Below are positions 1-59,486 of a stretch of 59,486 nt of DNA, in pieces. Made by a program: the position numbers and the translations under genes. Position 1 is the stretch's first letter; each line of letters starts with the position of its first letter. The DNA is from an uncultured bacterium (GTDB taxonomy: Bacteria; CSSED10-310; CAZUFC01), in NCBI GenBank assembly GCA_964619725.1, contig CAZUFC010000045.1, positions 1 through 59,486 of the forward strand. The letters are read 5' to 3'. The notes below the pieces were generated by a model, which had not been told where the DNA came from, made no database searches, and worked only from the letters and a program-made list of their open reading frames with translations.

Positions 1-463
<463 letters not shown>

Positions 464-512
464 TACTTTTTTAAGACTCGGCTTTTCGCGTTTCCTGAAA
501 ATATTTTATGTT

Positions 513-627
513 TCCCGGTAGCTAGGCGGAGGGGCCACACTCGTTCCCATTCCGAACACGATCGTTAAGCCCTCCAGCGCCGATGGTACTGCAGGCTTGC
601 CTGTGGGAGAGTAGGTCGCTGCCGGGT
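513..627 (+). rRNA. rrf: 5S rRNA
   Basis: CCCATTCCGAACAC, GCGCCGATGGTACTG, GGGAGAGTAGGTCGCTGCC; terminal helix CCCGG/CCGGG; lies just after the 23S. Confidence 0.98.
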
Positions 628-878
628 TTATTTTTGTACGTCGCTTTTTATAATCACTACGGAATATTGAATCAAAACGGGCGATGATCAAAATACATGT
701 TTCATGGAAACATGTTCAATCATCGCACGTTATTGGTCGATGATCGGTCATGTGTTCCAGGGAACGAAAATAAAGGGGCTTCCAAAGATAGGAAGTCATC
801 TTGGAATCACAGGACCGGTGCAGGAAAAGACAACTCTCTGCAGGATCAGGCATCAAAGTTCATACGGACGGTTGCGAC

Positions 879-1394
879 TCAATCGTGATGGTGATGATGT
901 CTTTCCTGACTCTTTTTTTCCTGATGCCCGGACTTTTCGGCGAAATATTCTTTTTCGAACATTTCCAGGACGGTTTTCAATTTATCGATATTGGATAAAT
1001 CCGTGGATTGCTTTGTTTTCATGGCATAAACGAGCATTTCATGAAGCGCCGTAACCTGATTGAGATAATGCTGATAAGCCTGTTCGTCGGTTTTATCCGT
1101 AAGTTTTATGCGCTGAGTCAGAAAATATTGTGTGACGATTTCCTGAAAGTAATCTGCGTGTTTTTCTTTGTTCATAATCCAGCGCACGAGCTGATTATAG
1201 TTGATCTTTTCTTCCTTGGAGAGTTGGCGGATCATATTGATCGATTTTTCAATGGTTGCGATGTGTTCGGAAAGCATATCGATTCGCATGGCGTCATCGT
1301 AAATACCGCAAGGGATTTCGCAATGAGCGAAAGCTGCGCCGGCAAGAACGGCCGTTAAAATCAGAAAAGCGATTGAATTCGTAAGTTTTTTCAT
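879..1394 (-). CDS. sodN: Nickel superoxide dismutase with Sec-type signal peptide and His-rich C-terminal tail
   Basis: Ni-hook HCEIPCGIYD directly after signal peptide MKKLTNSIAFLILTAVLAGAAFA; start moved to ATG at 1394, which has an upstream AGGAG. Confidence 0.92.
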   Translation of the reverse strand: MKKLTNSIAFLILTAVLAGAAFAHCEIPCGIYDDAMRIDMLSEHIATIEKSINMIRQLSKEEKINYNQLVRWIMNKEKHADYFQEIVTQYFLTQRIKLTDKTDEQAYQHYLNQVTALHEMLVYAMKTKQSTDLSNIDKLKTVLEMFEKEYFAEKSGHQEKKSQERHHHHHD

Positions 1395-1685
1395 TTTTAA
1401 ACTCCTTTGTTGTTTGAGAATTTTTTTTGATAAAACGATGATACTTTGTCGCGTCATCAGTAAGTCTAAACAGGGATATAATAGCCGCCGGGATAAAATT
1501 TGTCCATAAATCATTCTTTTATTCGCTATTGCAGAAGGTTTTAAAAAAGTCAGCAAAACAGTCCGGCATTTTGATCATCGCCAGTTTTTTATTGATTTTA
1601 GAATGGAAAAAAATATATTATAAAATCCGGCGGAATAAATTTGAAAAGAAACCGTCATAATAAAAATCTTAAGAAAGGAAATGGT

Positions 1686-2318
1686 ATGATCCTGGAGAGT
1701 TTAACAGTAGGAGCTGTCAGCACTAATTGCTATATTGCAGGTTGCTCTGCATCGAAAAAGGGCGTGATAATCGATCCGGGCGACAATGCGGGCCTGATCA
1801 TAGAAATCGTGAACGGGCTGGGACTTGAAATTATTTATATATTGAATACTCACGGACACTTCGATCATGTGCTGGCGAACGGTGAGATAAAAGAAGCCCT
1901 CGGCGCTGACCTGGCCATCCATCCTGCGGATGCAGGCATTATGATGTCGGGAGGAGGCGCTGCATTTTTTGGAATGGATACAGCGGATAATCCGGCTCCG
2001 GATATTGAACTGAGCGATGGTCAGGAGCTGTATGCAGGCGAATTGTGCTTGCGTGTTCTTCATACTCCGGGCCACTCGCCGGGCAGCGTCAGTTTTTATG
2101 AGTCTAATGAGGGAATCGTTTTTGACGGAGATTTATTATTCGCCGGGGGAATCGGAAGGACCGATCTGCCCGGAGGAAGTCAGCCGAGATTATTCGATTC
2201 AATTTACGATAAGATACTTACATTGCCGGATGAAACGAGGATTCTGCCGGGTCACGGACCGGAAACGACGGTGAGCGCCGAAAAAAGAATGAATCCGTTT
2301 TTGATTAAACGTATGTAA
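1686..2318 (+). CDS. MBL-fold metallo-hydrolase (glyoxalase II/YcbL-like)
   Basis: THGHFDH, HTPGHSPG, GDLLF, GRTDLPGG, PGHG motifs; ATG 1686 after AAGGAA. Confidence 0.93.
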   Translation: MILESLTVGAVSTNCYIAGCSASKKGVIIDPGDNAGLIIEIVNGLGLEIIYILNTHGHFDHVLANGEIKEALGADLAIHPADAGIMMSGGGAAFFGMDTADNPAPDIELSDGQELYAGELCLRVLHTPGHSPGSVSFYESNEGIVFDGDLLFAGGIGRTDLPGGSQPRLFDSIYDKILTLPDETRILPGHGPETTVSAEKRMNPFLIKRM

Positions 2319-2319
2319 A

Positions 2320-3684
2320 TTGAAGTCGAAGGCGAAGAAAACAATAAAGCAAAAGGTAAGCTTCAAGAAGGGATTGCTGATATCCTCTGGCTCCGGATTT
2401 TTGTTTATTTTATTGCTGATCGGAGTAGAAATAGTATTCAGAATTCTGCGAGGCGTTCCTGATGCGGGCAATGTCCCGGTCTTTTTTCCCTGGTTGAAGA
2501 CCGGCCAGATAGCCCGTTTCGTCGAGTTGCATCATTGGGAGCTAATTCCGGATTCGTATGCCGTTACTTTGAATGATGTTGTATACCGGATAAACTCAAA
2601 GGGATATCGGGGCCCGGATTTTTCCAAAAAAAGGCCGAAATACGTGTATCGTATATTAGCTGCCGGCGATTCCTGTTATTTCGGATGGGAAATGCCTGAA
2701 TCATCATCTTTTCCCGCCGTACTCAGGAAAAATTTCCATACGGAACAGTACCGCAGAAAAATAGAAGTCATTAACGCCGGCGTGCCAGGTCGCACGGCTT
2801 ATCAGGGTTTGATCGCATTAAAGAAACGCTGGCTGGACCTGGACCCTCAAATGATTATATTCGGTTTCGGCTTTAACGACGCTAAAACCATACTGGAAGG
2901 TTCTTTTCCGGATTGGATTTACCACAAAAAATCGCAAAACCGGCAATATCGAATCAATTTAATAGCCTCACGCAGCGCCTTGATCAGTTATTTTAGGAGT
3001 TTCAGTCTTAAAAAGAAGCTGAGTAATCGGGTGAAAAGAGCTTATGAAAAGATGAATGCTGAAAATAAACGAATGGCCCGTTCAATGAAGAATAAAACGG
3101 CAGAAAAGTCTTTTGCGGCTGGAGCCAGGGGAGTAGCCGATGAAATTATGCTGAAGGATTTGAACCTGAATAAGCGAACAAATCCAGACGATTATGCGTT
3201 TGAAGGTGAAAAAGGTGAGCTTATCCGTGAAGCCGAAGTATTGAAGAATGAAGTTGCTCGCGTTTCGACGAAGAAATACAGGGAATGTATGCTGGAGTTC
3301 GTGAGAATCTGCAGGGAAAACGAAATCATTCCCGTATTTTTACCCATTTCAGTCAAGGAAGAGTATTTAAGAATAATGAGGGAGGCGGCCCGAAACACGA
3401 ATACGACGTATATCGATACGGAAAAAATTCTATGGAAAGTATGCTGCGAAATATTGAAAAGGCATGAAAAGCCTCAGCCGCTATTCAAAAATTACAGGGA
3501 TAATTGCCGTGACGTAATATATATGGACGATTGTCATCCGACCAGGTTGGGCAATTGGATCATAGCCCGTAAAGCTTATGCCGTCGTGTCGGAACTGGTT
3601 ACAGAGGATATCCGGAGAAGGTATATTTCAGAAACCGATACGGGTACGGCTTATAAGCAGCGTAAGACCGTGGAATCCTTTTGA
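2320..3684 (+). CDS. Membrane-anchored SGNH/GDSL hydrolase
   Basis: N-terminal TM helix; blocks GDS (AAGDS), NAGVPG, GFND and DDCHP. Confidence 0.85.
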   Translation: MKSKAKKTIKQKVSFKKGLLISSGSGFLFILLLIGVEIVFRILRGVPDAGNVPVFFPWLKTGQIARFVELHHWELIPDSYAVTLNDVVYRINSKGYRGPDFSKKRPKYVYRILAAGDSCYFGWEMPESSSFPAVLRKNFHTEQYRRKIEVINAGVPGRTAYQGLIALKKRWLDLDPQMIIFGFGFNDAKTILEGSFPDWIYHKKSQNRQYRINLIASRSALISYFRSFSLKKKLSNRVKRAYEKMNAENKRMARSMKNKTAEKSFAAGARGVADEIMLKDLNLNKRTNPDDYAFEGEKGELIREAEVLKNEVARVSTKKYRECMLEFVRICRENEIIPVFLPISVKEEYLRIMREAARNTNTTYIDTEKILWKVCCEILKRHEKPQPLFKNYRDNCRDVIYMDDCHPTRLGNWIIARKAYAVVSELVTEDIRRRYISETDTGTAYKQRKTVESF

Positions 3685-3737
3685 ATGGGGTATTAAGAGA
3701 CAATAACGGCAGGTTTTTGTACTCCGGCGTTTTAGTT

Positions 3738-5648
3738 TCACGATTCCTGTTTTTCGTTACTTTTCTCAACGGTCGGTATGCGATATACGGTCATGAATTG
3801 GTCATCCATGCAGGGTAATCCCAGGTAATACTGAAATAGGGAACTGAAATAATAGTACTGTTTCGGTGTCAGTCTTTCTTTGTACAGGATGATGTAGCGG
3901 ACGTTGATCTGCTGTAGCTCTTTGAGCGTCAATCCCAGCATATCCTGACCCAGGCGGTTTTTTATTTCTTCATCGGATAGGATTCTGGCTTCTCCGAATT
4001 CAAAATCAAAATTTTGAGGTAACGGATAATTTTTGATTGCCTTTTCAGGAACATTTTCCAGGTTTTGCGAGCGTGAGTTTTTCACGGAAGTTTCGCTTCC
4101 GGGCCAGATGCCTGATATAGTTTTCAGCAGGGCGTATTTCTGAAGGAAAGCATAGGCCGCGGGATCATATCTGGCCAGATAGCCCCCCATTATTTTCTTT
4201 TCATGTATTGTTTGGAAGAACAGGGGTTCCTGGTTTTTTACCGAGGCCAGGGGCAGTTCCAGAACAGCGTAATTTTCTTCATCACGGCCTATTTTTCTGA
4301 AAAAATCCGGGACCCATTCGGTTGGAGTCGTTAAGGCGGGCCGCCAGGAGATGAATTCGACTAATATAATTGCGCCGCAGACCGATATGAAAAGTATCCT
4401 CCAAATTGCGGAAGATTTGAACCTGACCAGTATTTTTTTTATTTCCGTCATGCCATAGCCCGCCAAAACAGAAAGGCACAGCATGACCATCATATTCATT
4501 CTGGTCGGCGATCTCATCGCTGAGACCAGGGGCAGCTTTTTGAACCAACTGTAGGGCATGGGAATCGATTTATAGCCTTTGCCCATTATCTGCAATACCG
4601 GTCCCATGGAAAGAAGAAGAAACGCCATGCCGATTATCCACCAGGGACGGGTTTTTCGGCCTGAAACTCGGATTAAAGCTGTAATTGCTGACAATAAAGG
4701 AAAAATTCCCAGCGTATTGACTCTTTCAAGGAAAAAAGTGTTTAACCTGTTCAAATATGGTTCCGAAAAACGACCGAAAAGAGGATGATGTTCTCCGGGC
4801 AGAAAAAGAGAAACCAGGTCGCAGGAAAATTTTCCTGTGGTTCTGAGCTCCATATAAGTTTTCCCCGCGTTAATTTCCTGAAGAGCCGGTGAAATGAAAG
4901 GAAAAATCAGAACGAGGAATAAAAATACGCCGCAGAGAGCTCCCGTAATGTTTCTTTTGGTGAGACAAGGATAAGGTTTTTGCATGATATGGATTATTTG
5001 CCACATGGCCCACATCATGATGCCCATCATCATGTAATACCAGGAAGAAAGAGAGGAGAGCCAAAGGAAAACGCCGGCTGCCGCCCAATAGCGTATTCGG
5101 CTTTTTTGCAGAGTTTTGGACAGGTATAAACACATGAACGGCAGATACTGACTGCTCATCACCGCCAGACTCCACCCGGAATAGCTTCTCTTAGGCGCAA
5201 AAGCATAGATTAAACCGGCGACGAAACCCGCTCCCGCATCTTCGGTTAAATGTCTGACGAGCAGAAAAGTCCCAAAACCCGACAGTACGAAAGTCGCCAG
5301 GTAAAATACGTTGAATGCCGGAATAAGTCCTAAAGCCTTCTGTAACGGTATCCCAGGAAGCGTGTTGGCGAGAGTCAGAGGATAAAAACTCAGAACAGCG
5401 CCCTCAGGAAAAAAAATGTAATCACAGAAGAACGGCGTATGATGCAGTTCCAAAAGAGCCTTCTTAACCCACCAGAAATTCCAGGCTATTTGCCAGACGT
5501 CGCCGAAACCCGCGAGATGAGATGAAAAATTCGCGATTATTTCCTTTTGATACAGCGCCGTTATGAGAGCATATCCCGATAAAGCGACAATAGATCGAAA
5601 CAAAGAACGATTTAAAACAAGTCCTATTTGTTCGTTTTTAAGACTCAT
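3738..5648 (-). CDS. Polytopic membrane protein, GT-C/YfhO-like glycosyltransferase
   Basis: Many TM segments; GDVWQIAWNFWW after TM1, 'RSPTR', and C-terminal 'VLELP...QTIHEKKIMGGY' soluble domain typical of such proteins. Confidence 0.65.
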   Translation of the reverse strand: MSLKNEQIGLVLNRSLFRSIVALSGYALITALYQKEIIANFSSHLAGFGDVWQIAWNFWWVKKALLELHHTPFFCDYIFFPEGAVLSFYPLTLANTLPGIPLQKALGLIPAFNVFYLATFVLSGFGTFLLVRHLTEDAGAGFVAGLIYAFAPKRSYSGWSLAVMSSQYLPFMCLYLSKTLQKSRIRYWAAAGVFLWLSSLSSWYYMMMGIMMWAMWQIIHIMQKPYPCLTKRNITGALCGVFLFLVLIFPFISPALQEINAGKTYMELRTTGKFSCDLVSLFLPGEHHPLFGRFSEPYLNRLNTFFLERVNTLGIFPLLSAITALIRVSGRKTRPWWIIGMAFLLLSMGPVLQIMGKGYKSIPMPYSWFKKLPLVSAMRSPTRMNMMVMLCLSVLAGYGMTEIKKILVRFKSSAIWRILFISVCGAIILVEFISWRPALTTPTEWVPDFFRKIGRDEENYAVLELPLASVKNQEPLFFQTIHEKKIMGGYLARYDPAAYAFLQKYALLKTISGIWPGSETSVKNSRSQNLENVPEKAIKNYPLPQNFDFEFGEARILSDEEIKNRLGQDMLGLTLKELQQINVRYIILYKERLTPKQYYYFSSLFQYYLGLPCMDDQFMTVYRIPTVEKSNEKQES

Positions 5649-5655
5649 CCTCCGG

Positions 5656-8600
5656 TTAACGCAAAATCGCTTTAATTCTTTTTAGCTTGCCTTCCCGAAT
5701 ATGCAAAGAGACAGGTGATGCTATCACTTTTTCATTGACTTTCCTTTTTTCTCCGTCATGATATTCCAGCTCATATTCGACGATTTCTGCTTTATTTTTC
5801 TCGTAGGTGTTTTTGCGCAGGGGATTGATATAAATAACGTCGGTTTTCCCGAACAACCTGAAGGCAAAGCTGTTCGACGGCAATTCTATTCTTTGACCAT
5901 CCTGATTGATTTCACGATTTTCGGTCGTAAAAAGCCAGGAGGGAAGGATGGGATTCAGTGTAAAACCGAGCTGCCCATTTTTCACAAAAAACGGCTGCCG
6001 ACCGGCAGTCATCAGAATCCATATATTTACCATCTCCCCGGTCACCCCGCTCAATCTGGGCTGAAAACCCTGCCCGTGTAATTTCTCATCCGGAAAAGCC
6101 CCGCTTACTATGAAAGAAACGTTTTCAAATATGCTGCGCCGGTATATTCGGGGAGTCATAAAGGGAGTGAGAGCAGTTTTGATATCACGATAAAATTCAT
6201 CGTACAATCCGCTCTTGAGTAATTCCAGGAGATATTTGTATTCCATGTGAGTATAAACGGATTCGTTTTCGATCCAACCGGGGCCCCAGGCTTTGACGCG
6301 TCCTATTTCAAACGGCGCGGTTTCGAGTGATTCGCAGACTTTGTACATTTTCAGTTTTTCATCGAATATGTCGCTTTTTCTTATTCCCTCATAAATCATC
6401 CCATTTAAATCCGGATGCACTTTAAGCATATGAACGGGCCCTTCAAGGAAAAGCGGCAACTGCGATTGCTCGAATTCCAGCGGTCTGACCAGCGGCGCGC
6501 CGGATTCGTGTCGTTTCTTTTGTCCGTTTTCGTCGTACAAGTAGTCAAATTTGACGACTTTGTTAATGAAGTAGGTGTATGGAATGCCCTTTTGATTAAA
6601 AATTTTATTTTTATTTTCAGGTTCATACATTTCGGTAATCAAAGCAAGACAGGCGTCGAGGAATGTTTTAATTTTTAAGGCAGAAACTTCCTGTTCCTGG
6701 CCGGCGATGCCGTATTTTGTTTTTTCCCTGTATTTTTCCTTAATCGTATGGCTGTCGTCCCAGTATTTGAATTTTTTGTCATTTCTGTCGGAATTAATCC
6801 TGACGTCGATGCATTTTTCAAGTTCCGTCATAAATTCATAGAGTTCATTAAAGATTTTGATTTTGGAGGAGGCAAGTTTTTCGCAAGCTTGAGCCAAGAA
6901 CCTGATGGCCCGTTGCATTTCGAGGGTTTCGCATAAAGATGAGCCCAGGATTCCAGGAAGGCCGTTCATGGAATCATTCCATCCCGGTTTGCCGGCTTCC
7001 ATTTCTATGCCAGTTCCTGCAGGATCGAGAGTAGCCATTCTATTGGTTATGACGCAAAGCAACTTGACCAGCAGGTTGGTATAATAAACCTCTCCTTCTC
7101 CGTAGTCGGTTCTGACTCTGTTCGGGTTCTGAGGACGAGAAGTTATCATTCTGGTTTTGAGGGGGTTGCGTCTTACGGCATCGTATTGATAAACATAATT
7201 TTCATGCAGTGCGTATTTTTCGGATCGAGGCAGAACGACGTCAGGATTATCGTAGAAGTAATAATGATTGTTAGCGATAAGCAGTTCCTGCAGGCGGTCC
7301 GGATATATCATCAGATAATTTTCAATCAAATCCAGATTGTAGAACCAGTGATCGATCCAGAATCCCTCATGTTCAGCGCCGCATTCGTTTTCCTCGGATA
7401 ACGAAATCAGCTCCCTTGCCGTCTTTTCGATTGTTTTAAACGAACCCGCTCCCATTTTTTCAAGCATGAGGGCGATCTGTCCCGGAGTAAAAGATTCATT
7501 TAACAGAAAGGATTTGAATTTTTTTTTGTCCTTTTTATTAAAGGAATTTCGAGCCGTCCATTTGTCCAGCTCCTCTTTATTTTTCAGTGAATAAGTCGTA
7601 CGTGTTATTTCGAGCGGGTTATAGGAATCCAATTGAATTAAATTCATAAAGGTATGAATGTTTTTGTCTTCGATTTCCGGGAAGAACCAGGCATCGCAAC
7701 GTCTGTTCTGGTTAACGCTTCGATAGTGTCCGGTGCCCTGCGAGTAATAAGTGGGTTCGAGAACGAAAAAGTGATAATCCCTTTCTAGGTCGCCGTTCTG
7801 TCTTGAATAGAGATAAATGGCGGATGATCCTGAAGCTGCTTCGAATATTTCCGGCATGCCCCCGCGAATGACGTTATCCAGAAAATTCTGTTCGCAGAAG
7901 CGGTCCAGGCGATAATCAGCGCTGGAAGTAGAACAATACTTTTTTATATTTTCGATTAGGGCTGAATTTTCTTTTCTTTTTTTATCAAAGTAATTGGTTT
8001 CGCTGATTGCATCACGGATTTTTCTGAAAACCGCATCATCTTCTGCATATCCGATAACAGAATAAAAGGAGTATTCTTCGCCGGGCGCCAATTCAGTCTC
8101 GCCGGTCGAAAAAGCGCAAGGTGTGCGATTCTGTCTGATTTGGGTTTCCTGTAATAACCGGGAAATACTTTTATTTTTAAAATTCCAGGGAAAGTCATAA
8201 ATTTCGGCTTCTCCGAAGAGGACGACCGGATCAACTATGTATTCTCTTGCTGCCGGAGTGAGATAAAAATTTCCCCCTTCGATTTTACTCACCTTTTCTA
8301 TATCCGCCGGCGTCTGTTTCAAACGAAACAACGGCGCACCGTCGACCAGCGCCGCTTCCATCATTCCTTCTATATGTCTGGCAATCGTGTTGACTCCATG
8401 AAGGTCTACGCCGTAAGGCAGAATCCGCGGCAACCCGTCGATGAATTCCAGTTTTTTCCTTTTCTCGCCGGAATTTATGAACGTCACTTTCCTAACCATT
8501 CCGGCAAAAGGCGCGTTAACCAGCATGAAATACAAGACCCGGGTCGTAATGCCGGAACCGGCATCGTGTTCCTGTATTTCCAATTCACTGGAACTTACCT

Positions 8601-8913
8601 TCATGCTCTGCTTTTTCTCTTCGGCCTCCGTTTTCCTGAAGGGTTCCCGCACGCGACCTCCGTCAATTTTCATGAAGGTCCGGAATCCCTGGGTCCCTAC
8701 AGCGGATAACGCTTTATTGTAAGAACGAAATTCCATTATCGGATGATTTTTATCCCGGATGCCTGCACTGATGATGCATTGATTTCGACTGATGTAATAT
8801 ATCCACATGGGAATTCCGAATGTGCCGGCGATACCCGGTAGAAAATTCGAAAAAGACGCTTCCCAGTTATAGTTTTCTACAATGAACATGCCGTCATCTG
8901 TTGCCGAATACAT
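5656..8913 (-). CDS. Large glycoside phosphorylase, GH161-like (beta-1,3-glucan phosphorylase family; often annotated cellobiose phosphorylase)
   Basis: ~1085 aa; FLPGIAGxxGIPMW, DKNHPIMEF, GDLERDY, EMEAGKPGWNDSMNGLPG, PGWIENESVYTHMEYKY, RLSG motifs; ATG 8913 preceded by AAGGAG. Confidence 0.75.
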   Translation of the reverse strand: MYSATDDGMFIVENYNWEASFSNFLPGIAGTFGIPMWIYYISRNQCIISAGIRDKNHPIMEFRSYNKALSAVGTQGFRTFMKIDGGRVREPFRKTEAEEKKQSMKVSSSELEIQEHDAGSGITTRVLYFMLVNAPFAGMVRKVTFINSGEKRKKLEFIDGLPRILPYGVDLHGVNTIARHIEGMMEAALVDGAPLFRLKQTPADIEKVSKIEGGNFYLTPAAREYIVDPVVLFGEAEIYDFPWNFKNKSISRLLQETQIRQNRTPCAFSTGETELAPGEEYSFYSVIGYAEDDAVFRKIRDAISETNYFDKKRKENSALIENIKKYCSTSSADYRLDRFCEQNFLDNVIRGGMPEIFEAASGSSAIYLYSRQNGDLERDYHFFVLEPTYYSQGTGHYRSVNQNRRCDAWFFPEIEDKNIHTFMNLIQLDSYNPLEITRTTYSLKNKEELDKWTARNSFNKKDKKKFKSFLLNESFTPGQIALMLEKMGAGSFKTIEKTARELISLSEENECGAEHEGFWIDHWFYNLDLIENYLMIYPDRLQELLIANNHYYFYDNPDVVLPRSEKYALHENYVYQYDAVRRNPLKTRMITSRPQNPNRVRTDYGEGEVYYTNLLVKLLCVITNRMATLDPAGTGIEMEAGKPGWNDSMNGLPGILGSSLCETLEMQRAIRFLAQACEKLASSKIKIFNELYEFMTELEKCIDVRINSDRNDKKFKYWDDSHTIKEKYREKTKYGIAGQEQEVSALKIKTFLDACLALITEMYEPENKNKIFNQKGIPYTYFINKVVKFDYLYDENGQKKRHESGAPLVRPLEFEQSQLPLFLEGPVHMLKVHPDLNGMIYEGIRKSDIFDEKLKMYKVCESLETAPFEIGRVKAWGPGWIENESVYTHMEYKYLLELLKSGLYDEFYRDIKTALTPFMTPRIYRRSIFENVSFIVSGAFPDEKLHGQGFQPRLSGVTGEMVNIWILMTAGRQPFFVKNGQLGFTLNPILPSWLFTTENREINQDGQRIELPSNSFAFRLFGKTDVIYINPLRKNTYEKNKAEIVEYELEYHDGEKRKVNEKVIASPVSLHIREGKLKRIKAILR

Positions 8914-9202
8914 TGGACTCTCCTTCAACTCGAATGAGTACGATTATTTCTTTTTAAAAATCAAACCTCTCATTTTGCTTCAAGCCATTATACAGAACGC
9001 GGTACCCAATGCAAATCAAAAAGAGCGCTTCATGCTCAGCATGTACTTCCCTGCGAATTCAATAAAATCAGGCATTTCGATCTCTTGAATCCTTCTGAAT
9101 GGACGAATTAAATCAGCAATGAAATTTCAAGGTTCATCTTTGGAATATATTCGTTCTTCAGTTATAATAACTATGGGTTCCAACAGATGAGAAGGAGAAG
9201 CA

Positions 9203-9649
9203 ATGGAACCGAAAGAATTAACGCTTCCACAATTTCGAGATGATGGTTACTTGCCGGAAGGTTTATATCTTGCGTCGGAGGCTGAAATTACATTCCGGTT
9301 CGGTGGGTCGGGTCAGCGGCGCCGTAGGCTTATCATTCGAATCCGCCGATGGATAGAATTGGCTCGTATAATTGGAGCGAAGCGGCTTTTGATTGACGGA
9401 AGTTTCATCACTGCAAAGAAAGACCCTGATGACATCGATGCTGTTATTTTGCTTCCGCCGGACTTTCAATTAAAGCTGGAAAAAGGAAACGAGGCCGCAT
9501 TAGAACTCGAAGAAATGCTTTTGACTCGACGACCTGAGGAAATGTTTGCAGCAGAGGATGAAGACGATTGGAATGATTGGATTGAGTTTTTCAGATGCAC
9601 TCGTGAATCCGATGGGCGGCGGAAGGGTCTCGTGGAGGTTGAACTATGA
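9203..9649 (+). CDS. Minimal nucleotidyltransferase-fold protein (DUF6932-like), putative toxin
   Basis: LPxFxxxGxLPxG start, DGSF-x8-DID polymerase-beta-type motif, C-terminal RKGLVEV; RBS AAGGAG. Confidence 0.7.
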   Translation: MEPKELTLPQFRDDGYLPEGLYLASEAEITFRFGGSGQRRRRLIIRIRRWIELARIIGAKRLLIDGSFITAKKDPDDIDAVILLPPDFQLKLEKGNEAALELEEMLLTRRPEEMFAAEDEDDWNDWIEFFRCTRESDGRRKGLVEVEL

Positions 9650-9849
9650 TTTCAAATAATACTGAATATAAAAAAGCACAGGAAGAAATAAATATCCTCG
9701 AAAAACGATTGGAAAGGTTACAGCAAAGCCATTCAATCGGTTCCAAGGGATTTACGAAGGCCGGCATTCGTAAAATGATTGCACGGTTGCATGAAGAATT
9801 GGCGCTTTATGAAGGCAGCGAGGAAGCAAGACATTCAGATTCAAACTGA
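9646..9849 (+). CDS. Small helical protein coupled to the nucleotidyltransferase (putative antitoxin/partner)
   Basis: ATGA overlap with upstream gene, GGAGG RBS, 67-aa amphipathic helices. Confidence 0.6.
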   Translation: MISNNTEYKKAQEEINILEKRLERLQQSHSIGSKGFTKAGIRKMIARLHEELALYEGSEEARHSDSN

Positions 9850-10215
9850 AGATAAATTGAGGACGATAAATTTTTCGCTCAAAAGACTTGCGGCAGGACT
9901 CTGACCCTTAAAAAGGACAGGCTTCTCTCCGCAGCTTTTTTCCCTGGAATTGTCTCGACTTAACTGACAGACCACATGATTGTCCATGCTGCCTAATCCC
10001 TGATCAACATAGGCTTGCCGGCAATATCGCTCCTCTTATTCGTATGATTCGCGTGATTCGTGGTTTTCCTATGATCCAAGTCACTATCGCCGCTCGTGTT
10101 TACCGCAGGCCTTAATGAATCTATATCGCAATATTTCTTTCATTCATCCGTGTTATCCGGGCTATCCGCAATTGCGGAATCTTTGCAATCGTTTCCAAAA
10201 ATCCGGGTATTCTGA

Positions 10216-10662
10216 TCATCGCCCGGTTTTTATTTTCTTTTCAATCATCCAGAGGCTGCAGGCAATAAGAAAGCAGGTTGTTGCGATTGTCATAAAGAGC
10301 GTGAAGAGAGTCCGGGGTGTTTGCAAAGCTTCGTTTTTGTTGTTGAACCGGAAGGAGACGTCGCTTTCTAAAATCGACAGGGCTTCTTCATTTTCCAGTA
10401 ATTTCAAACGTTCTTCGTCCAGCAGCTTCTGTATCGGTTTATCTTTGACGTATACTTCCACCCGGTTCTGCGAATCTTCGAGTGTGATTTTCATATTCTG
10501 ATGCGTCCAATAATGATCTTGAACCACGAGGCTGACGATTTGAGAGAATGGTCCGATTGCGGCGAGAAAAGATGAAAAAGCAATAATCATCAAAGCCCGT
10601 TTGAATGTTTTGATGATTCTGCAGGGCGATTCCGCCCGGTTTTCTGCAGATTTTTTACCCAT
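10216..10662 (-). CDS. Two-TM hypothetical membrane protein, last gene of the RHS operon
   Basis: Two hydrophobic segments; 8-bp gap from the upstream gene. Confidence 0.65.
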   Translation of the reverse strand: MGKKSAENRAESPCRIIKTFKRALMIIAFSSFLAAIGPFSQIVSLVVQDHYWTHQNMKITLEDSQNRVEVYVKDKPIQKLLDEERLKLLENEEALSILESDVSFRFNNKNEALQTPRTLFTLFMTIATTCFLIACSLWMIEKKIKTGR

Positions 10663-10670
10663 CTATTTTT

Positions 10671-11036
10671 TTACTGTTCAGGCATTAATATTCTGTTGCC
10701 GTAGAAATTTATCAAGGCCTGGCGAGTATCCTCCTCAGAGAGTCCAGAATCCAGTAATGATTCGATCATTCTTCTCATTTCATTGGCGACCATGCAATTT
10801 TTATGCTCCAGCAGCGGTTCTGTGCTCCCGCATGCAGGCAATAATCCGGTGGCAACCCGCTTGCCGGCTTCAGAAAGCGGAAAGTCGGGTATGGAGAATT
10901 CCGCTCCCATCCCTGAATCCATATAATGCGGATCATGATTAGCGTTGCCTTTAACGAGAAAGCCGACTATAAAGCCGACGCCAAACACCAGAATCAGGCT
11001 TCCCGTGATGAGTATGGTCTGTAATTCTTTACTCAT
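10671..11036 (-). CDS. Single-TM protein with CcmH-like helical domain and two Cys
   Basis: 'PAC...KNCMVANEMRRMIESLLDSGLSEEDTRQALINFYG' resembles the CcmH N-domain; start overlaps the upstream stop. Confidence 0.55.
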   Translation of the reverse strand: MSKELQTILITGSLILVFGVGFIVGFLVKGNANHDPHYMDSGMGAEFSIPDFPLSEAGKRVATGLLPACGSTEPLLEHKNCMVANEMRRMIESLLDSGLSEEDTRQALINFYGNRILMPEQ

Positions 11037-13428
11037 TTATGTCGTCCCCTTTCTGCATTTGATCCATAAACTGATCAAAAAGAAAGTATTGCAGTTCATA
11101 ACGTTTTATCTGTTTTTCATCAGGCATGTTGTATACTCTGCCCATGTATTTCCGGCTCAGGGATATACTTCCCAGGACCAGCAGGACTTTTCCCTCGCCT
11201 GCTCTGCGTTCTGCAATGTAAAATTCATCCTCCGGCATGATTTCTTCCGGAACGGAAATCAAATCAGCTCCTTTTACTTCGATAGACGGCGCTTTCATCC
11301 CGGATTCGCCTTCCACTCCTCCTTCGTCTTCATAAATTCCATCATCCTTGCGTCGACTTTCGACCCGGATGCCGAAAGGTTCGACAAAAGCGTTAAGCGT
11401 TTCAAAATAATCTTTTTCATGATAATCCAGGATCATTAATTTTCCTCCTGACCTCACGAAACGCTCAACCGCCTGGACGTCCTCATTGCTGACCTCGCCC
11501 AGCGGATTGAGCAATACCGCCATATCCGTCGCTTCCATCGCCTCTTTCAAAGTATCATAGATTTTAGGATATAAATTGAGCCTTTGAGTATTGACGAAGA
11601 AGGTGTCGAAAACTCTGAATTCATCCGGCGAATCGTATTCCAGCATTGTGGCCAGCCGGAAATCGCCGTATTCTTTCGTGAAGGCGAGTTCCTGATAGGG
11701 TCTTTTCAGTTCGGGAAACCGGTATGCGGAATGATGGATTTGTGAGATTATGTATCCCGTGACGATGATGCCCGAAACGGCGCCGAGCCCGAACATGACG
11801 ACTGCGGTTTCTCTGCGGGAAAAATGCATAAGGAAAAGCGTCGCCGTCAACAGAAGGATGCCTGTGATCAGAGCGATCAAATTCGTCGTTCGCGAAGATT
11901 GGCTTCGATTCAGATAAGCTATACTGCCCATGGCCAGCTCTGAGACTCCATCGAAGAAAAGCGAGAAGTTGGAAAACATGGTGCTGTCAGTATAGGCCAG
12001 GACTTTTCCTTTGCCGAAAGGAACCGCTGCAGACAGAAGAAATACGCCGTATCCTTCCTCCGAATCCGGGGTTATGTCGCCGAAGAAGTTAATATGAGAA
12101 TAATCCACCCATTCCCGTCCTAATCCGTAACCGACCAGAACCCTTTCTCCGCAATAGGGTATTTTAACGGTGCAAGTGGTCTGAAACTCCAGGTTTTCAA
12201 CTTCCAGGACCGCTGGATGGGCAAAAAGCACAGGCACGGAAAAATAAGAAGGATGTCCGGTCGTCAGATCGAACGTATCGTCGTAATTGAATTTCATGCC
12301 GAACCGCAACGCTACTTCATTCAGAAATCCATTCATGCCGAACAGATTATTATGGTCTCCGATCAGATATACTCCGCCCCCTTCTCTTACATATTCGACA
12401 ATAGCTTCTATTTCCTCTTTCCTATACCTCATCGTGGGGCACTTCAACATAACGACGTCGTAATCGCTGAGAAGCTCGCTCGTTATTGGTTCCGTCTCAT
12501 TCACGTCGACTTGATAGAAATGTCTCAACCATTTCATCAAAATCCGGTAATTATATGTCGATTGCTCTCCGTAAGTAACGCGGTCAAAAGGTATCTCGGT
12601 CCATTCCCAATCGCTGTGCACCTCTTCTATCAGGATTCGGCCCTCTTTCTCAATTCCGCGATCGATATAGCCAGCAGCCCACGAAAAAGAAGCCGCAGTG
12701 AGAAAAGCAAGAGGCAATACAACCAGAGCCTTTCCTTTCGATTTTATTTTTTTGTCCTTGATTTTCCATTGAGGAACGAACGTAAACGCAATAGATGTCA
12801 GAACGGCGAGGGGGATCATGCTGATCAGTATCAGCAGTGGATTCCAGAAAATATCCAGTCTGGGGTGACTGGAATAAAAAACGATTATTCCCATGAATCT
12901 GAGAATCGCATAGATAATGGAAAGTCCGGATAACAGCAGGACGCTGCGCAGGAATTTATAATTAAAATAATAAAGCATTACGGCGCCGCCCCCTACAAAA
13001 AGCAGTATCGGAAGCAGGGCCATTTTTTCGATCGAAGCGTTGATGACTCTGATGTGGGCGAAATCCTGCAAATAAATCATGAATTCATGAAAAGCCGTAT
13101 CGAATCCCAGTATATTAAGAGATCGGGAGGCTATCTCGGAGAGAAAGGGAATTCTGTTTTCCAACGGCGCGGCCCATAAATAGATGAAAACTAAGACGCC
13201 CTGAACGGAAAAAATTGCGATTAAGGCGGGAAGGGCTTGTTTGGCAGTCCAAATGAATTTTTTTGTTTTATTCTTTTTCGAGGATACGACGGTCATCCCC
13301 AGGAAGAAAGCCGCCAGAAAGGCGATAAAGAAATAGAGAAGGCTGTCCCATCTGATTCTGGTATAAAGACCCAGTGCGTATAGCCACCCGGAAGCGGTAA
13401 TTACAATCGCAGTCCATAATAACGTCAT
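11029..13428 (-). CDS. Large membrane protein: multi-TM N-region plus two GldG/DUF4350(GIFT)-like alpha/beta domains
   Basis: TM bundle; 'YVREGGGVYLIGDH', 'GKGKVLAYTDS', second copy 'FVRSGGKLMILD', 'GEGKVLLV'. Confidence 0.7.
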   Translation of the reverse strand: MTLLWTAIVITASGWLYALGLYTRIRWDSLLYFFIAFLAAFFLGMTVVSSKKNKTKKFIWTAKQALPALIAIFSVQGVLVFIYLWAAPLENRIPFLSEIASRSLNILGFDTAFHEFMIYLQDFAHIRVINASIEKMALLPILLFVGGGAVMLYYFNYKFLRSVLLLSGLSIIYAILRFMGIIVFYSSHPRLDIFWNPLLILISMIPLAVLTSIAFTFVPQWKIKDKKIKSKGKALVVLPLAFLTAASFSWAAGYIDRGIEKEGRILIEEVHSDWEWTEIPFDRVTYGEQSTYNYRILMKWLRHFYQVDVNETEPITSELLSDYDVVMLKCPTMRYRKEEIEAIVEYVREGGGVYLIGDHNNLFGMNGFLNEVALRFGMKFNYDDTFDLTTGHPSYFSVPVLFAHPAVLEVENLEFQTTCTVKIPYCGERVLVGYGLGREWVDYSHINFFGDITPDSEEGYGVFLLSAAVPFGKGKVLAYTDSTMFSNFSLFFDGVSELAMGSIAYLNRSQSSRTTNLIALITGILLLTATLFLMHFSRRETAVVMFGLGAVSGIIVTGYIISQIHHSAYRFPELKRPYQELAFTKEYGDFRLATMLEYDSPDEFRVFDTFFVNTQRLNLYPKIYDTLKEAMEATDMAVLLNPLGEVSNEDVQAVERFVRSGGKLMILDYHEKDYFETLNAFVEPFGIRVESRRKDDGIYEDEGGVEGESGMKAPSIEVKGADLISVPEEIMPEDEFYIAERRAGEGKVLLVLGSISLSRKYMGRVYNMPDEKQIKRYELQYFLFDQFMDQMQKGDDINE

Positions 13429-13431
13429 ATT

Positions 13432-15918
13432 TCAAATTCCCTTCGAGTCTAATCGCTTCAGGAGTTTTCTGATGAAGTCGACGTTGCCGTCCCAGTAAAC
13501 TTTTTCTGCTTCGAGCGTGACGTCGTACAGATACCTGGTATCGGCGATGAGAGTAAAGCCGCCTTTTCCGACAGGTCGAAAAGCGACGACGGGGTAATTA
13601 AAACGATCTTGATGCAGGACCTGCACAGGCTTTTTCTTATTAAGGTTGATGATCGGCCAGGCTTCCATGAAATGAGGCGACCTTTTCAGAAGTCCGAGCA
13701 AATCCTGGTCCAGAGTTTTATGAATGATGGGAATCGGACCCAGCGGAATGGGTGAGACATCCAGTTCGACGGACTTGAGGAGATTTTCAGAGCCGTGTTT
13801 TTCCTCATATCCGACACTGAGAATGACGAATCCGCCTTTTTCCATATATCTATGTAGGACTTGAATTTCCTTTTCGGAATAGGATTTCATAGGCGCTACG
13901 CTGATGAAAAATTTTACATTGGTTAAGGTTTCATCCCTTATGGGAATCGTTCGGTTAAACACCGGCAGATATCCGTTTCGAGCCAGGTTGACGGGCAATC
14001 CGACCAACGAACTTTCTTCCCAGTAAGCCGACGTATAAAAATTCACGTGAGATGCGTCGACCATCGCAATTTCATCCTCCAAGGGCGACAATTCCTGCCG
14101 GCTTTCCGTCAGAGCGTTCGCAGCAGCAAAAGCGGCGGCAAATATCAGAACCGGTACGGTTGCCGTCCATAGTTTTCCCGAACCATACACGGATAAAACA
14201 AGCAAAACGACCGATACGATGAAGAAAAAGGCTCCGGCCCATGGCTGTAAAGTATTCCAAACGGGTAAACCGGGCCGCGAAAGGTAATGAAACAGCGTCC
14301 TGAAAAATTCGTGAGAATGGAAAGTGACATTGTTCTGAAGCGGAGTAGTATCGCCGAAGACGATGACTTTACCGCGGCCTTTTCTCGCTTCCGCCACGAC
14401 AGGCAGATCGCCCAGAGGTTCTCCCAATTGATAATAATAGTCTCCCAGGAACGCATTATCGGGTTTCATCCTGTCGCCGACGTCGGAAAAGGCGTATTTA
14501 CCGGAAATCACGGGATAGGATGGATATCTAACCCACAGCGAAGCTCCTGTGCTTTGCTGCAGTCTTTCATTGGTGTTGTCGAGCATGCCCGTGGCCGGAT
14601 GAGGGAATATCTCCAGGTCATGATGCCAGTGATGCGAAGTAAAAGCGGAATCAAAACGGAACTTTGTTTTCACGGGTTCCAGCAGATCGTTCAGAGGGTC
14701 CATCGTTCCTCCCACGTCCGTGTGATCCCCCATGACCATTAGTGATCCGCCCTCTTCCACGTAAGTCTCCAGCGTCTTCTTGTCTTTTTCGCTGAAATAC
14801 CAGTCGGGATTGATGATTACATAGACGGAAGATTCCTTGATTTCTTCCAGGGATAGATTCGTTTGCCTGGTCTGTATCTCGGTACGGAAACCGGAAGCAT
14901 GCAGATAGCGGGGCAGCATCCCGAACATGCCGGAAGAAATTATGCCGTAGCGCCCCTTCGTCGGAACTTCCCATCCCGAAATTTCTCCCGTATTGAACGT
15001 TATTTTGGGATTCTCAGTTTCTCCTCCGAAAGGCGCGAATCCAAAAACAAGGCCGGCTGTCAGAAATGATAAGGCCGTCGCAGCAGTAAGTCCTCTTTTT
15101 ATTTTCTTTCCTGACTCCAATGACTTTGTTGGAGGTTTCAGCAAAAGATATATGACAGGGACCGCAGCAACAAGAAGGTATATCAGGGGCACGAATACCG
15201 CCGCCGCATCAGGAAATTCGCTTCCGTATTTCATACCGCCCGGATTCCCGTAAAAATACACCTGAAACAATGTCGATAATCGAAAAACCGCCTCATGACC
15301 GAACGCAATGCTCAGAATCCATATAAACAAATTGTAACCGAACGCCAGAACGCTGAACAACCTGGCCGCGCCTTTCGAAAGAATAAAAATAGAAAGACAG
15401 AGCGCCGAAACAGAGACAAAAGCCCAGAATCCCGAATATGTCGCTCCCATACAGACGTGAGTTCTGAACAGATCGCCCAGGGTGCAGCTAAATGCGTATG
15501 AAAAATCCTGAATTATGTTCCAGAACCAGGGGAACAAGCGGCTGAAAGCCTGCAGCATCCCCAGAAACAGAGCGGTATAAGTTAAAGCGGCATAATGCCT
15601 GTTTTTTCCGGCAGTAATTCTGTAGCAGGCTGCCGGAATGAATGCTGCGAGCATGACGCGCGAAAAGTCGGGGAAAATAAAAGGCGAGAGGAAGCCGATG
15701 ATGAGCAGAAGACCTGCTTTCAGAAGTCCCGCCGGAGCATTATGCTCTTCTTCAGGGATGTTTGCCGCAGTTCTTCTTTCGTTTATAGCGATCAGCGTGA
15801 ACAGCAAAAGAAAAAAAATTCCGTAGAATCGATTGGTCGCAGAAGAGAATCGTCCGAGATTCTCAGCAAGAAAATTAATGCCGATGAGGAAAAGAGCGAA
15901 GTTCAATCCTTTTATCAT
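13432..15918 (-). CDS. Large membrane protein paralogous to 11029-13428 (multi-TM plus two GldG/DUF4350-like domains)
   Basis: 'YVEEGGSLMVMGDH', 'GRGKVIVFGDT', second copy 'YMEKGGFVIL', 'GKGGFTLIAD'; RBS GAAGGA. Confidence 0.7.
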   Translation of the reverse strand: MIKGLNFALFLIGINFLAENLGRFSSATNRFYGIFFLLLFTLIAINERRTAANIPEEEHNAPAGLLKAGLLLIIGFLSPFIFPDFSRVMLAAFIPAACYRITAGKNRHYAALTYTALFLGMLQAFSRLFPWFWNIIQDFSYAFSCTLGDLFRTHVCMGATYSGFWAFVSVSALCLSIFILSKGAARLFSVLAFGYNLFIWILSIAFGHEAVFRLSTLFQVYFYGNPGGMKYGSEFPDAAAVFVPLIYLLVAAVPVIYLLLKPPTKSLESGKKIKRGLTAATALSFLTAGLVFGFAPFGGETENPKITFNTGEISGWEVPTKGRYGIISSGMFGMLPRYLHASGFRTEIQTRQTNLSLEEIKESSVYVIINPDWYFSEKDKKTLETYVEEGGSLMVMGDHTDVGGTMDPLNDLLEPVKTKFRFDSAFTSHHWHHDLEIFPHPATGMLDNTNERLQQSTGASLWVRYPSYPVISGKYAFSDVGDRMKPDNAFLGDYYYQLGEPLGDLPVVAEARKGRGKVIVFGDTTPLQNNVTFHSHEFFRTLFHYLSRPGLPVWNTLQPWAGAFFFIVSVVLLVLSVYGSGKLWTATVPVLIFAAAFAAANALTESRQELSPLEDEIAMVDASHVNFYTSAYWEESSLVGLPVNLARNGYLPVFNRTIPIRDETLTNVKFFISVAPMKSYSEKEIQVLHRYMEKGGFVILSVGYEEKHGSENLLKSVELDVSPIPLGPIPIIHKTLDQDLLGLLKRSPHFMEAWPIINLNKKKPVQVLHQDRFNYPVVAFRPVGKGGFTLIADTRYLYDVTLEAEKVYWDGNVDFIRKLLKRLDSKGI

Positions 15919-15978
15919 TTTGGTCCTTCTTTAGGGAACGGATGAGAACGGCGATGCCGATTCTTGCATGACATTAAC

Positions 15979-16009
15979 AGGGCAGCCGAGCAAGAAGTCC
16001 GGCTGCCCT
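15979..16009 (-). terminator. GC-rich hairpin just after the RHS stop (leaky terminator or mRNA stabiliser)
   Basis: AGGGCAGCCG ... CGGCTGCCCT perfect 10-bp stem; weak U-tract on the minus strand. Confidence 0.6.
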
Positions 16010-16033
16010 TTCAATGACGCAATTTATAACAAG

Positions 16034-16567
16034 CTAATTGGAAAATTCGCATTTATCGCAAGCTGATGTATCACACACGCTGCCTCCGCAACCGCTGCCG
16101 TGACATACGCTCTTGTTGCATTGCGAAGCGTTGCAATTCGATTTATGACAACCCGTGGTTCCGCATCCTGAAACATAGCATTTACTGCCTCCACGGCATG
16201 CGCTCCCGATACACCTGGTTTCATGACAGAGACTGCCGATGCATTGACTCCCGAAACACCCGCTGGCTATACAGACGCTGCCCATGACGCAGGCGCTGCC
16301 TCCGCAGACGCTGCCCACGCACAAGCTGCCGATGCAGGCGCTGCCGTAACACTTGCTCCAACCGCAGGCGCTGCCTCCGCAGGAACTGCCCAGACATGCG
16401 CTGAACTTACAGGCGCTCAAACCGCACCCGCTGCCCACGCAGGCGCTGCCCCCGCACCCGCTGCCTCCGCATATGCTTGTCCGGCAACCGCTGCCCCCGC
16501 AAGCGCTGTAATAACATCCGCTCAATATACAGCCGCTCATAGGATTCCATATCCACCATACGATCTC
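16034..16567 (-). repeat. 32 tandem xx[S/T]xC coding repeats (about 15-nt period) forming the RHS tip
   Basis: Read directly: PMSGC ILSGC YYSAC GGSGC ... GGSVC DTSAC; 30 pentamers, 2 hexamers, 33 Cys in total. Confidence 0.97.
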
Positions 16568-19500
16568 GCCGGTCGGATCAAGATTATTGATGGGATCGTT
16601 GCCGGTGTATATGTAACCGATGGAATCCATGCCTTTCACGTTGGTCGTCAGGCGCTGGCTGTAAAGCGGCGAACTGAGCGCATCGGTTATGTTCGAATCT
16701 CTGCCGTATGAATACTGCGCATGAAGCGTGCTCCGCAAAGAATCGGGTCTTACGGGGTCCAGAGACAGAAAACGGCCTGTCTTGCGGGAGTATAACCGGG
16801 CTCTGAAGTAATACAGATCATTTCCCTCGCTTATCAGTTCACGAGACGTAAACTGGAATTCGTTCGGCACATTTTCCTGAGATTCGCGTTCTTCGCCGAA
16901 AGCCAGATAATCGTAAGAGTTCTGGATAGTCTCTGTGGAATCCACAACCTGGAAAACGGAATTAAGCTGATTCCTTACGAAGAAGAACTTCTCCATGTTC
17001 TTCTGTTTCATCAGCAAAGAATCGATGCCTGCTCCGTAATTGAATACGGTCGTTTCGCCTTCCGTCGTCTGATATAATTTGTTCAAACCTTCATACCCGA
17101 ATTCCGATTCCACTCCGTTTATGGTCTGTTTCATCAGTTGACCGTCAGGCGTATATTCCAGAACAGCCGTCAGCGTCGGTGCATCTATCGCAGTTACCCG
17201 GTTCTCATAATCGTATTCATACAGAACCGTGTCACCGTCATAGTTCTCCAACGTTAAATTGCCGTTGGCATCATATTCATAGGTTATGGTTTCTCCGTTA
17301 GTCGTCTCGGACGTCAGCCGATAACCGCCGTCATACTCGTACGTCGTGGTTAAACCGTCGTCAAACGCCAGAAGCGTCCTATTGCCGATGGCATCGTATT
17401 CAAACGTCCTCCCCATAAGAACAGTCGTGTCCGTCGGGTCCTTGCGTACCTCTCGCGTCAGACGCCCGCCAACATCATAATAATAATACACTATCTCGTG
17501 ATGCATCGTTAAATCCGGCCTCTTTATCTTCTGTTCGCTCCTGGTCACTCGTCCCTGGGGATTCCTTTCGTAAGTGGAAGAACTGATCAATGCTTCTCCG
17601 GAATCGTAAGTATGCTGCGCCGTCATCATTCCGAACGCATCATATTCATGCATCGTATAAGTCCCGCTTCCATAGGTTTCCTTCGTCATCATCTGAAGAG
17701 GCGAATATTCGTAACTGCTGACCAGTTCACCGTCTCTCATGACCCTGGTGAGGTTTCCCTGAGAGTCATAACCATAATGAGTTTCCGAGCCGAACGGATC
17801 AATGACTTTCGTGCGTTTCCGAATGGAATTGTATTCATAAGTTATTTCTCTGTCGTTTGAAACGTCATACACCTTGGTCAACTGCTGCTCGGAATCATAG
17901 GCATATTGAAAATCAGTGGACGGTCCCGTCACCCTGGTCACTTGAGCGATGGCGTTCCGCTCGATGTTCGCCTCACTCATATCGGGATAACTGATTTTCG
18001 TTAATCGGCGAAGCCTGTTGTATTCATAAGTGATTTCGTGGCCCAGCGGATCGGTTTTCTTGGTGATGTTGCCTATCGCATCATATTCGAATGTTACTGT
18101 TTTTCCTGCAGGATTGGTTATGCTCGACAGCCTGTCGAACGCATCGTAAACCGTGGTATATGTGCCGCCATTAGGGTCTTCAACGCTCGCCGGCCGACCC
18201 TTCGGGTCCAGCATCGTCGTGAACATTCGGCCGTTCGGATCGATTATTCGCGTCAGTTGATTCTTGGCGTCAAAGAAATATTGAGTTATACCGCCTACGG
18301 CGTCGATCATTTTCGTCATATTGCCGTGAGAATCATATTCGATGTAAGAGACGCTTCCGTTAGGGTCCAGGGTCTTGGTGGATCGATTGAACCCGTCATA
18401 TTCCACAGTCGCTTCGCCGCCCCTGACGTTGTTCACCTTCGTCACGTTGCCGTTGGCGTCGTAATGTAATTCCTGAGCTCCCCCGTTCGGATACAAAGAC
18501 TTCGTCAACCTGGAATTGAGATCGTATTCATAAAAATATTCCAATCCATGAGATGTCATCTTGGTTTGACGGCTCATCACGTCATATTCGTATTCATTGA
18601 ATACGCCCGTACTCCTGTATGACTTCGTCGTATTGCCCATTTCATCATATTCATAATACTCTTCAATGCCCGTCGGATATATTGTCTTGGTCCGCTGTCC
18701 CCTTGAATCGACTTCATATTCGAATACCATTTGGTCGGTCGTGCCGTAAGCCAGATAGGTTTTCGTCAGATTGCTGTACTGGTCATATTCGTTATAGGTC
18801 ACCGTGTCGTCCAGGTCTATTAACTGCGTCAGTCGGTTGAATTCAGGATCGAACGTCTGGTTCCACAACAGTCCCCCCGGATATTCCATCTGAATCAGGT
18901 TCCCCTTCTCATCATAGCCTGAAATTATGTCGTCCCCCAGTTCGTTCGTATATTTCGTCATGTTGAAATTCTCGTCATATTCGTAGAACGTGTGATGGTC
19001 AAGAGGGTCCACCAGCTCCTGTTGCGTTCCCTTATCCGGGTCATAATAATGGATCGTTTCATTCCCGTGACTGTCCGTCATGATCGTCTGATTAGCGCCC
19101 GGATTATAGTCGAAAGTAAACGATCCGGCAAAATAGGTCTGCTTGGTCGTTCGATCCTGCGCATCATATTCCATGCTTAATTTTTCATTGCCTCTTCCGT
19201 CATAGATCGTCAGAAGATTATGCCTGTCGTCGTAGAAATACTGCTGCGTGTGTCCCATCGGATCGACCGCCATGGTAAGATTGTCCTGTGAATCATAATA
19301 ATACTGGTACACTTCAGAAGCCGCATTCATCAGAAAACGTATTTTTCCGCTGGGCCAGTAAGTAAGCGTCAATTCCCGGCCTGCATCGTCTATTATCTTC
19401 GTCAAAAGCTGATCCGCATCATATTCGAATGACACCTCGTTATCGTTGGGGTCCCTTATCGCCGTTAAAACCCCTTCCGCTCCAAATTCATAACGGGTCC

Positions 19501-20023
19501 CGTCAAGTTTACGGTAAGTGTAATGGCCCGATTCCAGCAGTAATTCGTCATAACGTCCATACGGAGGAGAAAAAGTGTCGTCGCCGTTGTCCGCAAATTC
19601 AAACCTTCCTCCGAAAGGTACCTTCACTATCACTGAATCTTCCACCATGTCAGTTACTTCATAAACACGGTAATTGTACGAATGAGACCAACCGTATCCG
19701 AAAGGACCGTCGTAACGATCATGGTTGTTGTAAAACCTTACGAACTGCACGAGCATTCCCGGGGCCTGGTAAGAAAATTCATGCCTTCGATAACGGAAGT
19801 TTCCCGTGCTCATGTTGATCGGATCGCCGTCATTATCCGGATCAGGATCATCCGGCGGATTGTCCGGGTCGTTCGGATCAGGCGACGTCGTGTTATGACC
19901 GCCGTCCCAGGGCTGATCGAACGCTCTTATTATACAAGAATCATTTATCGCTGTTCCTCCGATGAGCAATGCCGTCAGAAAAATAAAAATTATTTTCCTT
20001 GATGGAAAATTCATCCGAATCAT
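16034..20023 (-). CDS. Secreted RHS/YD-repeat protein (DUF6531 + YD shell + RHS core) with Cys/Ser pentapeptide-repeat C-terminal domain
   Basis: Signal peptide; GDPINMSTGN and FGYGWS (DUF6531); many YD repeats; core LYYFRARLY..GRFLSLDP..YTGNDPINNLDPTG; RBS AAGGAGG. Confidence 0.95.
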   Translation of the reverse strand: MIRMNFPSRKIIFIFLTALLIGGTAINDSCIIRAFDQPWDGGHNTTSPDPNDPDNPPDDPDPDNDGDPINMSTGNFRYRRHEFSYQAPGMLVQFVRFYNNHDRYDGPFGYGWSHSYNYRVYEVTDMVEDSVIVKVPFGGRFEFADNGDDTFSPPYGRYDELLLESGHYTYRKLDGTRYEFGAEGVLTAIRDPNDNEVSFEYDADQLLTKIIDDAGRELTLTYWPSGKIRFLMNAASEVYQYYYDSQDNLTMAVDPMGHTQQYFYDDRHNLLTIYDGRGNEKLSMEYDAQDRTTKQTYFAGSFTFDYNPGANQTIMTDSHGNETIHYYDPDKGTQQELVDPLDHHTFYEYDENFNMTKYTNELGDDIISGYDEKGNLIQMEYPGGLLWNQTFDPEFNRLTQLIDLDDTVTYNEYDQYSNLTKTYLAYGTTDQMVFEYEVDSRGQRTKTIYPTGIEEYYEYDEMGNTTKSYRSTGVFNEYEYDVMSRQTKMTSHGLEYFYEYDLNSRLTKSLYPNGGAQELHYDANGNVTKVNNVRGGEATVEYDGFNRSTKTLDPNGSVSYIEYDSHGNMTKMIDAVGGITQYFFDAKNQLTRIIDPNGRMFTTMLDPKGRPASVEDPNGGTYTTVYDAFDRLSSITNPAGKTVTFEYDAIGNITKKTDPLGHEITYEYNRLRRLTKISYPDMSEANIERNAIAQVTRVTGPSTDFQYAYDSEQQLTKVYDVSNDREITYEYNSIRKRTKVIDPFGSETHYGYDSQGNLTRVMRDGELVSSYEYSPLQMMTKETYGSGTYTMHEYDAFGMMTAQHTYDSGEALISSSTYERNPQGRVTRSEQKIKRPDLTMHHEIVYYYYDVGGRLTREVRKDPTDTTVLMGRTFEYDAIGNRTLLAFDDGLTTTYEYDGGYRLTSETTNGETITYEYDANGNLTLENYDGDTVLYEYDYENRVTAIDAPTLTAVLEYTPDGQLMKQTINGVESEFGYEGLNKLYQTTEGETTVFNYGAGIDSLLMKQKNMEKFFFVRNQLNSVFQVVDSTETIQNSYDYLAFGEERESQENVPNEFQFTSRELISEGNDLYYFRARLYSRKTGRFLSLDPVRPDSLRSTLHAQYSYGRDSNITDALSSPLYSQRLTTNVKGMDSIGYIYTGNDPINNLDPTGEIVWWIWNPMSGCILSGCYYSACGGSGCRTSICGGSGCGGSACVGSGCGLSACKFSACLGSSCGGSACGWSKCYGSACIGSLCVGSVCGGSACVMGSVCIASGCFGSQCIGSLCHETRCIGSACRGGSKCYVSGCGTTGCHKSNCNASQCNKSVCHGSGCGGSVCDTSACDKCEFSN

Positions 20024-20222
20024 CTGGAACCTCCTTACGCAAGGCGAAACGCGTTGCCGCGTTCTTCTAATGAAATTAAAAAAATCGTTAATATGCAGAA
20101 CCGTCCCCTCATTAAAAAACTCTCCTTAACAATACTCTTTCTTTCACGGCCCTGATATTCTTCGAATTCGAAAAAATTTTTGCTTTGGGTTAAACTCCCA
20201 TTCCTATGATGTTCCGTTCGTC

Positions 20223-20251
20223 ATTGTAATATTCCGAAAAACGCGTGTCAA
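20223..20251 (-). promoter_or_regulatory. Sigma70-type promoter P1 for the RHS operon
   Basis: Minus strand TTGACA-17bp-TACAAT. Confidence 0.7.
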
Positions 20252-20308
20252 ATCCTTTCTCCTGAAATTCAACCATTACCGGAAATTCTCTCAAGCAACG
20301 TTATCTTA

Positions 20309-20337
20309 ATTATAAATCGCAAGTCGCTTTAAGTCAA
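20309..20337 (-). promoter_or_regulatory. Sigma70-type promoter P2 for the RHS operon
   Basis: Minus strand TTGACT-17bp-TATAAT. Confidence 0.7.
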
Positions 20338-20464
20338 AAAAAATATCAGCCGCCTGTGATGAAAACAAAAAACATGCCTTTACAATATGTTGTCCGTTGT
20401 CTTCGCTTTAAGGAGAATCAGATCGATTTTTCATCGAAAAAACTTTTTAATCGCAGCTTAATAA

Positions 20465-20493
20465 TTGACAAATAAATTGAAAAAGATTAAATT
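20465..20493 (+). promoter_or_regulatory. Sigma70-type promoter for the rightward operon
   Basis: TTGACA-17bp-TAAATT. Confidence 0.55.
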
Positions 20494-20533
20494 TCTAAAT
20501 AGACGAGAAACTGAGGGAAAAGGTGATTTCCAA

Positions 20534-21109
20534 GTGGAGAGAAAAACAATTGGGCGAAATATTTTTATTGTCGCGATAATCTTTTCTTTTTCGTTGATGT
20601 TTTTTTTGTTTTCTGCAGCGAGTGGGGAGGAAACGAAGGATCAGGGCGATGAAGTTTCTGCGGTTGCCGGAGAAGGTGAGGAAGTTGATGAGGGAGGGGT
20701 CTTCAGTACCTGGAAGGGATTTTTGGAAGCGGATCGATGTGCGACGGCCTGGCTGATCAAGCGATTCATAGATGAGAGCGCTTCGTTCAAATTTTATCCT
20801 CACGGAACGACGGAAATGGCGGGTGAGCCTTTTGACGTGCCTTTATCCGAAAGTTTAAGGCGCCCCAATCATTCGATATTCGAGTCTTTTCTGTTGAAGC
20901 ATGAGTTGAAGGACCCGGTTTTGAGGAAGATGGGAACGATTATGCGGGACATAGAGATCAATACGTGGGGACCGAAAGCGACGAAAGAAGCTGCGGGGTT
21001 GGAAGCGATAGTGCGAGGTTTGAATCGAGTGTATGAACAAGAGGAGGTTTGTCTGGAAAAGAGTTTTATTATTTTTGATGCTCTTTATGCTGAGCTTGAA
21101 GCCCGCTGA
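20534..21109 (+). CDS. ChrB (chromate-resistance) C-terminal-domain protein with N-terminal signal/TM
   Basis: DRCATAWLIKRFID, PFD, L.DP.L, EAAGLEAIVRGL, FDALY motifs; GTG 20534 after GGAAAAGGTGA; hydrophobic N-terminus. Confidence 0.8.
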   Translation: MERKTIGRNIFIVAIIFSFSLMFFLFSAASGEETKDQGDEVSAVAGEGEEVDEGGVFSTWKGFLEADRCATAWLIKRFIDESASFKFYPHGTTEMAGEPFDVPLSESLRRPNHSIFESFLLKHELKDPVLRKMGTIMRDIEINTWGPKATKEAAGLEAIVRGLNRVYEQEEVCLEKSFIIFDALYAELEAR

Positions 21110-21306
21110 TTCGAGGCGTTATCTGTCCCGTCAAGGATGTTAAGGGACAGGAGAGGGCGTTAATCGCTAATTCGATTTTCAGTTTGACTTTCAGAGAGAT
21201 TGAGGTTATAAAATAAATACATTTTTCTGCCAGTTCTGGATGCGATGAACGAGAAAATGACGCGTGAAAAAATATATTCATTTAATCAAATATCCGGAGG
21301 TGTGAG

Positions 21307-24300
21307 ATGAGAGCTCTGAGAGAGGACCAGCGGAGTTCTTTTCGTGGAGGGGGGTTATTCCGAGCAGGAATGGCCTTTGTATTGTGTTTGAGTGCGATTT
21401 TTTGTTTTTGGGGAGCGGCGATCGGCGGAGGAATCGCCGGAGATATAAACGAGTCTGGCCGTGTAGACGGAGAGGATTTATGGATATTTTCGTTGGCGCG
21501 AGACACGGAAGAGGGCGATAACGATTATAATCCGGCGGCGGATTTGAACAAGGACGGTTATGTTGACGACAATGACTTGCTGATATTGTCGAAGAATTTC
21601 GGATTTACGGGTCGCGGGCTTTATCTTTGGGTAGGCAACACGGATGATGATGAAGTTGTGAAGCTGCTGTTGTCGTCGGCGGAGGAGAAGCTTCGAGTAG
21701 CCGGCATATGCAACGGACCGATATCCGTTGCGACGAACAATTCGGACGGCAGCGTCTGGATAGCGAGTTATTATGATCACGAGGCGATAAAGCTGTCGGT
21801 GACGGGTGAGGAGTTGTTGCGCATAACGGGATTTTATTATCCGCGGTCGATAGACGTTAACGAGTCAACGGGAGAGGTATGGATTGCCGACAGGGATCAT
21901 CATAAGATAGTCAGGCTTTCGCCGGACATTCCCGACGGTTATGATATAGAAACTCAGACGGGATATCATGCGACGATACACGGATTCTATTATCCCGAAG
22001 ACGTTTCGGTTAATGAAAGGAACAATACGGTATGGGTTGCCGACACGAGCAACGGTAAAGTATATCGATTATATCCTGGCGTTCCGGACGGTTATGACGT
22101 AACGGGCGAAGCGGGATATCATGCGACGGCGGCGGGTTTTTACAATCCCAGGGCGGTATCCGTAAACACGAGCGACGGAACGTGCTGGGTAGCGGATACA
22201 AGCAACAACCAGGTCGTTAAGCTGGCCCCTTCCGGCACCATCGAACTCATCCGCATCGGCGGTTTCAGCAGTCCGCAGGACGTTGCCGTCAATCCCGTCG
22301 ACAATACCTGCTGGGTTGCGGATTATACGAATGATCGCGTGGTTAAGCTTGATTCAGCGGGCAACATACTGGCGGAAGTGGGAGGGATGGACAATCCTTA
22401 TTCGGTAGCCGTGAATCCGGAGGACGGAAGTTGTTGGGTGGCGGATTATTACAATCATCAAGTCGTGAAGCTCATCGTTTCAGGAGCGGAGTCCCTTCGC
22501 AAGGGAGGATTCGACAATCCGAAGGCGGTCGACGTGTATTATGCCGAGCCTCCTTACAATGCGCCTTCGGCTGTGGCGGAGGTTTATCCGACTAATGCTC
22601 AGATAGACGAGACGATAAATTTCAGCGGAACCGGCGAGACGCCGGTAGGCGATATAGTTTTGTATGAATGGGATTTCGACGGAGACGGAGTTTATGACTG
22701 GTCCTCTTCGGATACGGGCGATACGACCCATTCTTATTCGGAAAACGGCGTTTATAATCCTGTTTTCCGCATCACAAACGACCATTATTTGAGCGCTGTC
22801 GATTATTCCAACATCGTTCGCGTCGGGGTCCTTCAGGCCATGGCAGGTGCAGACCCGACAACGGGAACCGCGCCTCTCCAGGTGACGTTTTCCGCAGGAT
22901 ATTTCGATCCTGTCGACGGACAGATCGAGAGTTACCAATGGGATTTTGACGGCGACGGATTCTTCGATTCATTTCAGAACGCGACCCAGAATCCTCAGAA
23001 CATTAATCATACCTACGCCAATGCAGGGACTTTTGAGGCGGTTTTGAAGGTAACCGATACCGGGAACGTAACCGCGACCGATACGGTTACCGTCGAGGTG
23101 GAAAAGGCGCTGCCTGAAGCGGAAGCTGAGGCTGTGCCGGAAGAAGGTCCTCCGCCTTTGGAAGTCACATTGACCGGAACAGGTAATGATCCTGACGGTT
23201 CGGTGATTTTTTACGAATGGGATTACGAGGATGACGGGACTTTCGACTGGTTCAGTTCGACCGGCGGCGAGACTGTCCATACGTATACATTGACGGGAGA
23301 GCACACGGCAAGACTGAGGGTTACGGACAACGACGGTCAGACTGCCGAGGATACGGTAAATATCAACGTTTACAGTATAGCGCCGTCGGCTGAGGCTGCC
23401 GCAGACCCCATGAAGGGCAACGTTCCCTTCGCTGTCGATTTTACGGGTTCGGGAACCGATCCGGACGGTTATATCGTTTTATACCAATGGGATTTTGACG
23501 GCGACGGCGTTTATGACTGGAGCAATTTCGCTCATGGAAATACGACTTATGTCTATACGCAACCGGGAAATTTCTCGGCCAGGTTCAGGGTCGTCGACAA
23601 TTCGGGCGCTGAGGCTTTCGATACGGTCGAGATTAAAGCTTTACCCGAAGGGTATCCGTTTGCGGTTGCGGAAGCTGATCCTCTGGAAACATTCATTAAC
23701 GACCCGATTGATTTAATAGGAGAAAATTCATACGATCCTGACGGAACGATAGTCCTTTATGAGTGGGATTACAGCGGTGGCGAGATATTTTTCGACGACA
23801 TGGAGTCCGGCGTCGGCGGTTGGACTGCAGAGAGTCCCTGGGGACAGGTCACAACGGATTACTACAGCGCCGTCACCTGCTGGACCGACAGTCCGGGCGG
23901 CAATTATTCCAATTATACGAACGCGGCGATCATTTCGCCGATGCTGACGATCCCGGATGCGATTGAAACCAGGTTGAAGTTCTGGCATCGTTATCATACC
24001 GAAAGTTGTTGCGACGAATGCCGCGTTGAAATTTCCTCGGACGGAGGAACGTCGTGGGATGAATTGATCTATTATCGAGGGACTCAGAATGAATGGACGC
24101 AAGCGGACCTGGACATATCGGATTATGACGACAATTCTCAAGTCCAGGTCAGGTTCAGACTGGACGCCGATTATTCCGTAACTTACGACGGCTGGTATGT
24201 TGACGATGTGAGTATAACTCAGGACTTCGTGCCCGATTACAGTTCTCCGGATACGCCTAATATAAATGTTTCTTATGATAAAGCGGGGCTTATCTATCCT

Positions 24301-27300
24301 GTTTTGCGGGTTACCGACGATGAAGGAAACAAGGATACGGATGCCGTGGCATTGACGATCAACGCCGGTCTGCCCACAGCCGTTGCTGAAGCTGATCCTG
24401 AAACAGGGCCGGCGCCTTTGACGGTCGACCTGATCGGTGAGAACTCAACAGACCCCAACGGAACGATAGATTTGTACGAATGGGACTTCGAATACATCTA
24501 TTTCCAGGATGACGCAGAAGGCGGCGCCCCCCTGATGTGGTATGCAGACCCTCCCTGGGGATTGATCGAGGATGCCTATGAAGGGGATTATGCCTGGACG
24601 GAGAGCCCGGATGGGAATTATCCTAACAATTATAACGGCGCCATAACTTCGTTGCCGTTTTCTCTGACTACGGCGACGAATCCGGAACTCACTTTCTGGT
24701 ACAAATTAAGCGCTAGTTCGAGTTACAATTACACTGACGGCGGATATGTGGAAATTTCTACGGACGGCGGAGCTGACTGGATCGAATTGGCGTATTATAA
24801 TTATTACGACAACACCACGGATTGGGTTAAGGAGACTTTTGATCTGACTCCCTACGCAGGGGAGTCCGTGGTCAAGTTGCGTTTCCGTTTTTATTCGGAT
24901 TCTTCAAGCTACTGGGACGGATGGTTCATAGACGACATATTGATCACGGAACCTTTCAGCGCTGATTATACATCGGCCGACACCCCGAATACGACTCATG
25001 AGTATGCGAATGAAGGATATTATTGCGCTGCTTTGCGGGTGACGGACGATGACGGTCAATCCGACATGGAGATGGTGACGATTCACCCCAATGTGGGACC
25101 TGCGGCGGATATTATCTGGCCTGAGGAAGGTCATGTGTTCCAGCGAGGCAATATAGCGTTTAAGGGCGAAGGGACGGATGCGGACGGACATATTGTATTG
25201 TATGAGTGGGATTTTGACGGGGATATGACGTTCGACTGGAGTTCTGAAGAGGCGGGAGCCGCCGTATACGAGTATCCGGATGAAGGGGCATATACCGCTA
25301 ATTTCCGTGTAACGGACAATGACGGGCTGACCGATACCGTTACAGTCAATTTTTCCACCATGATGTATCCGCCTGAGATAACTTCTTTTACGGCCAGTCC
25401 CATGGAGGGCTCTGTTTCCGTGTATGTTTACTTTAATGTTGATGCGCATGATCCGGACGGAACGGTGGAACAGTACGAATGGGATTGGGACGGCGACGGG
25501 ACTTACGATGAAACCACGACCTACGATAATGTCTCGCATTATTATACGAGTCCGGGAACGATAGAGGTCAAGTGTCGCGTTACGGACGACGAGTTGTTGA
25601 CGGCTGAGGAGACGGTTGAGATTTATTTAAAAACGTACGGATATCCGACTGCGACGGCGGATGTCGATCCCTACTATGGGTATGCCGGACATAATTTCAA
25701 TTTTGAAGGTTCGGGAACAGACCCCTGGCCGGGAAGCATAGTATTGTACGAATGGGATTTCGACGGCGATGGAACCTATGACTGGAGTTCTGCAGTTGAG
25801 GGAGATACGACGTATGCTTACAGTGAAACCGGAGCGTTTGAAGCTGTGCTGCGGGTAACGGACGACGAGGGGTATCAGGATACGGATTCTGTCGAACTTT
25901 ATGTCGATTATGCCGGCGGCGGAGATATGTCTGTTTGGGTGACGAATCTGGGCAATGAAAACGTGATCCGTTATGTCGGCGGCGTCAAGCAATGGCATGT
26001 CGTCGATTTTTACGATCCGCACGGCATTTCTGCCGACCCGAATGACGACAGCGTTTGGGTGGCGGATTACGGCAATCATCAGATAGTGGAGCTGGATGCG
26101 GACGGGAACGAGCTTCATCGCATAGACGGATTTGATAATCCTTGGGATGTCGACGTTTATTATGCCGACGGCAGCGTCTGGGTATCGGATTATGATAATG
26201 ATCAGATGGTGTTGCTGGATTCGGACGGTGTGGAAATTGGCCGCTACGGAGGTTTCAACAATCCTCGCGGCATTGATGTAGACCAGTCGGACGGCAGCGT
26301 CTGGGTGGCCGATTATTATAATCATGCTGTCGTAAAACTTGATTTGGCAGGGAATGAGATCGGCCGGCTGGCGGAATTCGACAATCCCAATTGGGTCTCC
26401 GTTAATCAGGAAGACGGTACCTGCTGGGTGGCTGACCGGGATGACGATTTCGTGGTACTGGTTGATGCTGACTGCACGACTGAATTGCTCCAGGTCAGCG
26501 GATTCTATTATCCTTTCAGAGTGGCTGCAGGCAATGACGGCAGCGTCTGGGTTTCCGATCTCGACAGAGACAGGGTTTACCATGTCAGCGCTGACGGTAC
26601 CTATTTGTCTGAAACTCAGATGTATAATCCCTACGGCATTGCTCAGGACCCGGGAACTTTAAACGCTTATGTAGTAGATTATTACACATACAAGCTGTAC
26701 CAGATTGCGCTCGCAGGAAATGTGTTAAGCGAAATATCTGGAGGAATGTACTATCCCTGGGATATAGACGTTCTGCCGGGATATACCGCGGCCGATAATC
26801 CCCCGGACGCGACCGCTTCCGCAGACCCGATTACCGGAGATGCTCCGTTATCAGTAACCTTTACGGGATCAGGCACGGATGATGGAACCATTGTCGCTTA
26901 TGAATGGGATTTTGACGGCGACGGCGTGTGGGATTATTCATCGGATACTGACGGTAATACGACTCACCTGTACGAAGAATCCGGGATTTACGATCCTGTT
27001 TTCAGGGTCGTCGACGATAACGGATTCTCGGGATTCGTAAGCGATATTATTATAAGAGTAGGACCTGTTCAAGCCTGGGCGACGGCTCAACCGAACAGCG
27101 GTCCGGCCAACCTTTACGTTACGCTGAACGGAGGGGGCAGTTCGCCTTTCGGCGATGGAAGAATACACCTTTACGAATGGGATTATGAAGGCGACGGCAT
27201 ATTCGACTGGAGTTCCACCTCTCACGCTAACATCGGGCACACTTACGAGCCGGGAAGTTATGTTCCCGTTCTGAGGGTTACGGACGGAGAAGGCAATCAG

Positions 27301-30300
27301 GCATTGGCTTTCCCATCGCCTATCGTCGTGGATTTAACCGCTCCGACTGCGGTCATCTGGGTTTCTGCCGATACCGGCGAGAATCCGCTGACAGTGCACA
27401 TGCACGGCAATTCAAGTTACGATCCGGACGGTACGATCGTTTTCTGGGAATGGGACTGGGACGGCGACGGCGCTTATGATTACGGCTCGGAAACAACAAG
27501 CGACATTTGGTACACATACTCTGGGGTCGGAACTTACGAGTTGACCCTGAGGGTTACTGACAACCACGGCTCCATGGGAATTGACACGCAAACCATAGAA
27601 GTCTTGAATTCGCATCCTGTCGCTCATGCCGCGGCTGACCCCCTGGAAGGCGATGCCCCGTTAACGGTCTCTTTCACCGGCACGGGCGAAGACCTGGAAG
27701 GCGATATATCCCTGTATGAATGGGACTTCGGAGAAAACCAGGCATTCTTTGACGATTTTGAATCCGGCACGTCGCAATGGACGTTGGACGCTCCCTGGGC
27801 ATTAACCTCCAATTCCTTCCATTCGCCTACTCACTCCTTAACGGAAAGTCCGGACGGTGATTATGAAAATAATCTGAACGTTTCGGCCGTTTCCAGTCAA
27901 TTCGCTCTGCCGGCGGGACAGGCCATACTCAAGTTCAGACACAAGTATGAGATTATCAGCTCCGACTACGCCAGGGTCGACATCTCAACTAACGGAGGCG
28001 TCGCCTGGACTCAGATCGCTTCTTATACGAACGGAACGCAGAGCATGTGGGAAGAAGTGTTGATGGATATATCGGATTACGCTGACAATGCGGAATGTCA
28101 TTTGAGGTTCCGTTTCAACAGCAATTCCTCTCTGGTCGCAGAGGGATGGAACATCGACGATGTGAGCGTCACTGTTTTCGAGTGGGATTACAGTTCTACG
28201 GAAACGGGCGTAACCGATCATATCTACAACACGCCCGGAGAATACATGGCGACGTTACGCGTGACGGACGAAGGAGGTTTGACCGACACGGATTTCGTTA
28301 ACATAACAGTCAAACAAACGGGAGCGCCTCTGGCGACGGCTTCGGCTTATCCGACACAGGGAGCGGCTCCGTTGCTTGTGGACTTCATTGGCGAAGGAAC
28401 CGACCCTGACGGTACCATAGAATTGTATGAATGGGATTTCGAGGGAGACGGAACTTGGGATTACACGTCGACAGAGACCGGAATCACCGATCATTTATAC
28501 ACGGAAAATGATGTTTATTGGGCCGTTTTAAGGGTCACCGACGATTCGGGATTGACCGATACAGATTGGGTAATTATACGGGTCGGTATGCCGGAGTCGC
28601 TGCCTTATGCTTATCCGCAATCGGGCGCGGTTCCGCTGACCGTGCAGTTCATCTGCAACGGCAGAGACCCTGACGGAACGATCGAGTACTATTACTGGGA
28701 TTACGATGGAAACGGTACCACGGATTATACGTCGAGAGTTTCAGCGGCAGTCAATCATACTTATTCCAACGCCGGGGTTTATGAAGCGACTTTAACCGTT
28801 GAGGACAACGACGGTTTGCAGGATTCAGCAAGCATTACCATTACGGTTACGGCTTCCGAAGCGCCGGTAGCTGTCGGAAACGGGACTCCGGATACGGGAA
28901 CGGCTCCGCTTGAAGTTACGTTCACGGGGTACGGCACGGACCTGGATGGGACCATTGAATTGTTCGAATGGGACTTTGACGGCGACGGAACATATGATTG
29001 GAGTTCTGCGACAACGGGGAATACGACGCACACGTATAATGATTTAGGAGATTACAGGGCCGTGTTCCGGGTTACTGACGACGATTCGTTGACGGGAACC
29101 GACGTCGTATGGATAAACGTCAACCAGGTAGGGAGCCCTACCGCATTGGCCGATGCTGATCCGCTGAGCGGCGATTCGCCTCTTACCGTCGATTTTATGG
29201 GTGAAGGAACCGATGAGGATGGAACCATAGAATTGTACGAGTGGGATTTCGACGGTGACGGCGCCTATGATTGGAATTCCTCTTCAACCGGTTATACCTA
29301 TTATATTTACAGTGTTCCCGGTCTTTATGAGGCTGTTTTGAGGGTGACCGACGATGAAGGCCTTACGGACACGGACAGGGTTAATCTAGCCGTCGGTATG
29401 GGACTCACGGCAGCCAGAAGCAAGGAATCTTTCGATCCTACGGTCGGCGAGACGGTGGAAATTCAGTCCACGATTACGGGAACGACTACCGTTACGATCA
29501 GAATCAATAATCGCGATAACGAGCACGTCAGGTTATTGGTCGATAATGTTGTCAGAGCTCCCGGGTATTATTCCGACATCTGGGACGGCAAAAACGATGC
29601 GGGCAATTACGTTCCTTCAGGGGCCTACTTCTTTGTCATCGATTACACTATTGAGGGAACCGAATATACCTACGACCTCACCGCCAGCGCAGGAAGTCAA
29701 ATATTCCCCACCGTCAGTTACTCCTCAAGTTACAATCCCCTTGAAGACGATTACCTGGCGGCCTCTTTCACGCTAAGCGCCCCCGCAGAGATAACGACCT
29801 ATGTCTCGCCTTTCAGCGGAGGCGCGGGACAGCGAGTAAGGACCATCCATATGCGCAAGCCGATCAAGAGCGGTTCTAAAGTCGTGGTATGGGACGGAAC
29901 TGCGGACGACGGCACTATCGCTCCTCTCGATCAGTCCTATGTTATGGCCGTACTGATGTGGGCCCTGTCGGACAACTGCATTATTGTCGCCAGCGACCCC
30001 GTGGTTGCCGATATCGCAGCAGACCCCAACTTCTATAATCCCAAGAATCCCTATCAGCTCGATCCAAATGCTCCCCTGAACTTCACCTTCTCCTTGACGA
30101 AAGATGCCGACGTCGTCGTCACCATCAGAAATCAGAGTAATTTCCCGGTAAACAACTACCTGCTGCCTGGCCTGGAACGGGGCGAAAATCACTTTTACTG
30201 GGACGGTTTCGGCAATACCGACAGATTGATGGCGGATGATCTTTATATCGTCGGATTCCAGGCACAGGATCAACTGGGCAATCAATCCATGAAAATGCAT

Positions 30301-30324
30301 TCCATTATTAAAGTGTTCTATTGA
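21307..30324 (+). CDS. 3005-aa secreted multidomain protein: dockerin, two NHL/YVTN propellers, 17 PKD modules (3 with inserted jelly-roll domains), C-terminal FlgD-Ig-like domains
   Basis: GDINESGRVDGEDL...ADLNKDGYVDDNDL (dockerin); repeated DGSVWVAD..N..V (NHL); repeated YEWDFDGDG..LRVTD (PKD); WDGKNDAG..VPSGAY (FlgD). Confidence 0.92.
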   Translation: MRALREDQRSSFRGGGLFRAGMAFVLCLSAIFCFWGAAIGGGIAGDINESGRVDGEDLWIFSLARDTEEGDNDYNPAADLNKDGYVDDNDLLILSKNFGFTGRGLYLWVGNTDDDEVVKLLLSSAEEKLRVAGICNGPISVATNNSDGSVWIASYYDHEAIKLSVTGEELLRITGFYYPRSIDVNESTGEVWIADRDHHKIVRLSPDIPDGYDIETQTGYHATIHGFYYPEDVSVNERNNTVWVADTSNGKVYRLYPGVPDGYDVTGEAGYHATAAGFYNPRAVSVNTSDGTCWVADTSNNQVVKLAPSGTIELIRIGGFSSPQDVAVNPVDNTCWVADYTNDRVVKLDSAGNILAEVGGMDNPYSVAVNPEDGSCWVADYYNHQVVKLIVSGAESLRKGGFDNPKAVDVYYAEPPYNAPSAVAEVYPTNAQIDETINFSGTGETPVGDIVLYEWDFDGDGVYDWSSSDTGDTTHSYSENGVYNPVFRITNDHYLSAVDYSNIVRVGVLQAMAGADPTTGTAPLQVTFSAGYFDPVDGQIESYQWDFDGDGFFDSFQNATQNPQNINHTYANAGTFEAVLKVTDTGNVTATDTVTVEVEKALPEAEAEAVPEEGPPPLEVTLTGTGNDPDGSVIFYEWDYEDDGTFDWFSSTGGETVHTYTLTGEHTARLRVTDNDGQTAEDTVNINVYSIAPSAEAAADPMKGNVPFAVDFTGSGTDPDGYIVLYQWDFDGDGVYDWSNFAHGNTTYVYTQPGNFSARFRVVDNSGAEAFDTVEIKALPEGYPFAVAEADPLETFINDPIDLIGENSYDPDGTIVLYEWDYSGGEIFFDDMESGVGGWTAESPWGQVTTDYYSAVTCWTDSPGGNYSNYTNAAIISPMLTIPDAIETRLKFWHRYHTESCCDECRVEISSDGGTSWDELIYYRGTQNEWTQADLDISDYDDNSQVQVRFRLDADYSVTYDGWYVDDVSITQDFVPDYSSPDTPNINVSYDKAGLIYPVLRVTDDEGNKDTDAVALTINAGLPTAVAEADPETGPAPLTVDLIGENSTDPNGTIDLYEWDFEYIYFQDDAEGGAPLMWYADPPWGLIEDAYEGDYAWTESPDGNYPNNYNGAITSLPFSLTTATNPELTFWYKLSASSSYNYTDGGYVEISTDGGADWIELAYYNYYDNTTDWVKETFDLTPYAGESVVKLRFRFYSDSSSYWDGWFIDDILITEPFSADYTSADTPNTTHEYANEGYYCAALRVTDDDGQSDMEMVTIHPNVGPAADIIWPEEGHVFQRGNIAFKGEGTDADGHIVLYEWDFDGDMTFDWSSEEAGAAVYEYPDEGAYTANFRVTDNDGLTDTVTVNFSTMMYPPEITSFTASPMEGSVSVYVYFNVDAHDPDGTVEQYEWDWDGDGTYDETTTYDNVSHYYTSPGTIEVKCRVTDDELLTAEETVEIYLKTYGYPTATADVDPYYGYAGHNFNFEGSGTDPWPGSIVLYEWDFDGDGTYDWSSAVEGDTTYAYSETGAFEAVLRVTDDEGYQDTDSVELYVDYAGGGDMSVWVTNLGNENVIRYVGGVKQWHVVDFYDPHGISADPNDDSVWVADYGNHQIVELDADGNELHRIDGFDNPWDVDVYYADGSVWVSDYDNDQMVLLDSDGVEIGRYGGFNNPRGIDVDQSDGSVWVADYYNHAVVKLDLAGNEIGRLAEFDNPNWVSVNQEDGTCWVADRDDDFVVLVDADCTTELLQVSGFYYPFRVAAGNDGSVWVSDLDRDRVYHVSADGTYLSETQMYNPYGIAQDPGTLNAYVVDYYTYKLYQIALAGNVLSEISGGMYYPWDIDVLPGYTAADNPPDATASADPITGDAPLSVTFTGSGTDDGTIVAYEWDFDGDGVWDYSSDTDGNTTHLYEESGIYDPVFRVVDDNGFSGFVSDIIIRVGPVQAWATAQPNSGPANLYVTLNGGGSSPFGDGRIHLYEWDYEGDGIFDWSSTSHANIGHTYEPGSYVPVLRVTDGEGNQALAFPSPIVVDLTAPTAVIWVSADTGENPLTVHMHGNSSYDPDGTIVFWEWDWDGDGAYDYGSETTSDIWYTYSGVGTYELTLRVTDNHGSMGIDTQTIEVLNSHPVAHAAADPLEGDAPLTVSFTGTGEDLEGDISLYEWDFGENQAFFDDFESGTSQWTLDAPWALTSNSFHSPTHSLTESPDGDYENNLNVSAVSSQFALPAGQAILKFRHKYEIISSDYARVDISTNGGVAWTQIASYTNGTQSMWEEVLMDISDYADNAECHLRFRFNSNSSLVAEGWNIDDVSVTVFEWDYSSTETGVTDHIYNTPGEYMATLRVTDEGGLTDTDFVNITVKQTGAPLATASAYPTQGAAPLLVDFIGEGTDPDGTIELYEWDFEGDGTWDYTSTETGITDHLYTENDVYWAVLRVTDDSGLTDTDWVIIRVGMPESLPYAYPQSGAVPLTVQFICNGRDPDGTIEYYYWDYDGNGTTDYTSRVSAAVNHTYSNAGVYEATLTVEDNDGLQDSASITITVTASEAPVAVGNGTPDTGTAPLEVTFTGYGTDLDGTIELFEWDFDGDGTYDWSSATTGNTTHTYNDLGDYRAVFRVTDDDSLTGTDVVWINVNQVGSPTALADADPLSGDSPLTVDFMGEGTDEDGTIELYEWDFDGDGAYDWNSSSTGYTYYIYSVPGLYEAVLRVTDDEGLTDTDRVNLAVGMGLTAARSKESFDPTVGETVEIQSTITGTTTVTIRINNRDNEHVRLLVDNVVRAPGYYSDIWDGKNDAGNYVPSGAYFFVIDYTIEGTEYTYDLTASAGSQIFPTVSYSSSYNPLEDDYLAASFTLSAPAEITTYVSPFSGGAGQRVRTIHMRKPIKSGSKVVVWDGTADDGTIAPLDQSYVMAVLMWALSDNCIIVASDPVVADIAADPNFYNPKNPYQLDPNAPLNFTFSLTKDADVVVTIRNQSNFPVNNYLLPGLERGENHFYWDGFGNTDRLMADDLYIVGFQAQDQLGNQSMKMHSIIKVFY

Positions 30325-30364
30325 TAAAAATTGAGAGGATTTTCGATGTAAAGGAGGATAAAAA

Positions 30365-31267
30365 ATAAAAAATTTTTTCTGGAAATTAGGAATAATAATG
30401 GTTGCGGCCGCGTTCGCAGCGGCCGCTTCGCAAGCCAAATCGAAAATAGCCTTCATACAGCTCGACGATGACGGACAGTGGGACCTCTGGATGATGAATG
30501 AAGACGGATCGGAGCAGGAACGTCTCACCGACGGCGAAATAGCGGAAAGGTTTCCTTCCTGGTCGCCTGACGGAAAGAGGATCGTGTGTGCCGCCAATAC
30601 AGGAGACTTGAAAATCATCGATGTTGAAAAAGGTACGGTGGAGACTCTGCAAACTCCCCCGAAAAGAAACGCTGAACCGGCCTGGTCGCCTGACGGAAAA
30701 TCGATTGCTTTTATAAGTTATCCCCCGGTTCCCCAGAGAAGGAGTATCCTGTGGATCACAGACATGATCAAAGGGGATTGGATAGCGCGAAGCATTCCTC
30801 TCCCCAGCGCTCAGAAAGGCTTCCCATGCTGGTCGCCGGACGGAAAAAAGATCGCTATGTCCTTTCTGAAAGAAATCAAACCCGGCGGACCCGTGGAAAA
30901 CATCAGTATTCTGGATATGGAAACAATGGAATTTGAGCTCTTGATACCAAGCGATGAGCATGATAATTTACATCCTGCCTGGTCTCCTGATGGAAAAAAG
31001 ATTGCTTTTTCATCGAATCGCAGCGGTAATTATGATCTTTGGATGAAAAATATTGACTCGGAAGAGCTTATTCAATTAACTAAAAATAAGGCTTTTGACG
31101 GCGACCCCACCTGGTCGCCAGACGGTAATTCAATCGTATTCGTCTCTTCCAGGAAAGGGAAAAAAAATATTTGGAGCCTGAATCTTGAGACAATGCAAGA
31201 GACGCAAATCACATTTAATAATCGGGGAAGCCGCGATCCGGCTTTTTATCCCGTTTTTGAACAATAA
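30365..31267 (+). CDS. TolB-like PD40 beta-propeller, secreted
   Basis: Five PxWSPDG repeats; signal peptide; start is either ATA 30365 (after AAGGAGG) or ATG 30398. Confidence 0.9.
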   Translation: MKNFFWKLGIIMVAAAFAAAASQAKSKIAFIQLDDDGQWDLWMMNEDGSEQERLTDGEIAERFPSWSPDGKRIVCAANTGDLKIIDVEKGTVETLQTPPKRNAEPAWSPDGKSIAFISYPPVPQRRSILWITDMIKGDWIARSIPLPSAQKGFPCWSPDGKKIAMSFLKEIKPGGPVENISILDMETMEFELLIPSDEHDNLHPAWSPDGKKIAFSSNRSGNYDLWMKNIDSEELIQLTKNKAFDGDPTWSPDGNSIVFVSSRKGKKNIWSLNLETMQETQITFNNRGSRDPAFYPVFEQ

Positions 31268-31312
31268 AGTATGCGCTGCCGCTCAAACCCATCAGCAGGA
31301 GGGGATGTCAGT

Positions 31313-32443
31313 ATGAAAATAAGGAAAAAATTGATGAACAGCGTTTTTTCGACAGCTTGCCTGGTTGCAGCAATTTGTTTGTTTTTTTGTTTCGCTTCGG
31401 CAGACGCCAGTCCGAAAATTTCAAAGGTAGGATTGCAACCGGGCGTTATTAACGTGCTTCAGAGTGAAAGAGCCGAAATTTCTTTTCATTTAAATGAAGC
31501 AGCCCAAGTCACCATTAATATTCTCGATCCGGACGGTTGGCCGGTAAAGACCCTGATGCAGGGGCAAATGCTTGAAGCGGGGTATCGGCATGTGGGATGG
31601 GACGGGACCCAGGATAACGGAGAGCTGGTTCCGGATGAAGCCTATTCCATTTACATCAAAGCCCGTAATGAATCCGGGGTTGATGTTTTTAATCCTTCCG
31701 CAGATTCCGGAGGCATGGCGGTCCTGGTTTACCCGGAAATCGAAAACGAAAGCTGGCCGCTCAGGGCGTCCTTTTCGCTCAGGCGTCCGTTAAGGGTTCA
31801 AGTGCGCATGGGAATCGACAAAGGTCCTTTGCTGCATATTCCGGTCGACTGGCAGGCGCTTGAACCAGGCTCGCACACGGTATCCTGGAATGGAAGAACT
31901 ACTGAGGGAAGGCGATTGACGGAAAATCCTGAAAACCTGAAAGTCCTGATCGATGCTTACACGCTGCCGGACATCGTCGTTCTTACGCGCGGTAATCCCA
32001 AGGATTTTGCTCTCTATAAATTTCAGCAGGCAAAAATGTCAGGCGTGTGGGACAATCTTATGGATATGGGAATGAATATGGATATGAGGCCCAGTCCTGC
32101 GGGTTTTCATAATCATGCCGACAGAACTAGAATTGAGGACAGGGAGCCTGGTTTCGATATGTCGGTCGGGATTAATGAGCAGTCCAGGGAAAAAATTCTT
32201 CAGGTAGACGTCAGTCTGGATGAAATTACTGAATGGGTTATGGCGCAAAGAAGATTTGAAATTAAATTATACGTCAACGGTGAACTGATCGTGGAAGAGG
32301 AACAGGGTATGGCGCCCTATAGTTTCTATACTGATTGGAATGATGCTTGGGATGCTTATGATGATTTATTGATTACGGTAAACGTTGCGACGCTGTACGA
32401 CCAAGTGGGAGGCAGCAGCCGCATTTTAAACATTGGCCCCTAG
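31313..32443 (+). CDS. Secreted FlgD-Ig-like domain protein
   Basis: Signal peptide; WDGTQDNGELVPDEAY and WNGRTTEG motifs shared with the C-terminus of the giant protein; ATG 31313 after GGAGGGG. Confidence 0.8.
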   Translation: MKIRKKLMNSVFSTACLVAAICLFFCFASADASPKISKVGLQPGVINVLQSERAEISFHLNEAAQVTINILDPDGWPVKTLMQGQMLEAGYRHVGWDGTQDNGELVPDEAYSIYIKARNESGVDVFNPSADSGGMAVLVYPEIENESWPLRASFSLRRPLRVQVRMGIDKGPLLHIPVDWQALEPGSHTVSWNGRTTEGRRLTENPENLKVLIDAYTLPDIVVLTRGNPKDFALYKFQQAKMSGVWDNLMDMGMNMDMRPSPAGFHNHADRTRIEDREPGFDMSVGINEQSREKILQVDVSLDEITEWVMAQRRFEIKLYVNGELIVEEEQGMAPYSFYTDWNDAWDAYDDLLITVNVATLYDQVGGSSRILNIGP

Positions 32444-32491
32444 CTGAGGATCCCAATGGTAATTTTAATTCTCTAAGGGAGGGAATCCACA

Positions 32492-33598
32492 GTGAAAAAA
32501 GTAAATAAAAAATTGTTGACGTCAGCGCCGGGAGGTTTAAGTTACTTAACAGCCGTACTGCTCTTTTTTATGATGGGCTTATGCCCGTTTTCCGTTAACG
32601 GTTCATACTTAATGATGGATGCGCCGGAATCCGTCTATCAGCTTCATGATTTCGATGTTGAAATTTATGTTTTCGATGTTTCTGACTTGTACGGCGTAGC
32701 CTGTGACGTCCTCTATACGGAAGACCTCGTGGACGTGCTCGATGATGATCCCGGTTCCGAAGGTGTTCAGCCGGCTCTGACCGAGGGAGAATTCCTTAAT
32801 GAGGGAGGGACGGAAGAAACGATAATGAGAGGAGCTTTTGAGGATGGGAAAGTCGAGGGAAGGCTTGTCCTGGGTCTGACTCGATCTGCTCAGATTCCGG
32901 GAGTCGACTCGGGGTTCATACCTCAGCATCTGATGACCGTGAGTTACAAAGCCGTCAATGTGGGATTCGCCGAATTTTCTTTTGACCAGGAAGGTATGGT
33001 CGATTCAGGCGAAAACCCTTTGAGTATTGACGGCGCCACCGGAGTGACCGTCGAAATCCTGGCTTTTACGAATCATCCGCCCAATATGCCCTCCAATCCT
33101 TATCCGGCAGACGGCGAAACCGGTGTACCCTTATCGCTGCAATTGACCTGGGAGGGCGGAGATCAGGATGAAGACGACATAATTACATATTATGTATATA
33201 TGGATGAAACCGATCCGCCGGAAACGCTCTACGACACAGTGACCAATCCCTGGGACCAGACGGTTTGCACCGTCGATGCAACCCTTGAAATGGGGCATCA
33301 CTATTACTGGAAAGTAATCGCAGAAGACATGTACGAAGGACTCACGACTGAAGGACCCGTCTGGGATTTCGTGGCTGCAGGGCCCTCGCCCACGCCGACG
33401 AATACACCCACGCCTACGCTCTCACCTACTTCAACCTTTACGCTCACTCCTACTTTAACCTACACGCCGGAAGAAACGCCTACGCCTTCCGTAACCCCAA
33501 CAGTCGCTCCCGTTCCCGCAACCTCTACCGCCGGCCTGGCGCTGCTCGCTCTCATCATTTCCTTCGGATTCTTGAGAACGTTCAGAAAGAAAGATTAA
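32492..33598 (+). CDS. Cohesin-domain surface anchor with Fn3-like module, Pro/Thr linker and IPTL-CTERM-like sorting signal
   Basis: FDVEIYV.DVSDLYGV..DVLY...V / LVLGL / LMTVSYKA...G cohesin-like pattern; NHPPNMPSNPYPADG...YYWKV; TPTPT linker; VPATSTAGLALLALIISFGFLRTFRKK. Confidence 0.75.
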   Translation: MKKVNKKLLTSAPGGLSYLTAVLLFFMMGLCPFSVNGSYLMMDAPESVYQLHDFDVEIYVFDVSDLYGVACDVLYTEDLVDVLDDDPGSEGVQPALTEGEFLNEGGTEETIMRGAFEDGKVEGRLVLGLTRSAQIPGVDSGFIPQHLMTVSYKAVNVGFAEFSFDQEGMVDSGENPLSIDGATGVTVEILAFTNHPPNMPSNPYPADGETGVPLSLQLTWEGGDQDEDDIITYYVYMDETDPPETLYDTVTNPWDQTVCTVDATLEMGHHYYWKVIAEDMYEGLTTEGPVWDFVAAGPSPTPTNTPTPTLSPTSTFTLTPTLTYTPEETPTPSVTPTVAPVPATSTAGLALLALIISFGFLRTFRKKD

Positions 33599-33608
33599 TT
33601 CTAAACTA

Positions 33609-33652
33609 AAAAAATGAACTTCCCTGACAGCGGCCGGGGAAGTTCATTTTTT
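33609..33652. terminator. Bidirectional intrinsic terminator between convergent genes
   Basis: AAAAAATGAACTTCCC ... GGGAAGTTCATTTTTT perfect inverted repeat with T-tracts on both strands. Confidence 0.9.
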
Positions 33653-33655
33653 CTG

Positions 33656-34543
33656 TTAAAACTCACGCGCAATAATCTCATTTTTCCTGGTCTTCATAAA
33701 AAGCACGCTGTATTCAGGCTGATAATGCAGGAAAGTGACCGAATCGGACTGCAGGTTCTGACTGAGCAACGACCAGGACTTGCCCGCGTCTTGGCTGAGG
33801 AATATCCCGATTTTCGTGTTTATGAAAAAGAGCCCTTTTTCATTGTCTACAGCGATTGAATTGACCCTATCGACGGGTAGAGCGGAGATTTTCGCCCAGG
33901 ATTCGCCGGCGTTTCGAGACACGAACACACCGTGCTGCAATGTACCGAAATAATAATTGCTTTTTAAATCTCTGTATATCCAGGTTAATTGAGGTGCAGG
34001 AAAGAGAAGTTCGGGATTCTCGATATTCTCATCTGTTCGCCATAATCCCTCATTTGTTCCGATCAGAAAACCCCTTTGCTCCCAATCATGAAAACAACTC
34101 ACCCTCGATTTTGCGTCGTTCCATTGTATTTGATCGAATCGACGGATTTTGTCTCCGTCGTAATAAAAAGTATAGGAGTAACCCATATTGAACAAATCAA
34201 AAAAAAGAGCGCGTGAAGAGGAGTCATCGTTTAAAATCTCACAGATAATGGAAACGGATTGAGCTATATTGGGATAAAGGTTCTCCTCGGGCGCTATATT
34301 GCCGGCAACCTTAAAAAGTACGTTTTTACTTGTTATTTTGCTCATTTCTCGCAGCGAAAATCCTCGAAACAGTTCCGAAGACAATGCGGCCCGCGTCCAA
34401 CTCTCTTTGTCGATTTCTATTTCTCTGTTGTGGAACAGGATATGGTTCCACTTCAGGTCAAAACAGCACGTCAAAGCATCAATGGCTTTGCCCAGCGTTT
34501 CTTTATTTATCGGCGCTGATATCAGTTTTATCTGATTTCCCAT
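33656..34543 (-). CDS. Hypothetical protein with C-terminal BNR/Asp-box propeller repeats
   Basis: VSRNAGESW and LSQDAGKSW Asp-boxes; GTxxG repeats. Confidence 0.65.
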   Translation of the reverse strand: MGNQIKLISAPINKETLGKAIDALTCCFDLKWNHILFHNREIEIDKESWTRAALSSELFRGFSLREMSKITSKNVLFKVAGNIAPEENLYPNIAQSVSIICEILNDDSSSRALFFDLFNMGYSYTFYYDGDKIRRFDQIQWNDAKSRVSCFHDWEQRGFLIGTNEGLWRTDENIENPELLFPAPQLTWIYRDLKSNYYFGTLQHGVFVSRNAGESWAKISALPVDRVNSIAVDNEKGLFFINTKIGIFLSQDAGKSWSLLSQNLQSDSVTFLHYQPEYSVLFMKTRKNEIIAREF

Positions 34544-34744
34544 CTTTTTCCCTTCTCCCGTCGGTTAAGTGAAAATTGTTGTTCATTTGTAAAAGATACG
34601 ATCTAAAATGTCAAGTCGCTTTATTTTTAAGGTTTTTAGATTAAACTGAAATTCTGAAAAAAATCCGAAAAAAAATTTGACAAAAATTTTTCCTGTGTTA
34701 TGCTTCGGATTCCACGATGGTGGGTATAGTATTATATTTGCTTA

Positions 34745-35182
34745 ATGGATATGGTGATGAAGAAAAAAGACGACAAAATAAGATTTGATCCCGAAGATAT
34801 TCTGGACATGCTTGATGATGCCGAATTCGACGAGGATGAGGAAGAAAACGAAGAAACACAGGCAGCGCAAGAGTTTGCGTTGGGCCTGATTTACGTCTTG
34901 AAATCCCTTGAAAAAGACGAGATCAAAAACTCCAGTGATCCTCAGATTCGGAAATGGTCTGAAAATATGCAGAGCACGATTGAAGAGATCATTTCCGAAA
35001 TGGCTGAAGAATATTTCCGTGAAGGAACGGACAACCTGGAAATCACGGAAGAATTGCTTGAGATTTTCCGGGATTACGGCAAGTGTTATATGGATGAAAT
35101 TTACCAGCACAGGTTAATTCGGCATAATTATTTTTTTCCCAATGACTTTCATGAGGAAGACGGAAATATTCTGTTGCACTGA
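34745..35182 (+). CDS. Acidic hypothetical protein
   Basis: 145-aa ORF downstream of TTGACA-16-TATGCT (34677-34704). Confidence 0.6.
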   Translation: MDMVMKKKDDKIRFDPEDILDMLDDAEFDEDEEENEETQAAQEFALGLIYVLKSLEKDEIKNSSDPQIRKWSENMQSTIEEIISEMAEEYFREGTDNLEITEELLEIFRDYGKCYMDEIYQHRLIRHNYFFPNDFHEEDGNILLH

Positions 35183-35196
35183 CAGGAATATCCGGA

Positions 35197-36045
35197 TCAG
35201 TTTTGGGCCGACTGGGACCTGTTTTTTTTCATTTCTTCATCCAGTCGTATTCTGATTTCCGCAGGTTTCATTCCGAACAAGAATGCAATGTAATCGCTCA
35301 ACCGGTATGTCCATCCCGCCAGGACCACGGCAAAGAAGGAGCTGAGGATAAGCACAGGGGCGATGCCGGCGATTCCCAGATTCTCGAATGCCTTGTAGGT
35401 GGTGACGTTGCTTACCAATTTTATGAAGTCGTCGCTGATTTTTCTCATTTCGATAAGGCTGTCGAAAGTCTCGGAATTGACGAACAGTTTTGAGATGTCC
35501 GTAGAGATAATGAATCCCATTTCGTGATAATCCCCCAGCAGATTGAGGAAGGGAGCGACGGCCAGGATAAGGGCGGGTCCGAGCATAATGAGGGATTTTC
35601 TTTTCATGGCGAAGAGCAGCCAGGGGACGCCCAGCAGGGAGAGGAAGAAGGGACCGAAGTCGGTCAGCAGGTACCCCAGATCGCTTCCGGGATCGAAACC
35701 CGATAGTCTTCCGGCGTAATCGCCTCCGGCCACAACAAAGGGAACGAATTTCTCGAATATTTTTCCGCCGTACATTGGATCTATCTGCAATTCAGTGACG
35801 GTTCCTCCGGCAGCCCAGCATCCCGCTACATGGAGGAATTCGTGAACCGGAACGTATATGAACCAGAACGCTATAAACGGCAACACGAAAAGCGCCAGGG
35901 CCTTTCGAGGTCCGTACAATTCCTTGAAATCAATGTCCACAACCCGCATTAGATCGTGAATCATCAGTCGCCAACCTGAAAAAAAGAACATTCCTGTCTT
36001 TCGAATAAATGGATTCGATTTTTTTTCATTTTTCTGTCCGTTCAT
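35197..36045 (-). CDS. Membrane protein with HExxH, M50-like zinc metalloprotease
   Basis: TM-embedded VPVHEFLHVAG, later FGP and GD motifs; several TM helices. Confidence 0.6.
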   Translation of the reverse strand: MNGQKNEKKSNPFIRKTGMFFFSGWRLMIHDLMRVVDIDFKELYGPRKALALFVLPFIAFWFIYVPVHEFLHVAGCWAAGGTVTELQIDPMYGGKIFEKFVPFVVAGGDYAGRLSGFDPGSDLGYLLTDFGPFFLSLLGVPWLLFAMKRKSLIMLGPALILAVAPFLNLLGDYHEMGFIISTDISKLFVNSETFDSLIEMRKISDDFIKLVSNVTTYKAFENLGIAGIAPVLILSSFFAVVLAGWTYRLSDYIAFLFGMKPAEIRIRLDEEMKKNRSQSAQN

Positions 36046-36138
36046 GGTCTTTTCCTTCTATTTTCTGAAGTTGCCGCATTCATGTAAAATATTGTCATTC
36101 ATCAATTGCGAAGCGGCAGGAATAATTTTTCAGGATAA

Positions 36139-36408
36139 TTAAAACCGTTCTCCCTTTTTTCTTTTTGGTGAAGTAACAAGCGTATAATTGCACCGGACGC
36201 ATTTATATGGGGGAAAGGCTTTTTCGGGAACGTAAAATTTCGTTTGACAATTTCCGCATTCATGCTCCTTCACATTCGTACCGGAGAACTCACCCACAGG
36301 CGATAAATTTCCCCGGCAAGCCGGACATTTCTCGGGACGCTTCTGCGTTTCATCCGAAAGAACGATATAACCGCAACTGTTGCACTCGTATTCCGACAAT
36401 TTTTCCAT
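36139..36408 (-). CDS. Double zinc-ribbon/rubredoxin-like small protein
   Basis: Four CxxC pairs (CNSC, CPAC, CGNC, CVRC). Confidence 0.8.
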   Translation of the reverse strand: MEKLSEYECNSCGYIVLSDETQKRPEKCPACRGNLSPVGEFSGTNVKEHECGNCQTKFYVPEKAFPPYKCVRCNYTLVTSPKRKKGERF

Positions 36409-36751
36409 TTTTCATCCTTTCAGGCGGCATGAGAAGGCCTCTATCAAAAAGTAAGGCGTTGCGGCCTCTTATCCGCTGCAGCCGCAGTTTAACATTAAAC
36501 TTTTATAGCGTCATAGTCAAATATCAAAGCAGCTCAAATCAGGATGAAAATTTGTAACGGCCGAGCCGCCGCCGGCGGACGGGTATGACCCGGCAAGTCT
36601 CTCATTTTCGACAGTCGCTTTACAAGTCATATGACTAATCAAGATGAACCGCAGCGATTGCAATAAGACGATTAAAGATTTATATTGACTGATGGAATTT
36701 CGGCCGGAAAGCGCTTTCGGCTTTGGAATAACCGATGTAAAGGAGGAATTC

Positions 36752-37939
36752 ATGAATTCAATGGATATTGTTAAGAATATTATTTCGACTGCAGGATTGA
36801 TTTTGATTATTGCCGTCATGGGGGCGAATGTTTTGTCAGAAGACATCACAATAAAAAGCGGGTCGGGTATGAATATTTCTTTGAAGAAGGAAGTGCAGCA
36901 TGCCATAGAAAAGGGATTGAATTGGTTGAAGACGGTGCAGAATGAGGAGGGGTACTGGTCTCAAAAGGATTATCCGGCATTGACTGCCTTGGCTTTAACC
37001 GCTTATATGGGGGAGCCGTCCGGGAAATATCGAGCTGAGAAGAATGATTTTATCGATAAGGGTTATGAATATTTAAAAGGGTGCGTCAAACCGGACGGAG
37101 GCATTTACGTTGAGGAGCTTTCCAATTACAACACGGCAGTCAGCATTATGGCCTTCCAGGTGGCTCATAATCCTGAATATGAACCGATATTAAGAAAAGC
37201 CCGGAATTTTCTGACGGAGCTTCAGGGGGATTTCGGCGAAAAAGGAAAAATAGACACTCCTTATGACGGGGGAATCGGTTACGGAGGCAGTTATCCTCAC
37301 TCGGATATGTCCAATACGGTTTTGGCGCTTGAGGCGCTTTATTACACGAAATACCTGGGGCAGGACCAGAAATCAAAGATGAAGGAACTGAACTGGGAAG
37401 CGGCCGTAAAATTCATCGAGCGCTGTCAGAATTTGCCTGAGCATAACGATCAGGATTGGGCGAGCGACGATCCTGAAAATAAGGGAGGATTCGTTTATTT
37501 TCCCGGCAACAGCAAGGCGGGCGAGATGAAGCTTCCGTCGGGAGAAACAGCGTTGCGTTCTTATGGAAGTATGAGTTATGCGGGATTACTGAGTTACATT
37601 TATGCGGAGATGGACAGTGATGATCCGCGGGTTGAGGCTGTTTATGACTGGTTGAGAGAGAATTTCAGTCTGACGGAGAATCCGGGCATGGGTCCGCAGG
37701 GTCTTTATTATTATTATCATACAATGGCCAAAGCGCTGTCTCGTTACGGCATCGATGAACTCAAACTGGAAACGGGAGAAAAAATAGACTGGCGGAAAAA
37801 ACTGGCGTTAAAATTGTTCGATCTTCAAAAACCCGAAGGTTACTGGCTTAATGATAACGGACGTTGGTGGGAAAAGGACCCGGTTTTAGTCACCGCTTAT
37901 TCCGTGATAGCCCTTGAGATTATTTATCAAGGACTCTAA
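36752..37939 (+). CDS. Secreted prenyltransferase/squalene-oxidase-repeat (alpha-alpha barrel) protein
   Basis: QW-like repeats WLKTVQNEEGYW, LQKPEGYW, DGGIGY, SDMSNT, RSYGSMSYAGL; ATG 36752 after AAGGAGG. Confidence 0.8.
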   Translation: MNSMDIVKNIISTAGLILIIAVMGANVLSEDITIKSGSGMNISLKKEVQHAIEKGLNWLKTVQNEEGYWSQKDYPALTALALTAYMGEPSGKYRAEKNDFIDKGYEYLKGCVKPDGGIYVEELSNYNTAVSIMAFQVAHNPEYEPILRKARNFLTELQGDFGEKGKIDTPYDGGIGYGGSYPHSDMSNTVLALEALYYTKYLGQDQKSKMKELNWEAAVKFIERCQNLPEHNDQDWASDDPENKGGFVYFPGNSKAGEMKLPSGETALRSYGSMSYAGLLSYIYAEMDSDDPRVEAVYDWLRENFSLTENPGMGPQGLYYYYHTMAKALSRYGIDELKLETGEKIDWRKKLALKLFDLQKPEGYWLNDNGRWWEKDPVLVTAYSVIALEIIYQGL

Positions 37940-38295
37940 AGAAGGATGCCGGCGATAATAAAGCGGCTTTATCGAACTCCTCGGTCAGCCTGGAAAAAAG
38001 CGGCGGCTAAACGTCGCTAATTCACGTTGATTCGCCAATGATAAATTCTTTATTTTTTGTTCCTACGGCAGGGCTCTGACCCCAGTCCCCATTCGTTCTG
38101 ACGCCTTGGCATGCCGAATTAAAATTGATTTGCGGATAGTCGCTCACCGACAAACTTGTTGCGCTGACAGAAGCCCTATTGTATACTGCCGCCGACTTTG
38201 ATCCGAACCTGCGAAAACTCACAATGCGAAAACGGGAGAACTGATTTCGGCAAAGCATAACGAGAGACAAAACTGGGAAATCAAGAAAGGAGTTA

Positions 38296-39666
38296 ATGGA
38301 CATGTCAAAACTGATCGAGAAAGTAAACGCTGAATTTCGTAGAATTTTGGAGAAACATCCTGATCCTTATGACGTTTACAGGGAACTGACGGAAGGAATG
38401 TCCGCCAAGGGTTGCACATTTGGAAGCGGTCCGATGCCTTTGTACGTGAAGCCTTATTTCATTGACGGTGAAAGGATGCCTGAGATACGCTGGACGACCG
38501 AAGTTTTAATGAGAGTCATGAATAAGATTGTTGAGCTTTATTATACGGACGAGTCGTCTAAGGCGATGTTTTATCTTTCGCCGGAAGAGACGGAATTGTC
38601 CGATATTCCCGTGGGTTATCACAACAGAATTCAGATCACTCGAAACGACGCCTTCATGACGGACGACAAGCTTATGTATATCGAATTCAACGCGGACAGC
38701 CCCGGAGGCCCGATGTATTCGGACGTTCAGGGTGACCTTATCCAACGGTCGAAAGTTTTTGAAGAACTTTGCAAAAAGTTTACGGTGGGACGCGATCTGA
38801 TCATGTGGCAGATACTCCGCATGCTGATGACCTGTTACAAGGAGTGGGGAGGTAAAAAAGAGCATCCCAACATTTGCATAAGCGCCGGTACGGGCGGCGG
38901 AACTACTCCCGAATTCCACGCTATCATTGCCTGGCTGAAGACCCTCGGTTTCAACGCTGAATTTTGCGGCACAACCGAGTGGACCTATGAAAACGGTCGT
39001 CTGACTACGCCCAACGGGCTTGAACCCGATATCATTTATCGACGAGGCTGGATCGGCGACTGGATTCAGCATATGGACGGCATCAAGCCCATCGTTAGAG
39101 CATTGAGAGATCGCAAAGCCTGCCTGGTCAACCCGCTCTCATCAACTCTCGCAGCCAATAAATCGCTCCTGGCGGTTCTCCAGATGCCCGAGATACTGAA
39201 GATGTTCAATGATGAGGAGCAGAAGGTCATTATGAACTATATTCCCTGGACGAGGGTTTTTGAAAAAGTTAAAACCGATTTTCACGGTCAGACGATAGAT
39301 TTGCCCGAATATGTGCAGAAAAACAAAGACCGGTTCGTTCTTAAACCTATCGATCAGTACGGCGGCAAGGACGTCATAGTAGGGTACGCAATTGATTCTT
39401 CGGAATGGGATGAGTGGGTTGATAACGCATGCGCCCCCAAGGGAAAATTCGTGGTTCAGGAAGTCGTCAGCATTCCCGAAGAGGAATTGCCGGTTTTTGA
39501 CGGCCATAAATTGATGTGGGCGAAAAAGAAAATAAACGTTAATTTCTATTGCTACGGAGAAATATACACCGGAGGAGTCGTCAGGTCATCCGACAGTCCC
39601 GTCATCAACGTCCACAAGGGCGGCGGTATGACGCCCATTATGTTCGTTGACGGAGAGCGTCACTAA
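38296..39666 (+). CDS. Circularly permuted ATP-grasp amide ligase (glutathionylspermidine synthase-like)
   Basis: R.DAF, IEFNADSPGG, IYRR, NK..L, VLKP...YGGKDV, FVVQE, NVHKGGG. Confidence 0.85.
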   Translation: MDMSKLIEKVNAEFRRILEKHPDPYDVYRELTEGMSAKGCTFGSGPMPLYVKPYFIDGERMPEIRWTTEVLMRVMNKIVELYYTDESSKAMFYLSPEETELSDIPVGYHNRIQITRNDAFMTDDKLMYIEFNADSPGGPMYSDVQGDLIQRSKVFEELCKKFTVGRDLIMWQILRMLMTCYKEWGGKKEHPNICISAGTGGGTTPEFHAIIAWLKTLGFNAEFCGTTEWTYENGRLTTPNGLEPDIIYRRGWIGDWIQHMDGIKPIVRALRDRKACLVNPLSSTLAANKSLLAVLQMPEILKMFNDEEQKVIMNYIPWTRVFEKVKTDFHGQTIDLPEYVQKNKDRFVLKPIDQYGGKDVIVGYAIDSSEWDEWVDNACAPKGKFVVQEVVSIPEEELPVFDGHKLMWAKKKINVNFYCYGEIYTGGVVRSSDSPVINVHKGGGMTPIMFVDGERH

Positions 39667-39689
39667 GAAAGGGCTTGAGTCGGAATATC

Positions 39690-39863
39690 CGGCTGATGTT
39701 CCTTAAAAGGCAGAGGATCGGTTCGAAGAGCATATGTTGATTGAAGTTGCTGTTCAGCGCTTGTCCATGAACACATTAAATTATTGGCGGCGCTGAAAGA
39801 TTTCAAAACAAACCTTGACCTCGAACCGATCCCCTGTTAACGAAAAGGAAATTTTCGCTGCCG
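39690..39863. other. Long imperfect hairpin with symmetric central bubble (candidate ncRNA or MITE)
   Basis: CAGAGGATCGGTTCGA / TCGAACCGATCCCCTG (15/16), inner TTGAA..TTCAGCGC / GCGCTGAA..TTCAA, outer TTCCTT/AAGGAA and CGGC/GCCG. Confidence 0.45.
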
Positions 39864-40087
39864 TAAAAAATAAACTCAAAAAGCGGTTACTCCTGCAATA
39901 AACGATCTCCAGGACAAGATTCGATTTTTTTGATGGGGACTTTCCTCGAAGTGAAAAGATTCGAAAGTTAAGGCAAATCGATTCTTAAGTTGCAAAAATT
40001 TTTGTTTTCAGTATGAAAATAAGTAGATAATGTTTCTGTTTTGAGGGGATCCGCATGTTCCTGCGGGCCCATTGAAAGGAGACCGTT

Positions 40088-41401
40088 GTGAAAAGATACC
40101 TTTTTCTGTCTTTGCTGCTGATGCTATGCTGTTCGAATTCGCTTGCGTACCATGAGTTCAAGTTGACGGCTTCGGATGGCGAGAGCGAGGACTTGTTTGG
40201 ACATGCAACTTCGATAAGCGACGATTGGGCCGCTGTAGGAGCTTATGGTGAAGATTCAAACGGAGAGAATTCCGGGGCCGTATACTTTTTTGAAAAAGAG
40301 GATTCGATTTGGATCGAAAGAAAAAAAATAACGCCTGCAGACGGATCGCAGGATGATTTTTTTGGAAGGTCAGTAGCCCTTGACGGCAAGTACCTTTTTT
40401 GCGGGGCTCCCGGCGATGATGATGTTTTTGAAAATGCTGGATCGGTATATGTATATGAAAAGACAGGAATTGACTGGACTTTCAGGCAGGAGATAGTTCC
40501 CGATGATGCGGGGTCGAATGATTGGTTCGGCTGGTCGATTGATGTGAAGGACCGCTGGGCCGTCATAGGTTCGCCGTTGAACGATGAAAACGGGAACGAT
40601 TCAGGAGCTGTCTATGTTTACTGTCGCCTGGAAAATTTATGGGTCTTGAATCAAAAAATCATTGTGCAAGATGGAGAACCGAATGACTGGTTCGGCTGGT
40701 CAACCTCACTGGACGGCAATTTCATTCTGAGCGGTTCTCCCTATAACGACAATTGGGGAAATGATGCGGGAGCCGTCTATGTATTCAGCTACAACGGTCA
40801 GATATGGATCGAGAGACAGAAAATAGTTACTATTGATGCAGGACCGGGCAATTACTTCGGCTGGTCCGTCTCCCTCGACCTTCCCAATGCCCTCATCGGC
40901 GCCTATCGCGACGACGATAACGGACTGGAATCCGGTTCCGCCTATATCTACCATTTCAACGGCTTCGCCTGGCTCATGAAACAAAAATTAACCGCATTCG
41001 ACGGCGCTTCAAACGACTGGTTCGGCTGGTCCGTCTCCTTGGACGGTTCCAATGCCGTTATCGGAGCATTCGGCGATGATATGGACTCCATGAATGATTG
41101 CGGCTCTATTTACGTCTACAAAGAGCAGATTTCCTCCTGGGGTTTTCTGCATAAAATTAATGCTATCGACCGGCAAATGGGCGATTGGTTCGGCTGGACC
41201 GTTTGCGTTTCCGGCGATTCCGTTATCGTAGGAGCGGAACAGGAGGATCAGAACGGAGATAACTCTGGCGCAGCTTACGTCTATGAAGGCTATACTGATC
41301 CGGCTTACGAATCAGTTCCCGCACTCAATCCTACGGCAATTTTTATTCTGCTTCTCCTGCCCGCACTGGCCGCCTGGAAAAAATTTCGATCCGTCAATTA
41401 A
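40088..41401 (+). CDS. FG-GAP repeat beta-propeller with IPTL-CTERM-like anchor
   Basis: Seven repeats D.FG.SV..DG...GA...D...SGAVYVY; signal peptide; VPALNPTAIFILLLLPALAAWKKFR. Confidence 0.9.
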   Translation: MKRYLFLSLLLMLCCSNSLAYHEFKLTASDGESEDLFGHATSISDDWAAVGAYGEDSNGENSGAVYFFEKEDSIWIERKKITPADGSQDDFFGRSVALDGKYLFCGAPGDDDVFENAGSVYVYEKTGIDWTFRQEIVPDDAGSNDWFGWSIDVKDRWAVIGSPLNDENGNDSGAVYVYCRLENLWVLNQKIIVQDGEPNDWFGWSTSLDGNFILSGSPYNDNWGNDAGAVYVFSYNGQIWIERQKIVTIDAGPGNYFGWSVSLDLPNALIGAYRDDDNGLESGSAYIYHFNGFAWLMKQKLTAFDGASNDWFGWSVSLDGSNAVIGAFGDDMDSMNDCGSIYVYKEQISSWGFLHKINAIDRQMGDWFGWTVCVSGDSVIVGAEQEDQNGDNSGAAYVYEGYTDPAYESVPALNPTAIFILLLLPALAAWKKFRSVN

Positions 41402-41520
41402 AAAAAATTTCCTCTCTCCCTTGACTTTTCACGACTCGCTTCCTTACACTGGTCGTTTGATTGCCTTTTTTGAATTTAAGGCTTTCGGAATTTTGAATTC
41501 TTTTTTTACGAAAGGGTATC

Positions 41521-41697
41521 ATGAGCATTTGGAGAAAACTGGTTTCAATGGGTAAAAAACCGCAACGAAATATCCACCTGGGGAGAAACGATCCCTGCTG
41601 GTGCGGCAGCGGTAAAAAATATAAAAAATGTCACATGGAGGCTGATGCCGTTCACAGATCGGAAGAATTGGCAAAAACGTGCTCCCGCAAAGGTTGA
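41521..41697 (+). CDS. 58-aa SEC-C motif microprotein (absent from the ORF track)
   Basis: Translated by hand: [64 protein letters not shown] upstream. Confidence 0.88.
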
Positions 41698-41710
41698 AAA
41701 ATATAATTTT

Positions 41711-41733
41711 ACGGCATTCCGTCGGAATGCCGT
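41711..41733 (+). terminator. Hairpin after the SEC-C gene
   Basis: ACGGCATTCC-GTC-GGAATGCCGT perfect 10-bp stem. Confidence 0.6.
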
Positions 41734-41734
41734 C

Positions 41735-41788
41735 GACTCCCTTTTAATCTATATAAAACATGACTCCCTTTTAATCTATATAAAACAT
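41735..41788. repeat. Perfect 27-bp tandem duplication
   Basis: GACTCCCTTTTAATCTATATAAAACAT x2. Confidence 0.95.
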
Positions 41789-41795
41789 TTTGGGT

Positions 41796-41949
41796 ACTGA
41801 TCAAACAGGGTGCTTCTTTCAAAACTTTTGACGGTTTGTTTCAGTAATCTCTCTCGGTATCGGGATATCAATCGGTATCGAAATCGAAACGCAATGATGG
41901 GATATTCTGTCGAATTGTAATCGCAAAAGACCTGTATTTGATCAATGCC
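41796..41949. repeat. Dispersed palindromic repeat, copy 1 (MITE/REP-like)
   Basis: Shares ACTGATCAA, TTCTTTCAAAACTTTTGAC, ATCGAAATCGAAAC, ATTCTGTCGAATTGTAA and TTTGATCAATGCC with 46612-46804. Confidence 0.8.
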
Positions 41950-42161
41950 CAAAGTTCTATGACGGAATGGCCCTGATCGGCGCCCGCCATCCAGCGTGCT
42001 GCGCAGGAATCAGAGTCCTTCTGAAATCCCTTTATTTGCAGTATTGAAGGAAAATACTTTTAAGCGTATGATGAGTATGTGTTTTCCGTTAAAACTGTTT
42101 TACGGATGTGTCGGATGTTTTTACACTTTTTTCATAAGCCGGAAGACAGGAAAACCAGATT

Positions 42162-44533
42162 TTGCAAACGTTCGTTAGGAAAAAACAGGGATTTCGCGGA
42201 GCCAAATATCTCGTCAAATTCAGCAAAATATTAATATTCATTTATCTTTGTCTGCTCGCCTTCAACATAAGGTATCTGTCCAAAAACTTCGGATTGGACC
42301 CTTCATGGGATTTCGCCATGAATTACTTTGCAGACAAGGGTTTCAAGTTCGGAAGCGACGTCATTTGGACCTACGGACCGATGGGATATTTGATAGGGAG
42401 CATGGATATCGGGTCCAATCTTATGCAAGGCATTATTTTTCAATTATTCCTCTGGATTTTCTTCACCGGTCTCCTGGGATACGTAATCCTGAAACTGAAT
42501 GTCAGTTTAGGCAGGTTGTTCGTTTTTTTAATACTTTTTGAATGCGGACATCTGGTTTTTTATCTGGGGTTTTCCGGACTGGATTATTTTATCAGTTTTA
42601 TAACCCTGATGCTTTTCAGTCTATCGCTCTTCGTCAGAAGGCGATTCGTTCCTTTTTTTCTTGCTCTTTGTTTTATAACGGCGGGATTATTCATAAAATT
42701 CAACTCGCTCCTGTTCAATTTTTCTGCGCTGGGTATTTATTTGCTTATTCTTTTCCATGAAAATAAAAACAAAGGCGCGATGGCTTCCGGTTTCGCTCTT
42801 GTTTTTATTCCCATGTCGTTTGCGATTTGTTATCTGCTTTATAATCCTTCAATAACCGGCATGTCGGGTTATTTGAAAGGCATGTATGAGGTGGCGAGGG
42901 GATATAACAGCGTCATGAGTTTAAAGGGGCGGATGATGGATTTTTATATTGTCGCCGGTTTCGGTCTCCTTTACGCTCTCACCATGATTGTACTATATGC
43001 AACAAGGCAAAAGTCCTTTTATCTTTCAATCATTTTTGTCGGTCCCTTCTTTGCCGTTTTCAAACACGGGTTCGTACGCCAGGACAGTCACACAGTCGTC
43101 TTTTTTTCCTTCGTGCTGTTGCTTTTCGGTATTATTATACTCTTTACGGAGCGCCGGAAAGGTGTCGTGGCCTGTTCGCTGATTTTCAGTTTTGCTGTGG
43201 CAGGATGGATAATGGAATACGTCTATTATTACCCCCCTTACACATCATTTCACGAGTGACAGGCCGTTTCAACCTGAAAAATATGAAGGAAATTATCCGT
43301 CTGGACGAGCTGAGAAACACATTGCAGTCTATGTCCAGAAAGAATCTGGAAAAAAGCAGGTTGCCTTCGGTCATTTTGGATACGATAGGCGATGAAAAAG
43401 TGACGATTTTTCCTTTTGAAATTTCTTATGTCGCTGCCAATAAATTGAATTATGTTCCTTTTCCCGTGTTTCAGTCTTATTCCGCTTACACGCCCTACCT
43501 GGATCGATTGAATGCCATGTTTGTCGAGAATGAAGATAAGGCGCCGAAATACATTCTTATGGAGTGGAGTTCATTGGACCAGAGACATCCCTTGATGGAT
43601 GTTCCTCTGTGCTGGCTTTCCGTTTTTCGTCATCATGCGCCGTATGCGGAAACAGCCGACTTTTTACTGGTAAAAAGAAGGAGACGCCCTGTTTTTGACG
43701 AGACGCAAACGCTTTTTGAGGAGAGAGCGTCAATCGACCACTTTATAAGAATACCGGTTTCTGATTCGCCGGTAGTCGTGAGGATAGAACTGAAAATGAA
43801 GATACGGGGAATGCTGACCGAAATATTGTTTCGAGTTCCTGAAGTGAAGATGATAATGCTGAAAGAGTCGGGATTGAAAAAGGAGCGCCGGGTTGTCCCG
43901 GCCAATCTCAGTTCCGGTTTGATGATCAACTGTTTGCCGTTCAGTTTAAAGGAAATGCGGGACTTGATGAACGGCGTTTACAGCGAAGAAAAGATAACCG
44001 ATATACTGTTGACCGGAGATGGATTATCGATGTTTGAAAGTGAAGCGATCATTGAATTTCTGGAATTGCCGCAAATAAAGTTGAAATCAAAGGAGCCTTT
44101 GAAAATTCCGGGATCGCTATCTACACTTGAGAGGTCAGAATGCCGGAGCGAGTTTTTCATATTGAATTACATTAATGATCATTTGATTACGGATTACAGA
44201 AGCGAAATAGTAATCAGGGAATCAGAAAAACTCTTCAGTATTGACGGCTGGGCTATCGATGCACTTGGAAGCTCACTTGCGGATGCCGTGTATGTTGAAA
44301 TAGACGGGAAAATCTTCAGTACTTATTATGGAAAAGAAAGACCCGACATCGAGATGCATTTCAGGAATCCGGATTACCGGTATTCGGGATTTGAAACGAA
44401 CATTCCGCTGGAGCGAATCGGAAGGGGAAAGCATACGATGACTTTCAAAGTAATCAACGGGGATGCAACGGCGTATTATGTTCCGGATGCGACGATCTGT
44501 TTTCACGTCATTGAAGGCATAAAAAGCAATTGA
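42162..44533 (+). pseudogene. Large polytopic membrane protein (GT-C-like, C-terminal Ig-like domain) split by a frameshift at a C6 run
   Basis: ORFs 42162-43259 and 43205-44533 overlap in different frames; one extra C at 43232-43237 fuses them; GLDPSW..A, WTYGPMGY, FKHGFVRQD.H, FQSYSAYTP motifs. Confidence 0.7.
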
Positions 44534-44802
44534 ATTTCCTTAATGAAAAGGCAGATTGCGTAAGACCGGAAAATTAACGTTTTTTATTATCATTCAATGG
44601 TTCATGTTGATCTCGTGGCGTTGCTGGGGATAAATTACTGCGGCTCCAGGAGCGGCGGTTTTAGGCCGGTGGCATGACATGAGTCTTATTGTCATGACTT
44701 CTATCGAACAAGGAAGACGTATGACAAATCGCCGCGGTATAGTCCAACCGCATTGCGGTAGAGAAGCGGTCGGCTTGACGAGTGATGGGATGAGGAACTT
44801 TT

Positions 44803-46236
44803 TCAGGTCCGGTTCGAGTATCTTTTTTCCAATTCGATCTGTTTCAGGAGTCTCTTATTGCACCTGGTGGGATATTGACCTGAAAAGCAGGCATGACAGA
44901 TCGGCAGATCATGGAAAACGGCTTTGAGGTCTTCAAGGTCAAGGTAGGTTACCGAATCCGCTTCGATATATCTGGCTATTTCCCCGCACTGATAGTGTGC
45001 TGCGATTATTTCTTCCATGGTAGACATATCGATGCCGTAAACGCACGGGAACTTTATGGGCGGCGCTGCAGCGATAAAATGTACTCTTCGGGCGCCTTTA
45101 TCCCGCAGCAGCTTGACGATATGCTTCGATGTGGTCCCCCTTACGATCGAGTCGTCCACAACGGCTAATTTTTTGCCTTTCACCACGTCGGCGATTGGAT
45201 TCAGTTTCTCCCTCACCAGCCTTTCCCTCTCGCAGCGAGTCGATGAAATAAAGCTTCTTCCGATAAAGTTATTTTCTGACAGACCGCGGCGGTATGGCTT
45301 TCCGATCACTTCCGCAAGTCCGGAAGCTGCATAATAAGCGGAATTCGGTACGTCGATGATGATGTCCACATCAAGTTGCTCCTCCTGAACCCGGGAAGCC
45401 AGTCTTTTCCCCAGATCGCAACGCACTGTGGCCACAGTTTTTCCGTTGATCACCGAATCCTCGCGAGCGAAGTAAATATACTCGAATACGCAAAAAGCCC
45501 TTTTTTTCTGCAGACATATACGTTCGTGCACATTGTGATCTCTGTCGATGAAAACAGCCTCGCCCGGAGCTATATCTCTGATCGTCTTGTATCCCAGATA
45601 ATCGAAACAGGTCGTTTCCGATGCAAAAGCGTAAACCACTCCCTTTTCCGTGACCTTTCGGCCCATCACCAGGGGCCTGATGCCGTGAGGATCGGTGAAC
45701 GCCAGGAATCCATGACCGGCTATCTGAGTGATGATTGAGTATGCTCCTTCTATTCGGGACTGTGTGCTGCGCACCGAATCGAAAATATCGTCTGTTGATT
45801 TTTTTTTGAGGTTCCGCTTCTCCAGCTCCGATGCGAAGGTATAAAGGATCAGAGCGAGGTCATTCGCTGTATCCGGAAGAAGATGACGTTCTTCAAACAG
45901 GTGTTTGCGCAGCTCGACAAAGTTGGTCACATTACCGTTATGCACCATGGACAGACCGAAAGGATAGTTGACTGCAAGAGGTTGCGTGTTGAAGATGTCC
46001 GTCGATCCCATCGTGGCGTAGCGCACATGGCCCAAACCGCAGGAGCCGGTGAGTCCTTCCCGGGTCTTGTCTTTGAATACCGCATCCACCAGTCCCAATC
46101 CCTTCTTCATTCGAAAAGTCCCGTCGAAAGTGACTATACCGGCCGAATCCTGTCCGCGGTGCTGCATCGTCAGCAACCCCAGGATCAGTTCGTCAATCAC
46201 GTCCTCATAACCGTATATTCCGATTATTCCGCACAT
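44803..46236 (-). CDS. purF: Amidophosphoribosyltransferase
   Basis: N-terminal MCGI, QHRGQDSAG, GHVRY, HNGN, CVFEYIYFAR, PRPP loop VVDDSIVRGTT, Fe-S Cys CHACF. Confidence 0.97.
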   Translation of the reverse strand: MCGIIGIYGYEDVIDELILGLLTMQHRGQDSAGIVTFDGTFRMKKGLGLVDAVFKDKTREGLTGSCGLGHVRYATMGSTDIFNTQPLAVNYPFGLSMVHNGNVTNFVELRKHLFEERHLLPDTANDLALILYTFASELEKRNLKKKSTDDIFDSVRSTQSRIEGAYSIITQIAGHGFLAFTDPHGIRPLVMGRKVTEKGVVYAFASETTCFDYLGYKTIRDIAPGEAVFIDRDHNVHERICLQKKRAFCVFEYIYFAREDSVINGKTVATVRCDLGKRLASRVQEEQLDVDIIIDVPNSAYYAASGLAEVIGKPYRRGLSENNFIGRSFISSTRCERERLVREKLNPIADVVKGKKLAVVDDSIVRGTTSKHIVKLLRDKGARRVHFIAAAPPIKFPCVYGIDMSTMEEIIAAHYQCGEIARYIEADSVTYLDLEDLKAVFHDLPICHACFSGQYPTRCNKRLLKQIELEKRYSNRT

Positions 46237-46611
46237 TATGCGTGTCCTCTGTGTCCTTGAGCCTTAAACGGCGCTCCTCAATAAACGATTTTCAATACCG
46301 GCGATGTTCGAGCCTTTTTCATGCCGGCGTCTCAAGTTTGTCCTCCTACAGAAATGCTTCCCATCACTTTGTTGCAGCGCCGGCGAAGCTTGCAACGCAA
46401 AAATCGAGCAGATTTTGTTGCTTTTTCCGAACAAGTTCAGGCGATTTTTTCCAATTTCCGAAGAACTCCCCCGATTAACGCTTCGTCCGCGAGCCGATTT
46501 TCGCAGAATGTAATACGCGTTGTCAATGTTTGAAGCTCTTAATAGCTTTTGCAAAGACTCAACCGGCAATTACCCCGTTTACGCATCGGCATCGGGATAT
46601 GAAAAACGACG

Positions 46612-46804
46612 ACTGATCAAGCCGGGGTTACAATTCTTTCAAAACTTTTGACAATTTGTGTCGGCATCGCAATCGGTATCGGGGTCGGGGTCAGGGTCGG
46701 ATTCGCAATCGGCATCGGTATCGCAATCGTGATCGAAATCGAAACAAAATGACAGACGATTCTGTCGAATTGTAACCTCAAAAGAGGCTTTTTTGATCAA
46801 TGCC
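46612..46804. repeat. Dispersed palindromic repeat, copy 2, with expanded internal hexamer (TCGNNN) tract
   Basis: Same conserved blocks as 41796-41949; internal TCGGCA TCGCAA TCGGTA TCGGGG... array. Confidence 0.8.
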
Positions 46805-47017
46805 GAAAAACGACTCATTACGTCTGGTCGCAATCATATCTTAAAAAAAGACGTTGAGGGTCGAAAACATTCAAAATGTTTCGTTGGCCTCACTGCTGCT
46901 ATGAAAATCTGTGCCGCGCCATACATCAGTTAGCTCCATGAGGTTTGCTTACGTACAATTGATAATTTAGTGAAAATTGCCGAATAAGTATACTTGGCGA
47001 ATTTTTTCTCTTTTGTC

Positions 47018-47046
47018 TTGACATTCGGCTGCGCGGCGGTTATAAA
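47018..47046 (+). promoter_or_regulatory. Sigma70-type promoter of the efflux operon
   Basis: TTGACA-17bp-TATAAA. Confidence 0.8.
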
Positions 47047-47062
47047 TTAACCAGAAGGTTAA
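47047..47062. promoter_or_regulatory. Putative TetR operator
   Basis: TTAACC-AGAA-GGTTAA perfect inverted repeat immediately 3' of the -10 box; degenerate copy follows. Confidence 0.7.
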
Positions 47063-47094
47063 ACCAAATGTTTAGTTTAACCGGGGAGTTGGAT

Positions 47095-47745
47095 ATGGAT
47101 CAGGGAAATGAAAAGGAAAAGCAAACAAGGACGGGAATCCTGGAAGCTGCGTTGAGAGAGTTCAGCGCCAGGGGATACAGCGGGGCCCGTGTGCAAACGA
47201 TAGCGGAAAGGGCAGACGTAAACAAAGCGATGCTCTATTATTATTTTCAGAACAAGGAGAATCTGTACTGTTCGGTTTTGAGGCATATCGGGAGCAAGTG
47301 GTTTCCGCGTGTATTTCCGATATTGCTGGAATCGAGCGACTTGGAAAGGCGGGTCCGTCGTTTCGTTTCGACTTACTTTGATTTTTTTTCAACGCATCCG
47401 GAAGTGGGCAGACTGATATTGCGGGAGATGTCGGGCGGCGGTGAGTATTTGAATAAAGTTATACGGGAATGGTTCAAAGAGATGCCGGTCAGGCCTTATG
47501 AGTTGGTAACCGGAATGCTCAGGCATGAGATGGCGAAAGGAGCTGTAAGGGAGACTGAGCCGACGCAGACGTTATTGAGCGTAATAGGCATGTGCGTGAT
47601 TTATTTTGCGGGTCGTCCGGTCATTCAGACGATACTGGATATACGGCCGGAGGATGAGATGGAATTTTTGGAAGAGCGCAAGGAAAGCATAGTGGATTTG
47701 ATTCTTTATGGATTGAAGGCGGATCGATGTGGGGAAGGCGGTTGA
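47095..47745 (+). CDS. TetR/AcrR family regulator
   Basis: ILEAALREFSARGYSGARVQTIAERADVNKAMLYYYFQNKENLY HTH; ATG 47095 after GGGGAG. Confidence 0.93.
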   Translation: MDQGNEKEKQTRTGILEAALREFSARGYSGARVQTIAERADVNKAMLYYYFQNKENLYCSVLRHIGSKWFPRVFPILLESSDLERRVRRFVSTYFDFFSTHPEVGRLILREMSGGGEYLNKVIREWFKEMPVRPYELVTGMLRHEMAKGAVRETEPTQTLLSVIGMCVIYFAGRPVIQTILDIRPEDEMEFLEERKESIVDLILYGLKADRCGEGG

Positions 47746-49186
47746 GGTGCGGGCAATGGAGAGATATACAGGGAGAACCATGCAGTCGTATTCAGGAGGA
47801 AGCAAGTTGAAGAGGGTAATGTTCCAGGCGAGGAAGCTTTTTTCGATGACGGGAATAGTCCTGATTATATGCGGCGCTTCACCGGTGAAGTCGGCGGAGC
47901 AAGTTTTAACGATTGAAGAGGCGGTTGAAACGGCGTGGGAGAAGAACCATGATTTGTTGATGCAGGAACTGTCGCTTGAGAGGAGTCTGGAGGTTGCGGG
48001 GCAGGTGAAGGCAAGCCGTTTGCCGGTTGTTGAGACGAAAGCGGATTACAGGCACGTAAGCGAGTTAATGAGGATAGAGACGCCCTTGGGGACGTTCGAG
48101 GGCGGCTTGAAGGATACATACGATTTGAAGCTGACGGTAAAGGGTCCGCTTTTCACCGGGTTCAGGTTGGAGAATCTGTATGAAGCGACGTTGAAGGGCG
48201 CTGAAGCTGAGGAGTTGAGAGTGGAATTGATAAAGCAGAAACTCGAATCGGGAATAGGTCGGTTGTTTTATGCATCGATCGGAGCTGACAAGTATGTAAA
48301 GACCGCAGCAACGTCTTTGGATCAGGTGGAAGCGCATTTGCGAGACGTGCGCAATTTTTATGAATTAGGAATGATGACCCGAAACGAGGTATTAAAAGCG
48401 GAGTTGAAAAAATCGGAGATAAAGATGTTGATGACGTCTGCGGAGTTATCGGGGCGATCGGCGCGTCTGCAGCTTTATTCGATAATGGGAGTGGATTTGC
48501 AGTCTGAGATGACGTTAAGTGCGCCTTTAGAGTATCTTCCGTTGTCGACGGAGACGGAGGTGTTGACAGGTGAGGCATTGGCCAACCGGATAGAAGTCAG
48601 GATAGCAGAAAAGATGCTTGAAGCTGCCGAGAAGAAACTGAAGGCTGAAAAGGGAGCGTATTGGCCTCAGGCCGGCGCTTACGGGGCGTATGATTACGGT
48701 AAACCGGGCGCTAACCTGATGGGTGAGGAATGGATGGACAGTTGGAGTTTAGGGGTCAGCGTAGGATTTACGGCCTGGGACTGGGGCAGCAGGCATCACC
48801 AGGTACGCGAAGAGGAGCTGCGGATACGCGAATTGGAGATAGCGAAGGATAAAGTGAAGCATGACGTGGAGAGGAGCGTGATAGAGGCGTTGTTGAAGCT
48901 GGAGGAGGCGGACCAGAGGGTGAGGATGACGGATGAACAGATCAGGCAGGCGGAGGAGAATTTCCGATTGGTGGAGAACAATTTTCAGGTGGGGTTGTCG
49001 ACGAACACGGATTTTCTTGATGCTCAATCCGAGCTGATGCGTGCCCGGCTGGAACGCGACCGTGCATTGGTGGACCATTGCACGGCCAGGATTAACCTGA
49101 AGGAATCCCTGGGAATGACGGAAGAGGAATTCAATGATTTTTTATTTGGAAACGGCGAAGAAGTAACTAAAAAAACGACGGAATAG
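47729..49186 (+). CDS. TolC family outer-membrane efflux protein (true start probably further downstream)
   Basis: LTIEEAV..A...N, PLFTG, duplicated helical repeats, DFLDAQ. Confidence 0.88.
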   Translation: MGKAVEVRAMERYTGRTMQSYSGGSKLKRVMFQARKLFSMTGIVLIICGASPVKSAEQVLTIEEAVETAWEKNHDLLMQELSLERSLEVAGQVKASRLPVVETKADYRHVSELMRIETPLGTFEGGLKDTYDLKLTVKGPLFTGFRLENLYEATLKGAEAEELRVELIKQKLESGIGRLFYASIGADKYVKTAATSLDQVEAHLRDVRNFYELGMMTRNEVLKAELKKSEIKMLMTSAELSGRSARLQLYSIMGVDLQSEMTLSAPLEYLPLSTETEVLTGEALANRIEVRIAEKMLEAAEKKLKAEKGAYWPQAGAYGAYDYGKPGANLMGEEWMDSWSLGVSVGFTAWDWGSRHHQVREEELRIRELEIAKDKVKHDVERSVIEALLKLEEADQRVRMTDEQIRQAEENFRLVENNFQVGLSTNTDFLDAQSELMRARLERDRALVDHCTARINLKESLGMTEEEFNDFLFGNGEEVTKKTTE

Positions 49187-49190
49187 GAGA

Positions 49191-50117
49191 ATGTATATGA
49201 GAACAACATCGGGAGCGCCATATTCAGGACATAGGTTGCCCTGGGGTTTATGCGTCATGATGATGCTTCTGTTTTCGGTCTCCTGTATTGAAGAAGAGGA
49301 GCGGAAATACGACGGTTCCGGGGTATTTGAGGCGGTGGAAATCACCGTGGGTTCCTTGGTTCCGGGCCGTTTAGCTTCATCGCCCGTGCAAGAGGGTTCA
49401 ATCGTGAAAAAGGACGATCTGATCGCTCAGATCGACACCGAAAGCCTGGAGTTGGAGAAGCAGAGAGCTGACGCCGGCATTGAAACGTTAAAAGTGAAGA
49501 TAGAGGGGGCGCGGGTTCAGATAGACCAGGCCCGTATAAACCGGGATGCGTTAAAGAAGAACTATGAGCGGATCAAGACGCTCTTTGAAAAGAATTCGAC
49601 GACGGTTCAGCAGTTTGATGAGATTGAGGCGAAATATAATGTAGCGGAAAAACAGCTTCTGGCGGCCAGGACGAACCTTTCCGGACTGCAGGCGGGACTG
49701 GAGGAGGCTCAGATAGGATTGAAAATAATCGAGCATAAGATCAGTGAGGCGGAGATAAAAGCGCCTTGCGACGGAATAGTGATCAATTCCTATGCGGAAA
49801 AAGGGGAGCTGGTAGGTCAGGGAACGCCGATAGCGACCATTGCCGATATGTCGGAGATGGAGATTAAAATATATGTGGAAGCCGACATGCTGGACAAAAT
49901 AAAAGTAGGAACGAAAGCCGATATTTTCATTGATCCCCGTCCTGACGATCCGATTGAGGGAGAGGTGATATGGATTTCGCCTGAAGCGGAATTTACCCCG
50001 AAAAACGTCCAGACGCGAGAAGCCCGTGCGGTCCTGGTTTATGCCGTCAAAATAAGGGCGGAGAATCCTGAAAGGGCGATTAAAATAGGCATGCCGGCGG
50101 ACGTCGTGCTGGAGTAA
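49191..50117 (+). CDS. HlyD/YbhG-like membrane fusion protein
   Basis: Lipoyl-like halves around a coiled coil; ISPEAEFTPKNVQT..R..LVY motif. Confidence 0.92.
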   Translation: MYMRTTSGAPYSGHRLPWGLCVMMMLLFSVSCIEEEERKYDGSGVFEAVEITVGSLVPGRLASSPVQEGSIVKKDDLIAQIDTESLELEKQRADAGIETLKVKIEGARVQIDQARINRDALKKNYERIKTLFEKNSTTVQQFDEIEAKYNVAEKQLLAARTNLSGLQAGLEEAQIGLKIIEHKISEAEIKAPCDGIVINSYAEKGELVGQGTPIATIADMSEMEIKIYVEADMLDKIKVGTKADIFIDPRPDDPIEGEVIWISPEAEFTPKNVQTREARAVLVYAVKIRAENPERAIKIGMPADVVLE

Positions 50118-50427
50118 GTATGAATGCTGCAGTGTGCGAAGAGGAACGGAGGATAAAATGAGTTTTATTCTTACGTTTATTCGGCAAATTCCCCAGTTGG
50201 CAGGTCCGTTGATTTAACCGGAAATGAGGAGTTCGTCAAATTGTTGTTTGTCGATTACATGCGAACAGCATATAAACGATGAATAAAAAAATTCTAAGAT
50301 GTCATGAAGTCTCAAACAAGGAACAATTGGATTCCCAGCCGACTTTATCGTTTAATTTTACAGCCGCAAGTATTCAGAATGTCCAGAGAGGCAATAAAAC
50401 GGGAATCATGCAAAAAGGAAAGCAGGA

Positions 50428-51363
50428 ATGAAAGGGAAAGATAAACCCCCAGCAGCCGTCGAAGTGCGGGGAGTATCCCGTTCGTTCGACAAAGTGAAAG
50501 CGCTGGAGGATGTGACTTTTGATGTTCCCGAAGGCAGCCTTTACGGTTTGATCGGCCCGGACGGAGCAGGCAAAACCACGTTGCTCCGTTTACTCTGCGG
50601 ATTGCTGCATCCGGACAAAGGCGATTGTTTTCTCCTGGGACTCCACAGCATCAAGGAAAGAGAGAAAATAAAGGATGCCCTGGGATACATGCCGCAACGA
50701 TTTTCCCTGTATGAGGACCTTTCCGTGGCGGAGAACATGCTCTTTTTTTCGGACTTGTTCGGTGTTCCCCGGAAGGAGAGGAAGAAGCGTTACGATCAGT
50801 TGATGAAATTCAGCCGGCTTGAGCCTTTCCAGGAACGGCGCGCCGGAGCCCTCTCCGGCGGTATGAAGCAGAAACTGGCCCTCTCCTGCATACTGATTCA
50901 CCGGCCGAAGATTATCCTTCTGGATGAACCTACGACCGGAGTGGACCCTCTTTCCCGGAGGGAATTCTGGAACCTGTTGAAATCGCTGGTCGAGGAAGGC
51001 ATTACCATCATAACCTCAACCCCTTACATGGATGAAGCGGCGCTGTGCGATATGACCGCCCTGATTCATAAAGGGAAAATTCTCACAATCAAGCCGCCCG
51101 ATGAAATTCCCTCCATGTTTCCCTATGACCTGTGGGCGATCAATGCGCTATTGAACAAGCGGCAATTGACAGAGATCAGAAGCATGCCGGAAACGCTGGA
51201 TGTTCATCAATTCGGAGACAGCGCTCACATAACGGTCAAAAAGGAAACAGGTTTCGAAAGGCAATTCGATGCCCTGCTGGAGAAGATAGACCTCTCTGAG
51301 GTTCAATATGAAAAAATAGAACCGGGCATTGAAGACGTCTTCATTTATATGATGGGAAAATGA
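50428..51363 (+). CDS. ABC transporter ATP-binding protein (YbhF N-half-like)
   Basis: GPDGAGKTT, LSGGMKQK, LLDEPTTGVDP. Confidence 0.95.
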   Translation: MKGKDKPPAAVEVRGVSRSFDKVKALEDVTFDVPEGSLYGLIGPDGAGKTTLLRLLCGLLHPDKGDCFLLGLHSIKEREKIKDALGYMPQRFSLYEDLSVAENMLFFSDLFGVPRKERKKRYDQLMKFSRLEPFQERRAGALSGGMKQKLALSCILIHRPKIILLDEPTTGVDPLSRREFWNLLKSLVEEGITIITSTPYMDEAALCDMTALIHKGKILTIKPPDEIPSMFPYDLWAINALLNKRQLTEIRSMPETLDVHQFGDSAHITVKKETGFERQFDALLEKIDLSEVQYEKIEPGIEDVFIYMMGK

Positions 51364-51366
51364 ACT

Positions 51367-52140
51367 ATGGAGACAATGAATGAAATATCAGTGAAGACGG
51401 AAGGATTAACAAAGAAATTCGGAGACTTTACGGCCGTGGACAGCGTTTCTTTTCAGGTTCGCAAGGGTGAGATTTTCGGATTCCTGGGTGCCAACGGCGC
51501 AGGCAAAACCACCTGCATCCGGATGCTCTGCGGAATACTCATGCCCACTTCCGGAAAAGGATGGGTGGAAGATATCGATATTGTCAGGCATCCTAAAAAA
51601 GTAAAAAACGTAATCGGTTACATGTCTCAGAAGTTTTCGCTGTACCTTGACCTGACCGTTGAGGAGAATCTGCGGTTCTATGGAGGCATATACGGATTAA
51701 AGGGAAAAAAGTTGCGCGGCAGGATGGAGGAAATGATTGAAATGGTTGATTTAAAGACGCAGAGGAAAACCATAACGGGAAGCCTGCCCTTGGGCTGGAA
51801 ACAGAAACTGGCTTTTGCATGCTCCATCATTCACTCGCCGCAGGCGCTTTTTCTGGACGAGCCTACCAGCGGTGTCGACCCGATATCCCGAAGAATTTTC
51901 TGGGATATGATCCATGAAACCGCAGAAAGAGGCGCTTCAGTTTTCGTGACGACTCATTACATGGATGAAGCGGAATACTGTAACAGGCTGTCCATTATGC
52001 ACCAGGGCAGGATCATCGCTATGGACGCTCCAGGCTCCCTGAAAGACCAATACGACGAAAAAAGAATGGAGGACGTATTCATCAGGCTGATCGAGCAGGA
52101 AATAAGAAACAACCGTAAGACCGAAGAAAAGAATGTGTAG
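51367..52140 (+). CDS. ABC transporter ATP-binding protein (YbhF C-half-like)
   Basis: GANGAGKTT, LPLGWKQK, FLDEPTSGVDP, TTHYMDEAE. Confidence 0.95.
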   Translation: METMNEISVKTEGLTKKFGDFTAVDSVSFQVRKGEIFGFLGANGAGKTTCIRMLCGILMPTSGKGWVEDIDIVRHPKKVKNVIGYMSQKFSLYLDLTVEENLRFYGGIYGLKGKKLRGRMEEMIEMVDLKTQRKTITGSLPLGWKQKLAFACSIIHSPQALFLDEPTSGVDPISRRIFWDMIHETAERGASVFVTTHYMDEAEYCNRLSIMHQGRIIAMDAPGSLKDQYDEKRMEDVFIRLIEQEIRNNRKTEEKNV

Positions 52141-52149
52141 GATGATGCA

Positions 52150-53259
52150 ATGAGAAAGTCGCGCATACCGGCCATGACGAAAAAAGAGTTCCGTCATATC
52201 TGGCGGGACCCCCGAAGTCTCAGCATAATAATTTTATTGCCGGTTTTAATGCTTATACTTTACGGTTATGCCATCGATCTGGATATCGACGACATTGCCC
52301 TGGGCGTCCTCGACACGGACAAATCGAATGAAACCCGGGAATTGATCTCTGCATTCGAGGCTTCCGGGTATTTTACGGTTGAAGCTTATCCGCAGAATCG
52401 GGAACAAATCGAACCCCTGATAAGAGCGCGACAGGTTCGGACGGTTTTAGTTTTTCCCCGGGATTTTTCAGAAAAATTAAACAGCGGAAAAAAAGCGGAA
52501 ATCCAGATCATCATCGACGGCAGCGATTCCAATGCCGCCACCATCATCAGGCAATACTCGGAATCCATCATAAACACTTATGTTATGACCGGACGCCAAT
52601 CGCCTTTCACCGACCTTTTCGACATTAGAACAAGAGTCTTCTTCAATCCGAACCTCGAAAGCAGCATGTTCTACGTCCCAGGATTGATCGCAGTCATCCT
52701 CATGATGATCTCTGCGCTTCTGACTTCCATCACCATAGCCAGGGAAAGAGAAAGCGGCACTCTGGAGCAGATACTCGTCTGCCCTCTCAAACCTTACGAA
52801 ATGATAATCGGCAAAGTCATACCCTACGTTTTCCTGGCTTTCCTGGACGGACTCATCATCCTGGCCCTCGGCAGAATCCTCTTCGGCGTTCAGGTCAAAG
52901 GCAGTCTGCTCCTGCTGAACGCAACCATGATTCTCTATATCTTCGCAGCCCTGGGAATAGGTCTCCTCATCTCCACCATCGCGAAAACTCAACAGGTCGC
53001 CATGATGCTCTCGGCCGTTTCCACCATTCTCCCCTCCATTCTGCTCTCGGGCTTCATCTTCCCCATTTCCTCCATGCCGAAGCTCCTGCAGGCCATTACT
53101 CACATAATACCGGCACGCTATTTCGTCGTTATAATCAGGGGAATTATCTTAAAAGGCACAGGTCCGGCCTTTATCTGGCGCCAATGCCTGTTCCTTTTTG
53201 TTTTCGGCATACTGCTCGTTCTTTTAAGCACGCGTAAATTCAGCTCAACATTGGATTGA
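52150..53259 (+). CDS. ABC-2 permease (YbhS-like)
   Basis: KEFRHIWRDP, FNPNL, ARERESGTLEQ, LSGFIFPISSMP. Confidence 0.93.
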   Translation: MRKSRIPAMTKKEFRHIWRDPRSLSIIILLPVLMLILYGYAIDLDIDDIALGVLDTDKSNETRELISAFEASGYFTVEAYPQNREQIEPLIRARQVRTVLVFPRDFSEKLNSGKKAEIQIIIDGSDSNAATIIRQYSESIINTYVMTGRQSPFTDLFDIRTRVFFNPNLESSMFYVPGLIAVILMMISALLTSITIARERESGTLEQILVCPLKPYEMIIGKVIPYVFLAFLDGLIILALGRILFGVQVKGSLLLLNATMILYIFAALGIGLLISTIAKTQQVAMMLSAVSTILPSILLSGFIFPISSMPKLLQAITHIIPARYFVVIIRGIILKGTGPAFIWRQCLFLFVFGILLVLLSTRKFSSTLD

Positions 53260-54392
53260 AAATGAGAAAAATACTGCACATCATCAGAAAAGAATTCATC
53301 CAGGTTTTTCGCGATCCGCCGACAGTCGCTATCATCTTCATCATCCCTATCGTGCAGCTTCTCGTTCTGGGCTACGCCATCACCGTCGACGTCAAAAACA
53401 TCAATATGGTCATCGTCGATATGGATAATTCCTCGTTGAGCCGCAGCCTTCAGCAGAAAATGAGGGTATCAGGTTATTTTCACGTTCAGTCGGTCGACCG
53501 GACGTTGAATGAAGTGCAAAATTATTTTAAAGAGGGAACCGCTTCCGTGATTCTGAGCATTCCGCCGGATTTCAAAAACAATATTATGACAGGTAGGCCC
53601 GAACCCGTTCAGATAATCCTGGACGGCTCAGACGCCAATACATCACGGATCGCTATGGGTTACGTTTCCGGTATTCTCATGAATTTCTTCCGGTCGGAAA
53701 TCGCGGGTTCGACCCAGGGTATTGAACTGGCCTCCCTCATGCAATTAAGAAACATCGAGCACAAAACCAGGGTCTGGTATAATCCCAATCTGGAAAGTAA
53801 AAATTTCATGATTCCCGGGATAGTAGTCATCTTGCTCACCATGATAACAACAATTTTGACGGGGTTGGGCCTGGTGAGAGAAAAAGAACGGGGAACGCTG
53901 GAACAGATAATGGTTTCTCCAGTCCGCGCCCATCACCTGATAATCGGCAAAACCATTCCTTTCGCTGTCCTGGGCTTCGCCCTGACGACACTCGCCATGA
54001 CCTTCGGCAAACTCTGGTTCAAAATTCCCATCGCCGGCTCACTCCTCCTTTTCTACGGCTTCGCCTGCGTTTTCCTCCTAACCTCCCTGGGACTGGGCAT
54101 ACTAGTTTCAACCGTATCGAAAACACAGCAGCAGGCCCTCTTCTTCATATGGTTCATAAACATCTTCGCCATAATAATGTCCGGCTTCTTCATTCCCGTA
54201 GAAAATATGCCGCCTGTTCTCCAGTTCATAGCTCATCTCAATCCCGTCCTCTACTTCATGCGCATTGTCAGAGAAATTTTCCTCAAAGGCAGCACATTTC
54301 AATACCTGTGGAAAGACGGACTCATCCTCCTGGGTTTCGGAGCCCTGATCTTTTCTACTGCTGTCGTTAAATTCAAAGAACGCATCAGTTGA
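53256..54392 (+). CDS. ABC-2 permease (YbhR-like)
   Basis: KEFIQVFRDP, YNPNL, VREKERGTLEQ, MSGFFIPVENMP. Confidence 0.93.
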   Translation: MKMRKILHIIRKEFIQVFRDPPTVAIIFIIPIVQLLVLGYAITVDVKNINMVIVDMDNSSLSRSLQQKMRVSGYFHVQSVDRTLNEVQNYFKEGTASVILSIPPDFKNNIMTGRPEPVQIILDGSDANTSRIAMGYVSGILMNFFRSEIAGSTQGIELASLMQLRNIEHKTRVWYNPNLESKNFMIPGIVVILLTMITTILTGLGLVREKERGTLEQIMVSPVRAHHLIIGKTIPFAVLGFALTTLAMTFGKLWFKIPIAGSLLLFYGFACVFLLTSLGLGILVSTVSKTQQQALFFIWFINIFAIIMSGFFIPVENMPPVLQFIAHLNPVLYFMRIVREIFLKGSTFQYLWKDGLILLGFGALIFSTAVVKFKERIS

Positions 54393-54552
54393 TGGGGAAA
54401 CATGACGCGACTCCGCTTATCAGCGGCAATTGACGGAGCTTTTCAGCAAGTTCCGTGATAAGACAAGCCAGAACGGTTCAATTGAAAAAGGTTACGAAAT
54501 TTTATAGAATTTATCCTGCGGTGAAGTTGAGAACCATCGGTCGTCTGCAGTA

Positions 54553-54831
54553 ATGAAACGAATAAGAACATTAATAAGGCAATTCAAGATTGAGATCGAT
54601 GTATACCGTCGCGTTGTGGCGGACCCCCGAACCCCGCGTCGAAGCCGTCTGCTTCTCGGAGCGGCAATAGCGTATGCAATTTCGCCGATCGATATCATTC
54701 CCGACTTCATTCCGGTGATCGGTCATCTGGACGATGCGATCGTCCTGCCCGCGGTCATCTGGCTTGCCCTGCGGTCTATACCGCAAGGGTTGCTCGAAGA
54801 GCACAGGTCAAAGGCGAGAGAAGCAGCTTGA
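54553..54831 (+). CDS. YkvA/DUF1232 family small membrane protein
   Basis: DPRTP...YAISPIDIIPDFIPVIGHLDD. Confidence 0.92.
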   Translation: MKRIRTLIRQFKIEIDVYRRVVADPRTPRRSRLLLGAAIAYAISPIDIIPDFIPVIGHLDDAIVLPAVIWLALRSIPQGLLEEHRSKAREAA

Positions 54832-55099
54832 ACCGCACCGGGTAAAACCTCATGTTCAATTTCCAGGACGGCAATGATCGACTAATGGCCCGGATGCCGG
54901 CAATTGACAGGAAACCAGACGTTGACTTCACTTCAGGCTGATAATATATAAATATATAGAAGCGCTTGCTCAGGAACCGGGCGTTGCAGACACATTGATC
55001 GCTCCTCAGATATCGGAAGTTAGATTTCGAAAGGAATCGGCTGCAACTCGATAACATTTTGTTTATCTTGATTTCGGAGATGCACAAAGGAGGAACCGT

Positions 55100-55540
55100 A
55101 TGAACAGGAAGACAGGTTTTGTTTTTACTTTATTATTATGCCTTCTTGTGTCAGCAGCCGGAATAGTTGCGGATGAAACCGTTCCCTTTCCCTTCTGGCA
55201 GCATGGCTGGGGCTGTACCACCTTCTGGTCCCTGGCGAATTACGGCGGATCGGGAACGGCATACGCTGATTTGCGGCTTTTTAATCTTGATGGTGAGCTT
55301 GTCGCTTATACTTTCGGAGGAGCCGTTCCTCCAGGACAGGCGTGGATGCCTGACACGGCTCTCTGGGGCGGCTCCTGGTATTCTGCGGGAAATAATGTCG
55401 GATTCGGAATAATAGAAATTGAACACAATGAAAACTCGGTCTATTTATGGGGCTGCATCTACGGCGCTCTAGACCCCGCAGGACAGGCCGGATACACCAT
55501 CGTGTTTCCTCAGAATCCCTACGGCATGCCGGATGAATGA
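55100..55540 (+). CDS. Secreted hypothetical protein
   Basis: RBS AAGGAGG; signal peptide; aromatic-rich beta domain. Confidence 0.7.
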   Translation: MNRKTGFVFTLLLCLLVSAAGIVADETVPFPFWQHGWGCTTFWSLANYGGSGTAYADLRLFNLDGELVAYTFGGAVPPGQAWMPDTALWGGSWYSAGNNVGFGIIEIEHNENSVYLWGCIYGALDPAGQAGYTIVFPQNPYGMPDE

Positions 55541-55780
55541 TCGATGAATATTTCCATACTGAAAAATGGAATCTGTCCGTCTTCAATATTTTCCAGATGC
55601 CCTATCTCTCTGCCGTCTATGCTATTTATGCGTCAACAAATCCGGCATCTCGACAACCTTCAGCGCCGGCATTCTGAAAGGCGGCAATAATACTTCCTGC
55701 ATCGAACATTACTGCTCTTATCTGTCCATAAGGGAATATCCCAAAATGAATTTGAGTGAGAAGCATCAAGCGTTTCACTC

Positions 55781-58700
55781 TCATTTATCTCTCCCTCTCC
55801 CTCTCCATGCAGTCATGAGGCCGCCCAGAACAAGGACAGACAGAGCCAGCGTCAAAGAGCCGCTTGAGGGTATGGTAGGAGGATTTTCGATATGGTAATG
55901 GAATCCTATATCCACTGGACCGTAATCAGGAATTTCATCGGTTTGAGTGGTGAGTTCATTCAGGCAGATTCCATCCCAGGCGCTTTGGAAACAGACCTCT
56001 TCAGAAGGTCCGCAGCCTTCATCGATGCAAGGACTGCCAGGATGCAGATAATACTCTCCAAAAGGTCCTGTTGCAAATATTGGGTCTGTGTTTATGTTCC
56101 CCTCGCCTGGATAAACTCCTGTAGGCGACTGTATGTCTGAACATGTTACCAGGGCTTCTTCGCATGCCGTAATTTGAGATGCTATGTTTTCCCACAAAAT
56201 GCAATTTTGAATCGTTGGTTTGGAGCCTGAATGACAATAGAATCCTCCGCCTTCATCTGCAGCATTTCCTGAAATGGTGCAATTTATGAAAGCAGGTTCG
56301 GATAATGAACCTGTGTAAACGGCGCCGCCCTGAAGTACGGCGTCGTTTGCTAAAAACAAACAATTAACTATGTCAGGATCGGAGGAATTGGTTAATATTA
56401 TGCCGCCGCCCATAAGGGCAGTGTTTTCTGTGATAGAGCAATCTTCAATAATTGGCGACGCTCCAAAGCAGTATATTCCGCCGCCGTCATAATTAGTAAA
56501 ATTGTTGGTTATACGGCAATTCCTGATGACTGGAGAAGAATTCATGCAAATAATTCCGCCGCCGTGCTCATCGACGATATATCCATTTTGAATGGTAATG
56601 CCGTCGACTATTGAGTTTTCTCCTTCGTTGCTTTGAAAGAGGAATCCCCTGTAATTATTAGTCGGAGAGCCTTCACAGTTGATGATAGTCATTTCCGGGC
56701 CGTTTTCAGAAAGTAGCGTTATCGATTTGCCGCCGAAATTCAAATTTTTGTTACCCTCACCGGCATAAATCCCATCCGCGATCATTACTATATAACCGTC
56801 AACAGCTTCGTCAATCGCTTCCTGTATTGAATCAAACGGATGTTGTGGAGAACCGTTCTCATCAGGATCGCTGACGTCAGTGTCTCCCGGTCCGGGATCA
56901 TTGGGCGCATCATCGTCGACGTAAATGAACTCTGGAATGCAACTGATCGGAACATCAGCGCTGAAATCAGGATCATTCATTAATATAGCCGTGTGACCGT
57001 TTCCAGTGATGTCAGGAACTTCCGTCCCATTTCCACGGTCGAAACGCCAATAGGCGATGGTTGAGCCATCCACAACCGGACAGCTCATAGAACAGGTTTC
57101 ACCGGTATAGCGAGCCGTATCGGAAATGGCGATTTCATCAATCAGACCATCCAGATTCTGATAAAATCCAGTCCATTGAACACCCATGTACAAATAGCCC
57201 GAAGTTTTAGGCTCATAGGCAACGCTGTTATCATTTACATCCGTCCTTACGCTGTCTATGTAAAGACTGACCTGAGCGCCTGATTTGACCGCAGCCACAT
57301 GATGCCACGTTTCGGCGGAATCGATTGTCCCGGTTGCAACATGCGAGTAATGATAAGCCTCGCCGCCATGATAAAAGAATTCAACCGTATCGTAATGGCA
57401 ATTCAATGACCAGCCGCAATAGCCGGTATCGACAAATTGCACCATTGACTGGATATCGGTATCCAGACTTGAAAAATTGAACCATCCCTCAACCGTAAAA
57501 TCATCGTAAGCATTAAAATCGTCATCGTAATCAACTCTTACACACTGTTCCAATGCCGAATCCAACTGCAAACTCATAGGCTCCCATACCGGAAAAGGCG
57601 TAGACGTAGGAACCGAACTTCCCGTTGGAGTGGATGTCGGCGTTGCCGTAGGACTGGTAGGACTGTTTGTGGGCGACTGAGTATAAAACGTTTGCGTTGA
57701 TGTAGGAGACGACGTTTGTGTCGGAGGCTGCGTCGGCGTTTGACTCGGAGTTGATGTGCAATATGTGCCTGTTGGGGATGAAGTTGGTGAATATGTCGGC
57801 GGCAAGGTAGACGACGGCGTTCGTGTCGGTGTTTCGGTAATAGTGCTTGTCGCCGTTAGTGAAAATGTCGAAGTCGGCGTCCTTGTACTTGTAAAAGTCG
57901 GCGTACTTGATGATGTCGGCTGAGTGTTCGTTGCACTTGGCGACTGGGTTGGGGTGCGAGTCCTTGTAGGCGTTACGGAGGGAGTGCGAGTTCTGGTCGG
58001 CGTATTTGTTGGAGTATAAGTCGAAGCTGAGACGACATCAAAATTCGCCATCCCGAAATTGAGATCGTTGGCATGTCCGCTCCAGGCGATTTTGAATGTT
58101 CCATAACCGAAAGGTCCGGCATTAGCTCCCCAACTGTTTTTACATATCCAGTAGTTTTCGATGTTGTCATAACCGATTATCTCTACGGCATGCCCACCTT
58201 TTTTCTCACCTGATGACTGAACATAAACGCCGTCGGTCCAGGGGGGCGTTCCAAGCGGACTGTTAAAATAGGTTATGAAGTCAGTATAATAATCAAAACG
58301 AAAATAACCTGGTCCTTCATTAAAGATAGAAATGATAACCTGATTGGGGTCTGATGCGTCAATAGTGTGAAAATTTGTCGTATGGTATTCGAATTCCATG
58401 CAGCTATAATCGCAGGGAATATTGGAATAGTATTGATGATATTGATACGGGCAAGAAGTATCAGAATCGCCGTAAGGAAAGCATGGATCCGATACAGGTT
58501 TGTGAGTTTCATACCATTGTATTGCTTGAGCTGTGCCCCCGCAACAACCGTATTGAGACGTGTCGCAGGATACCAGCAATTGTTCGCTCAAATCGAAAAT
58601 CCATCCGTCATACATGATTATGTGTGATTCCAGCGCCGCATTCGTAGCGAAAGCCCAGCACGATCCGCATGACCCCTGATCCTCTGCAGCCGTGACTACT

Positions 58701-58933
58701 CCAAAATCCATCCAGTTAAAATATCCTTTAGCAAAATCTCCCTTTAAAGTTTTCAGGAAAGCATTGTAGGTTTTCGTATCAAGCGGAATATCCCCTGTTC
58801 CCCGAATAAATGAATTTTCCTCTGCATACGCTATATTTCTTGCATCAAACGCGTTTTGTGCGAAAATGTAAGTAATTACTGCAAAACAACATGACATGTA
58901 CCGCATCATCTTCGAACATTTCATGACTTTCAT
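55781..58933 (-). CDS. Modular surface protein: papain-family (C1A) protease + Pro/Thr/Ser linker + LamG + right-handed beta-helix + IPTL-CTERM-like anchor
   Basis: QGSCGSCWAF, LSEQ, GGHAVEIIGY, KNSWG; FTVEGW..WHHVA..GLIDEIAIS (LamG); N.A..GGGI repeats; IPSSGSLTLALSVLVLGGLMTAWRGR. Confidence 0.92.
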   Translation of the reverse strand: MKVMKCSKMMRYMSCCFAVITYIFAQNAFDARNIAYAEENSFIRGTGDIPLDTKTYNAFLKTLKGDFAKGYFNWMDFGVVTAAEDQGSCGSCWAFATNAALESHIIMYDGWIFDLSEQLLVSCDTSQYGCCGGTAQAIQWYETHKPVSDPCFPYGDSDTSCPYQYHQYYSNIPCDYSCMEFEYHTTNFHTIDASDPNQVIISIFNEGPGYFRFDYYTDFITYFNSPLGTPPWTDGVYVQSSGEKKGGHAVEIIGYDNIENYWICKNSWGANAGPFGYGTFKIAWSGHANDLNFGMANFDVVSASTYTPTNTPTRTRTPSVTPTRTRTPTQSPSATNTQPTSSSTPTFTSTRTPTSTFSLTATSTITETPTRTPSSTLPPTYSPTSSPTGTYCTSTPSQTPTQPPTQTSSPTSTQTFYTQSPTNSPTSPTATPTSTPTGSSVPTSTPFPVWEPMSLQLDSALEQCVRVDYDDDFNAYDDFTVEGWFNFSSLDTDIQSMVQFVDTGYCGWSLNCHYDTVEFFYHGGEAYHYSHVATGTIDSAETWHHVAAVKSGAQVSLYIDSVRTDVNDNSVAYEPKTSGYLYMGVQWTGFYQNLDGLIDEIAISDTARYTGETCSMSCPVVDGSTIAYWRFDRGNGTEVPDITGNGHTAILMNDPDFSADVPISCIPEFIYVDDDAPNDPGPGDTDVSDPDENGSPQHPFDSIQEAIDEAVDGYIVMIADGIYAGEGNKNLNFGGKSITLLSENGPEMTIINCEGSPTNNYRGFLFQSNEGENSIVDGITIQNGYIVDEHGGGIICMNSSPVIRNCRITNNFTNYDGGGIYCFGASPIIEDCSITENTALMGGGIILTNSSDPDIVNCLFLANDAVLQGGAVYTGSLSEPAFINCTISGNAADEGGGFYCHSGSKPTIQNCILWENIASQITACEEALVTCSDIQSPTGVYPGEGNINTDPIFATGPFGEYYLHPGSPCIDEGCGPSEEVCFQSAWDGICLNELTTQTDEIPDYGPVDIGFHYHIENPPTIPSSGSLTLALSVLVLGGLMTAWRGRGRDK

Positions 58934-59303
58934 TCTCCTTTCACAAATGTTCTGAAATTAATCGACCTCCTTATCAAATTTTCAATTCAACAATCAATAA
59001 ATCAGCAAACAGCTTCTCAAAAAAACCAATCAACAATCATGCCGGCCAGTAATTTTTTTGAAATGTATGATTATACAAGAATTTAGAAAGACTGAGCTGG
59101 TGACTGAATAAAGTAAAATATGACCAAAAGGTAATAAATTCCCGAAAGGTCATGACCTTAAGGGCAGAGTTGCTTTTTTGATCAAAGCCCGATTTTTTGA
59201 TAAAAGAAACCGTCGCCGGCGTTTGATCAGTCCCGATAAAAAGATGCCGGAAATGAAAAGCTGAGATTAATATCAAAAAAAAAGTCAATATTGAAATTTT
59301 TCC

Positions 59304-59331
59304 TTGATTTTTTTTTCACAGCAGGTATAAC
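59304..59331 (+). promoter_or_regulatory. Probable tRNA promoter
   Basis: TTGATT-16bp-TATAAC upstream of the tRNA. Confidence 0.45.
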
Positions 59332-59362
59332 AGAGTGACGCTGATTGAATTCAGCGTCGTTA

Positions 59363-59435
59363 TCCCCGGTAGCTCAATCGGTAGAGCGGGTGGCTGTTAA
59401 CCACTAGGTTCGCGGTTCAAATCCGTGCCGGGGAG
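59363..59435 (+). tRNA. tRNA-Asn(GTT), CCA not encoded
   Basis: Acceptor TCCCCGG/CCGGGGA, D-arm AGCTCAATCGGTAGAGC, anticodon loop CTGTTAA, T-loop GGTTCAAATCC, discriminator G. Confidence 0.97.
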
Positions 59436-59486
59436 CAAGAATGACATCCGCTGAATACAGCGGTTCTTATTTAAAGCAAGACCCTG

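Follow-up and report, generated by a model that had tools for sequence, protein, structure and literature searches.

A probable leader-directed maturation system outside the membrane, joined to a Sec-exported RHS shell with a cysteine-serine repeat tip

The window, a stretch of 59,486 nucleotides of an uncultured bacterium, carries ten genes on two arms between positions 10216 and 33598 (Table 1). A preliminary description had read this region as an RHS apparatus displayed at the cell surface, and all ten open reading frames were found where it had placed them. Its statement that every product is exported or membrane-bound holds for nine of them, which have a TM or signal segment, but not for the PD40 protein as called from its ATG. 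An in-frame ATA 7 nt past a GGAGG would restore the signal segment of this protein. For the ChrB_C gene the frame is open from 20465, with the GTG at 20534 as the likelier start.

Table 1. Genes and features of the two arms, with their positions in the window
Feature	Position	Strand	Remark
2-TM protein encoded at the end of the left arm	10216..10662	-	
CcmH/NrfF-like membrane-anchored Cys protein	10671..11036	-	weak match, 19 bits (cut-off 25)
MemB: 7-TM bundle, GIFT, TM hairpin, GIFT; candidate maturase subunit	11029..13428	-	
Exosortase-like part of MemB, residues about 94-200	12829..13149	-	
MemA, paralog of MemB with identical layout	13432..15918	-	
Strong RNA hairpin in the RHS-MemA gap	15919..16033	-	z -5.1
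RHS protein, 1329 aa, with signal peptide, DUF6531, RHS repeats and autoprotease residues	16034..20023	-	
Leader motif SPLYSQRL, RHS residues 1118-1125	16649..16672	-	
Predicted released core, RHS residues 1154-1329	16037..16564	-	176 aa, 17.1 kDa
Two sigma-70-like sites towards the left arm	20223..20337	-	11/12 each
Sigma-70-like site towards the right arm	20465..20493	+	10/12
Exported ChrB_C-domain protein	20534..21109	+	Pfam match
Giant exported protein, 3005 aa: dockerin, NHL, PKD, MAM-like, C-terminal double FlgD	21307..30324	+	
Double-FlgD C-terminal module of the giant	29392..30321	+	
PD40/TolB-like propeller	30365..31267	+	ATG at 30398; ATA at 30365 gives a full signal peptide
Exported FlgD-Ig protein	31271..32443	+	
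Exported protein: Pro/Thr stalk, IPTL-like sorting tail	32492..33598	+	
Terminator-like hairpin with A and T runs, convergent genes on either side	33609..33652	.	z -8.1

The back-to-back promoters proposed between the arms were borne out in part. A scan for sigma-70-like sites had its three highest scores (11, 11 and 10 of 12 positions) in the gap at 20223-20493, but the total number of such sites was at the chance level (28 against 25.2 +/- 4.9). The strong terminator at the right end was confirmed as a hairpin, and the hairpin between the RHS gene and memA could lower the enzyme transcripts relative to the substrate. The operons are divergent here, but this is a local feature, as other loci carry these genes on one strand with the exception of ChrB in locus L004. 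The preliminary description was to be given up if the two arms never occurred together in other genomes; they do recur together there, so it survives on this point.

The domains were tested with profile searches. The RHS protein matched DUF6531, the RHS-associated core (TIGR03696, 34.7 bits at a cut-off of 32.5) and YD repeats (PF05593), and the CcmH-like call rests on a weak match. The ChrB_C, PD40 and FlgD domains were recovered, as were the dockerin (PF00404, 24 bits at a cut-off of 22.9), NHL, PKD and two FlgD domains of the giant, to which a MAM-like domain was also assigned. The RHS/YD autoprotease signature is present with R1084, D1089, D1149 and the PxxxxDPxG motif, and this motif together with the size of the tip suggests that the protein cleaves itself and encloses the tip. 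The RHS protein has a signal peptide and no PAAR domain. PAAR and Hcp were not found in the window's genome, which is 91% complete, and VgrG and TcA gave no Pfam match among the 34 window proteins scanned. A Sec-exported RHS protein that is independent of a type VI secretion system is supported, and a T6SS Rhs effector was rejected on the signal peptide and the lack of PAAR and Hcp matches in the 91%-complete genome.

The thiol-rich cargo proposed for the RHS protein is supported by its tip, where 33 Cys residues are arranged in C-x-x-S-x pentads with intervals of exactly 5 in 29 of 32 cases. Ser or Thr follows at Cys+3 in 30 of 33 cases; in 2000 shuffles this number averaged 8.3 and never exceeded 17. 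The tip is unlikely to stem from DNA repeats alone, because the codons vary and the 15-bp arrays are short and degenerate. The octapeptide SPLYSQRL is inserted in the loop that separates the two autoprotease aspartates. When 14 other RHS proteins were retrieved via the tip region, the same loop contained SPL[F/Y] in 12 and a variant in 2. Within the window's genome, the C9 RHS paralog has a long loop without the leader motif and the C12 RHS protein a short one. The preliminary description had noticed neither the leader motif in the core of the RHS protein nor how strictly Ser is coupled to Cys.

The two paralogous multi-TM proteins had been called GldG-like, and matches of their GIFT domains to the GldG/IFT52 type support this. 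In the predicted models (pLDDT 92-93, pTM 0.92-0.93) each consists of a TM bundle and two outward-facing GIFT domains, which were placed outside the membrane on account of Lys-rich loops. The fold searches used the whole models, and the matches, which were filled by the GIFT domain, were to IFT52 (Z 22.4, rmsd 2.4, 207 aligned residues), site-1 protease (Z 19.6) and OST48 (Z 18.1). The GIFT relatives in IFT52, OST48, site-1 protease and the GH42 accessory domains are not known to be catalytic, which counts against a modifying role of the pair. Invariant in MemA are His399, Asp423, Glu500, Asp523, Thr524, Gln528 and Arg647.

The N-terminal profile of MemB aligned in register with exosortases over residues 97-198 (score 32, E 1e-4; 13 controls at most 16.2). 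The HH probability was 58% against at most 0.6% for controls, which is moderate support, and Pfam gave no PF09721 match for MemB. The N-terminal part of MemA scored no better than controls, and an exosortase-likeness of MemA was rejected. The triad Arg corresponds to Arg177 of MemB, and Arg stands at this position in 95 of 96 aligned rows. Lys135 occupies the position of the catalytic Cys, where 69 of 96 rows have Lys or Arg and the five commonest residues do not include Cys, and Trp195 lies near the His position. With Cys and His lost, the Cys-Arg-His triad is broken. A different residue, Cys419, is conserved in 88 of 96 rows. Long MemB fusions contain transthyretin-like Ig domains and, once, a thioredoxin-like tail (CPFC), and nothing else. 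At E <= 1e-30 the MemB profile found 1,261 clusters at 50% identity, in which both paralogs and fragments are probably counted.

To analyse the surroundings of the pair, we fetched 160 loci from archaea and 15 bacterial phyla; they include near-duplicates and a large Thermoplasmatota block, so that the counts are not independent. MemA is followed by MemB on one strand in 126 loci, within 400 bp in 117. Beside the pair we found free precursors with a signal peptide, an SP[L/A][F/Y]xxxL leader and a Cys-rich core coupled to Ser/Thr. A single iterated leader profile gave 46 matches and missed two precursor classes, and therefore a rule with a genome background was adopted. With this rule, a leader-bearing precursor was detected in 86 of 158 loci; among the 64 loci with at least 3 kb of flank on both sides, 48 had one. 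The leader density was 49 per Mb, compared to 1.6 per Mb in the window's genome. In total there were 107 hits, 102 of them on the same strand and 100 no more than 3 kb away. The 16 misses among the well-flanked loci were inspected by eye; in 11 a Cys-rich precursor was present whose leader was variant or untranslated, and no precursor was seen in L015, L020, L051, L062 and L066. In 4 of 5 genomes searched, the four being isolate genomes, the precursor profile matched only at the MemA/MemB locus. The conserved unit is the membrane pair with a leader-bearing precursor, mostly without RHS, and not the stalk that had been put at the centre of the system. The claim of dedicated membrane maturation factors is supported.

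The coupling of Cys to Ser/Thr was then counted in the different cores. Ser stood at Cys+3 in 525 of 544 pentads and Gly at +2 in 358. Unrelated cores retain the coupling in other spacings, with 483 of 505 for the S-x-C cores (null 311), 327 of 396 for the T-C cores (null 251) and 71 of 72 for the C-S cores (null 39). One precursor class was not enriched (42 of 100, null 47), and 25 of the 86 precursor loci have fewer than 5 Cys within 260 residues past the leader. The precursor class tracks the MemB tree with 7 changes against 33 when shuffled, but kinship alone yields such a pattern. The general logic of a RiPP, namely a conserved leader, a variable core and adjacent conserved partner proteins, was found, and these proteins are candidates for a covalent modification of the core. 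We consider it probable that the locus encodes a RiPP-like maturation system which is undescribed and works outside the membrane, and that the Sec-exported RHS shell encloses its product.

The C-x-x-S-x repeat also fits the consensus register of a pentapeptide beta-helix, and the Cys-Ser coupling could therefore be structural. The pair might then be a folding or metal-loading complex and the tip a Cys-lined beta-solenoid, a disulphide-locked or metal-thiolate column, that is protected by the shell and displayed by the giant; this product would be non-toxic and serve in metal binding or as a structure. Such a reading comes nearest to the preliminary description. It agrees with the strict five-residue period and its Gly and Ser positions, with the conserved Cys419 and the CPFC tail of MemB, and with redox genes in the neighbourhood: CcmH-like homologs in 7 of the fetched loci, all of the RHS/FlgD type, ResA-like proteins in L085, L087 and L088 and a ChrB_C-rhodanese in L004. 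Fn3-like or cohesin domains frequently form the end of free precursors, and within its clade the tip is conserved across phyla and not polymorphic. However, the leader and the pair also occur with T-C, C-S and few-Cys hydrophobic cores, which lack the period. Nor is it obvious why a foldase would need an exosortase-like Arg/Lys site, and redox genes are missing from most loci. We regard this reading as doubtful.

An export, sorting or anchoring function of MemA/MemB, by which the leader-bearing protein would be cleaved or lipid-anchored and the core left unaltered, seems improbable to us. The exosortase-like domain of MemB speaks for it, as does the occurrence of GIFT domains in OST48 and site-1 protease, and an archaeosortase is needed for substrate cleavage and lipid attachment, according to the parts covered of two reports (PMC6098224; bioRxiv 10.1101/2023.06.07.544157). 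Yet the catalytic Cys is mostly replaced by Lys or Arg, the leader of the RHS form lies 1100 residues from any TM helix, and the Cys-Ser/Thr coupling would be left unexplained.

The arrangement of RHS, leader and pair recurs in 8 distinct loci, and the capture of the precursor by RHS probably arose twice, in the S-x-C and the C-S clades. ChrB_C is present in 3 of these 8 loci and a homolog of the FlgD-Ig protein in 5, as well as in L005. The part of the giant that is conserved in other RHS loci is the double-FlgD C-terminus. In the giants of L004 and L084, PKD and a pair of FlgD domains were matched, but not dockerin or NHL, which are thus not conserved. The last protein of the right arm had been called a cohesin anchor, but no cohesin was matched in it with Pfam, with a profile of 28 cohesins from the window's genome or with PDB sequences; it could be a divergent cohesin. 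Its IPTL-like tail scored 14.8 bits (cut-off 20.5), and its homologs in the fetched loci cover the second domain only, none of them in RHS loci. With an unconfirmed cohesin and no dockerin match in these two giants, a dockerin-cohesin tether as part of the machine is unsupported.

In the window's genome two further paralogs of the giant lie beside, or probably beside, other RHS genes. The C9 RHS paralog shares an N-terminal motif with the RHS protein of the window and has a Gly/Ala hydrophobic tip, and the tip of the probable third locus is short and charged. Variable tips on a shared carrier, as in polymorphic toxins, are thus present in C9 and the probable third locus, and RHS with the double-FlgD giant is a separate carrier which this genome pairs with unrelated tips. 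Searches of 13 further genomes from this phylum with the present queries detected neither MemA nor the C-terminus of the giant. A small membrane gene follows immediately 3' of RHS in 6 of the 8 loci. The carrier without the pair and this small gene would suit an ordinary polymorphic RHS toxin locus that lies by chance beside an unrelated pair, with a tip that is not matured. This is very improbable, as the RHS core contains an insertion of the free precursors' leader precisely in those cases in which the pair is a neighbour, and the arrangement is found in 8 loci with probably two origins.

The toxicity of the cargo was considered separately. No immunity gene lies directly downstream of RHS in the window, but a small membrane gene occupies this slot in the 6 loci, so that the stated absence of an immunity gene is doubtful. 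The 2-TM protein, whose homologs are absent from the 160 fetched loci, is a candidate for a displaced immunity or accessory gene. The tip had no toxin family match in profile searches; the claim that it is probably non-toxic is nevertheless doubtful, because paralogous loci carry unrelated tips and most RHS loci have the small membrane gene. An antibacterial cargo appears slightly more likely than a structural one.

We favour, with some reservation, two fused modules: a leader-directed maturation system and a Sec-exported RHS shell with the double-FlgD/PKD giant, whose cargo is exchangeable. For binding, modification, cleavage, packing and delivery the following course is proposed. The RHS precursor would first be exported by Sec, and its thiols would be held reduced by the CcmH-like protein, or by ResA in some loci. 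MemA/MemB would bind the SP[L/A][F/Y]xxxL leader of the exported precursor and modify the Cys and Ser/Thr of the core. The shell would close, and the RHS aspartyl autoprotease would then cut near residue 1153 and so, we propose, double as leader peptidase. The giant, the FlgD and the PD40 proteins may hold or deliver the loaded shell.

Given this model, the chemistry might tentatively consist of thioether cross-links between Ser/Thr and Cys, with Ser/Thr activated by a lipid-derived group at the Arg/Lys site of MemB; to our knowledge, an ATP-free dehydration outside the membrane has no precedent. Just as tentatively, no new bond may be formed beyond disulphides or metal-thiolates. Slightly less likely is that a donor in the membrane supplies a sugar, acyl or lipid group, which would be transferred, and another chemistry is unlikely. 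In its boldest form, to which we give a rather small chance, the system would be a new and wholly extracytoplasmic RiPP class of bacteria and archaea: a GIFT/exosortase-derived pair would activate Ser/Thr with a lipid-derived group, not ATP or tRNA, and cross-link Cys, and RHS would have captured the precursor at least twice, with its own protease as leader peptidase and its shell as the container of a heavily cross-linked 17-kDa cargo.

If the favoured model is true, a widespread protein-maturation system has gone unannotated, the GIFT domains known from IFT52, OST48 and site-1 protease gain a testable prokaryotic role, the exosortase fold has been reused without its protease triad, and modified-peptide biosynthesis has been joined with RHS cargo delivery. 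As some hosts are cultured and non-pathogenic (Sagittula salina, Methylobacterium nonmethylotrophicum, Polyangium sp. and Exilibacterium tricleocarpae), the chemistry is directly testable.

No description of this system was found in a search of openly accessible literature and the main texts of preprints. Lanthipeptides have a leader and a core with matched Cys and Ser/Thr, and their enzyme genes are adjacent. In contrast, the substrates here carry signal peptides, the candidate enzymes face outward and no LanB, LanC or LanM lies near the pair. The LanC, LanM, YcaO, MNIO and SPASM families were all absent from the 103 neighbours scanned, and LanC, present elsewhere in 2 of 5 genomes, was not over the cut-off in the window's genome. 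A lanthipeptide cyclase was rejected, as neither these neighbours nor this genome have a LanC-type cyclase or LanM/LanKC. Bufferins and other MNIO-modified RiPPs are exported metal-binding products with a signal peptide and a Cys-containing core. The signal peptide, the Cys core and possibly the metal role are shared, but MNIO was found neither in the neighbours nor over the cut-off in the window's genome.

CefA and CefB (NF038108 and NF038107), known by their NCBIfam names only and without a publication in our literature search, also have Cys at every fifth position. The CefA model covers 65 positions, whereas the protein here is exported and has 1329 aa. Membership in CefA was rejected with 19.3 bits for the tip and 24.9 for a free precursor at a cut-off of 30. 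Three further CefA matches in Exilibacterium were antisense or compositional repeats, and the model does match antisense repeats. CefB was over the cut-off in 0 of 5 genomes; the best score in the window's genome was 37.7 bits, where 600 are required.

Bacterial teneurin-like proteins (TLPs) resemble the system in their Sec-exported YD/RHS shell, their R-D-D autoprotease with PxxxxDPxG, their adhesion and NHL modules for display and the small gene downstream, and there are known YD shells that are exported by Sec and enclose a cleaved tip of about 15 kDa (bioRxiv 10.1101/2025.11.11.687626). In the sections covered of this preprint, a TLP is one chain of FN-plug, NHL and shell, and a leader insert or a membrane maturase pair is not described. 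The shell in the window contains DUF6531 but lacks NHL, and NHL and PKD are on a separate giant whose conserved part is the double FlgD; the RHS protein was therefore rejected as a TLP. CrpA of Methanococcus voltae is a large Cys-repeat protein with a leader-like N-terminus and a core predicted as beta-helix, which is thioether cross-linked by the adjacent CrpC, in the parts covered of PMC13692751. There, the enzyme is of the radical SAM/SPASM type, unlike the pair here, the motif is C-x-x-Q/D, and no RHS or GIFT pair is mentioned. Compared to the exosortases and archaeosortases (PF09721), Cys and His are replaced and two GIFT domains are fused in MemB, and the leader of the substrates is internal or N-proximal, with no C-terminal sorting tail; nevertheless, MemB aligns with them in register and has retained the Arg of the triad.

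All ten ORFs of the preliminary description were present at their positions, and Pfam and NCBIfam supported the domain labels: RHS repeats with DUF6531, GIFT (GldG/IFT52-type) domains in both membrane proteins MemA and MemB, ChrB_C, PD40 and FlgD, a weak CcmH-like match, and dockerin, NHL, PKD, MAM-like and two FlgD domains in the giant. The proposed cohesin anchor was negative in four cohesin searches; this gene carries an IPTL-like tail scoring under the cut-off. The claimed right-end terminator is a strong hairpin (z -8.1), and an additional hairpin (z -5.1) separates RHS and MemA. For the back-to-back promoters, the three top promoter-like sites of the scan fell within the intergenic gap, while the overall number of sites was at chance level. 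The weak hairpin and promoter-like site after ChrB (table) suggest that the giant may be transcribed separately. Overall, the original observation was confirmed in part, as its interpretation was supported in part.

Coordinates of features in the window, in its genome (G000) and in loci fetched with MemA relatives (L numbers)
Location	Strand	Feature
window 10216..33598		ten-gene cluster
window 11029..13428	-	MemB
window 13432..15918	-	MemA
window 16034..20023	-	RHS, 1329 aa
window 21307..30324	+	giant, 3005 aa
window 21110-21215		weak hairpin 3' of ChrB (z -2.4); another promoter-like site at 21184
window 30353-30400		PD40 start, probably ATA at 30365, 7 nt downstream of GGAGG; yields complete signal peptide
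window 3738-8928		multi-TM protein without family match, adjoining distant GH149 phosphorylase-like gene (93.5 bits, cut-off 1150)
G000 C9:6317-20364		second RHS-giant locus; 146-aa membrane gene between convergent RHS and giant
L041:1053-4190		very long precursor adjoining pair, 1045 aa, 120 Cys
L103:14825-17632		very long precursor adjoining pair, 935 aa, 69 Cys and cohesin
L051:9251-15100		Ignavibacteriota; transposase-like ORF inserted in MemA, splitting it; no precursor in view
L037:2559-3443, L040:7993-8865, L049:8401-9375		~300-aa exported protein (examples)
L121:14985-16034		~350-aa exported protein (example)
L004:8594-9094, L085:6807-7535, L088:8522-9058		small gene after RHS with hydrophobic repeats, Gly ~every fifth residue

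Searching with a MemA alignment gave 139 relatives from genome contigs plus 167 from metagenomes, and 80 of each set were retained. The genome loci represent 15 named bacterial phyla and archaea (Thermoplasmatota 23/80), and the locus counts are not independent since near-duplicates and related loci are in the set. MemB lies downstream of MemA in 126 of the 160 loci, many of the remaining 34 being on short or cut contigs; its profile matched 1,261 representative proteins at E <= 1e-30. Exported proteins adjoin the pair, with a signal peptide, a leader motif SP[L/A][F/Y]xxxL and a Cys-rich core. A fixed rule detected these precursors in 86 of 158 loci, and in 48 of the 64 whose flanks reach 3 kb or more; the 16 well-flanked loci that were missed comprise 11 with a visible variant and five where no precursor was visible. 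Precursor density was 49 per Mb at the loci versus a background of 1.6 per Mb across the window's genome, and the matches were mostly co-oriented (102/107) and within 3 kb (100/107). The precursor profile matched solely next to the pair in four isolate genomes; a fifth, archaeal genome gave no match. The cores are S-x-C pentads, T-C repeats, C-S repeats or few-Cys hydrophobic tails. In three core classes the Cys-Ser/Thr coupling exceeded the shuffle null; in one it did not.

Free S-x-C precursors are accompanied in 12 loci by a conserved ~300-aa exported protein that looks LolA-like by eye and matched no Pfam family. A conserved exported ~350-aa protein is encoded in 19 Thermoplasmatota-type loci (L008, L009, L019, L121 and 15 others), mostly 65-300 bp 3' of the precursor, with invariant His190 and Cys267. 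These residues lie in motifs that resemble those of caspase/gingipain proteases, a likeness that found no support in Pfam or PDB, and the protein is a candidate leader peptidase.

The Cys-rich tip of the window RHS contains 33 Cys, with 29 of the 32 intervals being five residues and Ser/Thr at Cys+3 in 30 cases (shuffles: mean 8.3, maximum 17). The autoprotease residues R1084, D1089 and D1149 were all found, and by analogy to a solved bacterial Teneurin-like protein (TLP; available text of bioRxiv 10.1101/2025.11.11.687626) a cut is predicted after about residue 1153, which would release 176 residues of 17.1 kDa. The leader SPLYSQRL is located in the long loop between the two aspartates. Among 14 further RHS proteins, found via the tip region, 12 have SPL[F/Y] in this loop and two a variant.

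The precursor is an RHS tip in nine fetched loci, eight of them distinct. In these eight, a giant with FlgD end lies upstream in six, PD40, an FlgD protein and a CcmH-like protein each occur in five and ChrB_C in three, and a small membrane gene directly follows RHS in six; two contigs break off within the cluster, and one locus (L090) has no giant, PD40, FlgD or ChrB in view. This recurrence indicates that the two arms, whose co-occurrence had been proposed as a check, travel together in other genomes, mostly as one operon. Dockerin and NHL, previously counted as part of the machine, gave no match in the L004 and L084 giants, which have PKD and the double FlgD. In three loci the Gly period of the gene after RHS mirrors the Cys/Ser period of the tip. 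In a MemB FastTree of 61 proteins, a quick method with long branches, the S-x-C RHS loci clustered with the window (support 97, one free precursor included on a long branch) and the C-S RHS loci were placed apart, next to a free C-S precursor. This placement suggests that RHS captured a precursor twice.

The RHS-giant carrier is separable from the MemA/MemB system. The window's genome encodes two additional giants (59% and 46% identical) and RHS genes sharing the N-terminal motif; MemA, MemB, ChrB, FlgD, the CcmH-like and the 2-TM gene are single-copy. On contig C9 one giant is convergent with an RHS that lacks the leader and ends in a hydrophobic Gly/Ala tip, and the contig ends C233, C323 and C206, joined on complementary coverage without sequence overlap, probably form a third such locus. 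With 38 cohesin matches across this genome, the giant's dockerin fits a genome-wide kit. On contigs C81, C17 and C98, a large RHS gene is each time followed by an exported 830-980-aa protein with 31-36 Cys. The exchangeable tips on a shared carrier, the small gene in the immunity slot after RHS and, by analogy, the TLP precedent (bioRxiv 10.1101/2025.11.11.687626, available text) make a toxic cargo a candidate reading, whereas the conserved tip and the Ig-like or cohesin tails of free precursors argue against it.

Structure models of MemA (106 sequences) and MemB (96), with locus L160 excluded, were confident and had a common plan of TM bundle, GIFT, TM hairpin and GIFT. The top structural matches were IFT52 (Z 22.4), site-1 protease (19.6) and OST48 (18.1), and Lys-rich loops place both GIFT domains outside. 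Numerous polar residues are invariant, and an Asp-His after the central strand is common to both proteins. Against a profile built from 22 exosortases, MemB 97-198 gave an in-register alignment scoring 32, where none of 13 controls exceeded 16.2; the likeness of the MemA bundle was not above controls. The exosortase triad is Cys, Arg and His (available text of PMC6098224). MemB keeps the Arg in 95 of 96 rows and has Lys/Arg at the Cys position in 69 and Trp near the His position, which does not qualify it as an exosortase.

The scheme that we consider reasonably probable begins with RHS, which would be exported via Sec while the CcmH-like protein would maintain reduced thiols. MemA/MemB would recognise the leader and act on the core; the shell would then close, the RHS protease would take off the leader side, and the giant, FlgD and PD40 proteins would hold or deliver the loaded shell. 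As a tentative lead, rather doubtful in itself, Ser/Thr and Cys could become cross-linked after activation by a lipid-derived group. This chemistry is preferred because the Cys-Ser/Thr coupling survives across unrelated cores; close rivals are that MemA/MemB transfer a group onto the core, or only fold it or load metal. ATP is unavailable outside the cytoplasmic membrane, which favours the same lead. So does the cationic site kept in the MemB fold, whose archaeal member is linked to lipid attachment (bioRxiv 10.1101/2023.06.07.544157; PMC6098224; available text).

Representative neighbours within 2.5 kb on the same strand that encode 220 aa or more numbered 111; the scan took 103 of them, the other 8 being RHS, giant, FlgD, ChrB, CcmH-like, precursor or already scanned. 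It found no LanC/LanM, YcaO, MNIO or SPASM family at E <= 1e-8, and the sole radical SAM was housekeeping. The window's genome gave no LanC, MNIO or CefB match over cut-off, which separates the system from lanthipeptides and from CefA/CefB, the Cys-every-fifth RiPP family of NCBIfam. PAAR and Hcp, originally described as missing from the cluster, were not detected in this 91%-complete genome either, which does not fit a T6SS Rhs. No description of the system was found in the open literature, as distinct from subscription journals. The MemA/MemB pair with its precursor would work like a RiPP pathway, and the RHS carrier would work like a TLP, as described in the available text of bioRxiv 10.1101/2025.11.11.687626, yet does not classify as one. 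In conclusion, as to the open literature, this is probably an undescribed leader-directed system, fused in the window to an RHS carrier, and a larger finding than that of the preliminary description.
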